In this document: positions 1-38,552 of the stretch, piece by piece
Position numbering within the stretch: the stretch's first letter is position 1
Layout of the letters: the number at the start of each line of letters is the position of its first letter
NCBI GenBank assembly: GCA_903874575.1
Contig: CAIQSZ010000370.1
Location: 1-38,552, forward strand
Direction of reading: 5' to 3'
Length of the DNA: 38,552 bases
Source: an uncultured Elusimicrobia bacterium
Lineage (GTDB): Bacteria > Elusimicrobiota > Elusimicrobia > UBA1565 > UBA9628
The notes under the pieces: generated by a model
What the model was told of the DNA's origin: nothing
The model's input: the letters and a program-made list of their open reading frames with translations, nothing else
Databases searched by the model: none
Position numbers and translations under genes: made by a program

Positions 1-2
1 GA

Positions 3-30
3 AGGTATGAAGGTGTGGTCCTTCATACCT
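3..30. repeat. 11-bp perfect inverted repeat (stem 3-13 / 20-30, loop TGTGGT) at the extreme left edge
   Basis: AGGTATGAAGG (3-13) is the exact reverse complement of CCTTCATACCT (20-30). It lies in a ~75-nt AT-rich stretch that contrasts with the GC-rich rest of the window. Confidence 0.6.
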
Positions 31-76
31 CATTAATATTACAGGGTACCTGGTGATACAGTAATAAGTGTAGTTG

Positions 77-149
77 GGAACTGGCATACGCAAGCGACTT
101 AAAATCGCTCGGGAGAAATCCCATGTGGGTTCGACCCCCACCGTCGCCA
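77..149 (+). tRNA. tRNA-Leu(UAA)-like sequence, apparently lacking a pairing 5' acceptor strand (truncated tRNA or att-type remnant)
   Basis: D-loop-like GGAACTGGCATACGC. Anticodon arm AGCGA-CTTAAAA-TCGCT gives anticodon UAA. Long variable arm CGGGAGAAATCCCATG. T-arm GTGGG-TTCGACC-CCCAC. 3' acceptor strand CGTCGCC plus discriminator A, with no encoded CCA. The expected 5' strand GGCGACG is absent; sequence upstream of ~77 is AT-rich and does not pair. Confidence 0.45.
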
Positions 150-192
150 CGAGCTTTGATCGTTCGAATTTCGCGTTTGGTATGAGGTTCCC

Positions 193-837
193 GTGAAAAT
201 CGCTTCTCAAGCATGGCGTTTCGTCGTTCCCGCGTTCGTGGTCGGCGCCCTCGGGTTCTGGCCGGCGAAGGAGCCCGGCGCCGCCCTCTTCGGCGCGGTC
301 GTCTCTTTTCTCGCGTTCGGCTTCGCGTGCTTCTGCCTATACTTCTTTCGCGACCCGGAGCGCGAACTGCCGAAGGACGCGTCCAAGATATACTCTCCCG
401 GCGACGGCGTCGTGCTCTCCGCGGCCCGCGAAGGTTCCGACGACCGCGTCACGCTGCGCATCTTCCTTTCCGTGTTCAACGTCCACATCCAGCGCGCCCC
501 GTGCGCGGGAGCGGTGACGGAAGTCCAGGTTATTCAGGGCTCTTTCGCCGCGGCGATGAAGGCCGAGGCCCGGGGGAACGCCCGCGTCGTCATGACCGTC
601 GATCCCGGGGCGGGCCGCGAACCTTTGATCGTGGAGCAGATCGCGGGGCTGATCGCGCGCCGCATCGAGTGCTGGCCGAAGCCGGGCGAGAGGGTGCTCG
701 CCGGACAGCGCTACGGCATCATCTATTTCGGCTCCCAGGCCGCCGTGCGCTTCCCGGCCGGCTCGAAGTGCACCGCCAGGGTCGGCGACAAGGTGACGGC
801 GGGCGTCACGGAGATCGGCCAATGGACCGCCAAGTAA
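193..837 (+). CDS. psd: phosphatidylserine decarboxylase proenzyme (short form)
   Basis: GTG-start ORF with N-terminal TM helices. Motifs FFRDPER, SPGDG, NVHIQRAP and the FGSQ Gly-Ser self-cleavage site. Immediately followed by pssA. Confidence 0.85.
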   Translation: MKIASQAWRFVVPAFVVGALGFWPAKEPGAALFGAVVSFLAFGFACFCLYFFRDPERELPKDASKIYSPGDGVVLSAAREGSDDRVTLRIFLSVFNVHIQRAPCAGAVTEVQVIQGSFAAAMKAEARGNARVVMTVDPGAGREPLIVEQIAGLIARRIECWPKPGERVLAGQRYGIIYFGSQAAVRFPAGSKCTARVGDKVTAGVTEIGQWTAK

Positions 838-1634
838 TCAAGCGCGGCGGGCGCGTCCTGGCGCCGTCGCTGTTCACGCTGGGCAACATGGCGTGCGGTT
901 TCTACGCGTTGTTGTCGTCGGTGCGCGGGGAGTTCGTGTCGTCCGCCTACGCGATCATCGCGGGCATGGTGTTCGACGCGCTGGACGGCCGGGTGGCGCG
1001 TTTGGTGAACGGGGAGTCGTCGTTCGGCGTCGAGTTCGACTCGATGGCGGATTTCCTGAGCTTCGGCGTGGCTCCGGCGCACATGATGTATGCCTTTATT
1101 CTGAAGGACTACGGGGCGTGGGGCTATCCCATGGCGTTCCTGTACGCGCTGTGCGGAGGCCTGCGTCTGGCGCGCTTCAACGCGATGGCGCACGACGGCG
1201 CGGGCTCGAAATCGCACTTCACCGGACTGCCGATCCCCGGAGGCGCCGGTTTCCTGGCCAGCTTCGTCCTCCTGTACCAGATCATCGAGGAAGGCCGTCC
1301 CGCGCACACCTGGAAATTCCTGATGGACCAAATCCCGTCGTTGTACGGCGTGGCGCCGCTGATGACCATCGTCGTGGCCCTTCTGATGGTTTCGACCATC
1401 CCCTACCCGGCCTTCAAGCAGTCGGGCGTTCTTCGGCCGAAGTCGCTATTCTCGATCCTGCTCGTGCTCACGATCGGATTTCTGCTGGCGTACTGGCCGC
1501 TGATGATGATCTTCCTGGTCTTCACCGGATACGTCGCTTTGGGCCCGGTCTCTTGGGCGGTGCGGATGGCGGGCCGCGTGGTCGGCTGGACGCCGCGTCC
1601 CATCGAGGAAGAATCCCCGGGCGAGAATCCATGA
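822..1634 (+). CDS. pssA: CDP-diacylglycerol--serine O-phosphatidyltransferase
   Basis: CDP-alcohol phosphatidyltransferase signature FDALDGRVARLVNGESSFGVEFDSMADF, which fits D-x2-DG-x2-AR-x8-G-x3-D-x3-D. Polytopic. The ATG at 822 is in frame with the 213..1634 ORF, whose upstream part is Arg-rich read-through over psd. Confidence 0.85.
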   Translation: MDRQVIKRGGRVLAPSLFTLGNMACGFYALLSSVRGEFVSSAYAIIAGMVFDALDGRVARLVNGESSFGVEFDSMADFLSFGVAPAHMMYAFILKDYGAWGYPMAFLYALCGGLRLARFNAMAHDGAGSKSHFTGLPIPGGAGFLASFVLLYQIIEEGRPAHTWKFLMDQIPSLYGVAPLMTIVVALLMVSTIPYPAFKQSGVLRPKSLFSILLVLTIGFLLAYWPLMMIFLVFTGYVALGPVSWAVRMAGRVVGWTPRPIEEESPGENP

Positions 1635-2056
1635 GCGCCGTCCTTCCGATCCGCCGCCTGGATGCGGCCGCCGTCCTGCCCACCCGCGCCCACCACGACG
1701 ACGCGGGTCTGGATTTGTACGGCTTGGAGGACGCGGTCGTCCCCCCGGGCGAAGGTCGCGTCCTGCGCACCGGCGTGGCGGTGGCCGTCGCCGCCGGCCA
1801 TGTGGGCCTGGTCTGCGACCGTTCGTCGATGGCCAAGCGCGGCCTCAAGACCGCGGGCGGCGTCATCGACGCCGGCTATCGCGGAGAGGTCGGCGTCGTC
1901 GTCTGGAACCTTTCGCGCGAGCCGCAGTCCGTCAAGAAAGGCGAGCGCGTCGCGCAGATGCTCGTGGTCCCCATCGCCGTCCCCGCGCCGATCGAGTCCT
2001 CGGATTTGGGCGAGACGAAGCGCGGCGCGGGAGGTTTCGGAAGCACCGGTCGTTAA
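1631..2056 (+). CDS. dut: dUTP diphosphatase (trimeric dUTPase)
   Basis: Motifs AGLDLY, GVIDAGYRGEVGVV, GERVAQML and C-terminal RGAGGFGSTG. ATGA overlap with the pssA stop. Confidence 0.9.
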   Translation: MSAVLPIRRLDAAAVLPTRAHHDDAGLDLYGLEDAVVPPGEGRVLRTGVAVAVAAGHVGLVCDRSSMAKRGLKTAGGVIDAGYRGEVGVVVWNLSREPQSVKKGERVAQMLVVPIAVPAPIESSDLGETKRGAGGFGSTGR

Positions 2057-2060
2057 GATC

Positions 2061-2435
2061 ATGAAGTGCCCGAACTGTTCGCGGGAAGCGTCCCCGGACG
2101 CGGTCGAATGCGCGGCCTGCGGGCTCGTCTTCGATAAGTGGAAGAAGCGCAAAGAGTTCGAAGACGAACTCAGCCGCGAGGAGAAAGCCCGGGCGCTGGC
2201 CGCTTTGGAGTCGGGAGCGCCGCCGCCGGTCGATTCCCTGACCGGGCGCTGGATCGCGGCGGGCATCGCTGTGGTTTGGCTTGTCGGTTTCGCGGCCTAT
2301 TTCCATCGCCGCTATGCGCGCGCGTCCGGCGGCGCGCCGGCGGTGGAGTTCGTGGAGCGCCGCGATCCCGAGACCGGGGAGATACGCCGCCTGCCGATCC
2401 GCCGTCCCGCTTCCGGCGCGCCGGGCAAGCGCTGA
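2061..2435 (+). CDS. zinc-ribbon (CPNC...CAAC) protein with one TM helix, function unknown
   Basis: N-terminal MKCPNCSREASPDAVECAACG zinc ribbon, a charged linker and the hydrophobic segment WIAAGIAVVWLVGFAAYF. ATG at 2061 is 5 nt after the dut stop. Confidence 0.6.
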   Translation: MKCPNCSREASPDAVECAACGLVFDKWKKRKEFEDELSREEKARALAALESGAPPPVDSLTGRWIAAGIAVVWLVGFAAYFHRRYARASGGAPAVEFVERRDPETGEIRRLPIRRPASGAPGKR

Positions 2436-2453
2436 CGTCCAGGCCCGGCCGGC

Positions 2454-3968
2454 TCACTCCTTTCGGGGAAACAGCGGCGGGCTCTTGCGGATCTCTCCCG
2501 GATGCTGCTGGACGCCGTTGAGCACGTCCTCCGCGGTCAGCGGGTCTAGAACCAGGCGTACGCCCAATTGTGTCTGCATCTCGGCGGCCTTGCACGGCAT
2601 GAAGGGCTCGATCCAGCGCGCGACCAGGCGCAACGACCATATCAGGTCGAAGAGCACCTTCTCGCATTCCGTCATGTCCGTTTTGGCCAACTTCCACGGC
2701 GCCTTCTCGTTGACCCTTCCGTTGAGGCCTCGGACCACTTCCCATATGACGTCGAGCGCGCCGCTGAAGTCCAACGCGTCCATTTTCGCGTCGATCTCGC
2801 CGGCGCGTTTGGCGACGGAGGCGGCGTGGTCGTCGTCCTTGAACTCCGGCTTGCTCGGCAGGCGCCCGCCCAAGAAGTTGTCGGTCATGTCCACGACGCG
2901 CTTGACCAGGTTGCCCAGGTCGTTGGCCAGCTCGGCGTTGTAGCGCTTCTTGAGCGCGGCCTTCGAGAAGTCCCCGTCGTTGCCGAACGGCATCTCGCGC
3001 ATCAGGAAGTAGCGGAAGGCGTCGACGCCGTATTCCCGGGTGATCTCGTACGGGTCGAGAAAGTTTCCCGCCGACTTGGACATTTTCTTGCCTTCGACCG
3101 TCCACCAGCCGTGCGCGAAGATCTTCTTGGGCAGGGGCAGTCCGGCGGCCATCAGCATGGCGGGCCAGATGACCGCGTGAAAGCGGTAGATTTCCTTGCC
3201 GACGATATGGACGTCGGCCGGCCAGAGGTCGGAGGTGCCGGCGGTCGCCGACCAGTAGTTGATCAAGGCGTCGAACCAGACGTAGATGGTGTGGGACTCG
3301 TCGCCGGGGACCGGGATGCCCCACTTCACCTTCTGGCGCGAGACCGACAAGTCCTGCAGACCGCCCTCGACGAAGCGCAGTATCTCGGACGCGCGGTGCG
3401 CGGGCGCCAGGAAGCCGGGGTTCGCCGCGTAATGGTCGAGCAGCGGCCCCTGGTACTTCGAGAGCTTGAAGAACCAGCTCTCCTCCTCGACCTGTTGGAG
3501 CGGCTTGCGGCACTCGGCGTTCGGGCAGAGGCGGCGGCCCTTGTCGTCGGGCGCCGCTTCCGTTTCGGTGAAGAAGGTCTCGTCGGAGACGCAATACCAG
3601 CCGCGGTAGCGGCCCTTGTAGACGTCCCCGCTCTTGATGAGGAGCGCGAACAATTCCTGGACCTTGTCTTCGTGACGCTTTTCGGTGGTCCGGATATAGT
3701 CGTCGAAGCGGATATCGAGATGCTTCCAAAGATCGCGGAATTTCGCCGAGGTGAGGTCGCAGAAGTCGATGGTGTGCCTGCCGACGGCCTTCGCCGCCTC
3801 CTCGATCTTGAGGCCGTGCTCGTCGGTGCCGGTGAGCAGGTGCGCGGGCACCGCGCGGGCGCGCTTGTGGCGCGCCAGGACGTCGGCGGCGATGGTCGTG
3901 TACGCGTGGCCCACGTGCGGGGCCGCGTTCACGTAATAGATTGGAGTGGTCACGTAATATTTTTTCAT
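2454..3968 (-). CDS. metG: methionine--tRNA ligase
   Basis: Begins [23 protein letters not shown] (HIGH-type motif). KMSKS is present, with a zinc knuckle CPNAECRK. The ATG at 3968 is in frame with the 2454..4709 ORF, whose upstream part is Arg/Pro-rich junk overlapping holB. Confidence 0.9.
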
Positions 3969-4894
3969 GGAACGGCCTCGGCTTCCAGCATGGCGAGAGT
4001 CAGGATGAGCTTGGGATCGGCGTTGGCGCGCAAGGCGGCGCGCAGACGGGCCAGTTCGCGCAACGGGCCCTCGACGACGGAGAACGGACGCTCTCCGTCG
4101 AGGTGTTCGAGCCGCAGTTCCTGGCCGAAGGCGAACAGCGCGCGCTCCACTTGGATGCGCGCGGCGGCCAGGTCCTTGGGCAGGGAGTCGGCGGCGGTGA
4201 CGGCGGAGAGCGGTCCGTCTCCGCGCGGACTTTCGGCCGGAGCCAGTTCCAGGGCGCGCCCGGCGGAGCCGTCGGAAAGCGCGGCCAGAGTCCTGGCGCG
4301 CGCCGGCGGGATCGCGCGGCCGGCCAGTATCTTCTCGAGCACCGCGCCCGGCAACGGTCCGAACGGGACCGTGAAGCAGCGCGAGACGATGGTCTTGGGC
4401 AGGCGCTCGCGCTGGGTCGCGGCCAAGATCCAGAGCGTGCGCGGCAAGGGCTCTTCCAGAAACTTGAGCATCGCGTTGCCCGAGGCCTCGTTGAGGCGCT
4501 GGGCGTCGGGGACGACGGCGACCTTCCAGCCGTCCCGCATCGACTTGAGGCCCAGGTCCTTGAGGAGGCGGCGCACGGTGTCCACCTTCCATGTCTTCTG
4601 CTTTTGAGGCTCTTCGTTCTCCAGCCCAGCCTGATAGGTTTCGTCCAGGACGGGCACATCGGGGTGCGCGCGGCCTTCGACGGCGGCGCAATCCGGACAG
4701 GTTCCGCAAGAGGCCTCTCCGGTGAACGGGCGCTCGCGGCAGACCAGGGCCTTGGCGAACTCCAGGGCGGCCAGGCGCTTGCCGACCCCGTCGGGACCGA
4801 CGAACAGCATCGCCGAAGGCAGGCGGCCGGTGACAAGCAGGCCTTCCAGGGTCTTGCGCGCGCGCGCTTGCCCGAGGACCTTTTCCAGGTTCAC
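3965..4894 (-). CDS. holB: DNA polymerase III delta-prime subunit (clamp-loader AAA+)
   Basis: Walker A-like GPDGVGK, zinc module CGTCPDC, FLEEP and SRC motifs, about 309 aa. 4-nt overlaps with tmk upstream and metG downstream. Confidence 0.8.
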
Positions 4895-5511
4895 TTCGAC
4901 AGCCTCTTCACCCGCGCGACGATTTCCTCATGGAGCTCATCGGCGGCGCGCGTTCCGTCCACTAACAGGGTGCGCGGGGCCTTCTTGGCGAGCGCCCGGT
5001 AGCCCGCGCGCACGGCGCGGTGGAAGGGGGCGTCCTCGCGCTCGATGCGGTCCAAGACGCGGCCCCGGTCGCGCGCATGGAACTCGCGGTCCGGAATGTC
5101 GAAGACGACGGTCAGGTCCGGGGCCAGGCTCCCCGTCGCGACCTTGTTGAGCGTCGTCGTGGTCTTCAGGCCCAGGCCTCGCGCCAGGCCCTGGTAGACG
5201 TCGGTGGAGAGAGTATAGCGCTCGCAGACGACGACGCGGCCCTCGGCCAGCGCGGGGCGCAGGACCTGTTCCGTGTGCTGGGCGCGCGAGGCCTCATAGA
5301 GGAAAAGCTCGGCGGTCGGCGAGACGCGCAGGCTCGGGTCGAGGAGAATTTTGCGGATGGCCTCCGCCACGCCGGTGCCGCCGGGTTCGCGGGTGTGCAG
5401 GCACTTGATCCCGCGCGACAGCAGGGCGCCGATCAGACGTCGGGCCTGGGTGGACTTGCCGGATTTATCGGGGCCTTCCAGAACGACGAACAGGCCTTTT
5501 CGGCGGGTCAT
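4891..5511 (-). CDS. tmk: thymidylate kinase
   Basis: P-loop [18 protein letters not shown] motif and DRY-like CERY. First gene of the tmk-holB-metG operon. Confidence 0.9.
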
Positions 5512-5597
5512 GGCGGGATTCTATCAAAATCACTACGGCGCGCCCTTCGAACCGGAGCCTCCGCGCCGGGAACGCCGTTCGTTTCTTCCATTTTTCC

Positions 5598-5626
5598 TTG
5601 ATTTGGGGGGGTAAACAGCCTATACT
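5598..5626 (+). promoter_or_regulatory. putative sigma70-type promoter TTGATT-17 nt-TATACT ahead of the pilin-like operon
   Basis: TTGATT (5598-5603), a 17-nt spacer and TATACT (5621-5626). The -10 element ends 12 nt before the ATG at 5639, which implies a very short or absent leader. No Shine-Dalgarno sequence seen. Confidence 0.4.
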
Positions 5627-5638
5627 TCGTCGCAACAG

Positions 5639-8248
5639 ATGACTATGATCGCGGGGCCTTCGCGCCGATTCGCTTCAAGGCGTCGATCGGGAGCGACTCT
5701 CACCGAGCTCATGATCGCCACGGCGGTCATGACCATCGCGGTGGTCGGCTTTACCGGGGCCTTCCTCAACATCCAGAAAGCGGTCCAGTTCGCCAAGAAC
5801 AAGACCCTCGCCTCGAACCTGGCTCAGGAGCAGATTCAGGTCCTGACCCAGAAGGTCTATTACGAGGTGCTCGTGAGTCCGGCGACGAACGTCCGCAGCG
5901 ACGTCAATCCTCCGATCCTCTACGACACGGCCTATTTCCCCCCGGAGACCGTCCTCGAAGGCGCAGTCCGTTATACCCGCTACACCTACGTCCAGGTCGT
6001 CACCGAGAGCGCCGGCAACATTATGGTCCTGCCGCCGTCCACGCCGGATACCGGCATGCGGCTGATCACCGTCAGCGTCGTTTGGAACTCCGGCTCCGAG
6101 GTCAAGCAGGTGGTCGTCAACACGGTCATGACCAACCCGAGTTCCGTGATGACCGCCTCGCGCCTCAACGGGACCGTCACGGATCAGGCCAGCGGTAATC
6201 CCGTCCCCGGAGCGGTCATCGACTTGGCCGAGAACATGGGCTGGCGCGCGGTGACGGGCGCCTCCGGCGGTTACAGCATCAACATGGCGCCCGGCAATTT
6301 CACGCTGGTCGCCTCGGGGCCGGGCTACTTCAAGCAGTTCATCCCGATCTCGATCGCGGCGAACGCGGTTCAGACGCAAAACGTCGCTCTTCAGCAAATA
6401 AGCTCGGGCACGGTCCGGGGCACCGCGTGGATCAACGATCGCCTGCTCATCAGCCAGATCGTGGCCTCGACGGTCCAGGCGGACATGTCGGGTTTCGTCG
6501 CCCAGTACATCGAACTCTACAACCCGACGCCGAACGCGATTTCGATCGACGGCGCCGGTCCTCCCGACGTCCGGATCAATTACTCGAATTCCCCCGGCGA
6601 CCACGACGGCCGAACATGCGCCCACGCGACGTGGGGCATCAAGCTCGCGTACAACAACACGTCGGTGGCTTCCCATGCCTACTACATCGTCGCCAACACC
6701 GGGACTTTCACGGTCAACGGAATCGTCACCCAAGCCGACGCGGTCTATGCCGACAACGCCGACGCGTTTTGTTCGGTCGCCCCGTCGAATTGGGACGCGA
6801 GCTCCACCCCCAAGGTGAAACAGATCGTCGACGTCGGCCACGGCGGGGCCGTGTGGCTGTCGGACTCCGCGGGCGACGTCATCGACTCCGTCGGCTTCGT
6901 CCATAACGGCCATACCCACGCGCAGTGCGCGCCGAACTGCATCCAGCTGCCCAGCGGCTTCGACGACGGCATCCAGATCGTGCGCGCCTCGTCGCCGAGC
7001 TACGTCGGCAACTCCGACGGCCGCGCGTACGATACGAACATGAGTTCCATCGATTTTATCTACACCTCGGCTGGCGCGGGATTGCCCTACCGGCCGTTCG
7101 GCTCCGCCACGGCGCAGCTTCCCGTCGCCGGACGTCCCGCCGTGGGCGCCATCGTCACCGCGACCGACGGTCTTTCCAACCCGGCGACCGCCTATTCGGT
7201 GGGCTCTCCTCCCCGCGCGGACTTCGTCCTCGTCGGCGTCGCCACCGCGGCGCCCGCCTATCCTTGGACGGTCGTGGTCAGCAGCGGCGGCGTCATGTTC
7301 GAGAGCGATACGGTCGTGATTCCGAGCCAGGGGTACGTCTATAGCTTCCCGAGCAGCACGACCTTCATCGACCAGGCCGCGACTCTCGGCGTGGTCAGCG
7401 GGAGGGTCACCGACGTGCTCGGTTTGCCCATCGCGTCGCCGGTGGCGATCCCGGTGACGGGAGGCGGCGCGAGCGCGAACGCCAGCGTCGTCAACGGGCG
7501 CTACATGCTCCGCGTCCCGGGCGGGTCGATCGACGTGACGGCCAACTCGGGGGGCGCGAACCAAAACTACGTGTCGATCTCGTCTTTGGCCGTCACGGTC
7601 AACGCCGGGCAGGTCAGCGACGGCGTCGACTTCGTCCTTCCTCAAGGGGGGCAAATCACCGGCTTCGTCACGCGCGACGGGATCAATCCCCTGCCCGGGG
7701 TCACCGTCTCCGCGCTCGACGCCAATAACTACGCGCGCGACACCCAGGTCTCCGACGCGGCGGGCCGCTTCACCACCATCATCATCTCGACCGGTCTCTA
7801 CAGGATCGCGCCGCAGTTGGATTCGCTCGAGACGTCCACTCCGACTTGGGCGTCCCTGACGCTTGCGGTGGGCCAGACCGCGTTCTCCTCGACGTTCACC
7901 GTGACCGGGGCGCTCGGCTCCGTGTCGGGCCGCGTGAGCCAGGGGGGCCAGCCGATCTCGACCGGAGTGCTCATCGTCCTCACCACCTCGACTTTAGCCG
8001 GGACTCCCCCCGCCCTACCGGCCCTCAGTTCGGCGTCTCTCACCGGAGCATCCTATTACACGGCCTCCAGCCGCGAGGACGGAACCTACTCGATCGACGT
8101 CCGGCAGAGCACCTCGCCTGCGTACCGTTTGTACGGCTACTACTCGACGGTGTCCAGCACCGGGGGCGTCGTCATCCAGGCCCAGACGTTGACCGGCGTG
8201 CAGGTCCTGGCGGGGCAGTCCGTCACGGGACAGGACCTCGCATGGTGA
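5639..8248 (+). CDS. large pilin-like (prepilin N-terminal methylation motif) surface protein with lamin-tail-like and repeated CarboxypepD_reg-like beta-sandwich domains
   Basis: The N-terminus RRSGATLTELMIATAVMTIAVVGF resembles the G/FTLIE class III signal. YIELYNPTPNAISIDG is an LTD-like motif. Several G(T/R)VTD...G..V..... repeats, for example GTVTDQASGNPVPGAVIDL and GRVTDVLGLPIA. Thr/Ser/Val-rich extracellular composition. Confidence 0.7.
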   Translation: MTMIAGPSRRFASRRRSGATLTELMIATAVMTIAVVGFTGAFLNIQKAVQFAKNKTLASNLAQEQIQVLTQKVYYEVLVSPATNVRSDVNPPILYDTAYFPPETVLEGAVRYTRYTYVQVVTESAGNIMVLPPSTPDTGMRLITVSVVWNSGSEVKQVVVNTVMTNPSSVMTASRLNGTVTDQASGNPVPGAVIDLAENMGWRAVTGASGGYSINMAPGNFTLVASGPGYFKQFIPISIAANAVQTQNVALQQISSGTVRGTAWINDRLLISQIVASTVQADMSGFVAQYIELYNPTPNAISIDGAGPPDVRINYSNSPGDHDGRTCAHATWGIKLAYNNTSVASHAYYIVANTGTFTVNGIVTQADAVYADNADAFCSVAPSNWDASSTPKVKQIVDVGHGGAVWLSDSAGDVIDSVGFVHNGHTHAQCAPNCIQLPSGFDDGIQIVRASSPSYVGNSDGRAYDTNMSSIDFIYTSAGAGLPYRPFGSATAQLPVAGRPAVGAIVTATDGLSNPATAYSVGSPPRADFVLVGVATAAPAYPWTVVVSSGGVMFESDTVVIPSQGYVYSFPSSTTFIDQAATLGVVSGRVTDVLGLPIASPVAIPVTGGGASANASVVNGRYMLRVPGGSIDVTANSGGANQNYVSISSLAVTVNAGQVSDGVDFVLPQGGQITGFVTRDGINPLPGVTVSALDANNYARDTQVSDAAGRFTTIIISTGLYRIAPQLDSLETSTPTWASLTLAVGQTAFSSTFTVTGALGSVSGRVSQGGQPISTGVLIVLTTSTLAGTPPALPALSSASLTGASYYTASSREDGTYSIDVRQSTSPAYRLYGYYSTVSSTGGVVIQAQTLTGVQVLAGQSVTGQDLAW

Positions 8249-8739
8249 GAAATCCGCGCCGCGGCTACTCATTGATCGAGGTCATGGTGGTCGTGGCCAT
8301 ACTGGGCATCATGTCGGGCGTCGGCGCGAATCTGATGCTCCAGATCAACCGTTTTTTCATCCTGACGCGCTCGCGCATCGACCTACAAAGGGAAGCGCGC
8401 GCGGCGATATACGTCATCACGCGCGAACTGCGCCAAGCTCAATCGAACACGATCGTCATCGACCGTTTCGCCGCGAACCAGCCGTTCTTCTCGCGCATCT
8501 CGTTCCAGCAGATACAGGGGCAATCGGTCGTCTTCTACCAGAGCGGTAATCAATTAATCCAGAGCGTGAACGGCCGCAGGTCCACGTTCAGCAAGAACGT
8601 CCGCTATCTGGCGTTCTCGTTCCCGCGTTCGGACGACATGACGATCGTGTCCGTGGCGATGACCCTTCAGCAGACCGTCTATCAGGGCCGGCTGAAGGCC
8701 CTCCATATGGCGTCGGAAAAAGTCCAGGTGATGAACTGA
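8242..8739 (+). CDS. type IV pilin / pseudopilin-like protein
   Basis: MVRNPRRGYSLIEVMVVVAILGIMSG is a canonical prepilin cleavage/methylation motif (G|YSLIE). About 165 aa. Overlaps the upstream stop by 7 nt. Confidence 0.8.
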   Translation: MVRNPRRGYSLIEVMVVVAILGIMSGVGANLMLQINRFFILTRSRIDLQREARAAIYVITRELRQAQSNTIVIDRFAANQPFFSRISFQQIQGQSVVFYQSGNQLIQSVNGRRSTFSKNVRYLAFSFPRSDDMTIVSVAMTLQQTVYQGRLKALHMASEKVQVMN

Positions 8740-10184
8740 TGAAGAACCATACCCCCGGAACCGGACGCAAAGGCCAAGTGCTGGCCGGCGTGATTCTCCT
8801 TTTGATGATCCTGCTCATTTTGGTGCCCGCGATGGTCCAATGGATTCAGGTCGAAACGAAGGCGACCGTCCGCAGCCAGCGCACGACGCGGGCGCTGAAC
8901 CTGGCGGAGGCCGCGGTCGAGCGCGGCTACTGGCGCGTCAAGAGCTCGACGGCCGCCTACAATCAGGCGAGCGCCGGGAGCGTCATCGCCGGCTACAATT
9001 TCGACGTGACCTACCGCGACGTCGTCGGCGGCTCCTACCGGATCATGCTGTCGAGCGGGGGCTCGGGCAACAACAGCTTCACCGTCGTCGGGGAGGGTCG
9101 CGACGACTCAACCAAGGAGGTCCGCGCCATCTCCGCGGTGTTCAAGAACCAGACCATCTACAGTCCCCTGATGGCCAGCCAGCGCGTCAACTGGGGCAAG
9201 GGCCTGGGTCCCGATTGGGGACCGATCATGTCCCAGAGCGACATCAATATCACCGACGACTTCGTCGCCAACTGGTATTTCCCGCGGAAGTTCGCCAAAG
9301 GCGTGGTCAACGGGACCGCGGCCAACCCGCGCGACACGAACGGCCTGAATCCTCCGAACACGGACAACGTCGAGTGGTGGTCGAACTGGAAGTTCGTCCC
9401 CGATCTTCCGGTGATCGATTTCGCGACCTTGCGCTCGTCGGCCGCCGCCACGGGGACCTTGAACGTCTACGGCTGCCGGCAAAGCGCGACCCATACCGAC
9501 GCCGCGACTTCGGCCGTCGTCGCGGGCCCCGCTCCCTGGGACACCCGTGCGAACTGCGGCAATATCGGCGCTCATGCGTCCCACTTCGCCGAGTCGGCCA
9601 ACCATGCGCGCGGCGCGTTGACCTCTCCCCCGGCAAATACGTACGTCTGGTACTACGACAACGACGTGACTTTGGCGGGCAATTACGTCACGGCGGCGGG
9701 CACCGGGCTCCATGGAACCCTGATCGTGCGCGGAAACCTCACGCTGGACTCCAGCGGAAAATACAACTTTACGGGCGCGGTCCCCGCCAACGCCTGGGCG
9801 GATTACGGGAAGCTGACCGCTACGACTTTCGATACGGCCGCTGTGAACGAATATCCGGCCGACAATGGATTCCGGACCAACCGTCCGACCTTCAACTTCG
9901 GCACTGAAAACTTTACTATCCCGGCGAGCGGCGCTGGCTGGCATCACACCGTCGGCATGCGCGGCTTCACCTACGTCGGGGGCGATTTGATCATCACCAA
10001 CAACGGCTTCATGGACTTCATCGGCGCGGTCTGGGTCAATGGCCAGGTGATCGCCGCCGGCGCCAGCAATACCCAGTTCTGCGGCGTCTATTACGATGAC
10101 GCATTGACTCTGCCGACGCTGAACGTAGTGATCACCCAGCAATCCTGGCGGGAGCAGAAGCCGAGCGCGGCGGCGTGGCCTTAG
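8739..10184 (+). CDS. PilX-N-like pilus-associated protein (minor pilin/tip-like)
   Basis: N-terminal hydrophobic anchor GQVLAGVILLLMILLILVPAMV is followed by the RALNLAEAAVERGYW helix typical of PilX N-terminal domains. Large Gly/Asn/Thr-rich beta region. TGATG overlap with the previous gene. Confidence 0.6.
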   Translation: MKNHTPGTGRKGQVLAGVILLLMILLILVPAMVQWIQVETKATVRSQRTTRALNLAEAAVERGYWRVKSSTAAYNQASAGSVIAGYNFDVTYRDVVGGSYRIMLSSGGSGNNSFTVVGEGRDDSTKEVRAISAVFKNQTIYSPLMASQRVNWGKGLGPDWGPIMSQSDINITDDFVANWYFPRKFAKGVVNGTAANPRDTNGLNPPNTDNVEWWSNWKFVPDLPVIDFATLRSSAAATGTLNVYGCRQSATHTDAATSAVVAGPAPWDTRANCGNIGAHASHFAESANHARGALTSPPANTYVWYYDNDVTLAGNYVTAAGTGLHGTLIVRGNLTLDSSGKYNFTGAVPANAWADYGKLTATTFDTAAVNEYPADNGFRTNRPTFNFGTENFTIPASGAGWHHTVGMRGFTYVGGDLIITNNGFMDFIGAVWVNGQVIAAGASNTQFCGVYYDDALTLPTLNVVITQQSWREQKPSAAAWP

Positions 10185-10191
10185 GGCGCCC

Positions 10192-11904
10192 ATGAGGACC
10201 GCGACCGGAGATCGCGCGCGGGACGTCCTGCGCGGGGCGGGCTTGCTCGCCGCCTTGGCCCTCAGCGGCGTCTCGATCCTCGATCCGGACCTTCCCTGGC
10301 ACCTGTCCGCCGCGCGGCGCCTCGTTGAGACGCGCGCCTTACCGCGCGCGGACTTCCTGTCCTGGACGATGGGCGGCAAGCCTTGGGTCGATTTCGAGTG
10401 GGGCTCGGAACTCGCCTTCTACGGACTGGAGCGGATGGGCGGCTCGGCGGCGCTGTGGCTGTTCCGCTCGGCCGCGTTGTTCGGCCTCACCTTGGCGTTC
10501 CTGGGGCTGCTCCGCCTTTGGAAACTGCCCAAGATCTGGGAGGCGCTGGCGGCGCCCGCGCTGGCGGGCGCGCTGTTTCCCCTGTTCGGGCTGCGTCCGG
10601 AGATATTCTCCCTCCTGCTTTTCATGCTGGAGTTCCACCTGCTTGAGCGACGCCGGACGGGCCGGCTCAAGATCGGCGCGGGACGCTTCGCGCTCCTGCA
10701 CGCCGGGCTCTACGCGGCCTGGGCGAACCTCCACGCGGGCTTTCCCGCGGGGCTGCTGCTCTGCGCCTGCTACGGTCTGGGGGAGATGTTCAGCCGGCCG
10801 GAGGAAACGGTCCCTCTCTCGTTTCTCGCCGCCGGGGCGGGCTTGGCCGGGACTTTGGCGACGCCTTACGGACCGGGCCTGTACGCCGTCCTGTTCGAGC
10901 ATTGGCGCCACGTCGGGTCCCTGCGGCGCCTGATCACCGAATGGAACGCGCCGACCTTCTTCCAAGCCTACCTGACGGGCTACTGGCTGATCCTCGTCGC
11001 CGCCTTCGCCGGCCTGCTGGCGGCGAGCGTCCGCGGGCAATCCCTGCCCGCGGAGCACGTGGCCGTCGTCGTCGCGTTCGCCTTCTTCGGATCGCGCGCG
11101 ATACGCGGCACGCCGTACGCGATTCTGACCGCCGCGCCGCTGGGCCTGTGGGCCTGGAGCCGGCTGTCACTGCCGCCGATCTCGCGCCGTCCGTTGCTCT
11201 TGGCCGCGCTGGTCGCTGCGGTGGTCGTTCCTTGGAGGGGATACCACTGGGCTCGGGACATGCGCTTCTTCGGCTGGCCGGAGCCGCTCGCCGCCCAGGG
11301 GCCGTCGCGCGCGGTGGAATTCCTGCGCCGGGAGAAGGCCGTGTTGGCGGGGCTGAAAATGTACAACTCCTACAATTGGGGCGGCATCCTCGGCTACGGC
11401 CTGTTCCCGGATTACAAGGTCTTCATCGACGGCCGCTACCTTTTCGCGGACCTGCTCGCCGAGGTCGACGCGGCGCAGGACTCGCCGCGCTCGTTCCGGT
11501 CGTTCATCGACCGGTACGGCGTCGCGCTGGCCGTGCAGCCTAACGACGGCCTGATGCTGCGGGATCCGAGCGACCCGTCGAGTCTGAGCGCGCGTCCCTA
11601 CCTCGCCGCCGCCTGGCCGCGGGCCCAATGGGCGCTCGTCTACTGGGATTCGGACGCGGTCGTGCTCGTCCGGCGATCGGCGGTCCCGGCCGGCTGGCTG
11701 GCTCGCCGCGAGTTCCGCTGCCTTCGGCCGCACGACCTGCGCCAGATCGGCCTCTACGTGGTCGGCGGGGCGCTCCGCCTCCAAGACGTCGAGGCGGAGA
11801 TTGCCCGCTATCGCCGCGAGATCGGCGATCCGCGCGAGAGCGCCGAACTCGAGTCTTGGTTCGAAAGGTTCCGCGGGAATTTTCCCGCGCCGCGCCGCCG
11901 ATAG
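10192..11904 (+). CDS. polytopic membrane protein, GT-C-like (glycosyltransferase-like) with C-terminal soluble domain
   Basis: About 10 or more hydrophobic helices in the first ~330 aa, then a soluble domain. No catalytic motif could be verified by eye. Confidence 0.5.
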   Translation: MRTATGDRARDVLRGAGLLAALALSGVSILDPDLPWHLSAARRLVETRALPRADFLSWTMGGKPWVDFEWGSELAFYGLERMGGSAALWLFRSAALFGLTLAFLGLLRLWKLPKIWEALAAPALAGALFPLFGLRPEIFSLLLFMLEFHLLERRRTGRLKIGAGRFALLHAGLYAAWANLHAGFPAGLLLCACYGLGEMFSRPEETVPLSFLAAGAGLAGTLATPYGPGLYAVLFEHWRHVGSLRRLITEWNAPTFFQAYLTGYWLILVAAFAGLLAASVRGQSLPAEHVAVVVAFAFFGSRAIRGTPYAILTAAPLGLWAWSRLSLPPISRRPLLLAALVAAVVVPWRGYHWARDMRFFGWPEPLAAQGPSRAVEFLRREKAVLAGLKMYNSYNWGGILGYGLFPDYKVFIDGRYLFADLLAEVDAAQDSPRSFRSFIDRYGVALAVQPNDGLMLRDPSDPSSLSARPYLAAAWPRAQWALVYWDSDAVVLVRRSAVPAGWLARREFRCLRPHDLRQIGLYVVGGALRLQDVEAEIARYRREIGDPRESAELESWFERFRGNFPAPRRR

Positions 11905-13487
11905 ATCGCGGTCTCGGCGTTTTCGAACACCTTGTCGGCTTGGGCGACCAAGGCGGCCGCGCTCCCCGTCGCGAAACGCTCCCGCCAATCGCCGTCGACG
12001 AGGACGTAGTCGATCCCGAAGTCCCAGAAACGGCGCCGGCGCGCGGAGGGGGGGAGCCAGGAGTCGTCCGAGGAGATGGTCCTGATCATGTCGGCCTGCC
12101 CGTCGAGGTCCACGGCCTGGGCCCAGTGCCCCCAGAACACGGTGTCGCCCGCGTAGGCGCAGACCTTGGCGCTGGTCGGCGGCGTCGCGAACACGACGTC
12201 CGATTTCGCGCCGTGGGCGTCCAGATACGTCAGCGCCTGGCGCATGCCGGGGGAGATTCGGTAGGCCGTATCCGGGTTCCGCGCGACCTCGGACAGCGCG
12301 TCGACGAAGTGGACGAGCTGGGTGAAAGGCAGGGCGATCAGCGCGAGCGTCGCGATCGCCGCGTTCCGCCTCAAGCCCGCGAAGAAGTCGCCCGCGGCCG
12401 CGCCGGCCAGCAGGCACACCGGCAGATGGGAACCGAACAGATACTTGCTGCGCAGCCACACCGGGCAGAGCGCGAGCGTCACGCAGAGCCCGGCCCACGC
12501 CAGCAACAGCCAATGCCTTCGGACGAAGGCCGCCCCTCCGGCGTAGGCTCCGGCCCCGGCGAGCGCCAGGGGCAGTCCCATGCCGGAGAAAATCGCGAAT
12601 ATAGTCACTTTCTGCGCCGAGCCGATCTCGTTGTGGGCGCGGATGAGCGGGTGAAGCAACGAGAGGCCGGCCACGTAGCCCGCGCCCGGAAGCGCCGCGA
12701 CGGCGAGCCTCAGCCACAGTCCCAGCGCCCCTCGCGGGCGCTTGACGACCGCGAGGAGCGCCGTCAACGGGAGCAGGACCGCGACGGGGTAGGGATGGAG
12801 CACGGCCAGGGCGCAGACGCAGAACCCCGAGAGGTAGGCCTTGCGGGCGTCGCCATCGCCGAACGCTTCGTCGGCGAAGCGCAGGGACAGGACGATCAGC
12901 GCCAAGGAGAACGGGTAGACGGGGCTCCAGAGCAAGGACCAGAAGGTGTTCGAGTCGACCAGCCAGGCGTCCGTCGGCGTCCAGGCGCGGGGCAGCGGCG
13001 ACTGCCGGATCAGCGGCAGGAGGCCGCCCAGTCCGGACGAGATTCCGGCGAACACGCAGGCGGCGACGGATTGAAACGGATTCAGGCGCAGGCGGCGCAG
13101 GAGTCCGCCGAACGCCCAGAAGAAGAGGCCCGTCCCCGCGGCTTTGAGCGACAGGTGGACCAGGCCGATGTCGATTCCGCCCAGGCGCGCCAGTCGTCCC
13201 GCGAGCGCGAAGAAGGGGAGAAACAGGAACGGGCGGTTCGCGCGCGGCGTGAACTTTAAGGAGAACAGCCAGGCGCCGTCGAAGGCTTGTTTCGACCAGG
13301 CTCGATAGGCGTAGGAATCGGCCGGGTACGGGGGCAGGATCCAGGCGTAAGACCAGTCCTTCGGAGTCGTCAAAAAGGCCGCGAGATAGGGCGCGGTCGT
13401 CAGAACGACGATGAACGCGGCCCAAGCCGGCAGGAACAGACGCGGCGTTCCGTACCTCTCCGCCCGCGCGGCGACGCTTCCGGACAT
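11808..13487 (-). CDS. polytopic membrane protein, GT-C-like (glycosyltransferase-like)
   Basis: The 559-aa ORF has many TM helices and a C-terminal soluble domain. Its 3' end converges on and overlaps the previous gene by 97 nt. Confidence 0.5.
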   Translation of the reverse strand: MSGSVAARAERYGTPRLFLPAWAAFIVVLTTAPYLAAFLTTPKDWSYAWILPPYPADSYAYRAWSKQAFDGAWLFSLKFTPRANRPFLFLPFFALAGRLARLGGIDIGLVHLSLKAAGTGLFFWAFGGLLRRLRLNPFQSVAACVFAGISSGLGGLLPLIRQSPLPRAWTPTDAWLVDSNTFWSLLWSPVYPFSLALIVLSLRFADEAFGDGDARKAYLSGFCVCALAVLHPYPVAVLLPLTALLAVVKRPRGALGLWLRLAVAALPGAGYVAGLSLLHPLIRAHNEIGSAQKVTIFAIFSGMGLPLALAGAGAYAGGAAFVRRHWLLLAWAGLCVTLALCPVWLRSKYLFGSHLPVCLLAGAAAGDFFAGLRRNAAIATLALIALPFTQLVHFVDALSEVARNPDTAYRISPGMRQALTYLDAHGAKSDVVFATPPTSAKVCAYAGDTVFWGHWAQAVDLDGQADMIRTISSDDSWLPPSARRRRFWDFGIDYVLVDGDWRERFATGSAAALVAQADKVFENAETAIYRRRGAGKFPRNLSNQDSSSALSRGSPISRR

Positions 13488-13515
13488 GGGGACATTAAAC
13501 CAATAAACGTAAACG

Positions 13516-13552
13516 GGGCGGCCGGCCTCGAAACTTCCGAGGCCGGCCGCTT
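13516..13552 (-). terminator. rho-independent terminator-like hairpin downstream of nrdJ
   Basis: Perfect 13-bp GC-rich stem, GCGGCCGGCCTCG (13518-13530) with CGAGGCCGGCCGC (13538-13550), and loop AAACTTC. On the minus strand it is followed by the T-rich GTTTACGTTTATTGGTTTAAT. It sits between the nrdJ stop (13580) and the next gene start (13487). Confidence 0.6.
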
Positions 13553-13579
13553 GCTTGGCGGTCCGCGTTCGTCAGGCCG

Positions 13580-16081
13580 TTACGAGCACTTCGAGAAGCC
13601 GCAGTCGTGGCAGGTCGGGCCGGAACAGCCGGACTCGAACGAGACGTTGGACGAGTAGCACTTGGGGCAATGTTCGGTCACGGGCATGTCCGCCAGCGGC
13701 CGGGGCGCGGACGCTCCGCCGTTCTCTTCCGACATCCAGCCGGTCTTCTTCAGGTGCGCGCGCATCGCGATCGCGATCGCGTGCGGGATCGAGTCGACGC
13801 GCGACGGTCCCAGGCCGATCGGACGGTCTCCCTTCACCGAGTTCAGGTGCTTGAGCAGGTTCATCGGGTCGCCGCCCTCCGCGAGGTACTTGGAGATGAG
13901 GATGCCGACCAACGAGGTCAGCCCCGATATTTCGGTGCCCAGAGGAGGAATGTTGGTGAACACCTGCATCGGCCCGCGCTCGTCGTAGTTGACGTGGATG
14001 TGGAGCGGTCCGTAGCCGGTGCGGATCTGGAAGTACTCGGAGGCCAGGCCGAAGGTCGTCGAGGTTTCGCGACGCTTGGACTTCGTCGGCGTCGGCGCCA
14101 GGTTGAGCACCTGCTGGACCTTCGAGCCGTCGCGGTAGACGGTGATGCCTTTGCACCCCAGCTCGTAGCTCAGCATGTACGCCCGGCGGATGTCCTCCAC
14201 GGTGGCGGTCGAGGGCATGTTGATGGTCTTGGAAACGCCGTTGTCCACGTGCCGCTGGTACGCGGCCTGCATCCTCACGTGCGTTTCGGGCGAGACGTCG
14301 TGAGCCGAGGCGAAGGCGCGTTGGACCTTCTCCGGGATCTCCTTGATGCCGCGCACCGACTTGTGGTTCTCGTCGATCCTGCGGAAGAGCGTCTTCTCGC
14401 CCAGGCCGAACCAGTCGTGCGCTTGCGCGACCTCGCGGAACAGGGGGTTCACCTCGAAGAACACGTCCTTGTCGTCGGGCTTGTGGCCCTTCTTCAGCGC
14501 CTCGAGCGCCTTCGCGTTGTAGCGGGTGTAGGCGATCGCGAAGAAAGGCTCGATGCCGCCTCCCTGGATGCCGGCCGTGATCGCGATCGTGCCGGTCGGC
14601 GCGATGGTGGTTCGCGCGCAGTGCCTGGGGTAGCGCTCGTCGCCGCGGAAGTGGGGGCCGGTCGGATCGTAGATGGAGTCCTTCCAGTTCGGGAAGACGC
14701 CGCGTTCCTTGGCCAGAGACTCGGACGCGTCCAGCGCCGCGCCGTTGATGAACGACATCACTTTTTCAGCCGCGGCCAAGCCCTCGGCCGAATCGTAGGC
14801 CAGGCCCATCTTGCCCAGCGCCTCGGCCCAACCCATCACGCCCAAACCGATGCGGCGGTTGCCCTTCGCGTGGGCCTCGATCTCGGGGAGAGGATAGTTG
14901 TTGACGTCGATGACGTCGTCCAGGAAGCGTACCGCCAGTTGGACGGCCTCCTTCAGGCGGGGGAAATCGACTTTGCCGTTCATGAGATCGCCGACGACGA
15001 AGTTCGACAGGTTGAGCGAGCCCAGGTTGCAGGGCTCCCACGGCAGGAGCGGCTGCTCGCCGCAGGGGTTGGTGCTCTCGATCTGGCCCAGGGCCGGGGT
15101 CGGGTTGGACCCCGACGCGTTGATGCGGTCCAGGACGATGAGCCCCGGGTCGCCGGTCTTCCAGGCGAACTCGCACATCGCGTCGAAAATCTCCTTGGCG
15201 CGCGCCTTGGCGACCGCCTCTCCGGTGCGCGGGTTGACGAGATCGTACTCGGCGTCGGCCAGGACCGCCTTCATGAAGGCGGCGTCGACGCCGACGGAGA
15301 CGTTGAAGTTCTCCATGACGCCGGGGGTCTGCTTCATCTTGATGAAATCTTGGATCTCCGGGTGGTCGTAGCGCAGGATCGCCATGTTGGCGCCGCGGCG
15401 CGTGCCGCCCTGCTTCACCACGTCGGTCATGGTGTCGAACAGGCGCATGAAGGACAGCGCGCCCGACGCGATGCCGCGGGACTTCATCACCGAGTCCCCG
15501 GCCGGGCGCAGGCGGGAGAACGAGAACCCGGTGCCGCCTCCGGACTTCTGGATCAGGGAGGTCGCCGTCACCGACTTCATGATGCCTTCCATGGAGTCCG
15601 GCACCGGCAGGACGTAGCACGCGGACAGCTGCTGCAGCTCGCGGCCCGCGTTCATGAGGGTCGGGGAGTTCGGGAGGAAGTCCCAGCGGGACATCAACGC
15701 GTAGAAGCGGTCGGCCCATTCGTCGCGCAGTCGCCGGGCGTCGGGGTGCTTCGCGCAGGCGTGCTCGAGGTTGACGATCAGGCGGTTGAAATTGGAGGTG
15801 CGCGACTCGGAGTCCGTGCCGGCGTGATAAAGGGTCATCTTGGACGCGGCGGCGGTGCCGTGCGAGGGGACGGCGACGACGCGGTGCTCGACGCCTTCGT
15901 AAAGGCCCCACTTCTCGGCGTCGGGATGGGACAGCAGTTCGGCGAGCGCGATGTTGCGGGCGACGCCTTCCAGCCAAGCCTCGACGGATGGGGCGTCCCG
16001 CAGGTACTTGTCCTTGATCACCTTCAGTTGATTCTCCGACACCCGTAGTTTGTCCGGGGTGCGCGTCTTACGCTCGCTCAT
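13580..16081 (-). CDS. nrdJ: adenosylcobalamin-dependent (class II) ribonucleotide reductase
   Basis: Motifs LMNAGR, NPCGEQPLLPWEPCNLGS (active-site Cys) and TIAPTGTIA, plus a C-terminal zinc ribbon CPKC...CHDC. The ATG at 16081 is preceded by AGGAG at 7 nt. The in-frame upstream Met codons of the 851-aa ORF lack an RBS. Confidence 0.85.
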   Translation of the reverse strand: MSERKTRTPDKLRVSENQLKVIKDKYLRDAPSVEAWLEGVARNIALAELLSHPDAEKWGLYEGVEHRVVAVPSHGTAAASKMTLYHAGTDSESRTSNFNRLIVNLEHACAKHPDARRLRDEWADRFYALMSRWDFLPNSPTLMNAGRELQQLSACYVLPVPDSMEGIMKSVTATSLIQKSGGGTGFSFSRLRPAGDSVMKSRGIASGALSFMRLFDTMTDVVKQGGTRRGANMAILRYDHPEIQDFIKMKQTPGVMENFNVSVGVDAAFMKAVLADAEYDLVNPRTGEAVAKARAKEIFDAMCEFAWKTGDPGLIVLDRINASGSNPTPALGQIESTNPCGEQPLLPWEPCNLGSLNLSNFVVGDLMNGKVDFPRLKEAVQLAVRFLDDVIDVNNYPLPEIEAHAKGNRRIGLGVMGWAEALGKMGLAYDSAEGLAAAEKVMSFINGAALDASESLAKERGVFPNWKDSIYDPTGPHFRGDERYPRHCARTTIAPTGTIAITAGIQGGGIEPFFAIAYTRYNAKALEALKKGHKPDDKDVFFEVNPLFREVAQAHDWFGLGEKTLFRRIDENHKSVRGIKEIPEKVQRAFASAHDVSPETHVRMQAAYQRHVDNGVSKTINMPSTATVEDIRRAYMLSYELGCKGITVYRDGSKVQQVLNLAPTPTKSKRRETSTTFGLASEYFQIRTGYGPLHIHVNYDERGPMQVFTNIPPLGTEISGLTSLVGILISKYLAEGGDPMNLLKHLNSVKGDRPIGLGPSRVDSIPHAIAIAMRAHLKKTGWMSEENGGASAPRPLADMPVTEHCPKCYSSNVSFESGCSGPTCHDCGFSKCS

Positions 16082-16133
16082 CGAATTGCTCCTGGTCATG
16101 TCGATATGCCAGCCTCGGCGGAGGCGACCGGTC

Positions 16134-16147
16134 ATTATATAACATTG
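16134..16147 (-). promoter_or_regulatory. AT-rich element upstream of nrdJ: possible -10 box (TATAAT on minus strand) and/or degenerate NrdR-box-like site
   Basis: The minus strand reads CAATGTTATATAATGA about 50 nt upstream of the nrdJ ATG. It is the only AT-rich island in this intergenic region. The palindromy is imperfect. Confidence 0.25.
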
Positions 16148-16171
16148 CGCGCGTCGGGTTCCTGCTGCGTC

Positions 16172-17128
16172 TTAGGCGGCCGTCGGATCGAGCTTGCGAC
16201 GCCGGCGCAGCCCGCGGCGGGAGATCTGCTCTTGCGTTCCGCACGAGCACAGGTACGCCCCGAGGGTGCGGCAGTTTTCCGCGGCGAACAGGAGGAGCTC
16301 AAGGCAGCTTTCCAGGCTGCGCGCGGTCGGGCGCCAGAGGAGGTGAGGGGACTGCTCGCCCTCTTTAGGCTTTTCGCCCTTGGCCAGCACGCGGTCCTGA
16401 TTCTCCGCGCACAGGAACAGCTCGTGGATGTTCAAGTGAGGCACCTTCATCGCGTCCAGGGCGAGGACCATCGCTTCCAGCTTCGGAAGGTCTTCCGGCA
16501 CGACGGGAATCTCGACGGCGACCTCCTCGAAAATCGACTTCGCCAGCTTCACGGGAGCCAGGTCGTAGTCGCGCGCAGCGGCGTCGAAGCGGATCGAATC
16601 CAGGCCCGCGCCCTTAAGGCGGCGCAGGATATCCTCGTCGGCTCGGTCCCCGTTGGTGTATAGATCCACCCGCGGCGGCCGCGGCATGGTCTTCAGCGCC
16701 TCCAGGATGGCGAGCACGCGTTCGGGAAACAACAGAGGCTCGCCGCCGGACAACCCGACGCTGCGCAGGCCGAAGCGCTCGACGATGGCCGGAGCCTCGG
16801 ATGGCTCCTTGACCGGGATGCCGTGGACGACCGTCTCGTCCTTGCGAGGCTTCTGATTGAAGCAGAAAAAACAGTCGCGCGTGCACAGTCCCGTCACATA
16901 GAGGTTCGTTCCCTTGCCCGCCAGGCACGGCTTGCAGCCCGCCGGCAATCCGCGCGTGAACAAGGTCATGCTCGCGCCGTCGCCGCGCACCCCGGCCGCG
17001 CGCAGGCGTTCGAGCAGGCCGGCGATGCGCTCGACTTGCGCGGGCTCGGGCTCGGCGCCGGGCGCGACCGTGGAGCGCGCGGCCCGCCGCGCGTACCACG
17101 AGAGGTCGTCGCCCTCCTTCAGCCCCAA
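16172..17128 (-). CDS. radical SAM protein (unclassified; small activase-like)
   Basis: CTRDCFFC is a CX3CX2C motif. GLSGGEPLL is a SAM-binding GGE motif. An upstream Cys pair CKPC is present. The start is uncertain: TTG at 17128 or ATG at 16969. Confidence 0.7.
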   Translation of the reverse strand: MGLKEGDDLSWYARRAARSTVAPGAEPEPAQVERIAGLLERLRAAGVRGDGASMTLFTRGLPAGCKPCLAGKGTNLYVTGLCTRDCFFCFNQKPRKDETVVHGIPVKEPSEAPAIVERFGLRSVGLSGGEPLLFPERVLAILEALKTMPRPPRVDLYTNGDRADEDILRRLKGAGLDSIRFDAAARDYDLAPVKLAKSIFEEVAVEIPVVPEDLPKLEAMVLALDAMKVPHLNIHELFLCAENQDRVLAKGEKPKEGEQSPHLLWRPTARSLESCLELLLFAAENCRTLGAYLCSCGTQEQISRRGLRRRRKLDPTAA

Positions 17129-17275
17129 GCGGCCTTCGTCCGGGTATTAGGGAACACCGTCCATATTGTGTGAAATATCCGGCGAGTCCGCCAATCGCCA
17201 TCGCCTCGTGCGCGCCCGACTCTATGACCATTGCCATAGTCAGCTCGTTTGGGCGGGGCTATACTCCGGGTATCT

Positions 17276-18043
17276 ATGGAACACTCCATCGACATCCGGT
17301 TGCGCCTTCACTTCGAACCTCGCACCCTGCGCCCGGTTCTCGCGGGGCTGTTCGTGTTCCTGCTGGCGGCGGACCTCGCGTCCGAGAGCGTCACGCTGAC
17401 CACCTATTACCCGGCCCCGTCGGGGGTCTATACGCAGATGATCACGACCAACAATACGTTTCTGGCCCGCGACGCCGGCAACGTCGGCATTGGGACGGCC
17501 GCGCCCGTGTCTAAACTCGACGTGACGGGGACCGCCTACGTCAGCAAGTTGGTCATGAAAGGGAACAACACCGCGAACACCGCCGATCCGCTTGCGGCGG
17601 ACTTCGTGATCGGCAGCAACAGCCTAGGCGCGGTGCGCCACGACTCAAGCATCATGTTTTGGAGCAATGCGAGCGCCTCGCGCATTTTTAACCAAAACGA
17701 CAGTTTCTTCCTAAGTGCTTGGAATCAAAATCCGACCGCCGCCGCCAACGTCGTTCTGGGCGCGGGGCCCGGCTTCTCCAGCCACTTCGGCGGCAACCTT
17801 GGCGTCGCCGGGACTCCGCCGGGCGCCAGTCCATATTTATACGTGAACGCGGCCAACGCTCCCGGCTGCGCCGTGACCTTTGGGAACTGCGCTCCGGGTC
17901 AGTACATCACCTGGGTGCCCGGCATCTATGTCGACAATGCTTGGTGGTATACCGGAGATACTTTGAACTTCGTGCCCCATGGGGGTATTTCGGGGTTCGA
18001 CGTCACAACGGCGCCTACCCCCCATTATTGTTGCAATCAATAA
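17276..18043 (+). CDS. secreted or membrane-anchored protein with tail-fibre-like GNVGIGT motif, C-terminal ...HYCCNQ
   Basis: N-terminal hydrophobic anchor LAGLFVFLLAADLA, then TLTTYYPAPSGVYTQM and AGNVGIGTAAPVSKLDVTG. First gene of the long plus-strand operon. The start is uncertain: ATG at 17276 or TTG at 17249. A weak TAGTCA-17-TATACT promoter-like element lies at 17237-17265. Confidence 0.55.
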   Translation: MEHSIDIRLRLHFEPRTLRPVLAGLFVFLLAADLASESVTLTTYYPAPSGVYTQMITTNNTFLARDAGNVGIGTAAPVSKLDVTGTAYVSKLVMKGNNTANTADPLAADFVIGSNSLGAVRHDSSIMFWSNASASRIFNQNDSFFLSAWNQNPTAAANVVLGAGPGFSSHFGGNLGVAGTPPGASPYLYVNAANAPGCAVTFGNCAPGQYITWVPGIYVDNAWWYTGDTLNFVPHGGISGFDVTTAPTPHYCCNQ

Positions 18044-18084
18044 TGACGGGCCGGCATATCCGCAGTGGAAGTTCGGAACGTTGA

Positions 18085-19026
18085 ATGGCTGAGCTCGCCT
18101 ATCTCCAGGTCGCGCGAGTTTGCAACCAGAAGTGTCTCTTCTGTTCGAATCCGGAGAACGGACGCGTCATCAGCTGGGAGGAGGCGGTGTCCTTCGTGGA
18201 CTCCTCCGCGGCCCAAGGGGCGGCCGGTCTTATCCTCACCGGTGGAGAACCGACGTTGTTCGAGCGCCTTCCCGAGTTGGTCGCCTATGCCCGCAAAAAG
18301 GGACTGCCCGCCAGGATGATCACCAACGGCCAGCGCGCCGCTCGGCCGGGCTTTCTGCGCGCACTCGCCGCCGCGGGTCTGGAGCATATGCACGTCTCCG
18401 TTCATTCCGTCAAACCCCGCGTCCAAGGGCGCCTGACCGGCAATCCGCGGTCTTTGGCCAATATTTTCAAGGCCATAGAATACGCCGGCCGCGAAGGCGT
18501 GAGGGTGGACGTCAACATGGTCATCAATGCGTTGAACGCCGATCACTTGAGCCTCAACGTCCAGGTTTTGGCGGAAAGATTCCCGTTTCTGCGTCATTTC
18601 GTTTGGAACAACCTGGACCCGATGATGAACCGCGCCTCGCTCAATCCGGACCTGGTTCCCAAACTACGCGCTTTCGAGGTGGAACTCCACAAGGCCATGG
18701 TTTGGCTGGACGCGACGGGGAGGACCTTCCGCGTCGAGAGGGTCCCCCTGTGCTTCATGTCCGACTTCCCTCACCGCTCGACCGAGACGCGCAAGATCGT
18801 CAAGGACGAGAACCGCGAGATATACTTCCTCGATGAGAAAGGCCTGCGCCGCCAAGGCCGGAGCGCCTGGACCTACGAAAAGCCGGCGCGGTGCGCCGAC
18901 TGCTCCCTGACGACGATCTGCGCGGGTCTTTACCAGATGGACGTCTATTATTCCTCGGAGGAACTCTGCCCGGTTTTCACGCCCGTCGAAAGCGTGCGGG
19001 CGGCCGTCAAGGCGGACGCTCCATGA
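18085..19026 (+). CDS. radical SAM enzyme, HxsC-like paralog 1
   Basis: CNQKCLFC (CX3CX2C), LTGGEPTL, ITNGQR and the C-terminal CADCSLTTIC (CxxCx5C) motif, which is shared with four other domains in the operon. Confidence 0.75.
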   Translation: MAELAYLQVARVCNQKCLFCSNPENGRVISWEEAVSFVDSSAAQGAAGLILTGGEPTLFERLPELVAYARKKGLPARMITNGQRAARPGFLRALAAAGLEHMHVSVHSVKPRVQGRLTGNPRSLANIFKAIEYAGREGVRVDVNMVINALNADHLSLNVQVLAERFPFLRHFVWNNLDPMMNRASLNPDLVPKLRAFEVELHKAMVWLDATGRTFRVERVPLCFMSDFPHRSTETRKIVKDENREIYFLDEKGLRRQGRSAWTYEKPARCADCSLTTICAGLYQMDVYYSSEELCPVFTPVESVRAAVKADAP

Positions 19027-20198
19027 GCGGAAACTTATTTCTCGGCGTGATTCTTCTTCTCGGAGGGGCGGCGACCATGTCGGATTGGCGGGAGAGCCGC
19101 GTGCCGAACCGGCTCGTCCTGCTGGGCCTGGCCGCCTTCGCCGGCGGACTGGTCTATCACCTGCTCTCCTCGGTCCTCGGGCATCGGGGATGGCGCCTGC
19201 TCGACATAGGTGAATATTATTTGCCCTGGCGTTTTTTCTCGATGCTGGGCGTTCACGCGATTTTGAGTCTCATCGCCGGTTGGACTCTGTGGCGTGTCGA
19301 CGTTTGGCCCGCCGGCGACGCCAAGCTTTATATTGTAATTTCTTGGCTCCTGCCTCTGGCCAACGCGAATTTGACGGGTTTCCCGAGACTCCTCTTCATC
19401 GTACTCCTCATCAATTGCTTCGTGCCGCCGGGTATACTCTTCGCCTGCGAGGGGGTCATCCGGCTCGCGGCCGCGGTCCCGGCGTTCTTTTCCGAAGGGA
19501 TATTCCGCGCGCTCAAGTCCGCCGTGAGCCGCGTCGTCCGGCGGATCAAGGACCTGCGGCCCATGCGACTGGAGGTGGCCGCCTTGCTGGTCAATTTGGC
19601 GTGCTTGTTCTTCGTCATGCGCTTGCTCGAGGCGCAGCTTCACCGCCAGCCGTTCGGGGCTTTAGGCCAGCTCGCGGTGTTTCTATCGATGCTCGTGGTC
19701 TGGCCTCGGCTTGTCGTCCTCCTCTATCGACCCCGATTAGGCGCCGCGGCGCTGTGTCTGTTTTTCGTCGGAGCAGTCTGCGCCGTCGTCGCGGGATTGG
19801 ACTTGGGGGCGGTTGTCTGGCGCGCGGCCAAGATGATGGTCAACTTCGGTTTCGCTCTTTCTTTGGCGCGCGTGGTCTTCAGCCGCGTCATCGAGCGCTC
19901 GAGTCTGCGGGACGTCGCCCCCGACGAATTGCGCCCGGGCGCCTTGCTGGCGGACACGGAGTGGGAAGCGCTTTCCAAGGACGAGGGCTCGCGCGGGATC
20001 GTGGAAGAGAGGAACTGCGACGGCCTGACGCGCGTCGAGGCCGAAGCTCTCCGCAGCAGCCTGTCGGGCCGCGGCGTCCGTTCCTTGTGCGTTTACCGGA
20101 CCGTTCCTTTCGCGGCCTGGATATTCCTGGGCACGGTATTGACCCTCGCGCATCAGGGGACCATCGTGTCTTGGGCTCGGAGTTGGATGGCTCGATGA
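19023..20198 (+). CDS. A24-family (prepilin peptidase-like) polytopic aspartyl protease with an inserted or extended C-terminal region
   Basis: The first Asp context MSDWRESRVPNRL resembles the D-x-R-x-x-IPN of CpaA/TadV. The second is WPAGDAKLY, a GxGDxKL-like motif. The C-terminal TVPFAAWIFLG resembles the PFGPFL end of prepilin peptidases. ATGA overlaps on both sides with radical SAM genes. Confidence 0.6.
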   Translation: MSGNLFLGVILLLGGAATMSDWRESRVPNRLVLLGLAAFAGGLVYHLLSSVLGHRGWRLLDIGEYYLPWRFFSMLGVHAILSLIAGWTLWRVDVWPAGDAKLYIVISWLLPLANANLTGFPRLLFIVLLINCFVPPGILFACEGVIRLAAAVPAFFSEGIFRALKSAVSRVVRRIKDLRPMRLEVAALLVNLACLFFVMRLLEAQLHRQPFGALGQLAVFLSMLVVWPRLVVLLYRPRLGAAALCLFFVGAVCAVVAGLDLGAVVWRAAKMMVNFGFALSLARVVFSRVIERSSLRDVAPDELRPGALLADTEWEALSKDEGSRGIVEERNCDGLTRVEAEALRSSLSGRGVRSLCVYRTVPFAAWIFLGTVLTLAHQGTIVSWARSWMAR

Positions 20199-21106
20199 GC
20201 GAACGCATCGACCTTAAAGTGGGTTTTCGCTGCAACAACTACTGCACGTTCTGCGTCCAGGGCGACAAACGTCAGCGTCTGCCCTCCAAGCCCGAGGGCG
20301 AACTTTTCAAAGCGCTCGAGGAGGGCCGGCTTGAAGGCGCCGACGGCGTCGTTCTCACCGGCGGCGAGCCGACGCTTCATCCTAAGATCGTCGCCATCGC
20401 GGCCAAAGCCAAGAGCCTCGGCTATCGGACGATCCAGGTCCAGACCAACGGGCGGACCTTCTGCTACGGCGACCTTATCAAGCGCCTGGCCGACGCGGGC
20501 GTCAACGAGTTCGGTCCATCCCTGCATGGTTCCACGGCGAGGATACACGATTGGCTCACCGGCGCGCCGGGGGCCTTCCTTCAGACCGTCTCGGGCATGC
20601 GCAACATAAAGAAACACGGAATGCGCCTCATCACCAACTCCGTCATTACGAGAGCCAATTATCGAGATCTCCCTAATTTGGCGAAGCTTCTCGTGTCGCT
20701 CGGCGTCGATCAGTTTCAATTCGCGTTCATGCACATGACCGGGCGCGCCGGAGAGAACAAGAATTGGCTGACGGCGCGCATGGCGATCGCCGAGCCTTGG
20801 GTGAAAAAGGCTCTTGACGTCGGCATCGCCGCCGGCCGGACCGTCATGACCGAGGCTATTCCTTACTGCCGCATGTCCGGGTATGAGGACTATGTCGCCG
20901 AGAGGATCATTCCCCGCACCCGAATCTACGACGCCGACTGCGTCATCGCCGACTACACCAAGACCCGTTTGGACGAAGGGAAGGCTCGCGGACCGCTTTG
21001 TCCGAAATGCGATTGGAACGACCGTTGCGAGGGTCCGTGGCGGGAATATCCGGAACTTTTCGGTTGGGATGAATTCGTTCCGGTTTTGCGAACTGGGGGG
21101 GCTTAG
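20195..21106 (+). CDS. radical SAM enzyme, HxsC-like paralog 2
   Basis: CNNYCTFC, LTGGEPTL, QTNGRTF and C-terminal CPKCDWNDRC (CxxCx5C). Confidence 0.75.
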   Translation: MSERIDLKVGFRCNNYCTFCVQGDKRQRLPSKPEGELFKALEEGRLEGADGVVLTGGEPTLHPKIVAIAAKAKSLGYRTIQVQTNGRTFCYGDLIKRLADAGVNEFGPSLHGSTARIHDWLTGAPGAFLQTVSGMRNIKKHGMRLITNSVITRANYRDLPNLAKLLVSLGVDQFQFAFMHMTGRAGENKNWLTARMAIAEPWVKKALDVGIAAGRTVMTEAIPYCRMSGYEDYVAERIIPRTRIYDADCVIADYTKTRLDEGKARGPLCPKCDWNDRCEGPWREYPELFGWDEFVPVLRTGGA

Positions 21107-21116
21107 GCCAACGACT

Positions 21117-22289
21117 ATGAGCAGGTTAATAAAGCGGTTCCGTCGCGTTTTTTTCGCCGTCCTTGCCGTCTTGACGGTCGGGGTGTGCCATGCCGCTCCG
21201 CCTTCCCAGCCGCAACAAGCCAAGCTCGGCCAGAAGGATGCAGGTAAAAATACCGGCAAAAGCGAGGAAAGAGACAGGAGCAAAGACAAGGAGCAGCAAG
21301 CGAACCTGAGAAAATTTTCCGCTTGGGACGAACTGTGCCGGGCGGGGACGTTCGATATTCGCGCCGTCAAGGGCCGCGATTCGGGCTCTCCGCCTGAATT
21401 GGGCGTGGCGTATGCGTGCCTTGCGCTGGCGTCTTCCGCGGCGGCTCCGGCCAAGGCGTCGGGCAATCCGGGATTGGACGAGGACGTCCGCAGCCTGACC
21501 GGGAGCGTCTTAGCCATTCACGGCGTCCTGTCGGGAGGTGGTTACACGGAGAAAGCATGCCGGTTGATGGCCGGGACGCCTGAGGGCCAGGCGCCCTCCT
21601 CCGCGAGCAAGCAGCAGTGCCAGCTTTTTTTCTCGGCCCTCCGGGAGAACAAGGGCGGCGGCTTATTGTGCGATCAGGCCAAGGCGAAAGGTCTTGCGGG
21701 CGCAGGCTTTGATTGTTCTCTGGCCGCCAACGTCGTGGATGGGAATTCCAAACGATGCGGCGGTCCCGATGCTTTGCGCTGCCAGGAACTGGCGGGTCTC
21801 GTCGCGGCGTTGCGTTCCAAGGATCCGGGAGGGTGCTCGTCCTCCGTGTTCTGCAAGGTCTTGAAGAGTCGCGACGCCAGGGATTGCGAGCCGTATTTGA
21901 AAAAAGCGGACGTCGGGTTCTGCGCTCGGAACGCCGAGGAATTAGGTAAGCTGAAGCAAGCGGCCCGCGGCGATGCGGATCGTGAGAAAAAAGACAAGGA
22001 CGAGCTCGCCGCAAAAATCCGCGACCAGCAGGCGCAGATTCAAGCCGAAGCCAAGAAAGCCCAGGAGGACCTCGCTGCAAAAACAAGAGATCAGAAACTG
22101 ATGCCCGCGGATGCCGCAGCCAAATTAGCCCGCAGCGAGCAGCAGGCGGAGGCGATGGCCAAAAAAGCGGCCGCCAAAAAAGCGGCGGATGAAAAATTTC
22201 ATAAAGATAAATTTAATAAAATGCAGCCCATGCAGGCCGTCTCGACGGATATCCAGAAGCGAATGAAAGAGATCGAAGGGAAGAAGTGA
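21117..22289 (+). CDS. secreted Cys-rich protein with C-terminal Lys/Ala/Glu-rich coiled-coil tail
   Basis: Signal peptide MSRLIKRFRRVFFAVLAVLTVGVCHA. Repeated short D/K-x(2-4)-C spacing, seen in KDPGGC, RDARDC, ADVGFC and PDALRC. The last ~110 aa are low-complexity K/A/E/Q. Confidence 0.6.
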   Translation: MSRLIKRFRRVFFAVLAVLTVGVCHAAPPSQPQQAKLGQKDAGKNTGKSEERDRSKDKEQQANLRKFSAWDELCRAGTFDIRAVKGRDSGSPPELGVAYACLALASSAAAPAKASGNPGLDEDVRSLTGSVLAIHGVLSGGGYTEKACRLMAGTPEGQAPSSASKQQCQLFFSALRENKGGGLLCDQAKAKGLAGAGFDCSLAANVVDGNSKRCGGPDALRCQELAGLVAALRSKDPGGCSSSVFCKVLKSRDARDCEPYLKKADVGFCARNAEELGKLKQAARGDADREKKDKDELAAKIRDQQAQIQAEAKKAQEDLAAKTRDQKLMPADAAAKLARSEQQAEAMAKKAAAKKAADEKFHKDKFNKMQPMQAVSTDIQKRMKEIEGKK

Positions 22290-22302
22290 ACGCAGTTCCG
22301 AT

Positions 22303-22929
22303 ATGTCGGCGCGCAGGGAGAATATCAGGGTGAAAAAGCAATCGAAGGAATCTAAGATCGTGGTGGACCTTTCGGTGTATCCATTGGAGGCGGTCCAGGC
22401 CGTGGCTTACTCGCTGATGGAGCGCCTTTCCGTTCGCATAGAACGCGGCGGGAATAAAGCGGTTTCCGTCATCCTGAAGCCGAAGTCGGGCGGGAATCCC
22501 GAGGCGCTGGCCGACGAATTCCAAGGCGAGCTTCTGCATGAGACCCTCCGTCTCCAGGTGTCGCTGGCGAATCAAAAGATCCGAGAGTACATCGTGACGA
22601 AGGCCTTGGTTTCGGCCCAGGTTCCCAGTGTGGTTCCGGAAGCGGTCTCTGATTCGGCCTCGTCGGCGGCGGCTGAGTCCTGTCCCGAGTGCCAGGCCCA
22701 ACAGGCCCAAGCCGCGCCGCCTCCGGTCGACGCGGAATTGGAGAAAGAGATCGAGAAACTTCTCGTTGAAATCGAGAAGGGCGACGGCGGAGACGATCCT
22801 CTGGGAGTGGCGGTGCCGTGGGAAGAGAAGTACGGCAAGGCGTCCGAAGCCGCGCCGCCGCCTTCGGATAAAGAGCCCTCGAAAATGAAATCAAAAACGG
22901 CAAAGCCGGCGAAGCCGGGGGCTGCATGA
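22303..22929 (+). CDS. hxsD: HxsD-like protein (His-Xaa-Ser system accessory protein) with ~100-aa low-complexity C-terminal extension
   Basis: FQGELLHETLRLQVSLANQKIREYIVTKAL resembles the LLNDYxLRE signature I recall for HxsD. The gene sits directly upstream of hxsB with an ATGA overlap. The tail contains CPEC and Pro/Ala/Lys-rich sequence. Confidence 0.55.
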   Translation: MSARRENIRVKKQSKESKIVVDLSVYPLEAVQAVAYSLMERLSVRIERGGNKAVSVILKPKSGGNPEALADEFQGELLHETLRLQVSLANQKIREYIVTKALVSAQVPSVVPEAVSDSASSAAAESCPECQAQQAQAAPPPVDAELEKEIEKLLVEIEKGDGGDDPLGVAVPWEEKYGKASEAAPPPSDKEPSKMKSKTAKPAKPGAA

Positions 22930-24395
22930 GCGGGGAAGCCCCCATCGTGGAGTTCCCACGCCTCAATCCGGAAAAGACGGGTTTTTTTCGGTTTCGACGG
23001 CTCAAGGATGATTATCTCATCACCAATGATTTCGGCCGGCACTGCCTCTTAACGGCGGCGGAGTTCAAGAGCTTCGTCGAGGGCTCGATGGACGCATCCT
23101 CGCCGTTGTACGCGCGGCTGGCGCAGGACGGATTCATCCGCGACAGCATGGATTTCGAGGCGTTGACGTCCGTTTGGCGGACTCGCAACCGCTTCCTATG
23201 GCAGGCCCCCAATCTTCATATCATCGTCGTCACTTTGCGCTGCAACCACCGTTGCCTCTACTGTCAGGCCAACTCGGTCTCGATGAAGGATGAGTCGTCG
23301 GATATGAGTTTGGAGACGGCGCGCAAGGTCGTGGACCGGATATTCGAGAGCGTAAGCCCCGCCATCACCATCGAGTTCCAGGGCGGGGAACCCTTGGCCA
23401 ACTGGCCGGTCGTTCAGTTCATCGTCGAGTACGCCCGCACGAAGAACCGCGAGGCCGGCAAGAGCCTGTGGATCAACTTAGTCACCAACCTGAGTCTCAT
23501 GGACGACGAGAAGTTGAAATTCCTCCTCAAGAACGAGGTCAACTTTTGCACTTCGCTCGATGGGCCCGCGGACCTGCACGACAAGAACCGCGTTTTCTCC
23601 GGCGGCAACAGCCATGCCGGCGCCGTGCGGTGGTTCAAGAAGATTCAGAAGAAGACGGTGGGCAAAGCCTTCCGCATCGATGCCTTGCTGACGGTGACGC
23701 GGTTCTCGCTGTCGCGCCACAAGGACATCATCGATGAGTATATCGGTCTCGGCATGCGCGGGATATACCTGCGGCCTTTAAGCCGGCTCGGCCTGGCGCG
23801 CGGGACCTGGGACCGGATCGGCTACGAGCCGGACGAGTTCCTCGAATTCTATCGGAAGTCGCTCGATTACATCCTTGAAATCAACAAACGCAAGAATTTT
23901 TTCGAGCAGACCTCCCGCTTGTTCCTGGCTAAGATTTTGGGAGACAACGATCCCAACTTTTTGGACCTCCGTTCGCCCTGCGGCGCGGGGATCGGCCAGA
24001 TCGCCTACAACTTCAACGGCGATCTTTATACCTGCGACGAAGGACGGATGTTCTCGCGCATGGGAGACGAATCCTTCCGCATCGGGGGCGTCAACGAGGG
24101 ATCTTACCAGGAAAGCGTGAGCCACCCGACCGTGCGCGCCATCACGGTGGCTTCCACCCTGGATAACCAACCGCAGTGCTCGAAATGCGCTTATAAGCCC
24201 TACTGCGGCGTGTGCCCGGTGCAGTGCTACGGTGAACAAGGCGATATCATGGGCCGCATGCCGTCCAACACGCGTTGCCGCTTGAACATGGGCGTCCAGG
24301 ACGCTTTATTCGAGCGGCTTCGGGATCCTAAGACGGAAAAGACTTTCAGGAAATGGATTCGTGAAAGAAAAGAACCGGCCGTCTCTCCGCGCTAG
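22926..24395 (+). CDS. hxsB: radical SAM/SPASM maturase, HxsB-like
   Basis: CNHRCLYC lies ~110 aa from the N-terminus. FQGGEPL is present. C-terminal SPASM-type Cys cluster CGAG...YTCDEG...CSKCAYKPYCGVCP. Directly upstream of the His-Xaa-Ser repeat gene. Confidence 0.75.
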   Translation: MSGEAPIVEFPRLNPEKTGFFRFRRLKDDYLITNDFGRHCLLTAAEFKSFVEGSMDASSPLYARLAQDGFIRDSMDFEALTSVWRTRNRFLWQAPNLHIIVVTLRCNHRCLYCQANSVSMKDESSDMSLETARKVVDRIFESVSPAITIEFQGGEPLANWPVVQFIVEYARTKNREAGKSLWINLVTNLSLMDDEKLKFLLKNEVNFCTSLDGPADLHDKNRVFSGGNSHAGAVRWFKKIQKKTVGKAFRIDALLTVTRFSLSRHKDIIDEYIGLGMRGIYLRPLSRLGLARGTWDRIGYEPDEFLEFYRKSLDYILEINKRKNFFEQTSRLFLAKILGDNDPNFLDLRSPCGAGIGQIAYNFNGDLYTCDEGRMFSRMGDESFRIGGVNEGSYQESVSHPTVRAITVASTLDNQPQCSKCAYKPYCGVCPVQCYGEQGDIMGRMPSNTRCRLNMGVQDALFERLRDPKTEKTFRKWIRERKEPAVSPR

Positions 24396-24404
24396 AGGTA
24401 TTCC

Positions 24405-24872
24405 ATGGGCAAAGAAATCATTCCTAAAATCAAAAAAGACCTCACTCGGTTCTTGACGAGTGAAGAAGGTAAGATGCTCAAGAAGGACATCCTTAAGGCC
24501 GCAGCCATCCTGGGCATCGTCGGAGCGACCATGATGAAGGCGGAGGACGTCCTCGCTCAGACCCACACCAACGCCCTCCATAATTCGGGCGGACAGGCGT
24601 CGAGCCATGTGAGCCATAGTTCGCATGCCAGCCATGCTTCTCACGGCTCTCACGGCAGCCACGGTTCGCACGGCAGCCACGGTTCGCACGGCTCCCATGG
24701 CTCGCACGGAAGCCACGGCAGCCACGGGTCCCACGGCTCGCACGGATCCCATTCATCCCACGGCAGCCACGGCAGTCATGGGAGCCATGGCAGCCACGGC
24801 AGTCATGGCAGCCACGGCAGCCACGGCAGCCACGGCAGTCATGGGAGCCATGGCAGCCACGGGAGTTGGTAG
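24405..24872 (+). CDS. hxsA: His-Xaa-Ser repeat precursor protein (29 H-x-S triplets, 24 of them HGS)
   Basis: GAGG RBS 7 nt upstream of the ATG. A 67-aa N-terminal region contains the Sec-like hydrophobic segment KKDILKAAAILGIVGATMMKAEDVLAQ. Then HVS-HSS-HAS-HAS-(HGS)12-HSS-(HGS)12-W-stop. Confidence 0.85.
   Translation: MGKEIIPKIKKDLTRFLTSEEGKMLKKDILKAAAILGIVGATMMKAEDVLAQTHTNALHNSGGQASSHVSHSSHASHASHGSHGSHGSHGSHGSHGSHGSHGSHGSHGSHGSHGSHSSHGSHGSHGSHGSHGSHGSHGSHGSHGSHGSHGSHGSW
24606..24866 (+). repeat. coding tandem repeat, 9-nt period x 29 (CAY-GGN-TCN/AGY)
   Basis: Read directly from the sequence. The first 12 HGS units mix TCT/TCG/TCC/AGC Ser codons, while the last 12 use only AGC/AGT. The last 12 also contain an exact 36-nt duplication, units 1-4 equal to units 8-11 of that block. 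Confidence 0.95.
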
Positions 24873-26652
24873 CGGAGCAACGTCCGGAAGCAACTGGTCG
24901 AAGGCGCTGCTCAAGGTCGGCTACGCCTGCAATAATCGCTGTGTCTTCTGCCATTCGGAGTCGTTCCGGGTCATCCATCCCGAACTGACGACGCGGGACC
25001 TCCAGGCTCGGATACTGGAGGTCAAGGCGCGCGGCGTCGAGATGGTGGTTTTTTCCGGCGGCGAGCCGACGCTGCGTTCCGACATCTCTGAGTTGGCCCG
25101 TTTCGCGCATCAACAGGGGCTGAAAACCGGCTTTATCACGAACGGGCGTCGGTTCGCGTACCCCTCGTTCGTTCGGGATATGCGCGCCTGCGGGCTCCGC
25201 TTCGTTTATACGTCCTTCCATTCGCCCCTTCGTCGCGCTCATGAGTCGTCGAGCGGCGCCGACAGCCTCACGCAAGTCCTGGCCGCGTTGCGCCACTTGT
25301 CGCGTTCGGAAGTCGAACTGACCGTCAACACGGTCGTCACGCGCCATAACATCGGGAGCCTGTCGGAGGTCGTCGACCTTTTAGCCGCGTTCGCCCCCGC
25401 GAGGATTAAGTTCTCGGTCGTCGAGCCGAAGGGCGCGGCTCTCGAGAATCCGACGCTCTGTCCCCCGCTGAAGGAGAGCGCGGCGGCGATTTCGGACGCG
25501 ATCCGATATGGGGAATCAAGGCATCCGAACGTTCGCTTCGCTTGCGAAGGGCTGACGCCGTGCCTTATCGACGATTTCGACCGACTCAACGACGACCTGG
25601 TTTCGAACGGATTCGTGCTTTTTCAGGAGACGTTCGAGTCTCGTCCCGTCCGCCCCGATTACGGCAATCGCGCGAAAGCGGCGGCGTGTTGGGATTGCGC
25701 GCGGCACGATTCGTGCCCCGGCGTGTTTCAGGGCTATCTTTCCTCCGATCACGATCTCCCGATTCAGCCGCGGCCGAGCCGCATTTCCAATTCCTTCGTT
25801 TTCCTGCGCGGGGATCTCGCCGCCCCTCCGCGCGTCCCGGCGGAGTGCTCCTTGGAACGGGGCGACGTCCGCGGCATTTTCGTCGCCGAAGGGAATCGAC
25901 TGCGCTCGTATCGGACGCCCACGTCCGATTTTTCCGACGCCGAGATCGCGGAGACATTGCGTCTCGGCCAAGTGTATAAGACCCGCGGCGCGAAGCATAA
26001 GGGACTCGAGTATGGGCGCGACCTGGTCAAATACCGCGTCTCGCGGCTGTGCCGCTCGTGCGACCGTCGCGTCGGGTGCTCCCGCATCTACGAGAGGAGT
26101 CCGGGCAACGCCTTCGCTCCGTTGGAATCGGCGTTGGAGGACGTCGTGCGCGGCCTGCGCGGCGATATCCTGGAGGTCGGCTGCGGCAATATCCGGTTCC
26201 GAAGCGTACTCGAGGCCCTCGTTCGGGCGGGGCGCATGAGGTACGTCGGCATCGATCCGCATCTACCGCGGATGGCGGTTCCGCGCGGCATGTCGGTGCG
26301 CCGCGTCGATATCGAGGATTTCGACGCGGCCGCCGCCGCGTTCGATCATATCCTGATTTCGCGCAGCTACAACCATATCCGGCTTCCCTCCGTGGCTTTC
26401 CCGAAAATCCGACGATTATTGAGGGCGAAAGGCCGCTTGACCGTCGTCGACGGAGTTTCCTGCGGGATACTCCTGCCGCGTCGGCCTCCCGAGGCGTCCG
26501 CGTCGGAGTTCCAACACTATCGGAACCATTCGTCGGGGCAGGCTAAGGAGATGATCGCGTCGTTCGGCTTTTCCGCGGTCCGCGAGATCCCGGTCGATCC
26601 CGGCGGCGGCAGCGAGTGGCTGCTTTCCTTCCGCAAGAAGAGCCTCGAATGA
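24841..26652 (+). CDS. hxsC: radical SAM enzyme (HxsC-like, paralog 3) fused to a C-terminal class I SAM-dependent methyltransferase-like domain
   Basis: CNNRCVFC, FSGGEPTL, ITNGRRF and CWDCARHDSC (CxxCx5C). The C-terminal ~200 aa carry DILEVGCGNIRF, a motif I GxGxG-like sequence. No start codon exists after the hxsA stop. The candidate ATGs at 24841 and 24850 lie inside the hxsA repeat in the +1 frame, so the start is uncertain. Confidence 0.7.
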   Translation: MGAMAATGVGSGATSGSNWSKALLKVGYACNNRCVFCHSESFRVIHPELTTRDLQARILEVKARGVEMVVFSGGEPTLRSDISELARFAHQQGLKTGFITNGRRFAYPSFVRDMRACGLRFVYTSFHSPLRRAHESSSGADSLTQVLAALRHLSRSEVELTVNTVVTRHNIGSLSEVVDLLAAFAPARIKFSVVEPKGAALENPTLCPPLKESAAAISDAIRYGESRHPNVRFACEGLTPCLIDDFDRLNDDLVSNGFVLFQETFESRPVRPDYGNRAKAAACWDCARHDSCPGVFQGYLSSDHDLPIQPRPSRISNSFVFLRGDLAAPPRVPAECSLERGDVRGIFVAEGNRLRSYRTPTSDFSDAEIAETLRLGQVYKTRGAKHKGLEYGRDLVKYRVSRLCRSCDRRVGCSRIYERSPGNAFAPLESALEDVVRGLRGDILEVGCGNIRFRSVLEALVRAGRMRYVGIDPHLPRMAVPRGMSVRRVDIEDFDAAAAAFDHILISRSYNHIRLPSVAFPKIRRLLRAKGRLTVVDGVSCGILLPRRPPEASASEFQHYRNHSSGQAKEMIASFGFSAVREIPVDPGGGSEWLLSFRKKSLE

Positions 26653-28916
26653 CGAAAAGACGGCGCGTGCTGCTGGTGAATCCTCCGGCGCTCCTGGACC
26701 GGGATTTCATCGATTATCCTCAATTCGTCGGGTTGGGGGTCGCGTCGAACGCCGCGGCTCTGCGCGCGCGGGGGCTTGCCGTGACGGTGGCGGACGCCCA
26801 GATGTCGGCGCAGGCCGAGGTCGCGGCAAGGGACGACGGCCGAGTGCGGCTTGGCTGCGATCTGGAACGGCTTCTGAAGACCGTCCCCGGCGATTTCGAC
26901 GACGTCGTCGTCGGAGTGTCCCCCTACGCGAAGCCGCACGCGCGCACCGAATTCACCGCGCGGCAGTTCGCCGCGGCGCGCGCGCGCTTCCCTTCCGCGA
27001 GGCTGGTGGCGGCGGATTTCTATTTCGGCGGCATCCACTATATCGAGTACGACGGCGAACGGTTTTTGCGCGATTATCCCCAAGTGGACGCCGTGGTGAA
27101 ATATGAGGGCGAATCGGCGCTTGCCGCTCTTCTGAAGTCCTCCGGCCCGCTGCCGCGCGTGACGCGCGCGGTCGCGGAGGACATCCCGGTGGACTCCCTG
27201 CCTTATCCCGCTTGGGACCCGAAGTTCGTCGAAGGGCACGGAGACTTGTCGGCGAAGTTTTATGCCGCGAGCGGCCGTCCGGCGCCCTATCCGCCCGGCG
27301 TCGTGACCTTGCCCGCGGTGACTTCCCGGAGCTGCGCTTACCGCTGTTCCTTCTGCACCTCGAATCCGGGCCAGAGCCGAGCGTCGTTCCGGCCGCATGG
27401 GGCGGCTTACCTGCGGCGATATTTTTCCGAACTAAAAAATAAATTCTCCGTCCGACGCCTGGTCCTTCTTGACGGATGCGCCAATTACGATCCGGCGCGT
27501 TTCGACGAGATATTATCGATTATCGGAGAACTCGGCTTGCGCTGCGATTTCCCGAACGGGCTTCGAGCGGACAAATTGACTTTTGCGGCGCTCCGGGCGC
27601 TGAGCGCCGTCTCGGACGGCGTTTCCATCAGCGCGGAATCAGGCGATCCCGAGGTCCTTTCGCATATTTTTAAGAAAGGGATGGATCTTTCGGCCGTCGA
27701 GAGAGTCGCGTCCTGGTGCCGCGAGCTCCGGCTGCCTATAGGCATTCATTATATCGTCGGCGCTCCCGGGGAGACGCCGGAGAGCGTCAATCGGACCCTG
27801 CGCCACGCGTTGAGGATGACGGACGATTTCGGGGCCCGGCCGCTGCTGCAGAATTTCGTGCCTATTCCCGGCACGGCGCTTTATGGGGAGTGCGAGCGGC
27901 GGGGGCTTCTGAAGAGGTTCGACGCGGAGAATCTCCATCGATATTTTCAGGGAGAGCCGGCCCTGTCCACGCCCTCGCTGAGCCGGGCGAAGCTGTCGCG
28001 CATGGTCCGTCTGTTCCGGAGCAGGCTGGAGGCTTCGTCGCTGCAGAAAGTCATCGTCAACCTCACCTATCACTGCAACAACAACTGCCGGTTCTGCGCC
28101 GTCGGGGACCGGGGCAAGCGGCATGGGGACTTCGAGCGCTATGGGCGGCTTCTGGCCGACTATAGAAAGCGCGGAGTCACGGCTCTGGATTTGGACGGAG
28201 GCGAGCCGACGCTGTATCCGGAATTTTTTCCGCTCGTCCGCCTGGCGCGGCGATGCGGCTATGAGAAGATCACGGTCACGACCAACGGCCGGCGGCTCGC
28301 CGATCGCGCCTTCGCGGCTCGTTTTCTTCTCAGCGGCATCTCCGACCTGCTGATCTCCCTGCACGGGCATACGCCGGAGATCCACGAATATCAAACGAGA
28401 CGAAAGGGGAGCTTCGCCGAGGCCGTCCAGGGCCTCCGCCATGCGTTGAGGCTCAAGCCCGGCCGCATGACGGTGGGGGTCAATACCATGCTCCTCGCGG
28501 AGAACGCCCGGCATCTTCCGAGCTTCCTCGATTTCATGGATGAATTGGGGGTGGAGAAGGTGAACGTCCAACTGCTGACCCCCTTCGGCAACGCGGCGGC
28601 CGCGCCCGGTCGGGGCGATTTCGACGTCTACGGACATGCGGCTCGCGCGCTGCGGCGTCGGAAGAAGACGCCGGCCGTTCAACTCGTCAACGTCGTTCCC
28701 TGCCTGCTCGCGGGGCACGCGCGAGGCGTGCCGGCCGAACTCGGCAAGCATGGGCGGGAGATGGTGTTCGTGGACGCGGCTCCTCGCAATCTCGCCGCAT
28801 ACCTTGACGCTCGGAGGCATAAGACTGATCAATGTCGAGGCTGTGAATTTGATATCGGATGCGGCGGCTTCCATGTCTTCAACGCTGAAGAAGATCGAAC
28901 TGATCCTCTGGTTTAA
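26649..28916 (+). CDS. double radical SAM fusion: N-terminal class-B-like (B12-binding-like domain + rSAM) and C-terminal HxsC-like rSAM (paralog 4)
   Basis: The N-terminus RRVLLVNPPALLDRDFIDYPQFVGLGVASNAAALRARGLAVTVAD is B12-binding-domain-like. The first cluster motif is CAYRCSFC. The second half has CNNNCRFC, LDGGEPTL, TTNGRRL and CRGCEFDIGC (CxxCx5C). ATGA overlap with the upstream stop. Confidence 0.7.
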   Translation: MTKRRRVLLVNPPALLDRDFIDYPQFVGLGVASNAAALRARGLAVTVADAQMSAQAEVAARDDGRVRLGCDLERLLKTVPGDFDDVVVGVSPYAKPHARTEFTARQFAAARARFPSARLVAADFYFGGIHYIEYDGERFLRDYPQVDAVVKYEGESALAALLKSSGPLPRVTRAVAEDIPVDSLPYPAWDPKFVEGHGDLSAKFYAASGRPAPYPPGVVTLPAVTSRSCAYRCSFCTSNPGQSRASFRPHGAAYLRRYFSELKNKFSVRRLVLLDGCANYDPARFDEILSIIGELGLRCDFPNGLRADKLTFAALRALSAVSDGVSISAESGDPEVLSHIFKKGMDLSAVERVASWCRELRLPIGIHYIVGAPGETPESVNRTLRHALRMTDDFGARPLLQNFVPIPGTALYGECERRGLLKRFDAENLHRYFQGEPALSTPSLSRAKLSRMVRLFRSRLEASSLQKVIVNLTYHCNNNCRFCAVGDRGKRHGDFERYGRLLADYRKRGVTALDLDGGEPTLYPEFFPLVRLARRCGYEKITVTTNGRRLADRAFAARFLLSGISDLLISLHGHTPEIHEYQTRRKGSFAEAVQGLRHALRLKPGRMTVGVNTMLLAENARHLPSFLDFMDELGVEKVNVQLLTPFGNAAAAPGRGDFDVYGHAARALRRRKKTPAVQLVNVVPCLLAGHARGVPAELGKHGREMVFVDAAPRNLAAYLDARRHKTDQCRGCEFDIGCGGFHVFNAEEDRTDPLV

Positions 28917-29760
28917 ATGCAACTGCCGCTGCGCTTTCTGCGTCGTCGACGCGGAGACGGCGCGTCAGTCCATGACGACGGCCGAAGCCGTGCGTCACAT
29001 GGGGCGAGCCCGGAAGGAGGGCGCGAGCGCGGTGGATTTCGGCGGCGGGGAGCCGACGCTGCGCGACGACTTGGCCGCGCTCGTCCGGGCCGCCGCCGCG
29101 TTCGGGTATTCGGACATCGGCGTCAAGTCGAACGGATTGATGTTCTGCTATCCGGAATACGTCGAGACGTTGCGCCGCGCGGGGGCGGACCGTTTTTCCG
29201 TCTCCGTTTGGGGCGATTGCCCGTCCGTCCATGACGCGCTCTGCCGGACGCCGGGGGCCTTCGAGAAGATGGAGATGGGGATAAAAAACGTCGTCGATTC
29301 GGGGGGCGATCCTGAGGCCGAGGTTCTGCTGACCGTCGGGTCCGTCCCGCGGTTGGGGCGCATCGTGGGGGCGTTCGCGGACATCGGGGTGAAGCGGTTC
29401 CGGTTCTGGCTCTATTCGCTCTTCGGGGCGGATTCCCGTTTTCCGGAGCTTCTGCCGACGTTGACGGACGCGGGAGCGGCGATCTCGCGGACGTCCTCCT
29501 CCTTCGCATCCCGAGGACTGATTTTTTCGACGAGCCACGTCCCGCCCTGTTTTCTGCGCGCGCGGGGCGTCTACGCTCCCATTGCCGACGAAGGACTGCG
29601 CATCATCACGCCGGGCGGAGCGTTCGCCGCCGAGCGTTCGCCGTTCGAGGCCGGCGTCAAGACGCGGCGGTGCGCGGGATGCTCCCACGCCGACCGTTGC
29701 GGAGGGGTTCGTCACGAATATCTCCAGCGTTTCTCCGATGCCGAAATCACGCCGATCTGA
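28873..29760 (+). CDS. radical SAM enzyme, HxsC-like paralog 5
   Basis: CNCRCAFC, FGGGEPTL, KSNGLMF and CAGCSHADRC (CxxCx5C). The ATG at 28873 overlaps the previous gene by 44 nt. Confidence 0.7.
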   Translation: MSSTLKKIELILWFKCNCRCAFCVVDAETARQSMTTAEAVRHMGRARKEGASAVDFGGGEPTLRDDLAALVRAAAAFGYSDIGVKSNGLMFCYPEYVETLRRAGADRFSVSVWGDCPSVHDALCRTPGAFEKMEMGIKNVVDSGGDPEAEVLLTVGSVPRLGRIVGAFADIGVKRFRFWLYSLFGADSRFPELLPTLTDAGAAISRTSSSFASRGLIFSTSHVPPCFLRARGVYAPIADEGLRIITPGGAFAAERSPFEAGVKTRRCAGCSHADRCGGVRHEYLQRFSDAEITPI

Positions 29761-31156
29761 GGGGTTGCCGCCGGCGCAGGCGCGCGACTTTCAACGCTAT
29801 CTCGAAATGGCCCGCGGGCTTCCTTGGGAGGCCGAGCAGCTGCCGGCCTGCGAACTGCACGGCGCGCCGCTCTCCGGAGAGGCTGTCGGCGCGCTTTGGG
29901 CTCAGGCCGTCCGGGCGGGCTCTTTCGGGGGGGGCCTCGGCCTCTATTGCCACATTCCGTTCTGCGCGAGCCGTTGCGGCTATTGCCATTGCTTTTCCGA
30001 CGCCTTGAAGCGCCCGGATGAGTTAAGCGACCACCTCCGCCTGCTCTTGACGGAGATCTCTCTCTGGGGGCCGACGTTCGCCCGGAGCCGCTTCACCAAC
30101 GCCTACATCGGCGGCGGGACGCCCACGCTCCTGCCTCCGAAAGGCCTGGCGCTTCTATTGGGCGCGATACGAAGCGCCTTCCGTTTCACGGATGACGCTC
30201 AGATTACCGTCGAGTCCACGCCGAGGACCGCCGACGCGAACCGTTTGGCCGTCCTGCGCGCCCATGACGTCCGTCGCCTGAGTCTCGGCGTTCAATCCTT
30301 GGATCGCGCGGTGCTGGCCCGCGCGGATCGACAATGGCAGACCTTCGAGATGGTGGAACGCGCCTGCCTCAACGCCCGCCGGGCGGGGTTCCCCATCGTG
30401 AACGCCGACCTCATCGCGGGCCTTCACGGTCAATCCGTCGCCTCGCTCATCGCGGACGCGCAAGCGGTGGCTCGGCTGGGATTCGATACGATACACGTCT
30501 ACTACTTCGAACCGAACAAAGGCGCCTACGACGGCCGCGGTCGCCTCGGCGCCGCCTGGCGACGGCGCCGTCAGGCCATGCTGGCGGCGGTCGGTCCCGC
30601 CCTGGCTCCTTACGGCTACCGGGCCATCTTCGGCGAGACGATCTACGCGTTGCGCGAGGGGGCGGAGAACCGCTACGATTTCGAACGGTACTTCCGAGCG
30701 GGTTCGATCCTCGGTCTGGGATGGCAGGCTGAATCCCATGCTTTCCCGGGAACCAACTACAGACATCTTTCGAGGCAATCGTGGCAGGAAAGCCTTCGGG
30801 CCGGTCGCATGCCGCCCGTGCGGTCGTACCGGGGCGGACCGGACTGGGAAATGCGGGAGTTTCTCGTCTTCCGTCTGCGCCAAGGGGTCGATTATGGCGT
30901 TTTCCGGAGACTTTTCGGCTGTCGGCCTCAGGACGCGTTTCCGGCCGCCTTCCGCGCCCTCCGGCGGGCCGGCCGCCTTCGCGAGCGGACCGGCTTCGTT
31001 CAGGCGGTGTTCGGCTCACAGTTGGAGTATCTGGCCGTCACTTTGCATTTTTTCCCCGAAGAATCTCTTTTGAGGGCATTGTCGATGCGCCCATCGGTCC
31101 AGACGGATGGAGGGCGAGAGTCGCCCGTGCGTCGCGGCTCGCGCCCGGAGGCGTAG
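29738..31156 (+). CDS. HemN-like (class C) radical SAM enzyme
   Basis: YCHIPFCASRCGYCHC (CX3CX2C followed by an extra Cys), YIGGGTPTLL, SLGVQS and a HemN_C-like tail. The start is uncertain: ATG at 29738 or 29810. Confidence 0.75.
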   Translation: MPKSRRSEGLPPAQARDFQRYLEMARGLPWEAEQLPACELHGAPLSGEAVGALWAQAVRAGSFGGGLGLYCHIPFCASRCGYCHCFSDALKRPDELSDHLRLLLTEISLWGPTFARSRFTNAYIGGGTPTLLPPKGLALLLGAIRSAFRFTDDAQITVESTPRTADANRLAVLRAHDVRRLSLGVQSLDRAVLARADRQWQTFEMVERACLNARRAGFPIVNADLIAGLHGQSVASLIADAQAVARLGFDTIHVYYFEPNKGAYDGRGRLGAAWRRRRQAMLAAVGPALAPYGYRAIFGETIYALREGAENRYDFERYFRAGSILGLGWQAESHAFPGTNYRHLSRQSWQESLRAGRMPPVRSYRGGPDWEMREFLVFRLRQGVDYGVFRRLFGCRPQDAFPAAFRALRRAGRLRERTGFVQAVFGSQLEYLAVTLHFFPEESLLRALSMRPSVQTDGGRESPVRRGSRPEA

Positions 31157-31157
31157 C

Positions 31158-32300
31158 GTGACCTCCGTCAAAGGAAGCCCGGAAATATATCTCGACAATG
31201 CCGCCACCACGCCGCTGCGCCCGGCCGCGTTGCGCGCGATGATGGATTGCTCCCGGCGTTTCTACGGCAATCCCTCCTCGTGGCATCGCAAGGGCGTCGA
31301 GGCGTCTCGGGCCGTGGAGAAAAGCCGCCGAATCCTCGCGCTGGCTCTGGGTTGCGAGCCGGACGAGATCGTCTTCACTTCCGGGGGTACGGAAGCCAAT
31401 AATCTCGCCGTCAAAGGGGTGGCGCGGGCTTTAGGGAGGCGCCGGGCCCACGCCGTCGTCTCGGCCGTCGAGCATCCCAGCGTGGCGGCCGCCGTCCAGT
31501 CGCTGAAGGCGCGGGGCTGGTCGATCACCGTCGTGAAGACGGACGAAGATGGGATGGTCGCGCCCCGCCGCGTCGCCGAGGCGCTGACCTCCTCCACCGC
31601 TTTGGTCAGCGTCATGCACGCCAACCATGAGATCGGGACGATCGAGCCCATCGCCGAGATCGGCCGCCTCTGTCGACGGGCCGGAGTCCTCTTTCACAGC
31701 GACGCCTGCCAAAGCTTCATGAAGGAGCCGCTGGATTTGAGACGGGTTGCGGTGGATTTGGTCAGCGTCAACGCCCACAAACTCCATGGACCAAAGGGCG
31801 TCGGCGCCTTGGTCGCGCGCCGAGGATCGTCTCTGGCGCCGCTCCTGGACGGGGGCGGACAGGAAGGCGGACGTCGTTCCGGGACCCACAATACCCCCGC
31901 CATCGCGGGGTTCGCCGCCGCCGTGGAGGACTCCGACCCCGGGGCGCCCGAGAAGATGCGGCGTCTGCGTGACAGGCTCTTTGCGGCGCTCGTTCGGACG
32001 ATACCGGGGCTGAGCCTTAATGGGCCGCGTCATGGCCGCCTCTGCAGCCATCTGAATCTGCTGCTGCCGGGGCTCCAGGCCAAGCCCTTCCTCCAAAAAC
32101 TCAGCGCCGCGGGGATATACGCTTCCGCCGGAGCGGCCTGTTCCTCAGCCAAGACCACTCCTAGTCCCGTGCTGCTCGCCATTGGAAGGACTCCCGAGCA
32201 GGCGTCGTGCAGCGTGCGCTTGAGTTTGAGCCGCTCGACCACTCCGTCCCAGATCGACGCGGCGGCTCGGACGATGGCGTCGCTCGCCCGCGGCCTATGA
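31158..32300 (+). CDS. cysteine desulfurase (NifS/IscS-like, class V aminotransferase)
   Basis: IYLDNAATTP, TSGGTEANN, PLP-lysine context SVNAHKLHGPKGVGAL, RSGTHN and active-site loop SAGAACSS. A GTG start at 31158 lies 1 nt after the upstream stop. The ATG at 31107 would overlap by 50 nt. Confidence 0.8.
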   Translation: MTSVKGSPEIYLDNAATTPLRPAALRAMMDCSRRFYGNPSSWHRKGVEASRAVEKSRRILALALGCEPDEIVFTSGGTEANNLAVKGVARALGRRRAHAVVSAVEHPSVAAAVQSLKARGWSITVVKTDEDGMVAPRRVAEALTSSTALVSVMHANHEIGTIEPIAEIGRLCRRAGVLFHSDACQSFMKEPLDLRRVAVDLVSVNAHKLHGPKGVGALVARRGSSLAPLLDGGGQEGGRRSGTHNTPAIAGFAAAVEDSDPGAPEKMRRLRDRLFAALVRTIPGLSLNGPRHGRLCSHLNLLLPGLQAKPFLQKLSAAGIYASAGAACSSAKTTPSPVLLAIGRTPEQASCSVRLSLSRSTTPSQIDAAARTMASLARGL

Positions 32301-32536
32301 CCGAATCCGAAGAGACCCTTGATCTTCGCGGCGTTCCTTGTCCAGCCAACGCGGCTCGGGCGCTGATGGCGCTCGAGGGGTGCGAGGCCGGAGACCTGCT
32401 GAGGCTACTGCTGGACGACGGCGAGCCCATCGAGAACGTGCCTCCCTCGCTGGAGGAGCAGGGCCATGCCGTGGTCGGGAAATCCTGGCGGGGAGGGGCG
32501 TGGGAACTGTCGGTGAGGGCGGGAGGTCCATCCTGA
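32297..32536 (+). CDS. TusA/SirA-like sulfurtransferase
   Basis: LDLRGVPCPANA matches the DxRGxxCPxP persulfide-carrier motif. About 79 aa. ATGA overlap with the cysteine desulfurase gene. Confidence 0.75.
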   Translation: MTESEETLDLRGVPCPANAARALMALEGCEAGDLLRLLLDDGEPIENVPPSLEEQGHAVVGKSWRGGAWELSVRAGGPS

Positions 32537-33558
32537 TGGAAACGAGGCTGTGCGGCCGATGCGTTCTTCCCGAGTCCGCGCCGGACATCCATCTGGATTC
32601 GCAGGGGGTTTGCAACCTCTGCCGCGATCACGAGAAGCGCCGTCCGGAGGCGGGGGCTTCGCGTCTTTTGGAATCGGACTTCACGAAGATCATTGAGAAG
32701 CACCGCGGACGGCATGAGTTCGATTGTCTCGTGATGTGCAGCGGCGGCAAGGACAGCACGGCGGCTCTCTATTACGCCAAGCGTCGCTATAAACTCAATG
32801 TCCTGGCATTTACCTTCGACCATGGATTCGAGACGGAGGAAGCCCTCGACAACGTCCGCCGCGCCGTCGAGACGCTCGACGCGACGTTTCTGACCTACCG
32901 GTCGACCTTCATGCGCGACATGTTCGCCAGACTTTTGAAGTCGGGCTCTCCCGCGGTCATCTGCCACGTCTGCGCGATCTGGTACATGGGCCTGACCTAT
33001 CGGATGGCCGAGCGCTTCGACGTCCCCCTGATCATCGCCGGCTGGACCAAGGGGCAGATGACCTCTCAGCCGGTCCTGACCAAGTGCGCCTGCAACCTGG
33101 CGGCGCCCGAATACGCTCGGATGGGACGGGCGACGAAGGACTTTCTCGCCGGACTGAAGGACGACCCCAAGTACAAGGATTTCCCGGGGAGCATCGAGGA
33201 GGTCGTCGCTCGGGCTCAGAAGCGCCATAAATCGCTCGTCCTTTCTCCCCACTGGTTCCTGCCCTACTCCGCCGACGAATACGTCCCCGTCATCGAGAAG
33301 GAACTGGGCTGGCGCCAGCCGCGCCTCAGCTATCCGGCCAAGACCACGAATTGCGCCCTCAATTTCATCTCGGTGCAATGGGCGTTGAAGCACTACGGCT
33401 ACACGCATTACCATGTGGAGATGAGCAAGCTTATCCGCGAGGGTTTGCTGACCCGCGAGGAGGCGCTGGAGCAGTTGCGCGCCGACTTCGACCCCGAATT
33501 GCTCAACCGCATCGCGGGGCCCCTGGGGTTCCGGTTCCCGGATCGGACGGGCGCATGA
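32536..33558 (+). CDS. PP-loop ATP pyrophosphatase family protein (N-acetyl-sugar amidotransferase / WbuX-PseA-like architecture)
   Basis: N-terminal zinc ribbon CGRCVLPES...GVCNLC, PP-loop VMCSGGKDST and a conserved CHVC. TGATG overlap with the tusA-like gene. Confidence 0.7.
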   Translation: METRLCGRCVLPESAPDIHLDSQGVCNLCRDHEKRRPEAGASRLLESDFTKIIEKHRGRHEFDCLVMCSGGKDSTAALYYAKRRYKLNVLAFTFDHGFETEEALDNVRRAVETLDATFLTYRSTFMRDMFARLLKSGSPAVICHVCAIWYMGLTYRMAERFDVPLIIAGWTKGQMTSQPVLTKCACNLAAPEYARMGRATKDFLAGLKDDPKYKDFPGSIEEVVARAQKRHKSLVLSPHWFLPYSADEYVPVIEKELGWRQPRLSYPAKTTNCALNFISVQWALKHYGYTHYHVEMSKLIREGLLTREEALEQLRADFDPELLNRIAGPLGFRFPDRTGA

Positions 33559-33716
33559 AGAAGCTCGTCTTGATCCTGCGCGAGGCCTTCCATTTGGTCC
33601 GGCGGCATAAGTTTTATTTTCTTCTCCCGATATTTCTCGTGCTCGCCGCCCTGGCGTTCCTGGCTTATGAGATCGGGCCGGCCGTCGTCGTCTCCTTCAT
33701 CTACGCGGGACTATGA
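33555..33716 (+). CDS. DUF5989-like small membrane protein
   Basis: The 53-aa MKKLVLILREAFHLVRRHKFYFLLPIFLVLAALAFLAYEIGPAVVVSFIYAGL fits the pattern I recall for this family: a basic stretch, then LLPI..VL...., ending FIY..L. That family usually neighbours carbamoyltransferases. ATGA overlaps on both sides. Confidence 0.6.
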   Translation: MKKLVLILREAFHLVRRHKFYFLLPIFLVLAALAFLAYEIGPAVVVSFIYAGL

Positions 33717-35404
33717 CTTCCCGAGTTCTCGGCCTTTCCTGCCACTACCACGACTCGGCGGCTTGTCTGATGGAGGCGGGCGGCATCGTCGCCGCGGCTC
33801 AAGAGGAACGCTTCCTCCGTAGGAAGAACGCTTCGGGGTTTCCTCTGCACGCGCTCAACTACTGCCTCCAGGCGGGGGCAATCACCGTCTTGGACCTCGA
33901 CGCGGTCGCGTTCTACGAGAAGCCGTTTCTGAAGTTGGCCCGCGTTCTCGAAAGCCACCTGGACTCCTGGCCCCGATCATTCGGTTCTTTCCGGCGGACC
34001 ATGGCGCACTGGCTGGACGATCGTCTGACCCTGCCGCTGTCGTTGAAGTCGCGACTCGGCTTCTCCGGCCGGACGTTTTTCGTCAAGCACCACCTGGCCC
34101 ACGCGGCCTCTGCCTTCTACCCGTCCGGCTTCGAGGAGGCTGCGGTCCTCACCGTCGACGGCGTCGGCGAGTGGGCGACCGTGACCAGGGGGCACGGCGC
34201 GGGCAATCGTCTGCGCATCGATTCCGAGATGCGCTTTCCTTCCTCGCTCGGGCTTCTCTATTCGGCCGTGACGAGTTATCTCGGATTCGAAGTCCATGAA
34301 GGAGAGGGAACGGTGATGGGCTTGGCCGCCTATGGCAGCCCCGTTTTCCTGGATCGTTTGCGGGGGATCGTCCCGTCGACGCCCGACGGCGGATTCATGC
34401 TCGATCGCGGCTGGTTCGATTTCAGCGGGGATGGGAAGATGTATACGCCGCGCTTCGTCGAGGCTTTCGGTCCCGAGCGCGTTCCCGGAGGCCCTCTGGG
34501 GGAGCGTCACTGCGATATGGCGGCCAGCCTGCAGAGCCTCACGGAGGAAATTCTCCTGCGTTTGACCCAAGGCCTGCGCGCGCAAACCAAGTGCGAGTCC
34601 CTCTGTCTGGCGGGCGGGGTAGCCCTCAATTGCGTGGCCAACCAGAAAATTCTCGACTCGTCCGGATTCAAGAAGGTCTTCGTCCAGCCCGCGGCGGGCG
34701 ACGCGGGCGGCTCCCTAGGAGCGGCCGCTTTCGTCAGTCACGCCTTGTGGGGTCATCCGCGGCCGGCTCGGATGAGTCCCTACCTCGGGCCGGACTGCAG
34801 CGCGTCTCGGATCAGAAGGGTTCTGACCAACGCCGGGCTGGACTTCCGCGAATTATCGGAAAAAGAGTTATGCCGAGAAACGGCCGCCAGGCTGGCGCGG
34901 GGTAAAGTGGTAGGCTGGATGCAGGGCCGCATGGAATTCGGTCCGCGGGCTTTGGGCAACCGTTCGATTCTCGGCGACCCGCGCCATCCGAGGATGAAGG
35001 AAATAATCAACGAGCGGGTAAAGCGACGGGAGGAATTCCGTCCCTATGCGCCCGCGGTGCTCGCGGAGGCAGCGAGAGACTTCTTCGAGCTCGAGGGAGA
35101 CAGCCCCTTCATGCTTTTCGCGCCTCGCATCCGCGAGGAGAAAAAATCCGTTCTTCCCGCCGTCGCCCATCCCGACGGTTCGGCGCGCGTGCAGACCGTG
35201 CGCGAGGCGGACAACCCCAGGTTCCATCGCCTGATCGCTTCGTTCGGAGAACTGACCGGCGTTCCCGTGGTCGTCAATACCTCGTTCAACCGCAGGGGCG
35301 AACCGATGGTCTGCGCCGCGGAGGAGGCCGTCGCCGTTTTTAAGGAGAGCCGGATGGACTGCCTCGCCGTCGGCGACTTCTTCGTGGAGCGCGATGGGAA
35401 TTAA
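33713..35404 (+). CDS. carbamoyltransferase (NodU/CmcH family)
   Basis: N-terminus VLGLSCHYHDSAACL...AAQEERFLRRKN, VKHHLAHAASAFY, LCLAGGVALNC, and C-terminal domain motifs GRMEFGPRALGNRSILGDPR, RPYAP and VNTSFN. Confidence 0.85.
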   Translation: MTSRVLGLSCHYHDSAACLMEAGGIVAAAQEERFLRRKNASGFPLHALNYCLQAGAITVLDLDAVAFYEKPFLKLARVLESHLDSWPRSFGSFRRTMAHWLDDRLTLPLSLKSRLGFSGRTFFVKHHLAHAASAFYPSGFEEAAVLTVDGVGEWATVTRGHGAGNRLRIDSEMRFPSSLGLLYSAVTSYLGFEVHEGEGTVMGLAAYGSPVFLDRLRGIVPSTPDGGFMLDRGWFDFSGDGKMYTPRFVEAFGPERVPGGPLGERHCDMAASLQSLTEEILLRLTQGLRAQTKCESLCLAGGVALNCVANQKILDSSGFKKVFVQPAAGDAGGSLGAAAFVSHALWGHPRPARMSPYLGPDCSASRIRRVLTNAGLDFRELSEKELCRETAARLARGKVVGWMQGRMEFGPRALGNRSILGDPRHPRMKEIINERVKRREEFRPYAPAVLAEAARDFFELEGDSPFMLFAPRIREEKKSVLPAVAHPDGSARVQTVREADNPRFHRLIASFGELTGVPVVVNTSFNRRGEPMVCAAEEAVAVFKESRMDCLAVGDFFVERDGN

Positions 35405-35627
35405 GGCGGCCCTGGCGCGCGCGGCGCAGCGCTCAGCCGACGTCATGCGTTCCGCCCTGCTTTCGGCGGGGCTCTTCGTCGTGTATTTTCTCGGGATGGG
35501 GCTGACGCGCGCGCTGGCGGTACTGTTCGGCGGGCGGACGCGCGCGTCCAGCTTTCGCGAGGATCCGGCTTGGCGCCCCGCCGAGGGGTATGACTCCGAC
35601 GAGGAATCCTGCCTCAGGCAGTCCTAA
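35394..35627 (+). CDS. small membrane protein, hypothetical (possibly SxtJ-like companion of the carbamoyltransferase)
   Basis: The 77-aa ORF overlaps the carbamoyltransferase end by 11 nt and has one hydrophobic stretch, LLSAGLFVVYFLGMGLTRALAVLFG. Family assignment is weak. Confidence 0.4.
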   Translation: MGIKAALARAAQRSADVMRSALLSAGLFVVYFLGMGLTRALAVLFGGRTRASSFREDPAWRPAEGYDSDEESCLRQS

Positions 35628-35640
35628 GTCTTCGCGGCTT

Positions 35641-37011
35641 TCAGCGTGCTGCCGGCCGGAGGTCCGCTTTAAGAATTTGCTTGGAGAGATTTCCCACCAG
35701 CAACTTGACGCCCTTGGGGCTGAGATGCCCGAAGTCTCCGCCGTACTGGTCGGCGAACAATTCCGTGAACGGCGTCTTGCGCAGGGCCTTCTTGAACGGC
35801 GCCTCGTTATCGACGAAACGGATCCCTTCCAGTCCGACGAGGGATTTTTTCAGCATGGAGACCCGCCGGACCGGATATTGCATCCAGAACAACGGCAGTT
35901 TTCGAGACAGAATCTTCTGCGCCGTCTCCCGGTTATGGTCCGGGTTGGAGGAGTCGGCGACGAGCGCTTCCAATAATTCGTCCGCTTTATCAAAATAAAG
36001 CCGGGCTTGCGCCTCGTCGCCGCGGGACAGGGCGAGGATGGCGTAGCAGCGCAGCAGGCGGTCGTCGGGAACATAGCCCGACCGTAAATGAGGATGGAGA
36101 CTGCCGGCGCCGACTTGATCGCCATCCTCCAGGTAGAGATAAGAAAGGGAAGCGAAATCGTCCCAGTCGGCGCCGGGCATAGCCACCGCTTTCTGCATCA
36201 GTCGTCGCGCTTCATCGTGGTTGCGGTGGGTGTAATGGGTCCAATAGGCGGCTTTCAGAAGTCTCCGGTCCTCGGGATATTCCCGCATCCCTCGATTTAG
36301 GAGGTCCAGGGCGGTTTCGGCGTCGGAACGTTCGAGCGCTTGCGCCGCCCGCCGCAGGTAGAACAGCGGCCCGTGCTCGGCGCCGCCCGCCGCTTTCTTG
36401 AGGAGTTCAGTGGCCTTGCGGTAGTCTCTGCCGATGAAGTAGTGAATGCCGGCGTCGGCGTCGTTTGCCCGCCAATCAGCGCTTTGCGAGTCCGCTCCGA
36501 GGTCCTGTTTCTGCCGAAGCTGTTCCGCCGCCGTCGCCGCCAGCCTCGCGGTCCGAGATTTCCACCACCAATACCGCTGCGGGCTTTTTCGGTAAAAGCC
36601 GGCGTCGGCGCCGATCATCACGATGACAGCGTCCGGATGGTAGGCGTTTAGATTTTCGTCCACGTGCGCGGCGATGAAAAGGGAGCCGATCCCCGGACGG
36701 CTGCGATCGATGATCCGATAATGGACGCGGCGGTCGAGGCGGTTGAGTTCGTCCTCCAGTTGTGCGGGATAGCCTCCGATGAACGTCATCGAGTCTCCGA
36801 GGCACAAGATTCGGACTTCGTCGGCGGGGGCGGCGCCGGTCGCGGCCCTCCCCCGGAGCAGGGTTCCGAGCGTACTGGAAATCCAAAGGGTCGACTCGAG
36901 GAGAATCGCCGCAACGACCGCCCCGAGCAGGGCGGCGGCGATCTTCTGCTGGGCGGAGGACATTCTTGGAGAGGGAGTTCCGTTCGAACCCGGGATAGAG
37001 CTTGGTTCCAT
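35641..37011 (-). CDS. SGNH/GDSL hydrolase-like protein interrupted by a TPR-like helical region
   Basis: N-terminal TM, then the ILCLGDSMT GDS block. A central helical repeat region contains RDYRKATELLKKA and HDEARRLMQKAV. The C-terminal GGDFGHLSPKG resembles the SGNH block V D-x-x-H. An alternative start lies at 36963. Confidence 0.55.
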   Translation of the reverse strand: MEPSSIPGSNGTPSPRMSSAQQKIAAALLGAVVAAILLESTLWISSTLGTLLRGRAATGAAPADEVRILCLGDSMTFIGGYPAQLEDELNRLDRRVHYRIIDRSRPGIGSLFIAAHVDENLNAYHPDAVIVMIGADAGFYRKSPQRYWWWKSRTARLAATAAEQLRQKQDLGADSQSADWRANDADAGIHYFIGRDYRKATELLKKAAGGAEHGPLFYLRRAAQALERSDAETALDLLNRGMREYPEDRRLLKAAYWTHYTHRNHDEARRLMQKAVAMPGADWDDFASLSYLYLEDGDQVGAGSLHPHLRSGYVPDDRLLRCYAILALSRGDEAQARLYFDKADELLEALVADSSNPDHNRETAQKILSRKLPLFWMQYPVRRVSMLKKSLVGLEGIRFVDNEAPFKKALRKTPFTELFADQYGGDFGHLSPKGVKLLVGNLSKQILKADLRPAAR

Positions 37012-37092
37012 GTGCCTGGGTGTATACTACCAACGAAGTAGCGCCGAGAAAATGTATAACCCTCTGCGATAGGACGGTTTAACGGGCTAATT

Positions 37093-37752
37093 ATGAGATC
37101 ACGGGCGCTTTCACGATGGGCGCGGCGGGCGTGGTTGTTATGGACGGGCGTTCTGGCGGCGGCCTCGAGCGGACCTCCCGGGCGCAGGCCTGAGGCTCAG
37201 AGTAGCCCGCGGCTTTCGCGCCACGAAATTTGCGTGGCTGTAGCTCAGGGCGACCCTGCGGGATGTCGTCATCTTCCTCACTATCCGGGGAGGTCCGGCG
37301 ACTGCCTGCTGTTTTTGAGCCTCAAACTCGCGGCGAAAGGAGACACGCGCGCCTGCGATATAAATACGACGGCGTTCGACCGCCTGTTCTGCGCGATGAT
37401 CGCCGGCGGCGGACTGAGGTGCGGCGACTTGCGCGCGTCGGCCGCGGCCCACGACGCGGCAAGGAGCCATTTCGATCCGGCCGAGAGGCTCATTCGAGCG
37501 TGCGAGCGTCTCGATTCCGAGCGCATCGCCGAATGTCGGGCTTCCGTCCGGTCCGGCGTGGTGTCCGATGAATGCTTGATAGCGCTCAATCTCCTCGCTT
37601 ATCAAAAGCGTGATATAGGCCTTTGCGCCGGGCTCCCCGATCTCCGCTCGCGGGAAAATTGCCGCGTTATGCTGGGGGGAGGCGTCGACGCTTGCTCTCG
37701 GAGCGTTGATTTCGAACACATCGATCCGCCATGGTGGGTCAAGAAAAGATGA
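37093..37752 (+). CDS. secreted Cys-rich hypothetical protein
   Basis: Signal-like N-terminus RRAWLLWTGVLAAASS. About 14 Cys in recurring D/R-x(2-4)-C contexts (GDPAGC, GDTRAC, RDIGLC, SRENC, GVDAC), resembling the 21117..22289 protein. Confidence 0.5.
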   Translation: MRSRALSRWARRAWLLWTGVLAAASSGPPGRRPEAQSSPRLSRHEICVAVAQGDPAGCRHLPHYPGRSGDCLLFLSLKLAAKGDTRACDINTTAFDRLFCAMIAGGGLRCGDLRASAAAHDAARSHFDPAERLIRACERLDSERIAECRASVRSGVVSDECLIALNLLAYQKRDIGLCAGLPDLRSRENCRVMLGGGVDACSRSVDFEHIDPPWWVKKR

Positions 37753-38552
37753 CTTGTCCGGGGGAGCGGCACAACAGGAGCGGCTTCGCGCCCGACGTCA
37801 TCCGGTTCATGCTCATCGCGGGCGTTTCACTGGCGCTCGTCCTGGTCTTTTTCGCCGCGCGCGCATACCGGCATCCGACCGGCATTGTGATTCTCGAGGG
37901 AGATTGGACGAGGGAATTGGATAGGGAGATCGGGTTCGTTCCCGTGAAGAACGGCTCTTCGCGAATGCGAAACCTCTTTGCCGGCCTCAGCTATGACATA
38001 TTCACGGACGACCGGGGGGGGCGAGTCAACTCTCCGGGGCTTAAAGCTCCCGGACGAGTCGACCTTCTGACGCTGGGATGCTCTTTTGCGTGGGGACAGG
38101 GCGTCGATAACCGCAACACCTACACCGAGAGGCTGGGAAGACGCCTGGGGCTCGCGGTGGAGAACTTGGCGGTGCCCGAATACGGCACCGTGCAGTCGCT
38201 TTTAATGCTTGAGCGGAACGCGGCGCTTAAGCCGCGGGTGGTGGTCTACGGGATCATCGAGGACCACCTGAGACGGAACTTGTCTCCGTGCGTCGAAGAC
38301 TTCTATGCCCGGCGTTGCGTCCCTGTCCCGTATGTGGCGCTCGGCGGCGGCGAGGATGTGTTCCTGCACGAAGCGGAGCCGGAACGCGTCTCGATGGAGG
38401 AAATCCGAAAGTACTACCGGGAAAGCCTGGTCGAAACCTATCCCAGCCTGAATAGCGCTCTCTGGCAGATTCGCCGGGATTATAACGCCGTCGTGAACGG
38501 GCTGAGGCATCGATACAAGAACGACGTCGAGACCAGGTCGAAGTCCATCGAC
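37749..38552 (+). CDS. membrane-anchored SGNH-hydrolase-like protein, 3'-truncated by the window end
   Basis: An open frame runs from the ATG at 37749 (ATGA overlap with the upstream stop) to the window end with no stop; I translated it by hand. TM segment FMLIAGVSLALVLVFFAA. The LLTLGCSFAWGQGV block resembles SGNH block I, with Cys-Ser in place of Asp-Ser. Confidence 0.5.
   Translation, partial: MTCPGERHNRSGFAPDVIRFMLIAGVSLALVLVFFAARAYRHPTGIVILEGDWTRELDREIGFVPVKNGSSRMRNLFAGLSYDIFTDDRGGRVNSPGLKAPGRVDLLTLGCSFAWGQGVDNRNTYTERLGRRLGLAVENLAVPEYGTVQSLLMLERNAALKPRVVVYGIIEDHLRRNLSPCVEDFYARRCVPVPYVALGGGEDVFLHEAEPERVSMEEIRKYYRESLVETYPSLNSALWQIRRDYNAVVNGLRHRYKNDVETRSKSID

Follow-up and report, generated by a model that had tools for sequence, protein, structure and literature searches.

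The window, which is the whole 38,552-nucleotide stretch of DNA analysed, carries 18 co-directional plus-strand genes (g1 to g18) at positions 17276-35627. The original prediction had described about 20 packed genes forming a single unit of about 18 kb; the packing proved real, and the count was 18. Sixteen of the 17 junctions were an overlap or a gap of 13 nt or less. ATGA overlaps occurred at seven of them (g2/g3, g3/g4, g6/g7, g9/g10, g13/g14, g15/g16, and g16/g17), a 1-nt TGATG overlap joined g14 to g15, and the remaining ones were 11-44 nt overlaps or 1-13 nt gaps, the sole exception being a 41-nt gap between g1 and g2. A search for intrinsic terminators found no convincing one at any gene boundary of the array. 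The locus is surrounded by housekeeping genes (MetRS and class II RNR), with no obvious defence island. Although the gene array is continuous, it very probably consists of two independently inherited units placed head to tail, one of them Hxs-type. Unit A spans 17276-29760 (g1 to g11), with g12 (to 31156) perhaps as an extra member, whereas unit B, delimited with similarly good confidence, comprises 31158-35627 on the plus strand plus a minus-strand GDSL gene (d1). The genes are as follows.

17276..18043, plus strand: g1, 255 aa, N-terminal hydrophobic segment, fibre-like repeats; first unit A gene
18085..19026, plus strand: g2, HxsC-like radical-SAM protein, CNQKCLFC, C-terminal C...CX2CX5C
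19023..20198, plus strand: g3, 391 aa, polytopic membrane protein, divergent A24-type (prepilin-peptidase-like) aspartyl protease
20195..21106, plus strand: g4, HxsC-like radical-SAM protein, CNNYCTFC
21117..22289, plus strand: g5, 390 aa, signal-peptide-like N-terminus, Cys-rich all-alpha domain, long C-terminal helix
22303..22929, plus strand: g6, HxsD-like, low-complexity C-terminal extension
22926..24395, plus strand: g7, HxsB, radical-SAM/SPASM maturase, CNHRCLYC
24405..24872, plus strand: g8, HxsA4-type precursor, 155 aa
24850..26652, plus strand: g9, fusion protein with an HxsC-like radical-SAM domain (CNNRCVFC) and a class I SAM methyltransferase domain
26649..28916, plus strand: g10, fusion of two radical-SAM domains, the first B12-type (CAYRCSFC), the second HxsC-like (CNNNCRFC)
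28873..29760, plus strand: g11, HxsC-like radical-SAM enzyme, CNCRCAFC
29738..31156, plus strand: g12, HemN-like radical-SAM enzyme, CASRCGYC; tentative unit A member
31158..32300, plus strand: g13, NifS/IscS-type cysteine desulfurase, first unit B gene; alternative ATG at 31107
32297..32536, plus strand: g14, TusA-family sulfur carrier (PF01206, 59.1 bits); in 40 unit B loci
32536..33558, plus strand: g15, PP-loop ATP pyrophosphatase, WbuX-like (TIGR03573, 163.9 versus 203.2)
33555..33716, plus strand: g16, 53-aa DUF5989 membrane peptide (PF19451, 26.6 versus 27); in 42 unit B loci
33713..35404, plus strand: g17, NodU/CmcH/SxtI-type carbamoyltransferase; in 43 unit B loci
35394..35627, plus strand: g18, 77-aa small membrane protein accompanying the carbamoyltransferase
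35641..37011, minus strand: d1, GDSL/SGNH-like, TPR-like repeats; unit B member by synteny

The predicted presence of an Hxs-type core in the window was borne out. HxsB (g7) scored 530.9 bits on NCBIfam TIGR03978 (cut-off 370), and the repeat protein g8 scored 131.7 bits on the HxsA4 model NF038313 (cut-off 55), with no passing match on canonical HxsA. HxsD (g6) was marginal, its 44.5 bits on TIGR03976 falling short of the cut-off (50); a match to the Pfam HxsD family PF27806 is on record as precomputed, and the protein is 63% identical to its counterpart in L163, one of the related loci. In g8, a hydrophobic anchor-like segment (residues 29-43) precedes 29 H-X-S units at residues 68-154, of which 24 are HGS. 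This core contains 29 His in 87 residues and neither Lys nor Arg, and the protein ends in a Trp, a C-terminal aromatic residue being invariant. Ser in the repeats is encoded by six different codons spanning the two codon families, a sign of selection on the peptide. Homologues have between about 6 and 64 repeats. The leader is the most conserved element, with 79-88% identity across the related loci L163, L164, and L166, and its motif is common to all 16 aligned HxsA homologues, across phyla.

All eight CX3CX2C motifs originally read in seven plus-strand proteins were present exactly as given, each within a Pfam Radical_SAM domain scoring above the gathering score. A ninth, CTRDCFFC, likewise lay within a Radical_SAM domain of the divergent gene at 16172-17128, for which an orthologue was found in none of the related loci. 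Five HxsC-like domains (g2, g4, the N-terminal part of g9, the C-terminal part of g10, and g11) have in common CX3CX2C and a C-terminal C...CX2CX5C. Pairwise identity among the five is just 25-31%, against 44-57% for g2 and g4 orthologues compared across phyla, indicating that the paralogs are ancient and specialised. None of the genes reached the NCBIfam HxsC or HxsC4 cut-offs. The original assignment of g9 as hxsC was rejected (HxsC 66.3 versus 267.9, HxsC4 95.3 versus 500); g4 is the best candidate for the HxsC equivalent. It scored highest of the five paralogs (HxsC4 159.6, HxsC 98.6, both under cut-off), it is 78% identical to its L163 counterpart, and its orthologues (44-57% identity) adjoin HxsB in eight minimal pairs. 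Thus, of the predicted hxsD-hxsB-hxsA-hxsC core, HxsB and the repeat protein (as HxsA4) stood, while the hxsC call did not.

The other radical-SAM proteins were similarly assigned. g2 (Radical_SAM 80.1 bits; HxsC 75.9 versus a cut-off of 267.9) is 83% identical to its L163 orthologue and 45-56% identical to those of Myxococcota loci. The g9 fusion, which scored 82.7 bits on Radical_SAM and 32.3 versus 21.2 on Methyltransf_11 at its C terminus, was found full-length in 23 genome loci and is 51-56% identical in L163, L164, and L166. In the same three loci, identity was 55-60% for g10, with two Radical_SAM stretches, a B12-binding score of 17.6 under the gathering score, HpnJ at 70 bits, and the Sden_1168 B12 radical-SAM family at 54 bits, and 59-61% for g11 (Radical_SAM 66.1; HxsC4 104 bits). 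g12 (STM4012 family 152.7 versus 380; HemN 123) was not conserved in these three loci, and among unit B loci only L102 and L103 have it.

Three further unit A proteins may act at the membrane or envelope. g3 scored just under the Peptidase_A24 gathering score (24.9 versus 26.5), but the predicted protease retains both catalytic Asp motifs, D21 (SDWRESRVPN) and D98 (AGDAKL), in 10 of 10 aligned homologues; it is 67% identical in L163, and homologues occur in L024, L047, L049, L055, L066, L067, L073, and L103. It is a candidate leader peptidase, with a cleavage site that does not fit the canonical class III signal. g1 gave no Pfam or NCBIfam match; its similarity to Bd2133, a fibre protein of Bdellovibrio (PDB 8OND), is weak (E 6e-06), and a 32%-identical homologue takes the same position in L163. 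g5 matched no family, and a PDB fold search with its AF2 model (pLDDT 73.7) returned nothing at E<0.4; homologues lie directly upstream of HxsD in L163 (42%), L164 (29%), and L166 (28%). The prediction that g1 and g5 are secreted derives from a reading of their N-terminal hydrophobic segments.

The closest relatives of unit A are in Elusimicrobiota. L163 is collinear (g1-g2-g3-g5-HxsD-HxsB-HxsA-g9-g10-g11, with g4 just downstream), and L164 and L166 keep g5 through g11. Among 80 genome loci, mostly of Myxococcota, 31 contained HxsB and 15 contained (HGS)n proteins with 10-64 repeats, with as many as 8 HxsC-like genes in one locus. HxsB and (HGS)n proteins accompany parts of unit A in Myxococcota, Parcubacteria, and archaeal MAGs. 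As g2, g3, g4, g5, g9, g10, and g11 are syntenic with HxsB/HxsA in relatives, the expansion is real and the juxtaposition, as originally predicted, is not fortuitous.

An alternative is that the radical-SAM enzymes serve to make a non-peptide cofactor, such as a tetrapyrrole derivative, with HxsA4 as scaffold, carrier, or bystander. In 2020, Meheust et al. drew attention to the radical-SAM suite in groundwater Elusimicrobia, reading it as cofactor synthesis, and described up to 13 radical-SAM genes, some with B12 or HemN_C fusions, near group VI nitrogenase paralogs (NflHDK) in Elusimicrobia, Gracilibacteria, and Myxococcales; the function was still given as unknown in 2026. Consistent with this model, NflHDK homologues directly adjoin g4/g2 orthologues in L163, L045, and L075. 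The AhbD, NirJ, and MoaA models pick up the HxsC-like domains, HemN-like and B12-type domains occur in the window, and the HxsC-like enzymes are no closer to peptide maturases than to small-molecule enzymes (MoaA, AhbD, NirJ, and BlsE). Nevertheless, we consider it unlikely: the window contains no Nfl gene, the collinear cluster centres on HxsB, HxsD, and a repeat protein whose leader is so strongly conserved, and in the characterised HXS homologous enzymes modify HxsA itself (PMC13128918).

The view that the product and role of Hxs systems had never been determined is outdated, since a 2026 paper reported the canonical four-gene HXS to be an anti-phage system that blocks phage DNA entry and mapped a +8 Da modification (PMC13128918). 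A new RiPP-like class was likewise overstated, an HxsA4 model already being in NCBIfam. Compared with the four-gene system, the locus has in addition five ancient HxsC-like paralogs, a B12-type radical-SAM domain, a methyltransferase fusion, and an A24-like protease. Canonical HxsA has a peptidoglycan-binding domain and basic repeats said to bind DNA (PMC13128918), whereas HxsA4 here has neither the domain nor basic residues; the DNA-binding defence model may therefore not transfer. The His-rich, Lys/Arg-free core, the variable repeat number, and the housekeeping neighbourhood would also suit a mature product that is mainly a metal-binding envelope polymer (Ni, Zn, or Cu buffering or uptake) rather than an anti-phage effector. 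This reading is doubtful, however, because the cluster lacks a metal transporter or regulator, eight radical-SAM domains are not needed for plain poly-His to bind metal, and anti-phage defence is all that experiments on the family have shown (PMC13128918).

Matches to Pfam and NCBIfam models supported the predicted methyltransferase-like domain, cysteine desulfurase, TusA, PP-loop enzyme, and carbamoyltransferase. g13 scored 231 bits on Aminotran_5 and 379 versus 530 on NifS, with orthologues at 44-68% identity in 34 unit B loci; g17 scored 227 and 240 bits on Carbam_trans_N and Carbam_trans_C. g16 has the size of SxtK (sxtK, 165 nt), and the carbamoyltransferase set as a whole is SxtK/I/J/L-like. 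g18 matched no family and was conserved in 18 loci by tblastn and 27 by clustering, and d1, with a Lipase_GDSL_2 score of 24.6 under the gathering score, has homologues beside the cassette in 18 loci. Unit B recurred in 80 metagenome loci at 55-79% identity, as did g15 itself, and an HxsB orthologue was found in none of them.

A single pathway made up of the whole array, in line with the original prediction, would have the sulfur trio and carbamoyltransferase thiolate and carbamoylate the HxsA-derived product; this is quite improbable, because g13-g18 and d1 occur together in up to 43 of those 80 loci, unit B identity far exceeds Hxs gene identity in distant relatives, d1 lies on the opposite strand though a cassette member by synteny, and L163, L164, and L166 have other genes after g11 and none of g13-g18, which counts against the prediction for those genes. 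On the other side stand the g12/g13 and all later junctions, which overlap or abut and leave no intergenic gap between the units, the lack of a convincing boundary terminator, a PP-loop gene near g12-like and g2-g3-g4 orthologues in L103, and a distant class-V aminotransferase (27-31%) inside a number of Hxs-type loci of Elusimicrobia, among them L066-L068, L073, and L078. Since unit B has multi-radical-SAM clusters as neighbours in L103, L130, and L133/L145 and the two units are contiguous here, some functional coupling may exist. Unit B itself, with its sulfur relay (cysteine desulfurase, TusA, and PP-loop enzyme) and carbamoyltransferase set, would most likely thiolate and carbamoylate a small molecule or glycan.

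Taken as a whole, an expanded type-4 His-Xaa-Ser protein-maturation system acting on HxsA4, next to a separate unit B, is the explanation that we favour by somewhat more than even chances, mechanism and function included; the stepwise scheme and envelope role that follow are offered tentatively. In the cytoplasm, HxsD and HxsB would engage the leader, and HxsB (SPASM type) and g4 would carry out the core radical chemistry on the His/Ser residues of every repeat. Further, probably iterative, modifications would be made by g2, the HxsC-like domains of g9, g10, and g11, the B12-type domain of g10, the methyltransferase domain of g9, and perhaps g12. The A24-like intramembrane aspartyl protease g3 would then remove the leader at the membrane, and the modified His-rich repeat tail would go to the cell envelope, alongside envelope proteins g1 and g5. 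By homology to the characterised four-gene HXS, the likeliest role would be an envelope-level barrier, for instance against phage DNA entry, with metal binding as the main alternative. The locus is very likely an enlarged relative of HXS, with eight radical-SAM domains around a 29-repeat His-Xaa-Ser protein.

All six frames of the window were read, with starts picked by junction geometry, and 18 plus-strand genes (g1-g18, numbered in order) were found at 17276-35627. Seven junctions were ATGA overlaps, one was a 1-nt TGATG overlap, and the rest were overlaps of 11-44 nt or gaps of 1-13 nt; the 41-nt space between g1 and g2 was the only larger gap in the array. The eight CX3CX2C motifs that the original prediction had read in seven proteins of this strand were confirmed letter for letter, each falling within a Pfam Radical_SAM domain that exceeds the gathering score, and its ninth motif was located in the divergent gene at 16172-17128, there too in a Radical_SAM domain above the gathering score. 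The divergent gene was rejected as a ninth member of the system, as related loci gave only generic 23-34% radical-SAM-domain matches to it and no orthologue. Rfam detected no riboswitch or other RNA within the window, a promoter and terminator scan gave nothing decisive, and PADLOC returned only generic viperin-type radical-SAM similarity, with no Hxs model matched. We refer to g1-g11, perhaps with g12, as unit A (the Hxs-type part) and to g13-g18 with the minus-strand gene d1 as unit B; the genes most used below are as follows.

19023-20198, plus strand: g3, A24-like protein (Pfam PF01478, 24.9 versus a gathering score of 26.5)
22303-22929, plus strand: g6, HxsD-like protein
22926-24395, plus strand: g7, HxsB radical-SAM/SPASM maturase
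24405-24872, plus strand: g8, HxsA4 repeat protein
24850-26652, plus strand: g9, HxsC-like domain with a C-terminal Methyltransf_11 domain
26649-28916, plus strand: g10, B12-type radical-SAM domain fused to an HxsC-like domain
29738-31156, plus strand: g12, HemN-like protein
31158-35404, plus strand: g13-g17, NifS-type cysteine desulfurase, TusA, WbuX-like PP-loop enzyme, DUF5989 peptide and carbamoyltransferase
35641-37011, minus strand: d1, GDSL-like protein (GDSL score 24.6, below the gathering score)
Plus strand: g2, g4 and g11, HxsC-like radical-SAM enzymes

An hxsD-hxsB-hxsA-hxsC core had been proposed for this operon. By the NCBIfam models, HxsB stood (TIGR03978 equivalog, 530.9 bits versus a cut-off of 370) and so did the repeat protein, as HxsA4 (NF038313, 131.7 versus 55); HxsD reached 44.5 on TIGR03976, whose cut-off is 50, with a precomputed Pfam HxsD match (PF27806) available for an identical protein, and HxsC did not stand. 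The g8 homologue in the Elusimicrobiota relative L163 was also above the HxsA4 cut-off (78.3). For g8 itself, HxsA3 remained below its cut-off (41.8 versus 65), the canonical HxsA model was absent from the five families listed at E<=0.01, and no peptidoglycan-binding domain was found by Pfam.

Residues 68-154 of HxsA4 form 29 tandem H-X-S units (24 HGS, 2 HSS, 2 HAS and 1 HVS) that are followed by a terminal Trp; the protein is Cys-free, and its repeat core lacks Lys and Arg. The Ser positions of the repeats draw on six codons, spanning both codon families, and the Gly positions on four; selection on the peptide, rather than recent slippage of the DNA, therefore maintains the repeat. A collagen Pfam match of HxsA4 was taken as a compositional Gly-X-Y match and discarded. 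The 9-bp periodicity of the HGS repeat DNA also gives rise to long alternative-frame ORFs at 24306-24752 (minus strand) and 24625-24849 (plus strand), and one public gene call for the contig (L081:3662-4108) annotates the antisense ORF instead of HxsA. A leader motif, roughly (I/L)P-x-(I/F)-(K/R)(K/R)-x4-(F/M)L-x3-E, was common to 16 HxsA4 homologues, nearly all of which end in GSW, GQW or GSY, and repeat number ranged from about 6 to 64. This aromatic ending, directly after the last repeat, was noted in the window protein and in homologues from 14 loci. Thus, a conserved leader is followed by a repetitive core of varying length and encoded beside maturases, as in a RiPP-like precursor. Half of the 16 homologues, including those of the window, its Elusimicrobiota relatives, a Parcubacteria MAG and a Methanosarcinales MAG, have a hydrophobic, anchor-like segment that follows the leader motif; it is missing in the other eight, all from Myxococcota-type MAGs. 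In the Myxococcota HxsA4-type proteins, the repeat block begins with a single Cys (HCSHGS).

g9 had been taken as hxsC, but it fell below the cut-offs of both HxsC (TIGR03977 equivalog, 66.3 versus 267.9) and HxsC4 (NF038332, 95.3 versus 500), and g4 scored higher on both. No gene passed the HxsC model, on which g4 had the top score (98.6), and none reached the HxsC4 cut-off (g4, 159.6; C-terminal domain of g10, 107.3; g11, 104; g2, 64.1). HxsC4 was the top-scoring model for g4, g9, the C-terminal domain of g10, g11 and every g4 orthologue tested, those in seven other loci scoring 142-287, all well under 500. The five HxsC-like domains (g2, g4, the N-terminal part of g9, the C-terminal part of g10, and g11) share 25-31% pairwise identity, and all five carry a second, C-terminal Cys motif, C...CX2CX5C, suggesting an auxiliary Fe-S cluster. 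Furthermore, g4 orthologues directly adjoin HxsB in eight minimal two-gene pairs. Because of this adjacency and its top HxsC and HxsC4 scores among the five paralogs, g4 is the best candidate for the HxsC equivalent.

The remaining unit A proteins were less readily classified. In g3, the catalytic Asp motifs D21 and D98 (AGDAKL, the GD.K motif) were invariant in 10 homologues; no sequence match to it was found in PDB. For g5, Pfam, NCBIfam and PDB sequence searches were empty, only two database homologues were found, and no PDB fold matched its AF2 model (pLDDT 73.7) at an E value better than 0.4. A PDB sequence search with g1 gave only a weak fibre-repeat match. On the B12-binding model PF02310, g10 scored 17.6 versus 32.1, and it was weakly similar to the HpnJ, Sden_1168 and TIGR04013 B12 radical-SAM families. 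g12 scored 152.7 versus 380 for the STM4012 family, 123 versus 325 for HemN and 17.8 versus 24 for HemN_C; it was conserved with neither unit A nor unit B, and we place it in the Hxs unit tentatively.

The conservation of unit A was examined by a genome scan with g9, which returned 80 loci, and the window proteins were mapped onto them. Myxococcota MAGs supplied most of these loci, and Elusimicrobia, Parcubacteria and archaea supplied some. HxsB was present in 31 of the 80 loci and (HGS)n proteins in 15; the full-length g9 fusion recurred in 23 and the g10 fusion in seven, and orthologues of g2 (45-56% identity) and g4 (44-57% identity) were found in 12 and 38 loci, respectively. Up to eight HxsC-like genes occurred per locus. 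The nearer relatives in a protein search, at 48-60% identity, were Elusimicrobiota MAGs. One of the relatives, L163, has the order g1-g2-g3-g5-HxsD-HxsB-HxsA-g9-g10-g11, followed by another radical-SAM gene and a g4 orthologue, with identities to the window from 32% (g1) to 88% (HxsA leader); g5 through g11 are retained in L164 and L166. Given this collinearity, HxsB and HxsA4 have true companions in the extra radical-SAM genes, in the A24-like protein and in g5, and the expansion is not fortuitous.

Two further proteins were observed in these loci. In 11 Myxococcota-type Hxs loci (L001, L003, L004, L011, L012, L014, L019, L021, L022, L025 and L026; for example L025:8712-10055, minus strand) there is a protein of some 447 aa that carries an HEFSH (HExxH-type) motif and is absent from the window; it may serve as an alternative protease or accessory enzyme. 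In other Elusimicrobia loci (L066-L068, L073, L078 and L047), a class-V aminotransferase with 27-31% identity to g13 lies amid HxsC-like genes and could be a sulfur supplier for the many Fe-S clusters.

The sulfur trio and the carbamoyltransferase, previously counted as members of the Hxs operon, did not behave as such. When metagenomes were scanned with g15, the PP-loop protein, 80 loci were returned at 55-79% identity, in which g13, g14, g16, g17, g18 and d1 recurred in varying order; none of the 80 held an HxsB orthologue, the single match being at 27%. None of g13-g18 was found in L163, L164 or L166, where g11 is followed by nitrogenase-like genes, or MFS and T2SSE genes, or a SPASM enzyme. 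The carbamoyltransferase scored 227 bits for Carbam_trans_N and 240 bits for Carbam_trans_C, the DUF5989 peptide (g16, 53 aa) was marginal at 26.6 versus 27, and the synteny of this cassette (DUF5989 peptide, GDSL neighbour) was seen in 18-43 of 80 loci. To judge from these comparisons, the downstream genes are a unit distinct from the Hxs part, and the cassette is unrelated to it. Translationally coupled packing had given an independent sulfur/carbamoyl cassette the look of a pathway member, which calls for caution. Unit B resembles SxtI/SxtJ/SxtK/SxtL of saxitoxin clusters (PMC2679770) in its carbamoyltransferase, peptide of about 54 aa, second small membrane protein and adjacent GDSL-family protein; it differs in adding to this set a cysteine desulfurase, TusA and a WbuX-like PP-loop enzyme and in lacking the other sxt genes. 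Since multi-radical-SAM clusters adjoin the cassette in L103, L130 and L133/L145, with g2, g3 and g4 orthologues (54%, 40% and 53%) in L103, unit B and HxsC-like enzymes may occasionally cooperate. On low-GC metagenome contigs (L130:44-8523; L133:1224-5877 and 13154-19914), the PP-loop/carbamoyltransferase cassette is tightly adjoined by seven radical-SAM genes, among them one fused to a glycosyltransferase-like N terminus; HxsB is absent.

The flanks of the window contained housekeeping or envelope genes:

213-1634: CDP-alcohol phosphatidyltransferase
2454-4709, minus strand: methionyl-tRNA synthetase
5639-8248: large CarboxypepD_reg/LTD-domain protein

Signs of mobile elements or of a defence island were not seen there. 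Long ORFs in 8739-13487 and 37093-37752 (481, 570, 559 and 219 aa) had no Pfam match, and that of 219 aa is Cys-rich with a signal-like N terminus. Within 13580-17128 on the minus strand lies an 851-aa ORF, whose translation resembles a B12-dependent (class II) ribonucleotide reductase that ends in a Cys-rich tail. The radical-SAM protein with the CTRDCFFC motif (318 aa, weakly NrdG-like) is directly upstream on the same strand, and synteny of these two with the Hxs unit was not found in relatives.

The view that the Hxs role had never been determined is outdated, as the four-gene HXS is an anti-phage system: E. coli hxsD-B-C-A blocks phage DNA entry (Li et al., Nat Commun 2026, PMC13128918). 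There, HxsA works in the periplasm, undergoes N-terminal processing and has one SHRSS motif that gains +8 Da, and HxsC binds HxsD (PMC13128918). Unit A shares with canonical HXS the HxsB equivalog, an HxsD-like protein, HxsC-like radical-SAM partner(s) and a His-Xaa-Ser repeat protein as the presumed substrate, and by analogy N-terminal processing and envelope export are plausible. There are also differences. Published systems are 99.7% in Pseudomonadota, >99% four-gene and in D-B-C-A order in 99.6% (PMC13128918), whereas unit A is from Elusimicrobiota, has 11-12 genes and runs g4 ... D-B-A-g9-g10-g11 with HxsC-like genes on either side. No unit A gene passes the HxsC model; the repeat protein here has 29 near-perfect HGS units, a hydrophobic segment and a terminal Trp, in contrast to the five basic repeats and peptidoglycan-binding domain of canonical HxsA. 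The window variant is outside the coverage of Li et al. 2026, and our literature search found no publication on the type-4 (HxsA4/HxsC4) variant or description of its architecture or function. What the locus holds is a known system in a real, recurrent variant form, with an unrelated cassette joined to it, and not the categorically new RiPP-like class that had been suggested.

Triceptide (three-residue cyclophane) synthases offer a chemical parallel. The radical-SAM enzymes HaaB, HtkB and YhhB act on His-X-X motifs, with HAA, HNR and HTK as cyclophane precedents, and H-G-S is compatible with the triceptide motif aromatic1-X2-X3 (PMC11499958). As in triceptide pathways, SPASM-type radical-SAM enzymes would act repeatedly on a leader-bearing precursor, and H-abstraction at the residue-3 beta-carbon, the first triceptide step, might have its like in unit A. 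HxsB, however, lies outside the characterised 3-CyFE families (GrrM/OscB, 57.4 versus 310; YhhB, 57 versus 445) and by model scores is closer to the nif11, PapB, SCIFF and anSME families; the canonical HxsA modification is +8 Da, as opposed to -2 Da for a cyclophane. The likeness is therefore one of chemical analogy only. Thioether chemistry, raised by the PapB/SCIFF similarity of HxsB, was ruled out at this locus because HxsA4 has no Cys.

In proteusin/polytheonamide pathways, a long ribosomal core behind a nitrile-hydratase-like leader is tailored repeatedly by radical-SAM enzymes, including B12-dependent ones, and a class I methyltransferase, and a protease then removes the leader. Unit A is analogous in its apparent multiple tailoring of one core, B12-type radical-SAM domain, methyltransferase and putative leader protease, but differs in its precursor family, which is without a nitrile-hydratase-like leader, and in its radical-SAM families.

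We infer the following course for unit A, at every step. HxsD and HxsB would recognise the leader in the cytoplasm, and HxsB and g4 would then perform the core radical chemistry at His/Ser in every repeat, possibly by Ser beta-hydrogen abstraction, the first step common to the related anSME and triceptide enzymes. The four other, specialised HxsC-like domains would make further changes, as would the B12-type and methyltransferase domains and perhaps g12. g3 is a candidate for taking off the leader at the membrane, since both A24 catalytic Asp motifs are present and invariant in ten homologues, and the His-rich tail would finally be displayed at the envelope. By analogy, unit A may serve in defence, or it may bind metal.

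Groundwater Elusimicrobia, Gracilibacteria and Myxococcales were described as having extensive radical-SAM suites, with B12 and HemN_C fusions, next to their group VI nitrogenase paralogs, with tetrapyrrole reduction predicted and the word 'peptide' nowhere in the text (Meheust et al. 2020); a 2026 review still lists the function of this suite as unknown. The window region resembles these suites in phyla, in its many clustered radical-SAM genes and in its B12 and HemN-type members, and differs in that its centre is HxsD-HxsB-HxsA4, whereas those suites were described without a peptide substrate. One scanned locus, L066, is from a genome named in Meheust et al. 2020. Homologues of the group VI nitrogenase-like genes NflH/D/K lie directly beside g4 orthologues (54-78% identity) in L163:17193-21190, L045:12705-16141 and L075:12750-16208, in L045 also directly beside a g2 orthologue (51%); none is in the window. 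It is conceivable, although we think it rather improbable, that the suite beside group VI paralogs is an expanded His-Xaa-Ser system with a ribosomal (His-Gly-Ser)n protein, not a tetrapyrrole, as substrate. If so, the window would hold an Nfl-free form of a pathway turning dozens of H-G-S units into an envelope product, a heavily cross-linked, methylated His-derived polymer or protein-borne cofactor, and in relatives the nitrogenase-like reductase would act on the peptide-derived product. The Hxs variant suggests a concrete and testable substrate for unexplained radical-SAM suites beside group VI nitrogenase-like proteins.

The four-gene HXS has only recently been recognised as an anti-phage barrier, and the chemistry there is +8 Da on one repeat. 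With 29 near-identical target sites and eight radical-SAM domains for one substrate, the variant described here is favourable for solving how Hxs enzymes act on His/Ser and is a source of possibly new iterative peptide chemistry.

Follow-up and report, generated by a model that had tools for sequence, protein, structure and literature searches.

The window analysed here is a stretch of 38,552 nucleotides, positions 1-38,552 of contig CAIQSZ010000370.1, from the metagenome-assembled genome of an uncultured Elusimicrobia bacterium (GCA_903874575.1). It contains nine radical SAM (rSAM) domains in total, and a profile search of the window identified exactly five of them as HxsC-type domains, referred to as R1 to R5 (Table 1). 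They lie in an array of tightly packed co-directional genes, with gaps of -50 to +41 nt across positions 17249-33558, which also encodes HxsD, HxsB, an HxsA4 precursor, a B12-rSAM domain, a HemN-like rSAM protein, a SAM methyltransferase domain and NifS, with hxsA located mid-array. All five domains lie where a preliminary description of this DNA had placed them, and every motif quoted there was found.

Table 1. Genes and domains of the HxsC-type array and its surroundings, with motif positions and match scores.
Feature	Position	Strand	Motifs and matches
Rm, divergent rSAM protein, 318 aa	16172..17128	-	Pfam Radical_SAM 52 bits
R1, stand-alone HxsC-type rSAM, 313 aa	18085..19026	+	CNQKCLFC 18121, GGEPT 18241, CADCSLTTIC 18892-18921; HxsC 75.9, HxsC4 64.1 bits
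A24-like polytopic membrane protein, 391 aa	19023..20198	+	weak likeness to Peptidase_A24 (prepilin peptidase)
R2, stand-alone HxsC-type rSAM, 303 aa	20195..21106	+	CX3CX2C 20231, CPKCDWNDRC 20999-21028; HxsC 98.6, HxsC4 159.6 bits
Lys/Ala/Cys-rich protein	21117..22289	+	N-terminal signal-like segment
HxsD-like protein, 208 aa	22303..22929	+	TIGR03976 44.5 bits (cut-off 50)
HxsB, rSAM/SPASM maturase	22926..24395	+	TIGR03978 530.9 bits (cut-off 370)
HxsA4-type precursor, 155 aa	24405..24872	+	NF038313 131.7 bits (cut-off 55)
H-x-S repeats of the precursor	24606-24866	+	~29 consecutive repeats, mostly HGS
R3, HxsC-type rSAM + class I SAM methyltransferase fusion	24841..26652	+	HxsC 66.3, HxsC4 95.3 bits
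R3, HxsC-type domain	~24886-25764	+	CX3CX2C 24928, CWDCARHDSC 25687-25716
R3, methyltransferase domain	~26155-26466	+	
R4, protein with two rSAM domains	26649..28916	+	
R4, N half, B12-rSAM-like		+	CAYRCSFC 27333; HpnJ 70 bits, Sden_1168 P-methyltransferase 54 bits
R4, C half, HxsC-type	~28032-28910	+	CNNNCRFC 28074, CRGCEFDIGC 28833-28862; HxsC 77.3, HxsC4 107.3 bits
R5, stand-alone HxsC-type rSAM, 295 aa	28873..29760	+	CX3CX2C 28918, CAGCSHADRC 29671-29700; HxsC 60.7, HxsC4 104.0 bits
HemN-like rSAM (class C type)	29738..31156	+	STM4012 family 152.6 bits, HemN 123 bits
NifS-type cysteine desulfurase	31107..32300	+	TIGR03402 378.8 bits (cut-off 530)
WbuX-like amidotransferase	32338..33558	+	
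NodU-like carbamoyltransferase	33713..35404	+	

The window's HxsB is 37-39% identical to annotated plasmid HxsB proteins and shows a weak Pfam SPASM match with the motif CSKCAYKPYCGVC. The HxsD-like protein is longer than canonical HxsD, and its ortholog in L001, one of the related loci (numbered L001 onwards), carries the Pfam HxsD domain. Homologs of the Lys/Ala/Cys-rich protein, for which no match among protein families was found, are encoded immediately 5' of hxsD in the close relatives L088 and L090-L093. The HxsA4 precursor consists of a conserved leader (IPKIKKDLTRFLTSEEGKMLKKD), a hydrophobic segment, the H-x-S repeats and a C-terminal Trp; the leader and the final Trp are conserved between phyla. 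The membrane protein matches Pfam PF01478 slightly below the gathering score (24.9 bits, E 2.9e-5), its gene overlaps those of R1 and R2 by 4 nt each, and the trio R1-membrane protein-R2 is found again in 20 of 43 long related loci; it is a candidate leader peptidase or export component. The HemN-like protein, with both of its family scores below cut-off, has a Pfam Radical_SAM match and a weak HemN_C match. The NifS-type protein is the probable supplier of sulfur and Fe-S for the nine rSAM domains, and the WbuX-like and NodU-like genes are probable accessory tailoring genes. Rm on the opposite strand lacks the CxxCx5C motif of the five domains; its orthologs (42-69%) adjoin R2 directly in L031, L033 and L036-L038, a single one is fused to an R2-like domain in L094, and Rm is probably an accessory of the same system as R1-R5.

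The preliminary description had aligned the five domains by eye and taken them for paralogs. A MAFFT alignment runs end to end over ~295 residues at 22-29% identity, with 25 invariant columns. Common to all five are CX3CX2C, GGEPTL (preceded by T, T, S, D and G in R1 to R5), (T/S)NG, CxxCx5C-x-G and P-x-C, the last contributing a further conserved non-core cysteine (C223 in R1) that was absent from the earlier list of motifs. When each domain was scored against a profile of the other four, it reached 152-194 bits, compared with 60-77 bits for canonical HxsC and only 18-25 bits for the window's HxsB and minus-strand rSAM protein; the B12-rSAM half of R4 and the HemN-like protein gave no score. 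These four other rSAM domains of the window do not match the five-domain profile past its first ~100 columns. A profile restricted to the non-core C-terminal columns recovered the left-out domains at 20-45 bits and otherwise only canonical HxsC, at 11-17 bits. The leave-one-out scores and the C-terminal columns alone thus bear out that R1-R5 belong to one family as genuine paralogs, alike over their whole length and beyond the generic rSAM core. The CxxCx5C motif, whose loss in homologs had been named as evidence against this kinship, is shared by canonical HxsC and by ~100% of 269 related domains. Seven cysteines are conserved to at least 97% in 86 representatives; in a set of 45 representatives six of the seven are invariant and the seventh, that of P-x-C, is found in at least 90%.

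Each of the five domains combines an rSAM core, which carries CX3CX2C and GGEPTL, with a C-terminal subdomain in which four cysteines are conserved. Twitch and SPASM enzymes share this layout, with a Cys-rich extension C-terminal to the rSAM core, and cysteines spaced as CX2CX5C also characterise the SPASM motif, of which the window's own HxsB is an example. The SPASM domain proper, however, has seven cysteines, the motif CX2CX5CX3C and two auxiliary clusters, whereas the five have only four extra conserved cysteines and no CX3C, and Pfam SPASM (PF13186 / TIGR04085) matched none of them. The 85 C-terminal profile positions gave no sequence match to PDB chains. An AlphaFold2 model of R2 (pLDDT 94.5) had its best Foldseek matches in SkfB (6efn), BlsE (7vob), SuiB (5v1q) and PqqE (6c8v), with E-values of 1.8e-13 to 5e-9 and TM scores of ~0.65; the top two, SkfB and BlsE, align over 259-269 of 303 columns at TM 0.65. 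By these matches, the fold of the five appears closest to the twitch and SPASM-type enzymes SkfB, BlsE and SuiB. The cysteine conservation and the ranking of folds make a single auxiliary Fe-S cluster of twitch-like type in the C-terminal subdomain most probable.

The designation of the five as HxsC-like holds, with a qualification. A comparison of the five-domain profile with canonical HxsC using hhalign gave a probability of 99.1% (E 5e-19) and extended over the entire catalytic domain, with P-x-C and CxxCx5CxGF included; in the canonical proteins of Aeromonas and Methylobacter the same cysteine motif appears as IPHC/HPLC and CDDCASKAVCCGFF/CLNCNSRQECGGFF. HxsD, HxsB and HxsA at positions 22303-24872 also make the context HxsC-like, with a copy number of five rather than one. 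None of R1-R5, however, reaches the curated cut-offs of HxsC (TIGR03977, equivalog, 267.9 bits) or HxsC4 (NF038332, exception model, 500 bits), the scores being 60-160 bits with HxsC as top NCBIfam match of R1 and HxsC4 as top-scoring family for R2-R5. In addition, all five lack the ~105-residue N-terminal domain of canonical HxsC: CX3CX2C lies at residues 117-124 there and at residues 13-16 in R1, R2 and R5, and is preceded by 29 residues in R3 and by the B12-rSAM domain in R4. Because of the low scores and the missing domain, we consider R1-R5 paralogs within the HxsC family rather than five HxsCs. Models for HxsA4 and HxsC4 are already part of NCBIfam, and the literature searched held no description of HxsC4, HxsA4 or any multiplicity. 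Some related paralogs match the full length of the HxsC4 model, although the best of 45 representatives reaches only E 4.5e-101.

The canonical HXS system is an antiphage system with the gene order HxsD-HxsB-HxsC-HxsA (TIGR03976-03979), in which HxsB and HxsC mature HxsA and HxsC binds HxsD; the only experimental study of it found a +8 Da change of undefined nature (Li et al., Nat Commun 2026, PMC13128918). The window resembles it in its full-member HxsB, HxsD-like protein and HxS-repeat precursor, and in the HxsC catalytic domain that is wholly common to the five. Yet the canonical system consists of exactly four genes in >99.8% of cases, with one HxsC, and belongs to Pseudomonadota in 99.7%, whereas the window stems from Elusimicrobiota, has five HxsC-type domains and adds B12-rSAM, HemN-like, methyltransferase and NifS genes. 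The precursors differ as well: canonical HxsA combines five basic repeats with a peptidoglycan-binding domain, while the window's precursor ends in Trp and has a conserved leader and a hydrophobic segment besides its ~29 HGS repeats. For its interaction with HxsD, canonical HxsC may need the N-terminal domain that R1-R5 lack.

A five-fold expansion of HxsC inside one operon had been proposed; five HxsC-type domains are indeed present, but the expansion is not peculiar to this operon and recurs in many uncultured bacteria and archaea. The radiation comprises 39 subfamilies with a median of 4 domains per locus (range 1-12), and the NCBIfam families matched most widely across it are HxsC and HxsC4 (42 of 45 representatives each). 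In a neighbour-joining tree, which is crude at ~25% identity, the five domains fall into five separate deep clades. The five subfamilies have no more than 14 conserved columns in common, and any two of them have 19-35 columns that are conserved in both but differ in residue. Orthologs of R1 (in 52 related loci) and R2 are 46-88% identical across Elusimicrobia, Myxococcota, CPR bacteria and DPANN archaea. The order R3-R4-R5 is kept in four other contigs (L022, L089, L092 and partly L091; 53-64%) with the same fusions: R3 orthologs of the same fusion type occur in all four (53-63%) and in L003 (34%), and L022, L089 and L092 have orthologs of R4 (55-64%) and R5 (60-61%). Since the paralogs are only 22-29% identical to one another while their orthologs share 46-88% across phyla, the five represent old subfamilies and not recent duplicates.

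R2 is the most conserved of the five, with orthologs of 51-86% identity in bacteria and archaea. In the minimal locus L053 HxsB has no other HxsC-like partner than R2, the two are neighbours in three small loci (L031, L055 and L067), and minimal loci pair R2 with HxsB whether or not HxsA is present. We regard R2 as the probable functional counterpart of HxsC.

On the basis of these sequence comparisons we propose, with moderate confidence, that the window contains an expanded "type 4" His-Xaa-Ser operon for multi-step radical tailoring of HxsA4, in which labour would be divided among the paralogs. R2 together with HxsB and HxsD would carry out the core His/Ser modification, as HxsB and HxsC do in the canonical system, and R1, R3, R4 and R5 would be specialised enzymes, each responsible for a different radical step or position of the repeat array. 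The conserved columns specific to single subfamilies and the recurrent fusions lend indirect support to such a division of labour, and likewise to an association of the paralogs in a hetero-oligomer. Methyltransferase, B12-rSAM, HemN-like, carbamoyltransferase and amidotransferase activities, fused to the paralogs or encoded nearby, might contribute further tailoring, and the A24-like membrane protein could remove the conserved leader or export the product.

Fusions are frequent among the HxsC-type domains of related loci, whose partners may be a second such domain or a methyltransferase, B12-rSAM or carbamoyltransferase domain and differ from subfamily to subfamily. Such fusions include 20 ORFs with two rSAM domains (for example c12+c8 in three CPR genomes and R2+c15 in L022) and NodU-like domains joined to an HxsC-type domain in L005, L011 and L016. 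Because different subfamilies are fused together in related genomes, the paralogs probably act in physical proximity. A stronger version, overlapping with the division of labour, is an obligatory hetero-oligomeric complex, that is, one multi-subunit rSAM maturase. The recurring fusions would fit it, as would R4, which itself joins two rSAM domains, the gene overlaps of 4-50 nt that are compatible with translational coupling, and the HxsC-HxsD complex of the canonical system. However, no stable HxsB-HxsC association was detected in that system (PMC13128918), and only R1 and R2 are near-universal among related loci that have 1-12 domains each, with L088 lacking even R2 in an otherwise syntenic array. 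With gene content so plastic, a fixed stoichiometric complex is hard to reconcile, and we consider it unlikely.

Earlier literature records the expansion only as an unexplained "extensive suite of radical SAM proteins" that adjoins group VI nitrogenase-like genes (NflHDK) in Elusimicrobia, Gracilibacteria and Myxococcales, for which tetrapyrrole chemistry was proposed from the context of B12-binding, HemN_C and NifH-like proteins (Meheust et al., 2020, ISME J; bioRxiv 10.1101/765248). Those loci are of the same phylum and kind: NflHDK is found in 13 of 43 long R1/R2-type loci, with up to 12 rSAM domains and with B12 and HemN_C fusions, and some related loci combine HxsC-type domains, HxsB, HxsA and group VI nitrogenase-like genes in one array, although no NFL genes were found in the window. 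Meheust et al. make no mention of His-Xaa-Ser, HxsC homology or a peptide precursor. The suite might accordingly build or modify a small-molecule cofactor such as a tetrapyrrole, with the Hxs genes as mere neighbours. A 2026 review still lists group VI under unknown cofactor synthesis, the window has HemN-like and B12-rSAM genes, and HxsA, HxsB or a His-rich ORF lies within 10 kb in only 9 of 43 long loci. Many loci with the R1/R2 core have none of these, and the suite may therefore have another or an additional substrate. A cofactor in place of HxsA is nevertheless quite improbable: the homology of the suite to HxsC spans the entire catalytic domain, hxsA lies within the array in the window, L001, L003, L022, L026, L089, L090 and L092, and among close relatives of the window's HxsB with a downstream flank HxsC-type genes follow directly after hxsA in nearly all. 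Furthermore, every precursor gene next to the suite encodes the conserved HxsA4 leader, and no tetrapyrrole biosynthesis gene was found in the window. That the five are recent tandem duplicates or merely share a generic rSAM core, making the expansion functionally meaningless, is refuted by the leave-one-out profiles with their specific pick-up of the C-terminal region, the hhalign match to HxsC and the ortholog comparison, even though CX3CX2C and GGE are common to all rSAM enzymes and NCBIfam scores for MoaA, NirJ and AhbD come within 10-80 bits of those for HxsC.

Beyond the proposed division of labour in this operon, we tentatively entertain the possibility, with more doubt than conviction, that the HxsC-type radiation, HxsB, HxsD, HxsA4, the A24-like protein and often NflHDK form one widespread pathway, ranging over Elusimicrobia, Myxococcota, CPR bacteria, Omnitrophota and DPANN archaea, that converts a ribosomally made (His-Gly-Ser)n protein into a heavily radical-tailored product. 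If so, the product could be a cofactor derived from the peptide, or else a polymer that binds metal or is cross-linked, the group VI nitrogenase-like enzymes would act on a peptide intermediate of the Hxs pathway instead of a tetrapyrrole, and each HxsC paralog would catalyse a distinct step new to RiPP chemistry. That CPR bacteria and DPANN archaea, whose genomes are very small, encode R2 orthologs of >50% identity suggests that the product matters to its hosts. The division of the HxsC scaffold into conserved subfamilies would offer a dissected version of the pathway, in which steps could be assigned by expressing the paralogs one at a time together with HxsA4, and it provides a testable substrate hypothesis for two orphans, the rSAM suite of groundwater Elusimicrobia and the group VI nitrogenase-like enzymes.

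The five HxsC-type radical SAM (rSAM) domains of the window, here called R1 to R5 (R3 being the N-terminal half and R4 the C-terminal half of their proteins), align end to end over about 295 residues with 22-29% identity and 25 invariant columns. All the motifs quoted in the preliminary description, which had proposed five paralogs of one architecture, were found in place. The invariant columns include CN..C.FC, GGEPTL, NG, the cysteine of a P-x-C motif and the final CxxCx5C-x-G, the P-x-C cysteine lying about 45 residues ahead of CxxCx5C. In leave-one-out profiles, the omitted domain scored 152-194 bits in every case, two canonical HxsC proteins 60-77 bits, and HxsB and the minus-strand rSAM protein Rm 18-25 bits, in their case through no more than the first ~100 columns. 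No score was obtained for the B12-rSAM and HemN-like domains of the window. Using the columns after the rSAM core alone, the omitted domain was still recognized in each case (20-45 bits), and the sole other matches were canonical HxsC proteins (11-17 bits). The resemblance among R1-R5 is real and specific and reaches past the generic rSAM core, and the leave-one-out scores reject generic rSAM similarity as its explanation.

As canonical references we used the annotated His-Xaa-Ser (Hxs) systems on plasmids of Aeromonas salmonicida and Methylobacter (n = 2). Their HxsC proteins (389-401 aa) carry the same C-terminal signature as R1-R5, namely IPHC or HPLC followed by CDDCASKAVCCGFF or CLNCNSRQECGGFF, and the five-domain alignment matched canonical HxsC in a profile-profile comparison with a probability of 99.1% and an E-value of 5e-19 over 252 columns, spanning CX3CX2C to CxxCx5CxGF. 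About 105 additional N-terminal residues of canonical HxsC are absent from all five window domains. Against TIGR03977 (HxsC) R1-R5 score 60-99 bits, with a curated cut-off of 267.9, and against the narrow HxsC4 model 64-160 bits, with a cut-off of 500. Both sets of scores are far below the cut-offs. R1-R5 are therefore HxsC-family members in a wide sense, but neither HxsC nor HxsC4 equivalogs, in keeping with the earlier designation as HxsC-like. The best match to HxsC4 among 45 representatives of the radiation was a single one at an E-value of 4.5e-101, and ten scanned candidates for the HxsC4 subfamily reached at most 143 bits.

The AlphaFold2 model of R2, built from 49 sequences, has a pLDDT of 94.5 and a pTM of 0.91. 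In a fold ranking against the PDB, SkfB and BlsE came out best, followed by GDGT-MAS and SuiB, each an rSAM enzyme that carries a twitch or SPASM auxiliary-cluster domain. At the sequence level, both R2 by itself and a 45-sequence profile matched PDB entries in the rSAM core only (positions 4-214 of 297), leaving the C-terminal cysteine subdomain unmatched, and Pfam SPASM did not match any of the five domains. The three CxxCx5C cysteines are invariant in the 45 representatives of the whole radiation, canonical HxsC included, and the P-x-C cysteine is kept in at least 90% of them; in a set of 86 representatives all four cysteines are 97-100% conserved. CxxCx5C occurs in essentially all of the 269 full-length domains collected, so its conservation among homologs is as the first description would require. 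On this conservation and the modeled fold, the most economical inference is that the four cysteines bind one twitch-like auxiliary Fe-S cluster. R3 contains a second CxxCx5C (CRSCDRRVGC, 26050-26079) in the linker between its rSAM and methyltransferase domains, which is kept in the orthologs of L022, L089 and L003. Its interpretation as a duplicated cluster site was rejected, because the orthologs in L091 and L092 lack it, which shows that it is no family feature.

The window comes from an Elusimicrobiota MAG. Between ~17249 and ~33558 all its genes lie on the plus strand, with intergenic gaps of -50 to +41 nt. Five of the nine rSAM domains in the window are of the HxsC type, and the divergent Rm is probably part of the same system. 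The window contains no nitrogenase-like genes.

Genes of the rSAM array and its flanks in the window
Feature	Position	Strand	Remarks
Rm, rSAM	16172-17128	-	318 aa; CTRDCFFC, without CxxCx5C; upstream of operon, divergent
R1, HxsC-type rSAM	18085-19026	+	
A24-peptidase-like membrane protein	19023-20198	+	
R2, HxsC-type rSAM	20195-21106	+	
Lys/Ala/Cys-rich protein, signal-like N-terminus	21117-22289	+	without family match
HxsD-like	22303-22929	+	44.5 bits, cut-off 50
HxsB	22926-24395	+	530.9 bits, cut-off 370
HxsA4 precursor	24405-24872	+	131.7 bits, cut-off 55; ~29 HxS repeats
R3, HxsC-type rSAM + SAM methyltransferase	24841-26652	+	
R4, B12-rSAM + HxsC-type rSAM	26649-28916	+	
R5, HxsC-type rSAM	28873-29760	+	
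HemN-like rSAM	29738-31156	+	
NifS	31107-32300	+	
WbuX-like amidotransferase	32338-33558	+	
NodU-like carbamoyltransferase	33713-35404	+	3' end of array

With the chosen start codons, overlaps of 23-50 nt arise at hxsA/R3 (24841-24872), R4/R5 (28873-28916), R5/HemN-like (29738-29760) and HemN-like/NifS (31107-31156); the true starts of the R3, R5, HemN-like and NifS genes may lie further downstream. A scan of 16000-35900 for promoter and terminator consensus sequences gave counts near the shuffled expectation and was uninformative. The gene for the Lys/Ala/Cys-rich protein sits between R2 and hxsD, and homologs (24-47% identity) occupy the same place upstream of hxsD in L088 and L090-L093. L088 (425-5659) is a close relative (R1 87%, HxsB 84% identical) that shares with the window the series R1 - A24-like - Lys-rich protein - HxsD - HxsB but lacks R2, the A24-like and Lys-rich genes being about 40 nt apart.

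Related loci were collected by a genome scan with R2 (80 loci) and a metagenome scan with HxsB (10 loci). The closest named relatives of R2 in a homolog search are from Elusimicrobia. Its orthologs share 51-80% identity with the window copy in the related loci, and up to 86% among database proteins, and their hosts comprise Elusimicrobia, Myxococcota, Patescibacteria/Saccharibacteria, Omnitrophota and Woese-/Pacearchaeota. Identity stays at 51-57% between Elusimicrobia, CPR bacteria and DPANN archaea (Woesearchaeota, Pacearchaeota), as in L035, L039, L040, L047, L049, L055, L071 and others. Among accessory rSAM enzymes this level is unusually high, and it suggests that R2 has spread horizontally while under strong constraint. 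R1 orthologs occur in 52 loci (46-88% identity), and orthologs of R3, R4 and R5 (53-64%) retain their fusions and their order after hxsA in L022, L089 and L092, and partly in L091. Clustering at 40% identity divides the 269 full-length domains into 39 groups. In a neighbor-joining tree, crude at such divergence, the five window domains form five separate deep clades, with canonical HxsC nested among them. Conservation throughout the five subfamilies is limited to 14 columns, and each pair of subfamilies has 19-35 columns conserved in both but with different residues. The paralogy is ancient, with subfamily-specific conservation, and recent tandem duplication is rejected, as the subfamilies are old and carry their own conserved signatures. 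R1-R5 have the properties expected of long-maintained paralogs with distinct functions. The five-fold expansion is real but no peculiarity of one operon. In loci of 18 kb or more, the number of HxsC-type domains has a median of four and a maximum of 12.

Twenty ORFs in the related loci contain two rSAM domains, and further fusions combine an HxsC-type domain with a NodU-like carbamoyltransferase, methyltransferase or B12-rSAM domain. The recurrence of these fusions points to a functional and probably physical association. Two HxsC-type subfamilies are joined in single proteins of ~630-740 aa (L040:17008-18933, L051:10891-12816, L073:10897-12870, L022:9992-11887, L001:11564-13774), the R2 ortholog itself being fused to another paralog in L022. 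Rm orthologs (42-69%) directly adjoin R2 in L031, L033 and L036-L038; in L094 an Rm ortholog and an R2-like domain form a single protein. The NodU-like carbamoyltransferase, a separate gene in the window, is fused to an HxsC-type domain in three further genomes of Elusimicrobia, giving proteins of ~1165 aa (L005:9586-13074, L011:12787-16299, L016:12749-16246); these fusions suggest that carbamoylation is part of the pathway.

In nearly every close relative of the window HxsB with downstream sequence, HxsC-type genes directly follow hxsA (L001, L022, L026, L087, L089, L090, L091, L092). L053 is a minimal locus of HxsB and R2 only, and a minimal Woesearchaeota locus (L055) encodes R2, HxsB and an HxsA that has 5-6 repeats and carries the leader motif described next. 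As these loci pair R2 with HxsB, R2 is likely the functional counterpart of HxsC. The HxsA4 leader, IP.IKKDL..FLTSEEGKI.KKD, with the hydrophobic stretch behind it, and a C-terminal Trp of the precursor are conserved across phyla. In its wider form, (I/F)P.(I/L)KK.(I/L)..FL..EEGKI.KK(D/N), the leader motif is found in the precursors of the window and of L001, L003, L011, L022, L044, L055, L062, L073, L079, L082 and L083, a range from Elusimicrobia to a Woesearchaeota archaeon; most HxsA4-type precursors end in ...HGSHGS(W) or GQW, with ~5 to 38 repeats. HxsB or HxsA lies within 10 kb in only 9 of the 43 long R2-centered loci, and R1/R2 loci lacking HxsB, several from Myxococcota and CPR included, have no His-rich or HxS ORF within 10 kb; the association with HxsA is therefore frequent, not demonstrably universal. 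Homologs of the group VI nitrogenase-like genes NflH, NflD and NflK of L003 occur in 13 of the 43. L026 (54-10936) combines HxsB - HxsA - HxsC-like - NflH - NflD - NflK - R4-like - R1 - A24-like - R2 in a single array, and similar arrays are present in L003 (81-11899), L029 and L090 (1365-6907); in these four loci the Nfl genes are co-directional with the HxsB, HxsA and HxsC-type genes.

We consider it probable, on the gene content and comparisons above, that R2 with HxsB and HxsD would carry out the core HxS modification, each HxsC-type domain holding one auxiliary cluster, and that R1, R3, R4 and R5 would differ in the step they catalyze or in the site of the (HGS)n array on which they act, with methyl-, carbamoyl- and amidotransferases assisting in this tailoring, NifS supplying Fe-S, and the A24-like membrane protein serving in leader removal or export. 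An obligatory hetero-oligomer of the paralogs is compatible with much of this mechanism, yet we regard it as unlikely. That the suite serves a cofactor pathway unrelated to HxsA seems less likely still, and recent duplication or generic similarity is refuted. The initial interpretation is partly supported and needs to be broadened beyond one operon.

Recent work has established that the canonical HXS system acts against phages. HxsA is matured there by HxsB and HxsC, being processed at its N-terminus and changed by +8 Da on an SHRSS motif, and HxsD is a binding partner of HxsC. Of the canonical systems, over 99.8% consist of exactly four genes, and Pseudomonadota account for 99.7% (PMC13128918). 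NCBIfam includes HxsA4 and "rare" HxsC4 models, and our literature search found no description of HxsA4/HxsC4 or of any HxsC multiplicity. Group VI nitrogenase paralogs, with up to 13 adjoining rSAM genes, were described in Elusimicrobia, Gracilibacteria and Myxococcales, with a proposed role in tetrapyrrole chemistry, in the form of tetrapyrrole reduction for the nitrogenase-like paralogs, and no mention of His-Xaa-Ser (Meheust et al., 2020); their function is still listed as unknown in a 2026 review. New here is the recognition that this rSAM suite represents a radiation of HxsC-type enzymes sharing a conserved four-cysteine C-terminal subdomain, and that in the window and several relatives its genes are interspersed with those for HxsD, HxsB and an HxsA4 precursor. 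The finding links two orphan observations, that of the Elusimicrobia rSAM suite and that of the group VI nitrogenase-like enzymes, and presents the unsolved Hxs chemistry in a form already dissected by nature.

Follow-up and report, generated by a model that had tools for sequence, protein, structure and literature searches.

An HxsA4 precursor with 29 HxS units

The open reading frame at positions 24405–24872 on the forward strand of the window (the whole 38,552-nucleotide stretch of Elusimicrobia DNA analysed here) very probably encodes an HxsA4 precursor that is matured by the products of the neighbouring radical SAM (rSAM) genes, as judged from its sequence and surroundings. The gene is real, and it belongs to HxsA4, a rare subfamily that is already catalogued. 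Its 155 residues, followed by a TAG stop, match the NCBIfam HxsA4 profile NF038313 with 131.7 bits (E = 1.3e-38; cutoff 55), residues 6–102 aligning with positions 2–91 of the 93 in the profile, so that the HxsA-type precursor recognised in a preliminary description of this DNA can be named more precisely. The same cutoff is passed by relatives from Elusimicrobia, from CPR bacteria and from one proteobacterial MAG. The literature searched holds HxsA4 as a curated HMM only, and no describing paper or experiment was found in it; the protein joins a known subfamily, and its chemistry, export route and function are what we infer below. A further NCBIfam profile, NF038309 (HxsA3), overlaps NF038313.

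Translation of the reading frame gives a 67-residue N-terminal region, 29 HxS triplets and a Trp, the layout that had been claimed for it, and the N-terminal segments that had been read as MGKEIIPKIKKDLTRFLTSEEGK and MLKKDILK-AAAILGIVGATMM-KAEDVLA|Q are matched exactly. The array (24606–24866), which is the proposed substrate region of the rSAM enzymes, runs without interruption in the order HVS, HSS, HAS, HAS, (HGS)12, HSS, (HGS)12; the middle residue of each unit is G, S, A or V, so the units are neutral, with no Arg or Lys. The Trp codon (24867–24869) directly precedes the TAG, a terminal aromatic residue being a feature of the family. Upstream, an AGAGG Shine-Dalgarno-like site lies 5′ of the reading frame, whose start is 9 nt past the hxsB stop codon.

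Chance cannot account for 29 HxS triplets in succession, and the codons identify the frame under selection. The Ser codons of the first HGS block are mixed (TCT/AGC/TCG/AGC/TCG/TCC/TCG/AGC/AGC/TCC/TCG/TCC), whereas all 12 in the second block are AGC or AGT, as had been noted. Because the Ser codons switch between TCN and AGY while the protein remains HxS, we conclude that the HxS frame is the selected one. Other frames across the repeat are open because the repeat has no stop codons, and they include minus-strand reading frames at 24306–24752 and 24493–25347 and a start at 24625; these were rejected in favour of the HxS frame, which alone is preserved by the TCN/AGY switching. The part of the array that appears recently duplicated spans 24758–24862, and every Ser codon in it is AGC or AGT. 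The exact internal repeat reported there is present, but it is 42 nt long and not 36 nt, with 24758–24799 identical to 24821–24862 at an offset of 63 nt, or seven units. An AGY-only block containing such a repeat is consistent with the recent expansion that had been suggested, and the second HGS block fits this history.

Among the 15 billion predicted proteins of a large collection there is no exact copy of this reading frame, from which we conclude that public pipelines did not call it. Public gene callers appear to miss hxsA4 and to extend the downstream gene into the repeat in another frame.

The glycine-rich periodicity brings a collagen-like structural protein into consideration. Read as (Gly-Ser-His)n, the array is formally Gly-X-Y and could form a triple helix, and it scores 42.7 bits against Pfam Collagen (PF01391; cutoff 27.2), with weak matches also to models of the collagen-like adhesins Scl and Lcl. 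The array has no Pro and no charge pairs, however, and the units of relatives are often HSS, HAS or HVS, so that the family as a whole does not keep a Gly in each third place. We therefore rejected the collagen match as an artefact of periodicity, and consider a collagen-like role highly improbable.

Variation among the relatives

Relatives were drawn from genomes and metagenomes, 97 loci being collected from the precursor side. All share the architecture of leader, hydrophobic core and HxS array. The number of HxS units varies from 2 to 49, in agreement with the expectation that repeat number would be variable; in locus L103, whose leader is nearly identical, there are 14 units compared with the 29 found here. 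Conservation of the terminal Trp had been named as a point to check, and what is kept is the C-terminal aromatic character: W, Y or F is found among the last three residues of 51 of the 60 complete short relatives, the final residue being W in 22, C in 12 (as GWC, SWC or GGWC), Y in 10 and F in 4. Some relatives carry the array fused to large C-terminal domains of at least 300 residues. Four loci (L012, L014, L016 and L017) were considered as spurious low-complexity matches, but real precursors were found in them on the other strand.

Leader motif and translation start

The leader, residues 1–22 (24405–24470), is hydrophilic and net-basic and ends with the motif FLTSEEG (24450–24470), the last residue of which is Gly22. 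Alignments A1 and A2 show this motif without variation, a constancy that is partly circular, since FLTSEEG itself was the search pattern; an unbiased phmmer search corrected it to the more relaxed F/Y-L-x-x-E-E/D-G, with Gly at the end in 40 of 41 sequences. Conservation of the leader begins at about residue 7. We propose that HxsB/HxsD recognise the precursor by this leader motif, and Gly22 is a possible cleavage site for an A24-type peptidase.

An internal ATG at 24474 had been put forward as the true start, which would leave the signal peptide at the N-terminus. The codon is present, but we reject it as the start: Met24 is replaced by Ile or Val in most relatives, and no motif of the family is better conserved than the one within residues 1–23. 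From the conservation of these residues we conclude that translation starts at ATG 24405.

HxsB and an HxsD-like protein

The gene immediately upstream of the precursor, on the same strand (22926–24395), encodes HxsB, an rSAM/SPASM maturase of 489 residues that matches TIGR03978 with 530.9 bits (cutoff 370). Its CxxxCxxC motif begins at residue 106 and is preceded by an N-terminal extension of ∼100 residues. Upstream again, with a stop codon that shares 4 nt with the start of hxsB, is the gene for an HxsD-like protein of 208 residues (22303–22929, forward strand). Its match to TIGR03976 is 44.5 bits (E = 1.5e-11), just below the cutoff of 50; it keeps the LLNDYxLRE motif in part, as ELLHETLRL, and its orthologs in L098, L103 and L105 carry the precomputed annotation PF27806 (HxsD).

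This arrangement recurs. Where the locus leaves upstream room, an HxsB ortholog with at least 40% identity is found in 62 of 67 cases and lies directly upstream of the precursor on the same strand in 54 of the 67; HxsD is present in 26 of the 39 loci of at least 8 kb. The order hxsD-hxsB-hxsA4 seen here is likewise reported in 54 of the 67 relatives. The linkage to rSAM genes is thus borne out both here and across the family, and the refuting case named in the preliminary description, in which the repeat is just a low-complexity tail of unrelated proteins, is contradicted: with an HxsB ortholog in 62 of the 67 loci, we conclude that the repeat is not such a tail.

The nearest solved structure to HxsB is that of CteB (5WGG), with which it aligns over residues 102–441, covering the rSAM and SPASM domains. 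The SCIFF/CteB system is similar in other respects, having an N-terminal extension of ∼100 residues on the maturase, an adjacent precursor gene and a conserved leader. The substrates differ, that of the present system being a repeat protein over 100 residues long with an export signal and not a short Cys-rich peptide.

The radical SAM gene cluster

HxsB, the HxsD-like protein and HxsA4 are encoded within a tightly packed, co-oriented cluster of ∼15 kb, at roughly 16.2–32.3 kb of the window, in which a motif count gives nine CxxxCxxC radical-SAM domains across eight genes. Four-nucleotide ATGA overlaps occur at 19023/19026, 20195/20198, 22926/22929 and 26649/26652. On either side are housekeeping genes, for RNR, MetRS, the pol III delta' subunit and thymidylate kinase.

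The upstream edge is marked by a divergent gene (16172–17128, reverse strand) for an rSAM enzyme identified by Pfam Radical_SAM and the motif CTRDCFFC, with a 67% ortholog at the same position in L006. The genes that follow are all on the forward strand. First is a membrane-anchored protein without a family match (17276–18043), which has one hydrophobic segment, has homologs in 12 loci and recurs upstream of hxsD in relatives. An HxsC-like rSAM enzyme of 313 residues (18085–19026; Pfam Radical_SAM; motif CNQKCLFC; TIGR03977 75.9 bits, below cutoff) opens a three-gene module, rSAM-A24-rSAM, that is kept in L027, L029, L098, L103 and L105. Its middle gene encodes the A24-like membrane protein described below, and its third (20195–21106; motif CNNYCTFC) an HxsC4-like rSAM enzyme of ∼303 residues. 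Between this module and hxsD lies the gene for a secreted Cys-rich protein (21117–22289), again without a family match and with a signal-like hydrophobic segment at its N-terminus; it has homologs in L005, L019, L020, L022, L024, L027 and L035 and is found upstream of hxsD in several Elusimicrobia loci.

Downstream of the precursor is a fusion of an rSAM domain with a class I SAM methyltransferase (24841–26652; Pfam Radical_SAM and Methyltransf_11). It begins at ATG 24841 or ATG 24850, which lie in the +1 frame within the last HGS units, so that it overlaps the 3′ end of hxsA4 by 23–32 nt; the public gene call starts at 24841. Counted from 24850, its motif CNNRCVFC is at residue 27, and it has orthologs in L018, L022, L026 and L103. 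The next gene (26649–28916) encodes a two-domain protein with two CxxxCxxC motifs, a B12-binding-type rSAM domain and a second, HxsC-like rSAM domain, with matches to HpnJ-like/B12-rSAM families and to HxsC4/HxsC; orthologs of 58–59% identity occur in L018, L022 and L026. An HxsC-like rSAM enzyme (28873–29760), assigned by family matches and its motif, has orthologs of 61–62% identity in L018 and L026. The HemN-like rSAM enzyme after it (29738–31156, starting at 29738 or 29807) matches STM4012, HemN, HemZ and ChuW, all under their cutoffs, and HemN_C weakly. The last gene (31107–32300) encodes a NifS/IscS-type cysteine desulfurase (TIGR03402 378.8 bits, cutoff 530.75; Pfam Aminotran_5 E = 3e-68) that is a probable source of sulfur for the numerous Fe-S clusters. 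This downstream set of rSAM genes recurs in L018, L022, L026 and L103.

None of the rSAM genes in the cluster reaches the curated cutoff for HxsC (TIGR03977; 267.9) or HxsC4 (NF038332; 500). The best scores against both profiles, 96.1 and 156.7 bits, belong to the enzyme at 20195–21106, the other rSAM genes scoring 64–107 bits against NF038332. The HxsC-HxsD core of the Escherichia coli system therefore cannot simply be assumed here. The precursor shows the same leader, core and array architecture as the NF038313 family, whereas HxsC4, the partner of that family, is not matched at cutoff.

Hydrophobic core and candidate cleavage sites

Following the leader, residues 23–51 (24471–24557) comprise the segment KMLKKDILK, a 13-residue core AAAILGIVGATMM (24498–24536) and a polar c-region, KAEDVLA. 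The n-region is net positive; its length of 31 residues is atypical among Sec signal peptides. The candidate site for signal peptidase I is Ala51/Gln52, where V-L-A|Q obeys the −3/−1 rule; residues 52–67, QTHTNALHNSGGQASS (24558–24605), form the predicted start of the mature chain, and alignments show that their H-T-N-A-L-H-N-S-G motif is kept within the Elusimicrobia clade.

No 19-residue window of the precursor reaches a Kyte-Doolittle value of 1.6, and the uncharged run has a median length of 13 residues among 72 relatives, from which we conclude that it is too short for a stable transmembrane helix. The core is flanked by a net positive N-terminal side and an acidic C-terminal side, a distribution that predicts that the C-terminus is outside. 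A Sec signal peptide cut at VLA|Q would be compatible with a 13-residue h-region, since class I signal peptides have h-regions of about 7–15 hydrophobic residues, and small residues at −3 and −1 of a polar c-region. A small-x-Ala motif after the core is not enriched, being found in 68 of the 72 relatives compared with 85% of shuffled controls. The near-invariant Gly22, together with the prepilin-peptidase-like gene of the cluster itself, suggests additional or alternative cleavage. On balance, the export and cleavage steps that these features predict for HxsA4 could prove right or wrong with about equal probability.

The peptidase in question would be a polytopic A24-like (prepilin/type IV leader peptidase-like) protein of 391 residues (19023–20198, forward strand), whose gene overlaps each flanking rSAM gene by 4 nt. 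Its match to Pfam Peptidase_A24 (PF01478) is 24.9 bits, below the cutoff of 26.5, and the family is matched by four of six homologs (best E = 6e-9), one of which also matches Arc_PepC. Members of family A24 have two catalytic Asp residues, the second of them in a motif of G-x-G-D type; in the present protein and its homologs, residues D21 and G98-D99-x-K101 are invariant, A-G-D99-A-K being found in all 22 sequences compared. No PDB sequence was matched when searched with a profile, and a Foldseek search of the PDB with an AF2 model (pLDDT 80.2) gave nothing below E = 0.7. Homologs are found in Elusimicrobia only, and every one with at least 36% identity and enough flanking sequence lies inside an HxsA4 cluster.

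Class III signal peptides have a hydrophilic leader of 6–26 residues ending in a conserved Gly, followed by ∼21 mainly hydrophobic residues with Glu at +5 (PMC4471445). HxsA4 resembles such substrates of PilD, TadV/CpaA and FlaK in its 22-residue hydrophilic leader, its conserved Gly and the hydrophobic segment after it, and in having a dedicated A24-like membrane protein encoded in its cluster. The array could then be a membrane-anchored brush, in which the A24-type peptidase cuts off the leader on the cytoplasmic side, KMLKKDILKAAAILGIVGATMM is kept as an N-terminal anchor or a helix for assembly, and the modified repeats are not freed from the cell surface by signal peptidase I. The near-invariant final Gly of the leader corresponds to the first class III feature (PMC4471445). 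The A24-like gene directly adjoins the precursor gene in L008, L035, L090 and L106, and one homolog, from JGI, is annotated as the Flp pilus protease CpaA. Flp prepilin leaders, for example ...TRFLKDESG|ATAIEYG, also resemble the ...TRFLTSEEG|K of HxsA4, a likeness that we treat as a lead. The second class III feature, however, does not fit: Gly22 is followed by nine mostly charged residues (K-M-L-K-K-D-I-L-K), the core has 13 residues and the +5 residue is Lys, not Glu. The cluster is without pilus assembly genes. No Flp_Fap or pilin match to the precursor was found in Pfam even at E = 10, and we rejected membership of the leader in the Flp/pilin families. The A24-like gene, moreover, is present in only 11 of the 97 precursor-side loci, with none within 10 kb in many of them. 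An anchored brush is possible but doubtful.

Proposed maturation and export

Our preferred explanation as a whole, which we consider somewhat more likely than not, is an HxsA4 precursor that is modified by rSAM enzymes and exported through Sec, with removal of its leader. Synthesis from ATG 24405, backed by the conserved residues 1–23, would be followed by binding of the FLTSEEG leader motif by the HxsB/HxsD pair in the cytoplasm, as suggested by the near-universal synteny and by the N-terminal domains with which related SPASM maturases bind leaders. HxsB, five HxsC-like rSAM domains and three methyltransferase-type rSAM enzymes (the B12-type, the HemN-like and the rSAM-methyltransferase fusion) may then modify the His and/or Ser residues unit by unit, by analogy with the +8 Da change on a unit of E. 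coli HxsA. Via Sec, the basic leader and the 13-residue core would insert the modified precursor N-in/C-out, and removal of the leader would fall to signal peptidase I (cutting after Ala51), to the A24-type peptidase (cutting after Gly22) or to the two together. What we expect to result is a modified chain of ∼104 residues, rich in His and uncharged to cationic, extending from near QTHTNALHNSG to the Trp and located outside the cytoplasmic membrane. The most economical guess at its role is one in the envelope, either in exclusion of phage or DNA, as for canonical HXS, or in metal binding. The cluster also indicates an unusual two-part leader, a Gly-ending recognition motif followed by a short hydrophobic core, which a dedicated A24-type peptidase may handle.

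Comparison with the HXS antiphage system

The closest characterised system is the HXS antiphage system of E. coli and Klebsiella, with the gene order HxsD-HxsB-HxsC-HxsA (Li et al., Nat Commun 2026, PMC13128918). In the published model, canonical HxsA undergoes cytoplasmic rSAM-dependent maturation and N-terminal processing and is then exported, to act in the periplasm (PMC13128918); the earlier proposal that modification precedes export agrees with this model. In E. coli HxsA a +8 Da modification, so far known as a mass change, has been located on an HxS unit, and the system requires every HxS unit (PMC13128918). With its 29 near-identical units, HxsA4 is a substrate on which modification of each unit would give a large and easily measured mass ladder.

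HxsA4 may share the function as well, with the matured protein blocking entry of phage DNA from the periplasm. Both systems have an HxsB-type rSAM/SPASM enzyme, an HxsD-type protein, a tandem HxS substrate and an N-terminal export signal, and the published need for every HxS unit is consistent with a multivalent array. The substrates, however, are built differently. In canonical HxsA (for example L107, 6595–7173; TIGR03979 230 bits), a classic signal peptide of short length precedes 5–6 Arg-rich, basic units (HRS/HSS) and a C-terminal peptidoglycan-binding domain, whereas HxsA4 here has a conserved leader of 22 residues, 29 neutral HGS, HSS or HAS-type units, a terminal Trp and no globular domain; searches found no TIGR03979 match at E ≤ 0.01 and no domain after the repeats. 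Since the repeats are without Arg or Lys, the electrostatic DNA-binding model proposed for canonical HxsA is not directly transferable. The gene sets differ likewise: the order is D-B-A rather than D-B-C-A, canonical HxsC is absent (neither TIGR03979 nor TIGR03977 is matched at cutoff), and the cluster contains seven additional rSAM domains, left unexplained by an antiphage function, together with the A24-like peptidase and NifS. The flanking housekeeping genes do not form a defence island, and PADLOC defence models gave nothing beyond generic rSAM similarity to viperins. The host, too, is an elusimicrobiote, whereas 99.7% of HXS systems are in Pseudomonadota (PMC13128918). An identical antiphage function thus seems unlikely.

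Nitrogenase-like genes in related loci

In L098/L099, L105, L019 and L002, nitrogenase-like genes are contiguous with hxsD-hxsB-hxsA4, the operon of these relatives including NifH/NifDK-family genes and TP_methylase; the present window has no nitrogenase-like or TP_methylase gene. The genes of the relatives are probably the “group VI” paralogs of Elusimicrobia, with whose clusters the present one shares its phylum and its many rSAM genes, including B12-binding and HemN-like members. The large rSAM suites of groundwater Elusimicrobia, which in some genomes include these paralogs, have been proposed to produce a novel tetrapyrrole cofactor. Group VI nitrogenase paralogs and their rSAM suite have been read as a pathway for tetrapyrrole or cofactor biosynthesis, the published interpretation being tetrapyrrole reduction, with no peptide precursor mentioned (Meheust et al. 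2020, 10.1101/765248; Chem Rev 2026, PMC13474568).

HxsA4 could alternatively be a cytoplasmic scaffold that binds a metal or a tetrapyrrole, or a precursor sacrificed for a small redox cofactor as in PQQ and mycofactocin biosynthesis, with its hydrophobic segment acting only as a recognition or tether element. Apart from the operon of the relatives (10.1101/765248, PMC13474568), the HemN-like and B12-type rSAM enzymes encoded here point in this direction. So does the conserved C-terminal aromatic residue, which recalls the C-terminal Tyr in which the mycofactocin precursor ends. The charges around the core, however, predict a C-terminus outside the cytoplasm, for a small, defined cofactor a range of 2–49 repeats would be strange, some arrays are fused to the large C-terminal domains noted above, and a nitrogenase-like gene is missing from this window. 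We consider such a role improbable.

These operons can also be viewed differently. The TP_methylase family includes diphthine synthase, a modifier of histidine. Tentatively, and at well below even probability, the rSAM suites of Elusimicrobia may be built around HxsA4, with the rSAM enzymes and, where present, the nitrogenase-like reductase and TP_methylase modifying or decorating the exported repeat; the product would be a new hypermodified poly-histidine surface polymer, the processing of which would fall to a dedicated prepilin-peptidase-like protease. The HxsA4 cluster in this way sets beside the tetrapyrrole hypothesis another account of the rSAM/nitrogenase-like suites of Elusimicrobia, one that can be put to the test.

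The HxsA4 precursor and its repeat array

Translation of the ORF at 24405–24872 (+ strand, stop codon TAG) gives a precursor of 155 residues, in which a 67-residue N-terminal region is followed by 29 HxS triplets without interruption (24606–24866) and a single Trp. The array reads HVS-HSS-HAS-HAS-(HGS)12-HSS-(HGS)12, exactly as in the preliminary description. NCBIfam assigns the protein to NF038313, "His-Xaa-Ser repeat protein HxsA4" (131.7 bits against a cutoff of 55), with an alignment that begins at residue 6 and reaches the repeats; this bears out its identity as an HxsA-type precursor. It is a new member of the HxsA4 subfamily, which is already catalogued as a curated family. The earlier interpretation, of a radical SAM (rSAM)-linked HxsA-type precursor with variable repeats, is largely right. 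Interest in the system lies in its extreme and regular substrate of 29 HxS units, in a nine-domain rSAM suite accompanied by a dedicated A24-like (prepilin-peptidase-like) enzyme, and in a possible connection to the unexplained nitrogenase-like clusters of Elusimicrobia.

Serine codons are used differently in the two HGS blocks, TCN and AGC being mixed in the first and only AGC/AGT occurring in the second, in agreement with what had been noted. Because TCN and AGY codons cannot be interconverted by one synonymous change, and the other frames are altered, we conclude that the HxS frame is under selection. The exact internal duplication noted previously is also present, with a length of 42 nt rather than 36 nt; nucleotides 24758–24799 recur at 24821–24862, an offset of 63 nt or seven units. 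Overlapping ORFs in the other frames and on the minus strand were rejected, being open solely because the repeat has no stop codons.

Proteins starting at 24405 and at 24474 are both absent from a collection of 15 billion predicted proteins, in which the downstream rSAM-methyltransferase is recorded from an ATG at 24841 (NCBI/ENA) or 24778 (ENA), that is, into the repeat. It thus appears that public annotation has missed the precursor.

Relatives and variation in repeat number

The HxsA4 family is rare. A word-indexed search returned 4 relatives among 5.8 billion proteins, and an exhaustive phmmer search with residues 1–67 against 1.84 billion cluster representatives gave 45 at E ≤ 1e-3; pattern scans yielded 96 unique precursor sequences, from 16 genome loci and 80 of 148 metagenome loci. 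The window makes up one entire public contig of 38,552 nt. Its relatives come nearly all from Elusimicrobiota MAGs, with groundwater, sediment and peat as habitats; further carriers of the family are CPR bacteria (Paceibacterota, Minisyncoccia), a single Woesearchaeota archaeon and a single proteobacterial MAG.

In the pattern-scan loci the basic N-terminus carries the leader motif P-x-[IFL]-K-K-x-[LIV]-x-x-F-L-T-S-E-E-G-[KNR]. That FLTSEEG is strictly invariant in this set is partly circular, since this string served as the search pattern. The unbiased phmmer set loosens the motif to F/Y-L-x-x-E-E/D-G, with the terminal Gly present in 40 of 41 sequences. The hydrophobic stretch is short throughout the family (median 13 residues, range 9–18) and is followed in the Elusimicrobia clade by H-T-N-A-L-H-N-S-G. 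Comparison of homologues shows that a C-terminal aromatic residue is common, W, Y or F falling within the last three positions in 51 of 60 complete short members (common ends are GQW, GSW, GSY, FSF and GGWC), and that the repeat count is not constant, with 2 to 49 HxS units across the family. Fusion to longer C-terminal domains is seen in 18 of 78 complete relatives, and a few have non-HxS cores.

Close relatives with near-identical leaders differ widely in unit number, from 14 in locus L103 through 16 (L021) and 26 (L019) to 33 (L003). One of them, L018, has 29 units in an arrangement unlike that of the window, also with a long AGC-only run. These differences and the 42-nt repeat in the window support ongoing expansion and contraction of the array, in line with the recent expansion and variable repeat number suggested in the preliminary description.

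Several loci show further variations on the precursor. In the CPR-type loci L013 (11208–12887) and L014 (8997–10520, minus strand) the same leader and 38–50 HxS units are fused to an unannotated C-terminal domain of ∼330 residues. Two same-leader precursor genes are found in each of L001 (2475–3318), L012 (9933–10899, minus strand) and L088 (181–723 and 6265–6882); the pairs in L001 and L012 are in tandem and differ at their C-termini, GGWC as against ACPCCAGIGAEI. The Woesearchaeota MAG locus (L015, 9992–10201) encodes a leader-bearing precursor with two HxS units only and the end SSY. This archaeal locus also has HxsD, HxsB and an A24-like gene, which suggests cross-domain transfer between organisms of groundwater.

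The radical SAM cluster

Nine CxxxCxxC rSAM domains are encoded in eight genes between 16.2 and 32.3 kb. On the minus strand lies an rSAM enzyme (16172–17128); those on the plus strand are an HxsC-like protein (18085–19026), an HxsC4-like protein (20195–21106), HxsB (22926–24395), an rSAM-class I methyltransferase fusion (24841/24850–26652), a 755-residue protein that joins a B12-type to an HxsC-like rSAM domain (26649–28916), a second HxsC-like protein (28873–29760) and a HemN-like protein (29738–31156). A NifS-type cysteine desulfurase (31107–32300) follows the rSAM genes. HxsB scores 530.9 bits with TIGR03978 (cutoff 370) and its stop codon lies 9 nt before the hxsA4 start. An HxsD-like gene (22303–22929), which scores 44.5 bits with TIGR03976 against a cutoff of 50, comes just before hxsB and overlaps it by 4 nt. 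The curated HxsC and HxsC4 cutoffs are reached by no gene, the best scores being 96.1 against 267.9 and 156.7 against 500. Most gene junctions in the cluster are 4-nt ATGA overlaps, and the rSAM-methyltransferase gene overlaps the end of hxsA4 (24841–24872), its start sitting within the last HGS units in the +1 frame and its ATG arising from a CAT-GGN His-Gly codon pair.

The rSAM linkage put forward earlier holds across the family, the repeat being tied to maturase genes rather than occurring as a low-complexity tail of unrelated proteins. Of the 67 loci in which the sequence before the precursor extends for 1.7 kb or more, 62 encode HxsB orthologs (identity of at least 40% across 350 residues or more); in 54 of the 67 the hxsB gene stands on the precursor's strand and terminates fewer than 400 nt before it. 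HxsD is present in 26 of the 39 loci that span 8 kb or more. The order hxsD-hxsB-hxsA4-rSAM/methyltransferase-B12rSAM/rSAM-rSAM is preserved in L018 and L026, in L022 as far as the contig end, and, judged from gene size and Pfam domains, in L103. Distant loci preserve the hxsD-hxsB-hxsA4 core alone, with 2–10 further rSAM domains of variable type. The two-domain protein at 26649–28916 has two complete rSAM cores, CAYRCSFC in the B12-type domain and CNNNCRFC in the HxsC-like domain, and is kept at 58–59% identity in L018, L022 and L026.

Housekeeping genes flank the cluster, namely those for class II ribonucleotide reductase, MetRS, pol III delta', thymidylate kinase and phosphatidylserine decarboxylase. 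The ribonucleotide reductase, of class II type with a TSCPD domain, adjoins the cluster both in the window (13580–16135, minus strand) and in a related contig (L029/L098; 3349–5862 in L029, minus strand), the two proteins being 88% identical, which indicates one chromosomal site in at least two lineages. GC content is 58–61% over hxsD-hxsB-hxsA4 (22001–26000) and 65–69% in the window's left flank.

Start codon, leader and N-terminal processing

The proposal that the internal ATG at 24474 is the true start is rejected. At position 24 most relatives have Ile or Val in place of Met, and conservation is highest over residues 1–23, so that translation begins at 24405.

HxsA4 is probably exported. 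Processing by the Sec pathway and signal peptidase I, with cleavage at V-L-A↓Q as originally suggested, is conceivable: the 13-residue hydrophobic core falls short of the length needed for a stable transmembrane helix and has the character of an h-region, the charge asymmetry around it predicts an N-in/C-out orientation, and the V-L-A↓Q site fits, although the n-region is 31 residues long and the small-x-Ala motif is no better than in shuffled controls. Class III (prepilin-type) processing of the leader by the dedicated A24-like enzyme is likewise conceivable. The hydrophilic 22-residue leader with a conserved Gly at its end and the A24-like gene in the cluster fit such a route, whereas the ∼21-residue hydrophobic tract directly after the Gly, with Glu5, that a class III signal peptide requires (as defined in PMC4471445) is absent, and there is no match to pilin/Flp HMMs.

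The ORF at 19023–20198 encodes the A24-like enzyme, a polytopic membrane protein. Its own Pfam Peptidase_A24 match is weak (24.9 bits against 26.5), and 4 of 6 homologues match this family (best E = 6e-9), one of them also matching the archaeal A24 C-terminal domain. Asp21 (S-D-W-x5-P-N) and Asp99 (A-G-Asp99-A-K) are invariant in 22 A24-like sequences, and we take these to be the two catalytic Asp motifs of PilD/FlaK-type enzymes. Elusimicrobia are the source of all 24 homologues, among which the annotation "prepilin peptidase" occurs twice and "Flp pilus assembly protein protease CpaA" once. No PDB match was found by sequence-profile search, or by Foldseek with a pLDDT-80 model.

Every context of an A24-like homologue with at least 36% identity and sufficient flank (L098, L103, L105, L106) contains hxsD-hxsB-hxsA4. 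The exception is the L100/L101 contig, without hxsA4, whose assembly carries hxsA4 on a separate contig (L009). Counted from the precursor side, 11 of the 97 loci, a good number of which are short, have the A24-like gene, and it directly adjoins the precursor in L008, L035, L090 and L106.

The A24-like gene and its two rSAM neighbours (18085–19026, 19023–20198 and 20195–21106) form a conserved three-gene module with 4-nt overlaps, which lies upstream or downstream of the hxsD-hxsB-hxsA4 core depending on the genome. The most distant A24-like homologue (L102, GCA_016205085.1; 29% identity) belongs to another multi-rSAM cluster, one that also encodes glycosyltransferases and a Trp-halogenase-like protein and from which an FLxxEEG/HxS precursor is absent. 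Elsewhere in the window (5639–11904), a pilin-like ORF (7846–8739), marked by a prepilin N-methylation motif, lies amid large secreted proteins without family match (5639–8248, 8739–10184 and 10192–11904), and may be an alternative substrate for the A24-like peptidase.

We infer a working model of recognition, modification, insertion and release, in which the FLxxEEG leader would act as a cytoplasmic recognition element for HxsB/HxsD, and HxsA4 would be modified in the cytoplasm, then inserted through its short hydrophobic core and freed by signal peptidase I, the A24-like enzyme, or both. HxsB can be aligned with CteB, a SPASM maturase that depends on a leader, and the N-terminal extensions of the two are equally long. 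The model parallels the N-terminal processing of E. coli HxsA, which involves more than simple removal of a signal peptide and needs HxsB, HxsC and HxsD (PMC13128918).

Comparison with the canonical HXS system

The definition of the Hxs family, a bioinformatic one, is due to Haft and Basu (cited in PMC9062424). In 2026 HXS was shown to be an antiphage system in which HxsD-HxsB-HxsC mature HxsA, a +8 Da modification maps to the last unit, and periplasmic HxsA blocks phage DNA entry, probably electrostatically (PMC13128918). A canonical HxsA encoded on an Aeromonas plasmid (L107; TIGR03979, 230 bits) has the features to be expected, with a classic signal peptide of short length, units of HRS/HSS type and, at the C-terminus, a PG-binding domain. 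The window system has in common with it the HxS theme, HxsB and an HxsD-like partner, but lacks the remaining defining features, and we therefore regard it as an HxsA4 subfamily member rather than a canonical antiphage system. Since the HxsA4 repeats contain no Arg or Lys, the DNA-binding rationale of canonical HxsA is not automatically transferable.

Neighbouring genes in related loci

In two related contigs (L098/L099 and L105) same-strand genes that overlap one another extend the hxsD-hxsB-hxsA4 core into additional rSAM genes and an A24-like gene; a NifH-NifD/K-like fusion comes next, then a second Oxidored_nitro protein, a TP_methylase and still more rSAM genes. These nitrogenase-like regions (L098, 12104–16391; L105, 12138–16416) are contiguous with the core, as are those of L019 (6071–6790) and L002 (2–1982), which lie within ∼3 kb of it. 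No nitrogenase-like gene is found within the window, the link being context from relatives only. The TP_methylase family includes diphthine synthase, which acts on a modified histidine, and B12-type and HemN-like rSAM enzymes also methylate peptides; thus none of these neighbours requires a tetrapyrrole substrate. The nitrogenase-like neighbours are probably "group VI" paralogs (Meheust et al. 2020). Reduction of a tetrapyrrole has been proposed for this Elusimicrobia nitrogenase-like system (10.1101/765248), the function of which a July 2026 review lists as unknown (PMC13474568), and a term search of the texts of these two sources found no mention of a peptide precursor.

A NodU/CmcH-type carbamoyltransferase recurs near the cluster, at 33713–35404 in the window and in two related loci (L004, 2775–6215; L006, 2788–6258), where it is part of a ∼1150-residue protein between an upstream membrane protein and hxsD. 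In the window a WbuX-like gene is found at 32338–33558. The carbamoyltransferase could carry out Ser O-carbamoylation, or else could be part of an adjacent polysaccharide locus.

What the first reader, a model, noticed from the sequence alone, without database searches (positions are those of the whole stretch)
24606..26652. HxsC-like rSAM fused to a methyltransferase-like domain, with its start codon created inside the precursor's repeat
The rSAM domain (CNNRCVFC) continues without a stop into a ~200-aa region carrying DILEVGCGNIRF...YVGIDP...HILISRSYNH...LRAKGRLTVVD, which resembles class I SAM-methyltransferase motifs I to post-II. No ATG/GTG/TTG exists between the hxsA stop (24870-72) and the conserved rSAM N-terminus. 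The only in-frame starts, ATG at 24841 and 24850, arise in the +1 frame from the last two CAT-GGN (His-Gly) codons of hxsA. The +1 frame is in fact open across the entire repeat from 24625, encoding a Thr/Ala-rich sequence. Precursor and maturase translation are therefore physically interlocked. Choosing CAT rather than CAC for His at specific repeats has a second function as a start codon.
Basis: partly seen in the sequence, partly recalled or inferred. Interest (0 to 1): 0.65.

Follow-up and report, generated by a model that had tools for sequence, protein, structure and literature searches.

The report
Radical-SAM/methyltransferase fusion beside HxsA precursor
The gene after the His-Ser-Gly repeat precursor really encodes one conserved enzyme joining a radical-SAM domain to a methyltransferase domain, but its start codon inside the precursor's repeat is a quirk of this genome, because relatives use an ordinary start between the two genes.

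Summary
ORF 24625-26652 carries a radical-SAM (rSAM) core (CNNRCVFC) and a C-terminal class I methyltransferase (MT) in one frame. No ATG, GTG or TTG lies between the hxsA stop and the conserved N-terminus. The nearest in-frame ATGs (24841, 24850) come from CAT-GGN codons of hxsA.

The fusion is genuine. More than 100 clusters at 50% identity have the same full-length architecture. AlphaFold2 gives pLDDT 91, with rSAM and Rossmann-MT fold matches.

It is not HxsC or HxsC4: it scores 66 bits against a cut-off of 268, and 95 against 500. In Myxococcota a true HxsC4 (627 bits) sits beside HxsA4 and the fusion is a separate gene. It is therefore an accessory maturase of HxsA4-type systems.

- All seven orthologous hxsA-fusion junctions (five with DNA) have a normal intergenic start. 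In the five, it is an ATG or TTG six codons before KVGY.
- The window has TGG there, one base from TTG, and an identical second assembly shows the same base.
- CAT is not enriched in the repeat.
- Two orthologs that keep their own start also carry +1-frame ATGs from CAT-GGN in their repeats.

Translation here probably starts at ATG 24850, which is preceded by GGGAG. I read this as a lineage-specific consequence of losing the ancestral start.

The parts
24405..24872 (+). hxsA4: the His-Xaa-Ser repeat precursor. It has a conserved 65-aa N-terminal region, then about 29 Ser-His-Gly/Ala/Ser units, ending in Gly-Ser-Trp.
   Evidence: NF038313 HxsA4 scores 131.7 bits against a cut-off of 55. The leader is 77-92% identical in L001, L002, L163 and L165.
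24600..24866 (+). The (Ser-His-Xaa)n repeat DNA. It is open in all frames on both strands and contains eight ATGs in the frame of the downstream gene.
   Evidence: The antisense ORFs 24306-24752 and 24493-25347 are by-products of the repeat.
24843..24847 (+). GGGAG, a Shine-Dalgarno-like element formed by Gly-Ser codons GGG-AGC, 2 nt before ATG 24850.
   Evidence: Duplex energy with a generic anti-SD is -6.5 kcal/mol, comparable with hxsA (-7.1) and hxsB (-8.6). The spacing is short. The same motif precedes ATG 24787.
24841..24843 (+). In-frame ATG from CAT-GGG. This is the start chosen by the gene caller, giving 603 aa.
   Evidence: There is no SD-like element upstream (dG -2.3).
24850..24852 (+). 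In-frame ATG from CAT-GGC. This is the most likely real start in this genome, giving 600 aa and a 23-nt overlap with hxsA.
   Evidence: The first 12 residues of this version are disordered in the model (pLDDT below 50).
24895..24897 (+). TGG (Trp) at the codon where every ortholog with DNA has its ATG or TTG start, six codons before the K of KVGY. It is preceded by GGAAG at 4-nt spacing.
   Evidence: The same base is present in a 100% identical second assembly, L166.
24916..25380 (+). Radical-SAM core domain. The CxxxCxxC motif (CNNRCVFC) is at 24928-24951.
   Evidence: PF04055 scores 82.7 bits against GA 29.5. Foldseek matches BlsE, SkfB, viperin, PqqE and MoaA.
25561..25716 (+). Four invariant cysteines (C241, C283, C286, C292 in the 603-aa numbering; Cx41CxxCx5C-P-G). 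This is a candidate auxiliary Fe-S cluster site.
   Evidence: Invariant in A1 and A2. There is no SPASM Pfam match.
25720..26100 (+). Family-specific beta-rich middle domain with no database match. It includes a partly conserved CxxCx5C.
   Evidence: High pLDDT within the whole-protein model. No Pfam hit. No similarity to HxsD.
26101..26649 (+). Class I SAM-dependent methyltransferase domain (ILEVGCG, YVGIDP, FDHILISRSYNH, GRLTVVD).
   Evidence: Methyltransf_11 scores 35 bits against GA 21.2 when this region (26101-26649) is scanned alone, and 32.3 bits in the whole protein. Foldseek matches 3hnr, 3l8d, 3g5l and 3i9f with TMt 0.6-0.67.
26649..26652 (+). ATGA overlap: the stop of the fusion and the start of the next gene, a B12-binding rSAM plus second rSAM domain of 755 aa.
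   Evidence: Ortholog gene tables show the same 4-nt overlap.

Best explanation
The region encodes a single conserved enzyme of about 580-600 aa. It has three parts: an N-terminal radical-SAM domain with the canonical CxxxCxxC cluster and a four-Cys auxiliary site, a family-specific beta-rich middle domain, and a C-terminal class I SAM methyltransferase.

It belongs to a large unnamed family. That family recurs next to HxsD, HxsB and HxsA4 in Elusimicrobiota and, in a different gene order, in Myxococcota. It is a paralogue of HxsC/HxsC4, not HxsC itself. Inferred function: it acts on the (Ser-His-Gly)n region of HxsA4. The rSAM half would do hydrogen-abstraction or cross-link chemistry, and the MT half would add a methyl group to the same substrate. 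It would work alongside HxsB and several further rSAM enzymes in the operon.

On the start codon: the family's normal start (ATG or TTG, giving M-[RK]-K-A-L-[LI]-K-V-G-Y) reads TGG in this genome. Translation therefore most probably begins at ATG 24850, which has GGGAG 2 nt upstream, or at ATG 24841, both inside the last hxsA repeats. Ribosomes finishing hxsA 20 nt downstream probably help. The result is a disordered N-terminal extension of 15-18 aa, which the family tolerates. I read this overlap as a lineage-specific accident of start-codon loss plus the chance abundance of CAT-GGN in the repeat, not as a designed dual-coding device.

Shown: the domain composition, the conservation of the fusion, the non-membership of HxsC/HxsC4, the ortholog starts and the codon statistics. 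Inferred: the substrate, the chemistry and the actual initiation site.
For: - Domains: PF04055 82.7 bits and Methyltransf_11 32.3 bits, both above GA. The AF2 model has pLDDT 91.1 and pTM 0.88. Foldseek matches rSAM enzymes and class I MTs. MT motifs align with PDB 3hnr.
- Conserved fusion: about 40 full-length homologues, 72 loci, and more than 100 of the top 150 clusters at 50% identity spanning profile positions 3-587.
- Hxs context: hxsD-hxsB-hxsA-fusion-B12rSAM order in L001, L002, L163 and L165, in the P0007 and P0014 loci, and (partial contig) L168. Hxs markers lie within the flanks in 20 of 35 Myxococcota-type loci that have complete flanks.
- Not HxsC4: the window fusion scores 95 bits and the L005 fusion 91 bits, against 627 bits for the true HxsC4 in L005.
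- Start: orthologs have ATG or TTG six codons before the K of KVGY, and the window has TGG there. The second assembly is identical. GGGAG precedes ATG 24850. K21, A22 and L23 are nearly invariant, so the start must lie upstream of 24901. N-terminal extensions exist in P0009, P0016 and P0041. Residues 1-12 are disordered. There is no promoter or terminator between the two genes.
Against: - No expression or proteomic data exist, so the initiation site is inferred.
- The GGGAG-to-ATG spacing (1-2 nt) is shorter than optimal, and the same GGGAG-ATG unit occurs at 24787, so initiation could be heterogeneous.
- L166 may derive from the same sample or population, so it is weak independent support for TGG.
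- In about 40% of Myxococcota-type loci with full flanks, no Hxs gene lies within 6 kb, so dedication to HxsA4 is not proven.
- No biochemical evidence links either domain to HxsA4.
Confidence: 0.7

Rival explanations
1. The overlap is a selected dual-coding design: specific His codons are kept as CAT so that the precursor's repeat supplies the maturase start codon, which physically interlocks the translation of precursor and enzyme.
For: In this genome the only canonical in-frame starts are CAT-GGN-derived ATGs. ATG 24850 is preceded by GGGAG, built from the rarer GGG Gly codon. The fusion is in the +1 frame relative to hxsA in five of eight junctions (and the gene tables).
Against: All seven orthologous hxsA-fusion junctions have a separate intergenic start 13-105 nt after the hxsA stop. 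It is an ATG or TTG in the five with DNA. CAT is less frequent in hxsA (39%; 25% of His-Gly pairs) than in neighbouring genes (51%). The two terminal ATGs are a copy of an internal repeat unit. L001 and L163 carry the same +1 ATGs without needing them. In Myxococcota hxsA is not upstream of the fusion at all. Frame offsets vary (+1, +2, 0).
Confidence: 0.07
2. The TGG is a recent inactivating mutation or a consensus error. Either the fusion gene is poorly expressed or non-functional in this population, or the true sequence has a normal TTG start and there is no overlap.
For: TGG differs from the TTG start of L002, L163 and L168 by one base. GGAAG lies 4 nt upstream of TGG, as expected for a former ribosome-binding site.
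Against: The rest of the 600-aa frame is intact, with every invariant residue of the family present. A second assembly of 12 kb is 100% identical, including the TGG. Upstream ATGs with an SD-like element are available in frame.
Confidence: 0.15
3. Translation starts at a non-canonical codon in the intergenic stretch or at CTG 24907, so there is no functional overlap with hxsA.
For: An in-frame CTG lies at 24907, and ACG codons lie at 24859 and 24880.
Against: Starting at CTG would delete the nearly invariant Lys-Ala that precede it, and the SD-like match is only 1 nt away. ACG initiation is very rare in bacteria (general knowledge). Canonical ATGs lie close upstream.
Confidence: 0.06
4. A +1 ribosomal frameshift within the repeat produces a covalent HxsA-leader/maturase fusion protein.
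For: The +1 frame is open from 24625 through the whole repeat into the enzyme. The repeat is monotonous and might be slippery.
Against: Openness is a trivial property of (GGC AGC CAC)n. L002 and L165 have in-frame stops between the repeat and the enzyme. L168 and the P0007 and P0014 loci use other frame offsets. No slippery heptamer or stimulatory structure was identified.
Confidence: 0.02

Closest known systems
HxsC / HxsC4 (TIGR03977, NF038332), the second radical-SAM maturase of His-Xaa-Ser systems
   Same: It is a radical-SAM enzyme without a SPASM Pfam match, encoded next to hxsA, hxsB and hxsD. HxsC4 is its best NCBIfam hit.
   Different: Its scores are far below the curated cut-offs (95 against 500, and 66 against 268). 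It is about twice as long, with an extra middle domain and a class I MT domain. In Myxococcota it coexists with a genuine HxsC4.
The HXS antiphage system of E. coli (Li et al., Nat Commun 2026, PMC13128918)
   Same: It shares HxsB (531 bits), an HxsD-like protein and a His-Xaa-Ser repeat protein in one operon. In the published system, rSAM-dependent maturation of HxsA gives a +8 Da (+C/-4H-type) modification and N-terminal processing.
   Different: The published system has four genes in the order D-B-C-A. [quoted passage not shown] Here the order is D-B-A-fusion, with about 29 Ser-His-Gly units and no peptidoglycan-binding domain hit. There are at least six further rSAM domains, and the phylum is Elusimicrobiota-like. 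No defence function has been tested.
Stand-alone class I SAM methyltransferases of the Methyltransf_11 type (for example PDB 3hnr, 3l8d)
   Same: The fold and the SAM-binding motifs match.
   Different: Here the domain is fused behind an rSAM enzyme. It also carries family-specific invariant motifs (RSYNH, EHxRNH) of unknown role.
Overlapping, translationally coupled genes in bacterial operons (for example ATGA overlaps)
   Same: The downstream start lies inside the upstream coding sequence, close to its stop, with no terminator between them. The fusion's own 3' end has a classic ATGA overlap with the next gene.
   Different: The overlap is 23-32 nt, lies inside a repeat array, is not conserved in orthologs and is apparently secondary to loss of the normal start.

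Membership tests
HxsC (TIGR03977) | Whole-protein score at or above the curated cut-off (267.9 bits) | tested here: not met
   66.3 bits
HxsC4 (NF038332) | Whole-protein score at or above the curated cut-off (500 bits) | tested here: not met
   95.3 bits. A positive control, L005:11169-12236, scores 627 bits, while the L005 fusion scores 91 bits.
HxsC / HxsC4 | Encoded in one cluster with HxsA, HxsB and HxsD | tested here: met
   hxsD 22303-22929, hxsB 22926-24395 (531 bits) and hxsA4 24405-24872 lie immediately upstream. The same holds in orthologs.
HxsC | [quoted passage not shown] | not testable with these tools
   This needs pull-down experiments or genetics. hhalign shows no HxsD-like segment inside the fusion.
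Radical SAM superfamily | CxxxCxxC motif, PF04055 above the gathering score, and a partial TIM-barrel fold | tested here: met
   CNNRCVFC at 24928-24951. PF04055 scores 82.7 against 29.5. Foldseek matches BlsE, SkfB, viperin and MoaA, E 1e-8 to 1e-10.
SPASM/twitch auxiliary-cluster rSAM enzymes | C-terminal Cys-rich extension that binds one or two extra [4Fe-4S] clusters (SPASM Pfam PF13186 or the CxxCx5Cx3C motif) | tested here: inconclusive
   There is no PF13186 hit. Four invariant Cys (Cx41CxxCx5C) follow the core, but the fourth Cys of the CxxCx5Cx3C motif is absent.
Class I SAM-dependent methyltransferase | Rossmann-like seven-strand fold, motif I (E/D-x-G-x-G), and an acidic residue after beta-2 | tested here: met
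   Methyltransf_11 scores 32-35 bits against GA 21.2. ILEVGCG and YVGIDP align with 3hnr. Foldseek TMt is 0.6-0.67 to 3hnr, 3l8d and 3i9f.
Class I SAM-dependent methyltransferase | Catalyses methyl transfer from SAM | not testable with these tools
   This needs an enzyme assay.
HxsA4 (NF038313), for the upstream precursor | Score at or above the cut-off of 55 bits | tested here: met
   131.7 bits
Canonical HXS antiphage system (PMC13128918) | Four-gene D-B-C-A cassette, with an HxsA that has a peptidoglycan-binding domain and about five repeats | tested here: not met
   The order here is D-B-A-fusion, with about 29 repeats. The only Pfam hit above the gathering score on hxsA is Collagen.
Conserved overlapping-gene (dual-coding) arrangement | The start of the downstream gene lies inside the upstream gene in orthologs too | tested here: not met
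   All seven orthologous junctions have intergenic starts 13-105 nt after the hxsA stop.

The most novel reading that the evidence does not exclude
The rSAM-methyltransferase fusion could be the signature enzyme of an expanded, multi-rSAM HXS-type system. In that reading it installs a so-far undescribed radical-plus-methyl (one-carbon) modification on a collagen-like (Gly-Ser-His)n effector. In this lineage its synthesis would have become obligatorily coupled to translation of the precursor's last repeats, which would tie enzyme dosage to precursor output.
Probability: 0.15. Interest if true: 0.6.

Novelty: new variant of a known kind. Interest (0 to 1): 0.35.

Why it matters
HXS systems have just been shown to block phage DNA entry through an rSAM-matured HxS-repeat effector. 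The chemistry of that effector's +8 Da modification is still unsolved (PMC13128918).

The window shows a much larger relative of that system. It has an HxsA4 precursor with about 29 Ser-His-Gly units, HxsB, HxsD and at least seven rSAM-domain genes. One of these is a conserved rSAM/class I MT fusion that no curated family model covers. That fusion family is widespread (more than 100 clusters at 50% identity) and occurs in cultured Myxococcota such as Enhygromyxa salina, Nannocystis exedens and Chondromyces apiculatus. It is therefore experimentally accessible and could help define what rSAM enzymes do to His-Xaa-Ser repeats.

The start-codon overlap matters mainly as an annotation caution. Repeat-encoding genes generate open frames and ATGs in every phase. 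In a second assembly of this same locus, the gene caller missed hxsA entirely, called an antisense ORF instead and extended the enzyme to 624 aa.

Tried and rejected
- Programmed +1 frameshift fusing HxsA to the enzyme. Rejected because orthologs have in-frame stops or other frame offsets.
- An HxsD-like or RRE-like segment inside the fusion. hhalign of the fusion alignment against an HxsD alignment found nothing (probability 0.4%).
- Identity of the middle domain. Pfam at E up to 5 gave no meaningful hit. An AF2 model of the isolated middle domain with seven sequences failed (pLDDT 39), so I ran no fold search on it.
- PADLOC-DB. It returned only generic viperin-type rSAM hits and no HXS model.
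- An internal promoter or an attenuating terminator between hxsA and the fusion. None was found.
- CAT enrichment as a sign of selection. Not present.
- A literature search for characterised rSAM plus class I MT fusions in RiPP pathways. I found none in the papers I opened. This is not exhaustive.
- Closer relatives of this genome, to date the TTG-to-TGG change. The only near-identical sequence is a 100% identical second assembly. The next homologue is about 57-60% identical.
Full report
**1. The observation**

hxsA runs from 24405 to 24872 and ends ...His-Gly-Ser-Trp-TAG. In the +1 frame an ORF is open from ATG 24625 to TGA 26652. It contains the radical-SAM (rSAM) motif CNNRCVFC at 24928-24951. 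Without any stop it also contains DILEVGCGNIRF, YVGIDP, HILISRSYNH and GRLTVVD.

- No in-frame ATG, GTG or TTG lies between the hxsA stop and the conserved KALLKVGY. The only near-canonical codon is CTG 24907.
- The nearest ATGs, 24841 and 24850, come from CAT-GGG and CAT-GGC of hxsA.
- They are the last two of eight in-frame ATGs in the repeat.
- They lie in an internally duplicated unit (24768-24800 is repeated at 24828-24860).

**2. What the proteins are**

NCBIfam gives these assignments:

| Gene | Family | Score (bits) | Cut-off (bits) |
|---|---|---|---|
| Precursor 24405-24872 | HxsA4 (NF038313) | 131.7 | 55 |
| Gene 22926-24395 | HxsB (TIGR03978) | 531 | 370 |
| Gene 22303-22929 | HxsD | 44.5 | 50 (borderline) |
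| Target protein | HxsC4 | 95.3 | 500 |
| Target protein | HxsC | 66.3 | 267.9 |

The target's scores against HxsC4 and HxsC are barely above its scores for AhbD or MoaA. Pfam gives Radical_SAM at residues 26-180 (82.7 bits) and Methyltransf_11 at 444-534 (32.3 bits, above the gathering score of 21.2).

An AlphaFold2 model built on 39 homologues is confident (pLDDT 91.1, pTM 0.88). Only residues 1-12 are disordered; these are the extension encoded by the overlap and the spacer. Foldseek against the PDB matches the N-terminal half to BlsE, SkfB, viperin, PqqE and MoaA. It matches the C-terminal part to class I methyltransferases (MTs) 3hnr, 3l8d, 3g5l and 3i9f, with TMt 0.6-0.67. A direct alignment to 3hnr lines up motif I, the acidic residue after beta-2, and motifs III and IV.

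Between the two domains lie four invariant cysteines (Cx41CxxCx5C, a probable auxiliary cluster) and a beta-rich region with no Pfam match.

**3. The fusion is real and conserved**

- The protein search returned about 40 full-length homologues with both domains, at 48-60% identity in Elusimicrobiota MAGs and 30-36% in a second group.
- Scans of genome and metagenome collections gave 72 loci with a full-length match, mostly Myxococcota. They include cultured Enhygromyxa salina DSM 15201, Nannocystis exedens DSM 71, N. punicea and Chondromyces apiculatus DSM 436.
- A profile search of 1.84 billion representatives found that more than 100 of the best 150 clusters at 50% identity span the whole profile in proteins of 560-650 aa.

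A sequencing frameshift is therefore excluded. The rSAM module also occurs alone (P0046), in front of a second rSAM domain (P0042) and behind a B12-rSAM (P0031).

**4. It is not HxsC**

In Myxococcota locus L005 the gene directly after HxsA4 scores 627 bits for HxsC4, above the cut-off. The fusion, 3 kb upstream in the same locus, scores 91 bits. The fusion is therefore a separate accessory paralogue.

In the window no protein reaches the HxsC4 cut-off. The best is the upstream rSAM at 20216-21106, with 153.6 bits.

Linkage to Hxs genes is strong but not absolute.

- Seven of the nine Elusimicrobiota-type loci have hxsD-hxsB-hxsA directly upstream, or at least the hxsA 3' end where the contig is short (L168).
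- L164 and L167 do not have hxsA directly upstream.
- Among Myxococcota-type loci with complete 5.9-kb flanks, 20 of 35 hold HxsB, HxsD or an (SHx)n ORF. Typically hxsA lies 2.5-3.5 kb downstream of the fusion.

**5. The start codon**

All seven orthologous hxsA-fusion junctions have an ordinary intergenic start 13-105 nt after the hxsA stop. In the five with DNA, that start is an ATG or TTG exactly six codons before the K of KVGY, giving M-[RK]-K-A-L-[LI]-K-V-G-Y.

- The window reads TGG at that codon (24895-97), one substitution from the TTG used by L002, L163 and L168. It still has GGAAG 4 nt upstream.
- A second public assembly (L166) is 100% identical over 12,008 nt, including this base. 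It may represent the same population.
- K21, A22 and L23 are nearly invariant, so the start must lie upstream of 24901.
- ATG 24850 is preceded by GGGAG (-6.5 kcal/mol, comparable with hxsA and hxsB) at short spacing. ATG 24841 has no such element.
- Family members tolerate N-terminal extensions. P0009 has ACC at the canonical codon and starts 17 codons upstream. P0016 and P0041 also have extensions.
- No promoter-like or terminator-like site separates the two genes.

I conclude that translation most likely starts at 24850 or 24841. Ribosomes terminating at TAG 24870-72 probably help. That last step rests on general knowledge of translational coupling and was not tested here.

**6. Is the overlap designed?**

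The evidence says no.

- CAT is 39% of His codons in hxsA and 25% of His-Gly pairs, against 51% in neighbouring genes.
- The two terminal ATGs copy an internal unit of the repeat.
- L001 and L163 have the same CAT-GGN-derived ATGs in an open +1 frame, yet keep their own start.
- Frame offsets vary among orthologs (+1, +2, 0).
- The Myxococcota branch has no hxsA upstream of the fusion at all.
- The open +1 frame is a trivial property of (GGC AGC CAC)n, which is also open on the opposite strand.

**7. Mechanism (inferred)**

The canonical HXS system is an antiphage system. In it HxsB, HxsC and HxsD mature HxsA by N-terminal processing and a +8 Da modification of +C/-4H type on an SHRSS motif. 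HxsC binds HxsD (PMC13128918).

The window is an expanded variant of this system. It has the following components:

- HxsD, HxsB and a long HxsA4;
- the rSAM-MT fusion;
- a 755-aa protein with a B12-binding rSAM domain plus a second rSAM domain;
- two more HxsC-like rSAMs and a HemN-like rSAM;
- an upstream rSAM and a weak Peptidase_A24-like membrane protein.

The most economical reading is that the fusion works on the HxsA4 repeats. Its rSAM half would perform radical chemistry, and its MT half would methylate the same substrate or an intermediate. Neither the substrate nor the chemistry is shown.

**8. Verdict**

The fusion is a genuine, conserved, uncharacterised accessory enzyme of HxsA4-type systems, which makes this a new variant of a known kind. 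The start codon inside the repeat is real in this genome. It is best explained as a lineage-specific consequence of losing the ancestral start, not as a dual-function codon choice.

Noticed in passing
window 26649-28916 (+): One 755-aa protein combines a B12-binding-type rSAM half (HpnJ/Sden_1168-like, residues about 6-460) with a second, HxsC4-like rSAM domain (residues about 464-650). The architecture is conserved downstream of the fusion in all Elusimicrobiota-type loci.
   Followed up: partly
window 18085-31156 (+): The cluster holds at least seven rSAM-domain genes: 18085-19026, 20216-21106, hxsB, the fusion, 26649-28916 (two domains), 28873-29760, and the HemN-like 29738-31156. That is far more than the two of the published four-gene HXS system. 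Gene content is conserved in L001, although the order is partly shuffled.
   Followed up: partly
window 18891-20198 (+): A 435-aa membrane protein has a weak Peptidase_A24 (prepilin peptidase) match of 24.6 bits, just under GA 26.5. It has a 66%-identical ortholog in L001. It could be the leader peptidase for HxsA4.
   Followed up: no
window 24600-24866 (+), hxsA4 repeat: The repeat is formally Gly-X-Y (Gly-Ser-His) and passes the Pfam Collagen gathering score (42.7 against 27.2). Every ortholog ends in Gly-Ser-Trp. Repeat number varies widely between orthologs, whose precursors range from 107 to 169 aa.
   Followed up: no
window 24306-24752 (-) and 24493-25347 (-); L166 3662-4108 (-): Long antisense ORFs run across the repeat. 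In the second assembly (L166) the gene caller annotated the 148-aa antisense ORF, missed hxsA altogether and extended the enzyme to 624 aa. This looks like a recurrent annotation artefact at repeat-encoding genes.
   Followed up: yes
window 21117-22289 (+): A 390-aa Lys/Ala/Glu-rich protein has an N-terminal hydrophobic segment and no Pfam match. It is encoded just upstream of hxsD. Weak orthologs sit at the same position in L001 and L002 (29-42% identity).
   Followed up: no
window 31107-35404 (+): Directly downstream of the rSAM genes lie a class V aminotransferase/cysteine desulfurase, a TusA-like 79-aa protein, a QueC/ThiI-like PP-loop protein and a carbamoyltransferase. This could be a sulfur-relay or tailoring module. 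It is absent from the L001 locus, so it may be unrelated.
   Followed up: no
L023 8900-9400 (+): One Myxococcota locus carries two tandem (SHG)n precursor ORFs downstream of the fusion.
   Followed up: no
L168 175-250 (+): In this ortholog a GTG overlaps the hxsA stop (TGGTGA) in frame with the enzyme, and the gene caller chose it, giving 606 aa. The canonical TTG lies 72 nt further on. Start annotation at this junction is inconsistent across databases.
   Followed up: partly

What the first reader, a model, noticed from the sequence alone, without database searches (positions are those of the whole stretch)
26649..28916. Single 755-aa polypeptide carrying two complete radical SAM domains of different classes
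The N-terminal half looks like a class B rSAM. It has a Rossmann-like, B12-binding-type lead-in (VLLVNPP...GLGVASNAAALRARGLAVTVAD) followed by CAYRCSFC. The C-terminal half is a full HxsC-like domain (CNNNCRFC ... CRGCEFDIGC). Covalent fusion of two rSAM catalytic domains is rare. It implies sequential chemistry on the same substrate, for example cobalamin-dependent methylation plus a second radical transformation. Together with the HemN-like enzyme and the class I methyltransferase-like domain, the operon would encode up to three mechanistically distinct methyltransferase types.
Basis: partly seen in the sequence, partly recalled or inferred. Interest (0 to 1): 0.7.

Follow-up and report, generated by a model that had tools for sequence, protein, structure and literature searches.

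The report
Two-domain radical SAM peptide maturase
One 755-residue protein really does join two complete, conserved radical-SAM enzyme domains; it belongs to a widespread but undescribed family found mostly in expanded His-Xaa-Ser peptide-maturation gene clusters, whose chemistry is still unknown.

Summary
ORF 26649-28916 (+) is an uninterrupted 755-aa gene with two radical SAM (rSAM) domains. All six cluster cysteines (C229/233/236 and C476/480/483) and both SAM-binding motifs are conserved in 83-84 of 84 relatives. The two halves lie in one stop-free frame in 84/84 loci from other genomes, so it is not an assembly artefact.

The N-half has a Rossmann-type lead-in homologous to the B12-binding domain of class-B rSAM enzymes (99.3% probability for the lead-in alone), followed by an rSAM core. 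Cobalamin binding and methyl transfer remain unproven. The best solved relative of the core, AprD4, binds no cobalamin.

The C-half is one of five paralogous HxsC-like modules in the window. Each has a 4-Cys auxiliary motif that canonical HxsC also carries, but none reaches the HxsC or HxsC4 cut-offs.

The gene sits in an expanded His-Xaa-Ser operon with an HxsD-like gene, HxsB, and an HxsA4 precursor ending (SHG)n-SW. In other genomes the neighbouring rSAM or methyltransferase is fused onto the same chain.

Most likely it is a two-active-site maturase of the repeat peptide. FbiC is a precedent for two rSAM domains on one chain, so this is a new variant rather than a new kind.

The parts
26649..28916 (+). 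Whole gene: 755-aa double radical SAM protein (ATG 26649; stop TAA 28914-28916)
26655..27293 (+). aa 3-215: Rossmann-type (5 strands, 5 helices) B12-binding-like lead-in, with motifs VLLVNPP, GLG..AA.LR..G..V.V.D, GG.H and YEGE
   Evidence: hhalign on the lead-in alone gives 99.3%, E 4.4e-20. Secondary structure. Pfam PF02310 scores only 17.6 bits, below GA 32.1.
27294..27983 (+). aa 216-445: first radical SAM core (six-strand partial barrel), AprD4/MgmA/TokK-like
27333..27356 (+). CAYRCSFC: first CX3CX2C motif (C229, C233, C236)
   Evidence: conserved in 84/84 relatives
27984..28031 (+). aa 446-461: linker helix at the domain junction, conserved (F456) and in frame in all relatives
28032..28886 (+). 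aa 462-746: second radical SAM module, HxsC-like, BlsE/MoaA/viperin/SkfB-like fold
28074..28097 (+). CNNNCRFC: second CX3CX2C motif (C476, C480, C483)
   Evidence: conserved in 83/84 relatives, with one alignment gap
28197..28208 (+). GGEP SAM-binding motif of the second domain (aa 517-520)
   Evidence: 84/84
28701..28862 (+). Four-cysteine auxiliary-cluster motif: C685 ... C729-x2-C732-x5-C738-G-G-F
   Evidence: 84/84 in the family. Invariant in all five paralogous modules of the window. Also present in canonical HxsC.
22303..22929 (+). HxsD-like protein
   Evidence: TIGR03976 44.5 bits, E 1.5e-11, just below the cut-off of 50. Equivalent genes in related loci carry PF27806 HxsD.
22926..24395 (+). 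HxsB radical SAM/SPASM maturase
   Evidence: TIGR03978 530.9 bits, above the cut-off of 370. 39% identical to annotated plasmid hxsB.
24405..24872 (+). HxsA4 precursor: leader, then SHVSHSSHASHA(SHG)n-SW. The DNA is a period-9 array at 24612-24862.
   Evidence: NF038313 131.7 bits, above the cut-off of 55. The same ...SHGSW peptides occur in 23 related loci.
24850..26652 (+). HxsC-like radical SAM module fused to a class I SAM methyltransferase. Its stop overlaps the target's ATG.
   Evidence: In P0032, P0061 and P0064 the methyltransferase part is instead fused to the N-terminus of the double rSAM.
28873..29760 (+). Downstream HxsC-like radical SAM module (295 aa), overlapping the target's tail by 44 nt
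   Evidence: An HxsC-like module lies immediately downstream on the same strand in 35/76 assessable loci. It is fused onto the same chain in P0058, P0069 and P0088.
18085..19026 (+). Further HxsC-like radical SAM module (313 aa)
20195..21106 (+). Further HxsC-like radical SAM module (303 aa; ATG 20195)
29738..31156 (+). HemN-like radical SAM protein (subfamily unassigned). An accessory gene, not part of the conserved core.
31107..32300 (+). NifS/IscS-like cysteine desulfurase, a plausible Fe-S supply. Not found in any of the 84 related loci.

Best explanation
The gene encodes a genuine bifunctional radical SAM enzyme with two independent active sites, and probably three [4Fe-4S] clusters: one SAM-cleaving cluster in each half plus a 4-Cys auxiliary cluster in the C-half. 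It is a maturase of the expanded, HxsA4-type His-Xaa-Ser system encoded around it. Its substrate is most likely the ribosomal precursor HxsA4, a leader followed by about 30 Ser-His-Gly repeats ending in Ser-Trp. The inferred mechanism is as follows. Each half reductively cleaves its own SAM to a 5'-deoxyadenosyl radical and abstracts a hydrogen from the repeat peptide, so two different radical modifications are installed on the same or neighbouring tripeptide units. The C-half carries out HxsC-type chemistry, the still-undefined covalent modification of the HxS motif that E. coli HxsC-HxsD performs. The N-half, built like a class-B enzyme, adds a second step. That step is either cobalamin-dependent C-methylation (about 40% likely) or a cobalamin-independent radical reaction. 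The protein works in a complex with the flanking rSAM-methyltransferase and the downstream HxsC-like rSAM. Shown here: the architecture, the conservation of all catalytic motifs, the membership of the locus in the Hxs system, and the fusion links to the neighbours. Inferred: the substrate, the number of clusters, and the chemistry.
For: Architecture: there are two Pfam Radical_SAM stretches. The AF2 model has pLDDT 91.3 and pTM 0.90, with a Rossmann domain plus two six-strand barrels. Foldseek matches the N-half to AprD4, MgmA, TokK, CysS, TsrM and OxsB, and the C-half to BlsE, SkfB, viperin and MoaA. Both sites look live: C229/233/236, S328/E330, C476/480/483, GGEP 517-520, N546 and C685/729/732/738 are conserved in 83-84 of 84 relatives. 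Both halves show similar identity across relatives. The fusion is real: it is in one frame in 84/84 loci, 264 matched stretches were found in a scan of GTDB species-representative genomes, and dozens of full-length representatives exist at the 50% clustering level. Hxs context: HxsB and HxsA4 pass their curated cut-offs. Of 44 loci with at least 8 kb on each side, 34 have further HxsC-like rSAMs, 21 have HxsB and 17 have HxsD. 23 loci encode the ...(SHG)n-SW peptide. The loci without Hxs neighbours form one derived Myxococcota clade. Functional coupling to neighbours: the start and stop codons overlap. The downstream rSAM is fused on in P0058, P0069 and P0088, and the methyltransferase in P0032, P0061 and P0064. 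HxsC likeness: the best NCBIfam hits are HxsC4 and HxsC, and the P-C...CX2CX5C-x-G-F motif is shared with Aeromonas HxsC. Class-B likeness: hhalign gives 100% for the whole N-half and 99.3% for the lead-in alone, and TokK is the only PDB protein whose sequence alignment runs into the lead-in. The organism uses cobalamin, since it has an AdoCbl-dependent class II RNR. Precedents: E. coli HxsB and HxsC mature HxsA, adding +8 Da on SHRSS (PMC13128918), and FbiC uses two 5'-dA radicals from two fused rSAM domains (PMC11917521).
Against: There is no biochemical data for any member of this family. No curated equivalog model is passed by either half. The Pfam B12-binding domain is below threshold, and only 5 of 30 relatives hit it. 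AprD4, the top solved relative of the N-half core, does not bind cobalamin. TokK's lower-axial Trp76 aligns to a variable residue. No cobalamin riboswitch is present. One clade of about 18 Myxococcota loci has the fusion with no Hxs gene or other rSAM within 10 kb, so clustering with Hxs is not obligatory. The best solved relatives of both halves (AprD4, BlsE, DesII) act on sugars, and glycosyltransferase and carbamoyltransferase genes recur nearby. The peptide assignment rests on co-location only.
Confidence: 0.6

Rival explanations
1. The architecture is the same, but the N-half is a cobalamin-independent radical enzyme like AprD4. Its Rossmann-type domain is a structural or substrate-binding relic, so the protein does no methylation. 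The N-half would instead perform a dehydration-, epimerisation-, cross-link- or dehydrogenation-type step.
For: AprD4 is the best sequence and fold match of the N-half (E 2.9e-24 and TM 0.67-0.70). AprD4 and ArsL homologues carry Rossmann-related domains but bind no cobalamin (PMC12931638). Pfam B12-binding is below its cut-off, and only 5 of 30 relatives hit it. There is no cobalamin riboswitch. The operon already has a class I methyltransferase.
Against: The AprD4 sequence match covers only the rSAM core (aa 216-455), not the lead-in. The lead-in keeps the NPP, GG.H and EGE signatures and aligns at 99.3% probability with domains that do hit PF02310. The cobalamin-dependent methylases MgmA, TokK and CysS are the next-best folds. 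An AdoCbl-dependent RNR shows that the cell has cobalamin.
Confidence: 0.35
2. The enzyme acts on a non-peptide substrate, such as a sugar, glycan or lipid made by neighbouring glycosyl-, carbamoyl- and amidotransferases. Its co-location with Hxs genes would then reflect a shared envelope product rather than a shared peptide substrate.
For: The top solved relatives AprD4, BlsE and DesII are sugar-modifying rSAM enzymes. A WbuX-like amidotransferase and a NodU-like carbamoyltransferase lie in the window. Glycosyltransferase and carbamoyltransferase genes occur in L001, L086 and L087. One clade has no Hxs neighbours at all.
Against: HxsC-like modules, HxsB, HxsD and (SHG)n-SW peptides are the genes that recur with the fusion. 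The sugar genes were seen in only a few loci. The C-half shares the HxsC-specific cysteine motif. MgmA, a protein-modifying methylase, is the second-best match for the N-half.
Confidence: 0.15
3. Only one half is catalytic. The other is a degenerate rSAM fold kept as a scaffold, a peptide-binding module or an electron-transfer module.
For: Pseudo-rSAM modules do exist in this superfamily. Relative P0111 has a middle module without CX3CX2C, and NCBIfam holds a 'pseudo-SAM/SPASM' family.
Against: In this family both cysteine triads and both SAM-binding motifs are conserved in 83-84 of 84 sequences, down to about 32% identity. Both halves are conserved to a similar degree.
Confidence: 0.07
4. The fusion is an artefact: a misassembly, a frameshift or a missed stop codon has joined two adjacent genes.
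For: The window is a metagenome-assembled contig, and adjacent rSAM genes in this operon overlap.
Against: The fusion is in one stop-free frame in 84/84 independent loci from several phyla. The linker is conserved and modelled with confidence. About 47 full-length homologues were found in the first search alone.
Confidence: 0.01

Closest known systems
FbiC (FO synthase, a fusion of CofG and CofH)
   Same: It is one polypeptide with two complete rSAM domains. Each generates its own 5'-deoxyadenosyl radical for successive steps on one pathway, and split and fused forms both exist in nature (PMC11917521). Here too, stand-alone N-half and C-half relatives exist (P0129, P0144).
   Different: There is no specific sequence relationship: no curated model is passed, and the best hits are Hxs, MoaA and HpnJ types. 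FbiC joins two similar small-molecule enzymes. This protein joins a class-B-type (Rossmann plus rSAM) enzyme to an HxsC-type module with an auxiliary cluster, in a peptide-maturation context.
HxsC of the canonical HXS system (HxsD-HxsB-HxsC-HxsA; antiphage in E. coli, PMC13128918)
   Same: The C-half gives its best family hits to HxsC4 and HxsC. It shares the rSAM core (24% identity over 168 aa, E 1e-10) and the P-C...CX2CX5C-x-G-F motif. It is encoded next to HxsB, an HxsD-like gene and a His-Xaa-Ser repeat protein.
   Different: It scores far below the curated cut-offs (77 against 268, and 107 against 500). It lacks the roughly 105-aa N-terminal domain of canonical HxsC, which here is replaced by a whole second rSAM enzyme. 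The window has five such modules rather than one. The precursor is (SHG)n-SW rather than five HxS repeats plus a peptidoglycan-binding domain. The taxa are Elusimicrobiota, Myxococcota and Binatia rather than Gammaproteobacteria.
Class B (B12-dependent) radical SAM enzymes: TokK, MgmA/QCMT, CysS, TsrM, OxsB
   Same: The domain order is the same, an N-terminal 5-strand Rossmann domain followed by the rSAM core. The folds match (E 1e-12 to 1e-15). Profile homology extends through the lead-in. The NPP, GG.H and EGE motifs are kept.
   Different: Cobalamin binding is untested. Pfam B12-binding is below threshold. The lead-in has a 15-residue hairpin insertion after strand 2 (aa 50-68). No characterised subfamily model is passed (HpnJ 70 against 578; Sden_1168 P-methyltransferase 54 against 575). 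No known class B enzyme carries a second rSAM domain in the literature I could search.
AprD4 (radical SAM 1,2-diol dehydratase, PDB 6fd2)
   Same: It is the best solved relative of the N-half by both sequence profile and fold. It is a Rossmann-related domain plus rSAM core that works without cobalamin.
   Different: It is only about 20% identical, and the sequence alignment stops at the rSAM core. AprD4 is a single-domain-pair aminoglycoside enzyme, with no second rSAM module and no peptide context.
Tes / GDGT-MAS (archaeal tetraether synthase)
   Same: It is a single chain with two CxxxCxxC motifs and several Fe-S clusters, proposed to hold two active sites (PMC8941075; PMC9433317). It gives a weak fold and sequence match to the C-half.
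   Different: It is a lipid C-C coupling enzyme with a different domain layout, and it does not comprise two full partial-barrel domains of different subtypes.
Triceptide (three-residue cyclophane) synthases acting on His-X-X motifs (HaaB, HtkB, YhhB)
   Same: These are rSAM/SPASM enzymes that cross-link His-C2 to C-beta of the third residue in repeated His-X-X motifs (PMC11499958). His-Gly-Ser repeats fit that motif, and the window's HxsB has weak similarity to the GrrM/OscB and YhhB models (57 bits).
   Different: This is an analogy for the operon's HxsB, not for the fusion protein. No cut-off is met, and the only measured Hxs modification is +8 Da, not -2 Da.

Membership tests
Radical SAM superfamily (N-terminal half) | CX3CX2C motif ligating the SAM-binding [4Fe-4S] cluster, within a partial (beta/alpha)6 barrel with a SAM-binding motif | tested here: met
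   C229/C233/C236 are conserved in 84/84, and S328/E330 (SAES) in 84/84. A Pfam PF04055 stretch is present. The model shows six strand-helix units at aa 220-402.
Radical SAM superfamily (C-terminal half) | CX3CX2C motif plus the GGE SAM-binding motif in a partial (beta/alpha)6 barrel | tested here: met
   C476/C480/C483 are conserved in 83/84, with one gap, and GGEP 517-520 in 84/84. PF04055 covers aa 470-629. The model shows six strand-helix units at aa 467-642.
Class B (cobalamin-dependent) radical SAM enzymes | Rossmann-type B12-binding-domain homologue N-terminal to the rSAM core | tested here: met
   hhalign on the lead-in alone against N-domains of PF02310-hitting proteins gives 99.3%, E 4.4e-20 over aa 3-199. 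The fold has 5 strands and 5 helices. Foldseek hits TokK, MgmA, CysS, TsrM and OxsB.
Class B (cobalamin-dependent) radical SAM enzymes | Pfam PF02310 (B12-binding) at or above its gathering score | tested here: not met
   The score is 17.6 bits against a cut-off of 32.1, matching only aa 125-162. Only 5 of 30 family members hit the model at E<=0.01.
Class B (cobalamin-dependent) radical SAM enzymes | Actually binds cobalamin, with a suitable residue under the corrin | tested here: inconclusive
   No universal sequence motif exists (PMC12931638). TokK W76 aligns to a variable position (window K95) in the conserved loop G-x-S-P-F/Y-L-x-P. The closest solved core relative, AprD4, does not bind cobalamin.
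Class B radical SAM methyltransferases | Methyl transfer from SAM via methylcobalamin to the substrate | not testable with these tools
   This needs an enzyme assay measuring the SAH to 5'-dA ratio and a +14 Da product.
HxsC (TIGR03977, His-Xaa-Ser system radical SAM maturase) | Score at or above the curated equivalog cut-off | tested here: not met
   The score is 77.3 bits against 267.9, and only model positions 28-212 of 292 are matched. BLASTP to Aeromonas HxsC gives 24% over 168 aa.
HxsC (TIGR03977) | C-terminal cysteine signature P-x-C ... C-x2-C-x5-C-x-G-F | tested here: met
   The window has VVPC685...C729RGC732EFDIGC738GGF, against Aeromonas HxsC IPHC...CDDCASKAVCCGFF. The motif is invariant in all five window modules and conserved in 84/84 of the family.
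HxsC (TIGR03977) | Stand-alone protein of about 400 aa with a roughly 105-aa N-terminal domain ahead of the rSAM core | tested here: not met
   The canonical HxsC N-terminal region has no counterpart here. In the window protein, a class-B-type rSAM enzyme precedes the module.
HxsC4 (NF038332) | Score at or above the curated cut-off | tested here: not met
   The score is 107.3 bits against 500. It is the best family hit of the C-half, but only the core (positions 12-200 of 335) matches.
His-Xaa-Ser (Hxs) system, at the level of the locus | HxsB maturase and a His-Xaa-Ser repeat precursor present | tested here: met
   HxsB scores 530.9 against 370, and HxsA4 scores 131.7 against 55.
His-Xaa-Ser (Hxs) system, at the level of the locus | HxsD present, and the four-gene order HxsD-HxsB-HxsC-HxsA | tested here: inconclusive
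   The HxsD-like gene scores 44.5 bits against 50, with E 1.5e-11. The order here is D-B-A followed by several rSAM genes, not the canonical D-B-C-A found in 99.6% of described systems.
FbiC / CofG-CofH | Homology of the two halves to CofG and CofH | tested here: not met
   No CofG or CofH model appears among the 25 best NCBIfam families, and none of the families shown reaches its cut-off. The resemblance is architectural only.

The most novel reading that the evidence does not exclude
The fusion is the core of a previously undescribed multi-radical-SAM 'assembly' in which 8-9 rSAM domains per operon, fused in twos, threes or fours in different lineages, work along a periodic (Ser-His-Gly)n-Ser-Trp substrate. 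The fixed spacing of the fused active sites would let several distinct radical steps, including a cobalamin-dependent C-methylation, be installed on every tripeptide repeat. The product would be a new kind of heavily cross-linked or methylated poly-imidazole polymer that is exported to the envelope (Tat-like leaders in Myxococcota) for phage defence or metal or DNA binding.
Probability: 0.25. Interest if true: 0.85.

Novelty: new variant of a known kind. Interest (0 to 1): 0.6.

Why it matters
Hxs systems were predicted in 2011 and were shown only in 2026 to be an antiphage defence that works through an rSAM-matured protein. The chemistry of that maturation is still undefined: all that is known is a +8 Da change on one HxS motif. 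The family described here is a conserved and widespread expansion of that system, with at least 264 matched stretches in a scan of GTDB species-representative genomes, all from uncultured lineages. In it an HxsC-type module is welded to a class-B-type rSAM enzyme and surrounded by more rSAM modules. They act on a much simpler, highly repetitive substrate, about 30 identical SHG units. That repetitiveness should make the modification easy to detect by mass spectrometry and NMR, so the locus is a practical way into Hxs chemistry. It also adds a second, unrelated example beside FbiC of two complete rSAM catalytic domains on one chain. Relatives with three or four rSAM motifs show that the domains in this system recombine as modules.

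Tried and rejected
1. Misassembly or frameshift was rejected: the fusion is in one frame in 84/84 loci.
2. Viperin or another antiphage family was considered. PADLOC gives only generic rSAM-core similarity to pVip (64.7 bits), and NCBIfam prokaryotic viperin scores 46.7 against 180, so this was rejected.
3. I looked for a cobalamin riboswitch or any other structured RNA as a clue to B12 use. There are no Rfam hits in the window.
4. I tried to settle cobalamin binding by aligning to TokK's lower-axial residue. The result was inconclusive.
5. I looked for an unfused 'split' operon using the stand-alone N-half homologues P0049 and P0050. Their neighbourhoods are not Hxs-like, so they are not simple split versions. 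The informative fusions were instead the triple rSAM proteins and the methyltransferase-plus-double-rSAM proteins.
6. Promoter and terminator scans gave nothing decisive about operon limits.
7. ORF 19280-21106 (608 aa) at first looked like another large rSAM protein. Its first 300 residues are an alternative frame of the membrane-protein gene ending at 20198, and the real rSAM gene starts at ATG 20195.
8. Literature searches for this architecture, for 'two/tandem/dual radical SAM domains' and for HxsA4 or HxsC4 found nothing beyond FbiC and Tes.

Full report

Yes. The + strand carries an uninterrupted ORF from ATG 26649 (an in-frame GTG lies at 26616) to TAA 28914-28916. The public protein collection holds exactly this 755-aa product from a 38,552-nt contig, without a name. 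The ATG overlaps the stop codon of the upstream gene (ATGA, 26649-26652). The next gene starts at ATG 28873, inside the last 44 nt. That tight packing is typical of a co-translated operon.

Pfam finds two separate Radical_SAM stretches (117.8 bits). AlphaFold2, run on a 30-sequence alignment, gives mean pLDDT 91.3 and pTM 0.90. The model has three parts:
- a Rossmann-type domain of 5 strands and 5 helices (aa 6-174);
- a first six-unit beta/alpha partial barrel (aa 220-402);
- after a linker helix (aa 446-461), a second six-unit barrel (aa 467-642) with a cysteine-rich tail.

**2. Is it more than chance or artefact?**

A first homology search gave about 47 full-length relatives (720-781 aa, 98-99% coverage, 60% down to 33% identity). 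A scan of one genome per GTDB species found 264 stretches encoding relatives. They come mainly from Elusimicrobiota (54-60% identical, with the same gene order as the window), Myxococcota, Binatia and Thermodesulfobacteriota, and nearly all of the listed records are metagenome-assembled genomes.

In all 84 fetched loci the N- and C-half matches lie in one stop-free reading frame. In an alignment of 84 family members the following are conserved:
- C229/C233/C236 in 84/84;
- C476/C480/C483 in 83/84, the exception being a gap;
- S328/E330 of the SAES motif, the GGEP motif (517-520) and N546, each in 84/84;
- C685, C729, C732 and C738, each in 84/84.

Both halves are conserved to a similar degree across relatives: about 31-57% identity for the N-half and 35-64% for the C-half. 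A frameshift, a chimeric contig or a decayed half are therefore excluded as general explanations.

**3. The N-terminal half**

By fold, residues 1-460 match the two-domain enzymes of the class-B type. The best match is AprD4 (E 4e-17, TM 0.67-0.70 on the target), followed by MgmA/QCMT, TokK, CysS, TsrM and OxsB.

By sequence profile, AprD4 (2.9e-24) and MgmA (1.5e-16) match the rSAM core. TokK is the only solved protein whose alignment runs into the lead-in (aa 84-379).

A profile-profile comparison with six proteins that carry both PF02310 and PF04055 aligns residues 3-468 at 100% probability (E 2.5e-51). Because the rSAM core could be driving that score, I repeated the test with the lead-in alone (aa 1-215). 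It gave 99.3% and E 4.4e-20 over aa 3-199, with the NPP, GLG..A..LR..G..V.V.D, GG.H and EGE signatures in register. Homology to the B12-binding domain of class-B rSAM enzymes is therefore real.

Function is a separate question, and four results leave it open:
- Pfam's B12-binding model scores only 17.6 bits against its 32.1 cut-off, and only 5 of 30 relatives hit it.
- A 2026 review states that there is no direct contact between the protein and the lower face of cobalamin, and that AprD4 and ArsL-type enzymes carry Rossmann-related domains without binding cobalamin (PMC12931638).
- TokK's lower-axial Trp76 aligns to a variable residue in the conserved loop G-x-S-P-F/Y-L-x-P.
- The window has no cobalamin riboswitch, although it does encode an adenosylcobalamin-dependent class II ribonucleotide reductase (TIGR02504 652 bits against 400), so the cell has the cofactor.

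I put cobalamin-dependent methylation at roughly 40%.

**4. The C-terminal half**

Residues 462-746 give their best family hits to HxsC4 (107 bits) and HxsC (77 bits). Both are far below the curated cut-offs of 500 and 268, and only the rSAM core is matched. Solved relatives are BlsE, PqqE, SkfB, viperins and MoaA.

The window holds five paralogous modules of about 295 aa, 25-31% identical to each other:
- 18085-19026;
- 20195-21106;
- the N-terminal part of 24850-26652;
- this C-half;
- 28873-29760.

All five share an invariant CX3CX2C near position 16, then GGEPT, NG, a P-C near position 225 and CX2CX5C-x-G near position 270. I fetched a canonical, annotated Hxs operon from an Aeromonas salmonicida plasmid. 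Its HxsC is only 24% identical over the core but carries the same tail: IPHC...CDDCASKAVCCGFF, against VVPC...CRGCEFDIGCGGFH here.

'HxsC-like' is therefore justified at the level of core and motif. Membership of the HxsC or HxsC4 equivalogs is not. The roughly 105-aa N-terminal domain of canonical HxsC is replaced here by a whole second enzyme. The four conserved cysteines most likely hold an auxiliary [4Fe-4S] cluster; this is an inference.

**5. Context**

The genes upstream and downstream on the same strand are as follows:
- an HxsD-like gene (22303-22929; 44.5 bits against a cut-off of 50);
- HxsB (22926-24395; 530.9 bits against 370);
- an HxsA4 precursor (24405-24872; 131.7 bits against 55), whose core is SHVSHSSHASHA(SHG)n-SW, encoded by a period-9 DNA array;
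- an HxsC-like rSAM fused to a class I methyltransferase (24850-26652);
- the target gene;
- an HxsC-like rSAM (28873-29760);
- a HemN-like rSAM;
- a NifS-like cysteine desulfurase.

Two more HxsC-like rSAMs lie further upstream. That makes nine rSAM domains within 15 kb.

Co-occurrence across relatives supports the link to Hxs:
- Of 44 related loci with at least 8 kb on both sides, 34 have further HxsC-like rSAMs, 21 have HxsB, 17 have HxsD and 9 have none of these.
- An HxsC-like module lies immediately downstream on the same strand in 35 of 76 assessable loci.
- 23 loci encode a precursor with the same stereotyped end...(SHG)n-SW.
- The loci with no Hxs neighbours form a single Myxococcota clade in a neighbour-joining tree. 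One of them, L019, sits among unrelated genes.
- HemN-like genes accompany the fusion in only 2 of 84 loci, and NifS in none. These two are accessory, not core.

**6. Fusion variants**

A search of 1.84 billion representative proteins found dozens of full-length representatives, and several other arrangements as well (P0032):
- chains with three CX3CX2C motifs (P0058, P0069, P0088; 1065-1090 aa), which are the target fused to its downstream-type neighbour;
- chains with the methyltransferase segment on the N-terminus of the double rSAM (P0032, P0061, P0064);
- chains with four motifs (P0138, P0171, P0204);
- stand-alone N-halves (P0129) and C-halves (P0144).

The methyltransferase can therefore sit on either neighbour, and the downstream rSAM can be part of the same chain. 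That is the classic sign that these proteins act together.

**7. Most likely mechanism**

Shown: two intact SAM-cleaving sites on one rigidly packed chain, a third conserved 4-Cys site, encoding within an Hxs-type maturation operon, and gene-fusion links to the flanking rSAM and methyltransferase.

From the literature: in E. coli, HxsB and HxsC (with HxsD bound to HxsC) mature HxsA in the cytoplasm. They add +8 Da on an SHRSS motif and enable N-terminal processing and export (PMC13128918). In FbiC, two fused rSAM domains each supply a 5'-deoxyadenosyl radical for successive steps.

Inferred: the protein modifies the (SHG)n core of HxsA4. The C-half performs the HxsC-type step and the N-half a second radical step, either methylation if cobalamin is bound or another hydrogen-abstraction-initiated reaction if it is not. 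Fusion may fix the spacing of the sites along a periodic substrate. HxsB, a SPASM enzyme with weak similarity to cyclophane synthases, could make His-to-Ser cross-links of the kind known for His-X-X motifs (PMC11499958). That is analogy only.

My confidence is above 0.95 in the architecture, about 0.65 in the peptide substrate and about 0.4 in cobalamin-dependent methylation.

**8. Comparison and novelty**

The idea of two rSAM domains on one chain is not new, given FbiC and, more loosely, Tes. The Hxs system and the names HxsA4 and HxsC4 already exist in NCBIfam. What I could not find described is this family: a class-B-type rSAM fused to an HxsC-type rSAM. I also found no description of its (SHG)n-SW system with up to nine rSAM domains, or of its three- and four-motif relatives. 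Sources annotate it only as 'radical SAM protein' or 'MoaA/NifB/PqqE/SkfB family'. I rate it a new variant of a known kind, with interest 0.6. The functional reading, cobalamin-dependent methylation and three methyltransferase types, is unproven.

Noticed in passing
L001:4770-8753: A NifH-like gene and two NifD/K-like (Oxidored_nitro) genes sit inside an rSAM-rich Hxs-type cluster, just upstream of that genome's double rSAM. A nitrogenase-like reductase in a peptide-maturation cluster is unusual.
   Followed up: no
window 18891-20198 (+): This is a polytopic membrane ORF with a weak prepilin-peptidase (Peptidase_A24) hit of 24.6 bits, below GA 26.5. Its stop codon overlaps the ATG (20195) of an HxsC-like rSAM. 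Homologues occur in L003, L010, L016 and L028. It may be the leader peptidase or an exporter for HxsA4.
   Followed up: partly
L023, L030, L038, L041, L054, L080 (HxsA4-type ORFs, coordinates): Myxococcota precursors begin with a twin-arginine-like KKLTRRD(L/F)L signal, which suggests Tat export after cytoplasmic maturation. Binatia-type precursors instead have LDFLSPxEAR...MLLAQH. Every complete precursor ends ...SHGSW; the exceptions are cut by a contig end or by Ns.
   Followed up: partly
window 24405-24872 (+) and 24612-24862: The HxsA4 precursor ORF is absent from the 15-billion-protein collection, so it was probably never called in the source annotation. Its coding DNA is a period-9 tandem array. 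The +1 frame of that array produces a spurious Ala/Thr-rich N-terminal extension of the next ORF (24625...). Repeat number varies from 12 to 25 among relatives.
   Followed up: partly
P0058, P0069, P0088, P0138, P0171, P0204: These are single polypeptides with three or four CX3CX2C radical SAM motifs, the longest being 1951 aa. P0111 has a middle HxsC-like module that has lost its cluster motif.
   Followed up: partly
window 32338-35404; L087:8557-11315; L001:13189-14247: A WbuX-like PP-loop amidotransferase and a NodU-like carbamoyltransferase lie in the window. GT4 glycosyltransferase and carbamoyltransferase genes lie in relatives. All recur just downstream of the rSAM block, hinting at further decoration such as Ser O-glycosylation or carbamoylation.
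   Followed up: no
window 13580-16135 (-): This is an adenosylcobalamin-dependent class II ribonucleotide reductase with a TSCPD domain (TIGR02504 652 bits against a cut-off of 400), which shows that the organism uses cobalamin. Next to it, at 16172-17128 (-), is a further rSAM protein of uncertain affiliation.
   Followed up: partly
L003:1-1315 (-), L081:5319-7600 (-): Other double-rSAM proteins occur in the same clusters. One is a different 664-aa protein with two Radical_SAM hits in L003. The other is a second, divergent copy of the N-half plus C-half fusion in L081.
   Followed up: no
window 5639-8739 (+): There is a large secreted-type protein with CarboxypepD_reg and lamin-tail domains, and a protein with a prepilin N-terminal methylation motif. 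They suggest a type IV pilus or pseudopilin neighbourhood upstream of the Hxs cluster.
   Followed up: no
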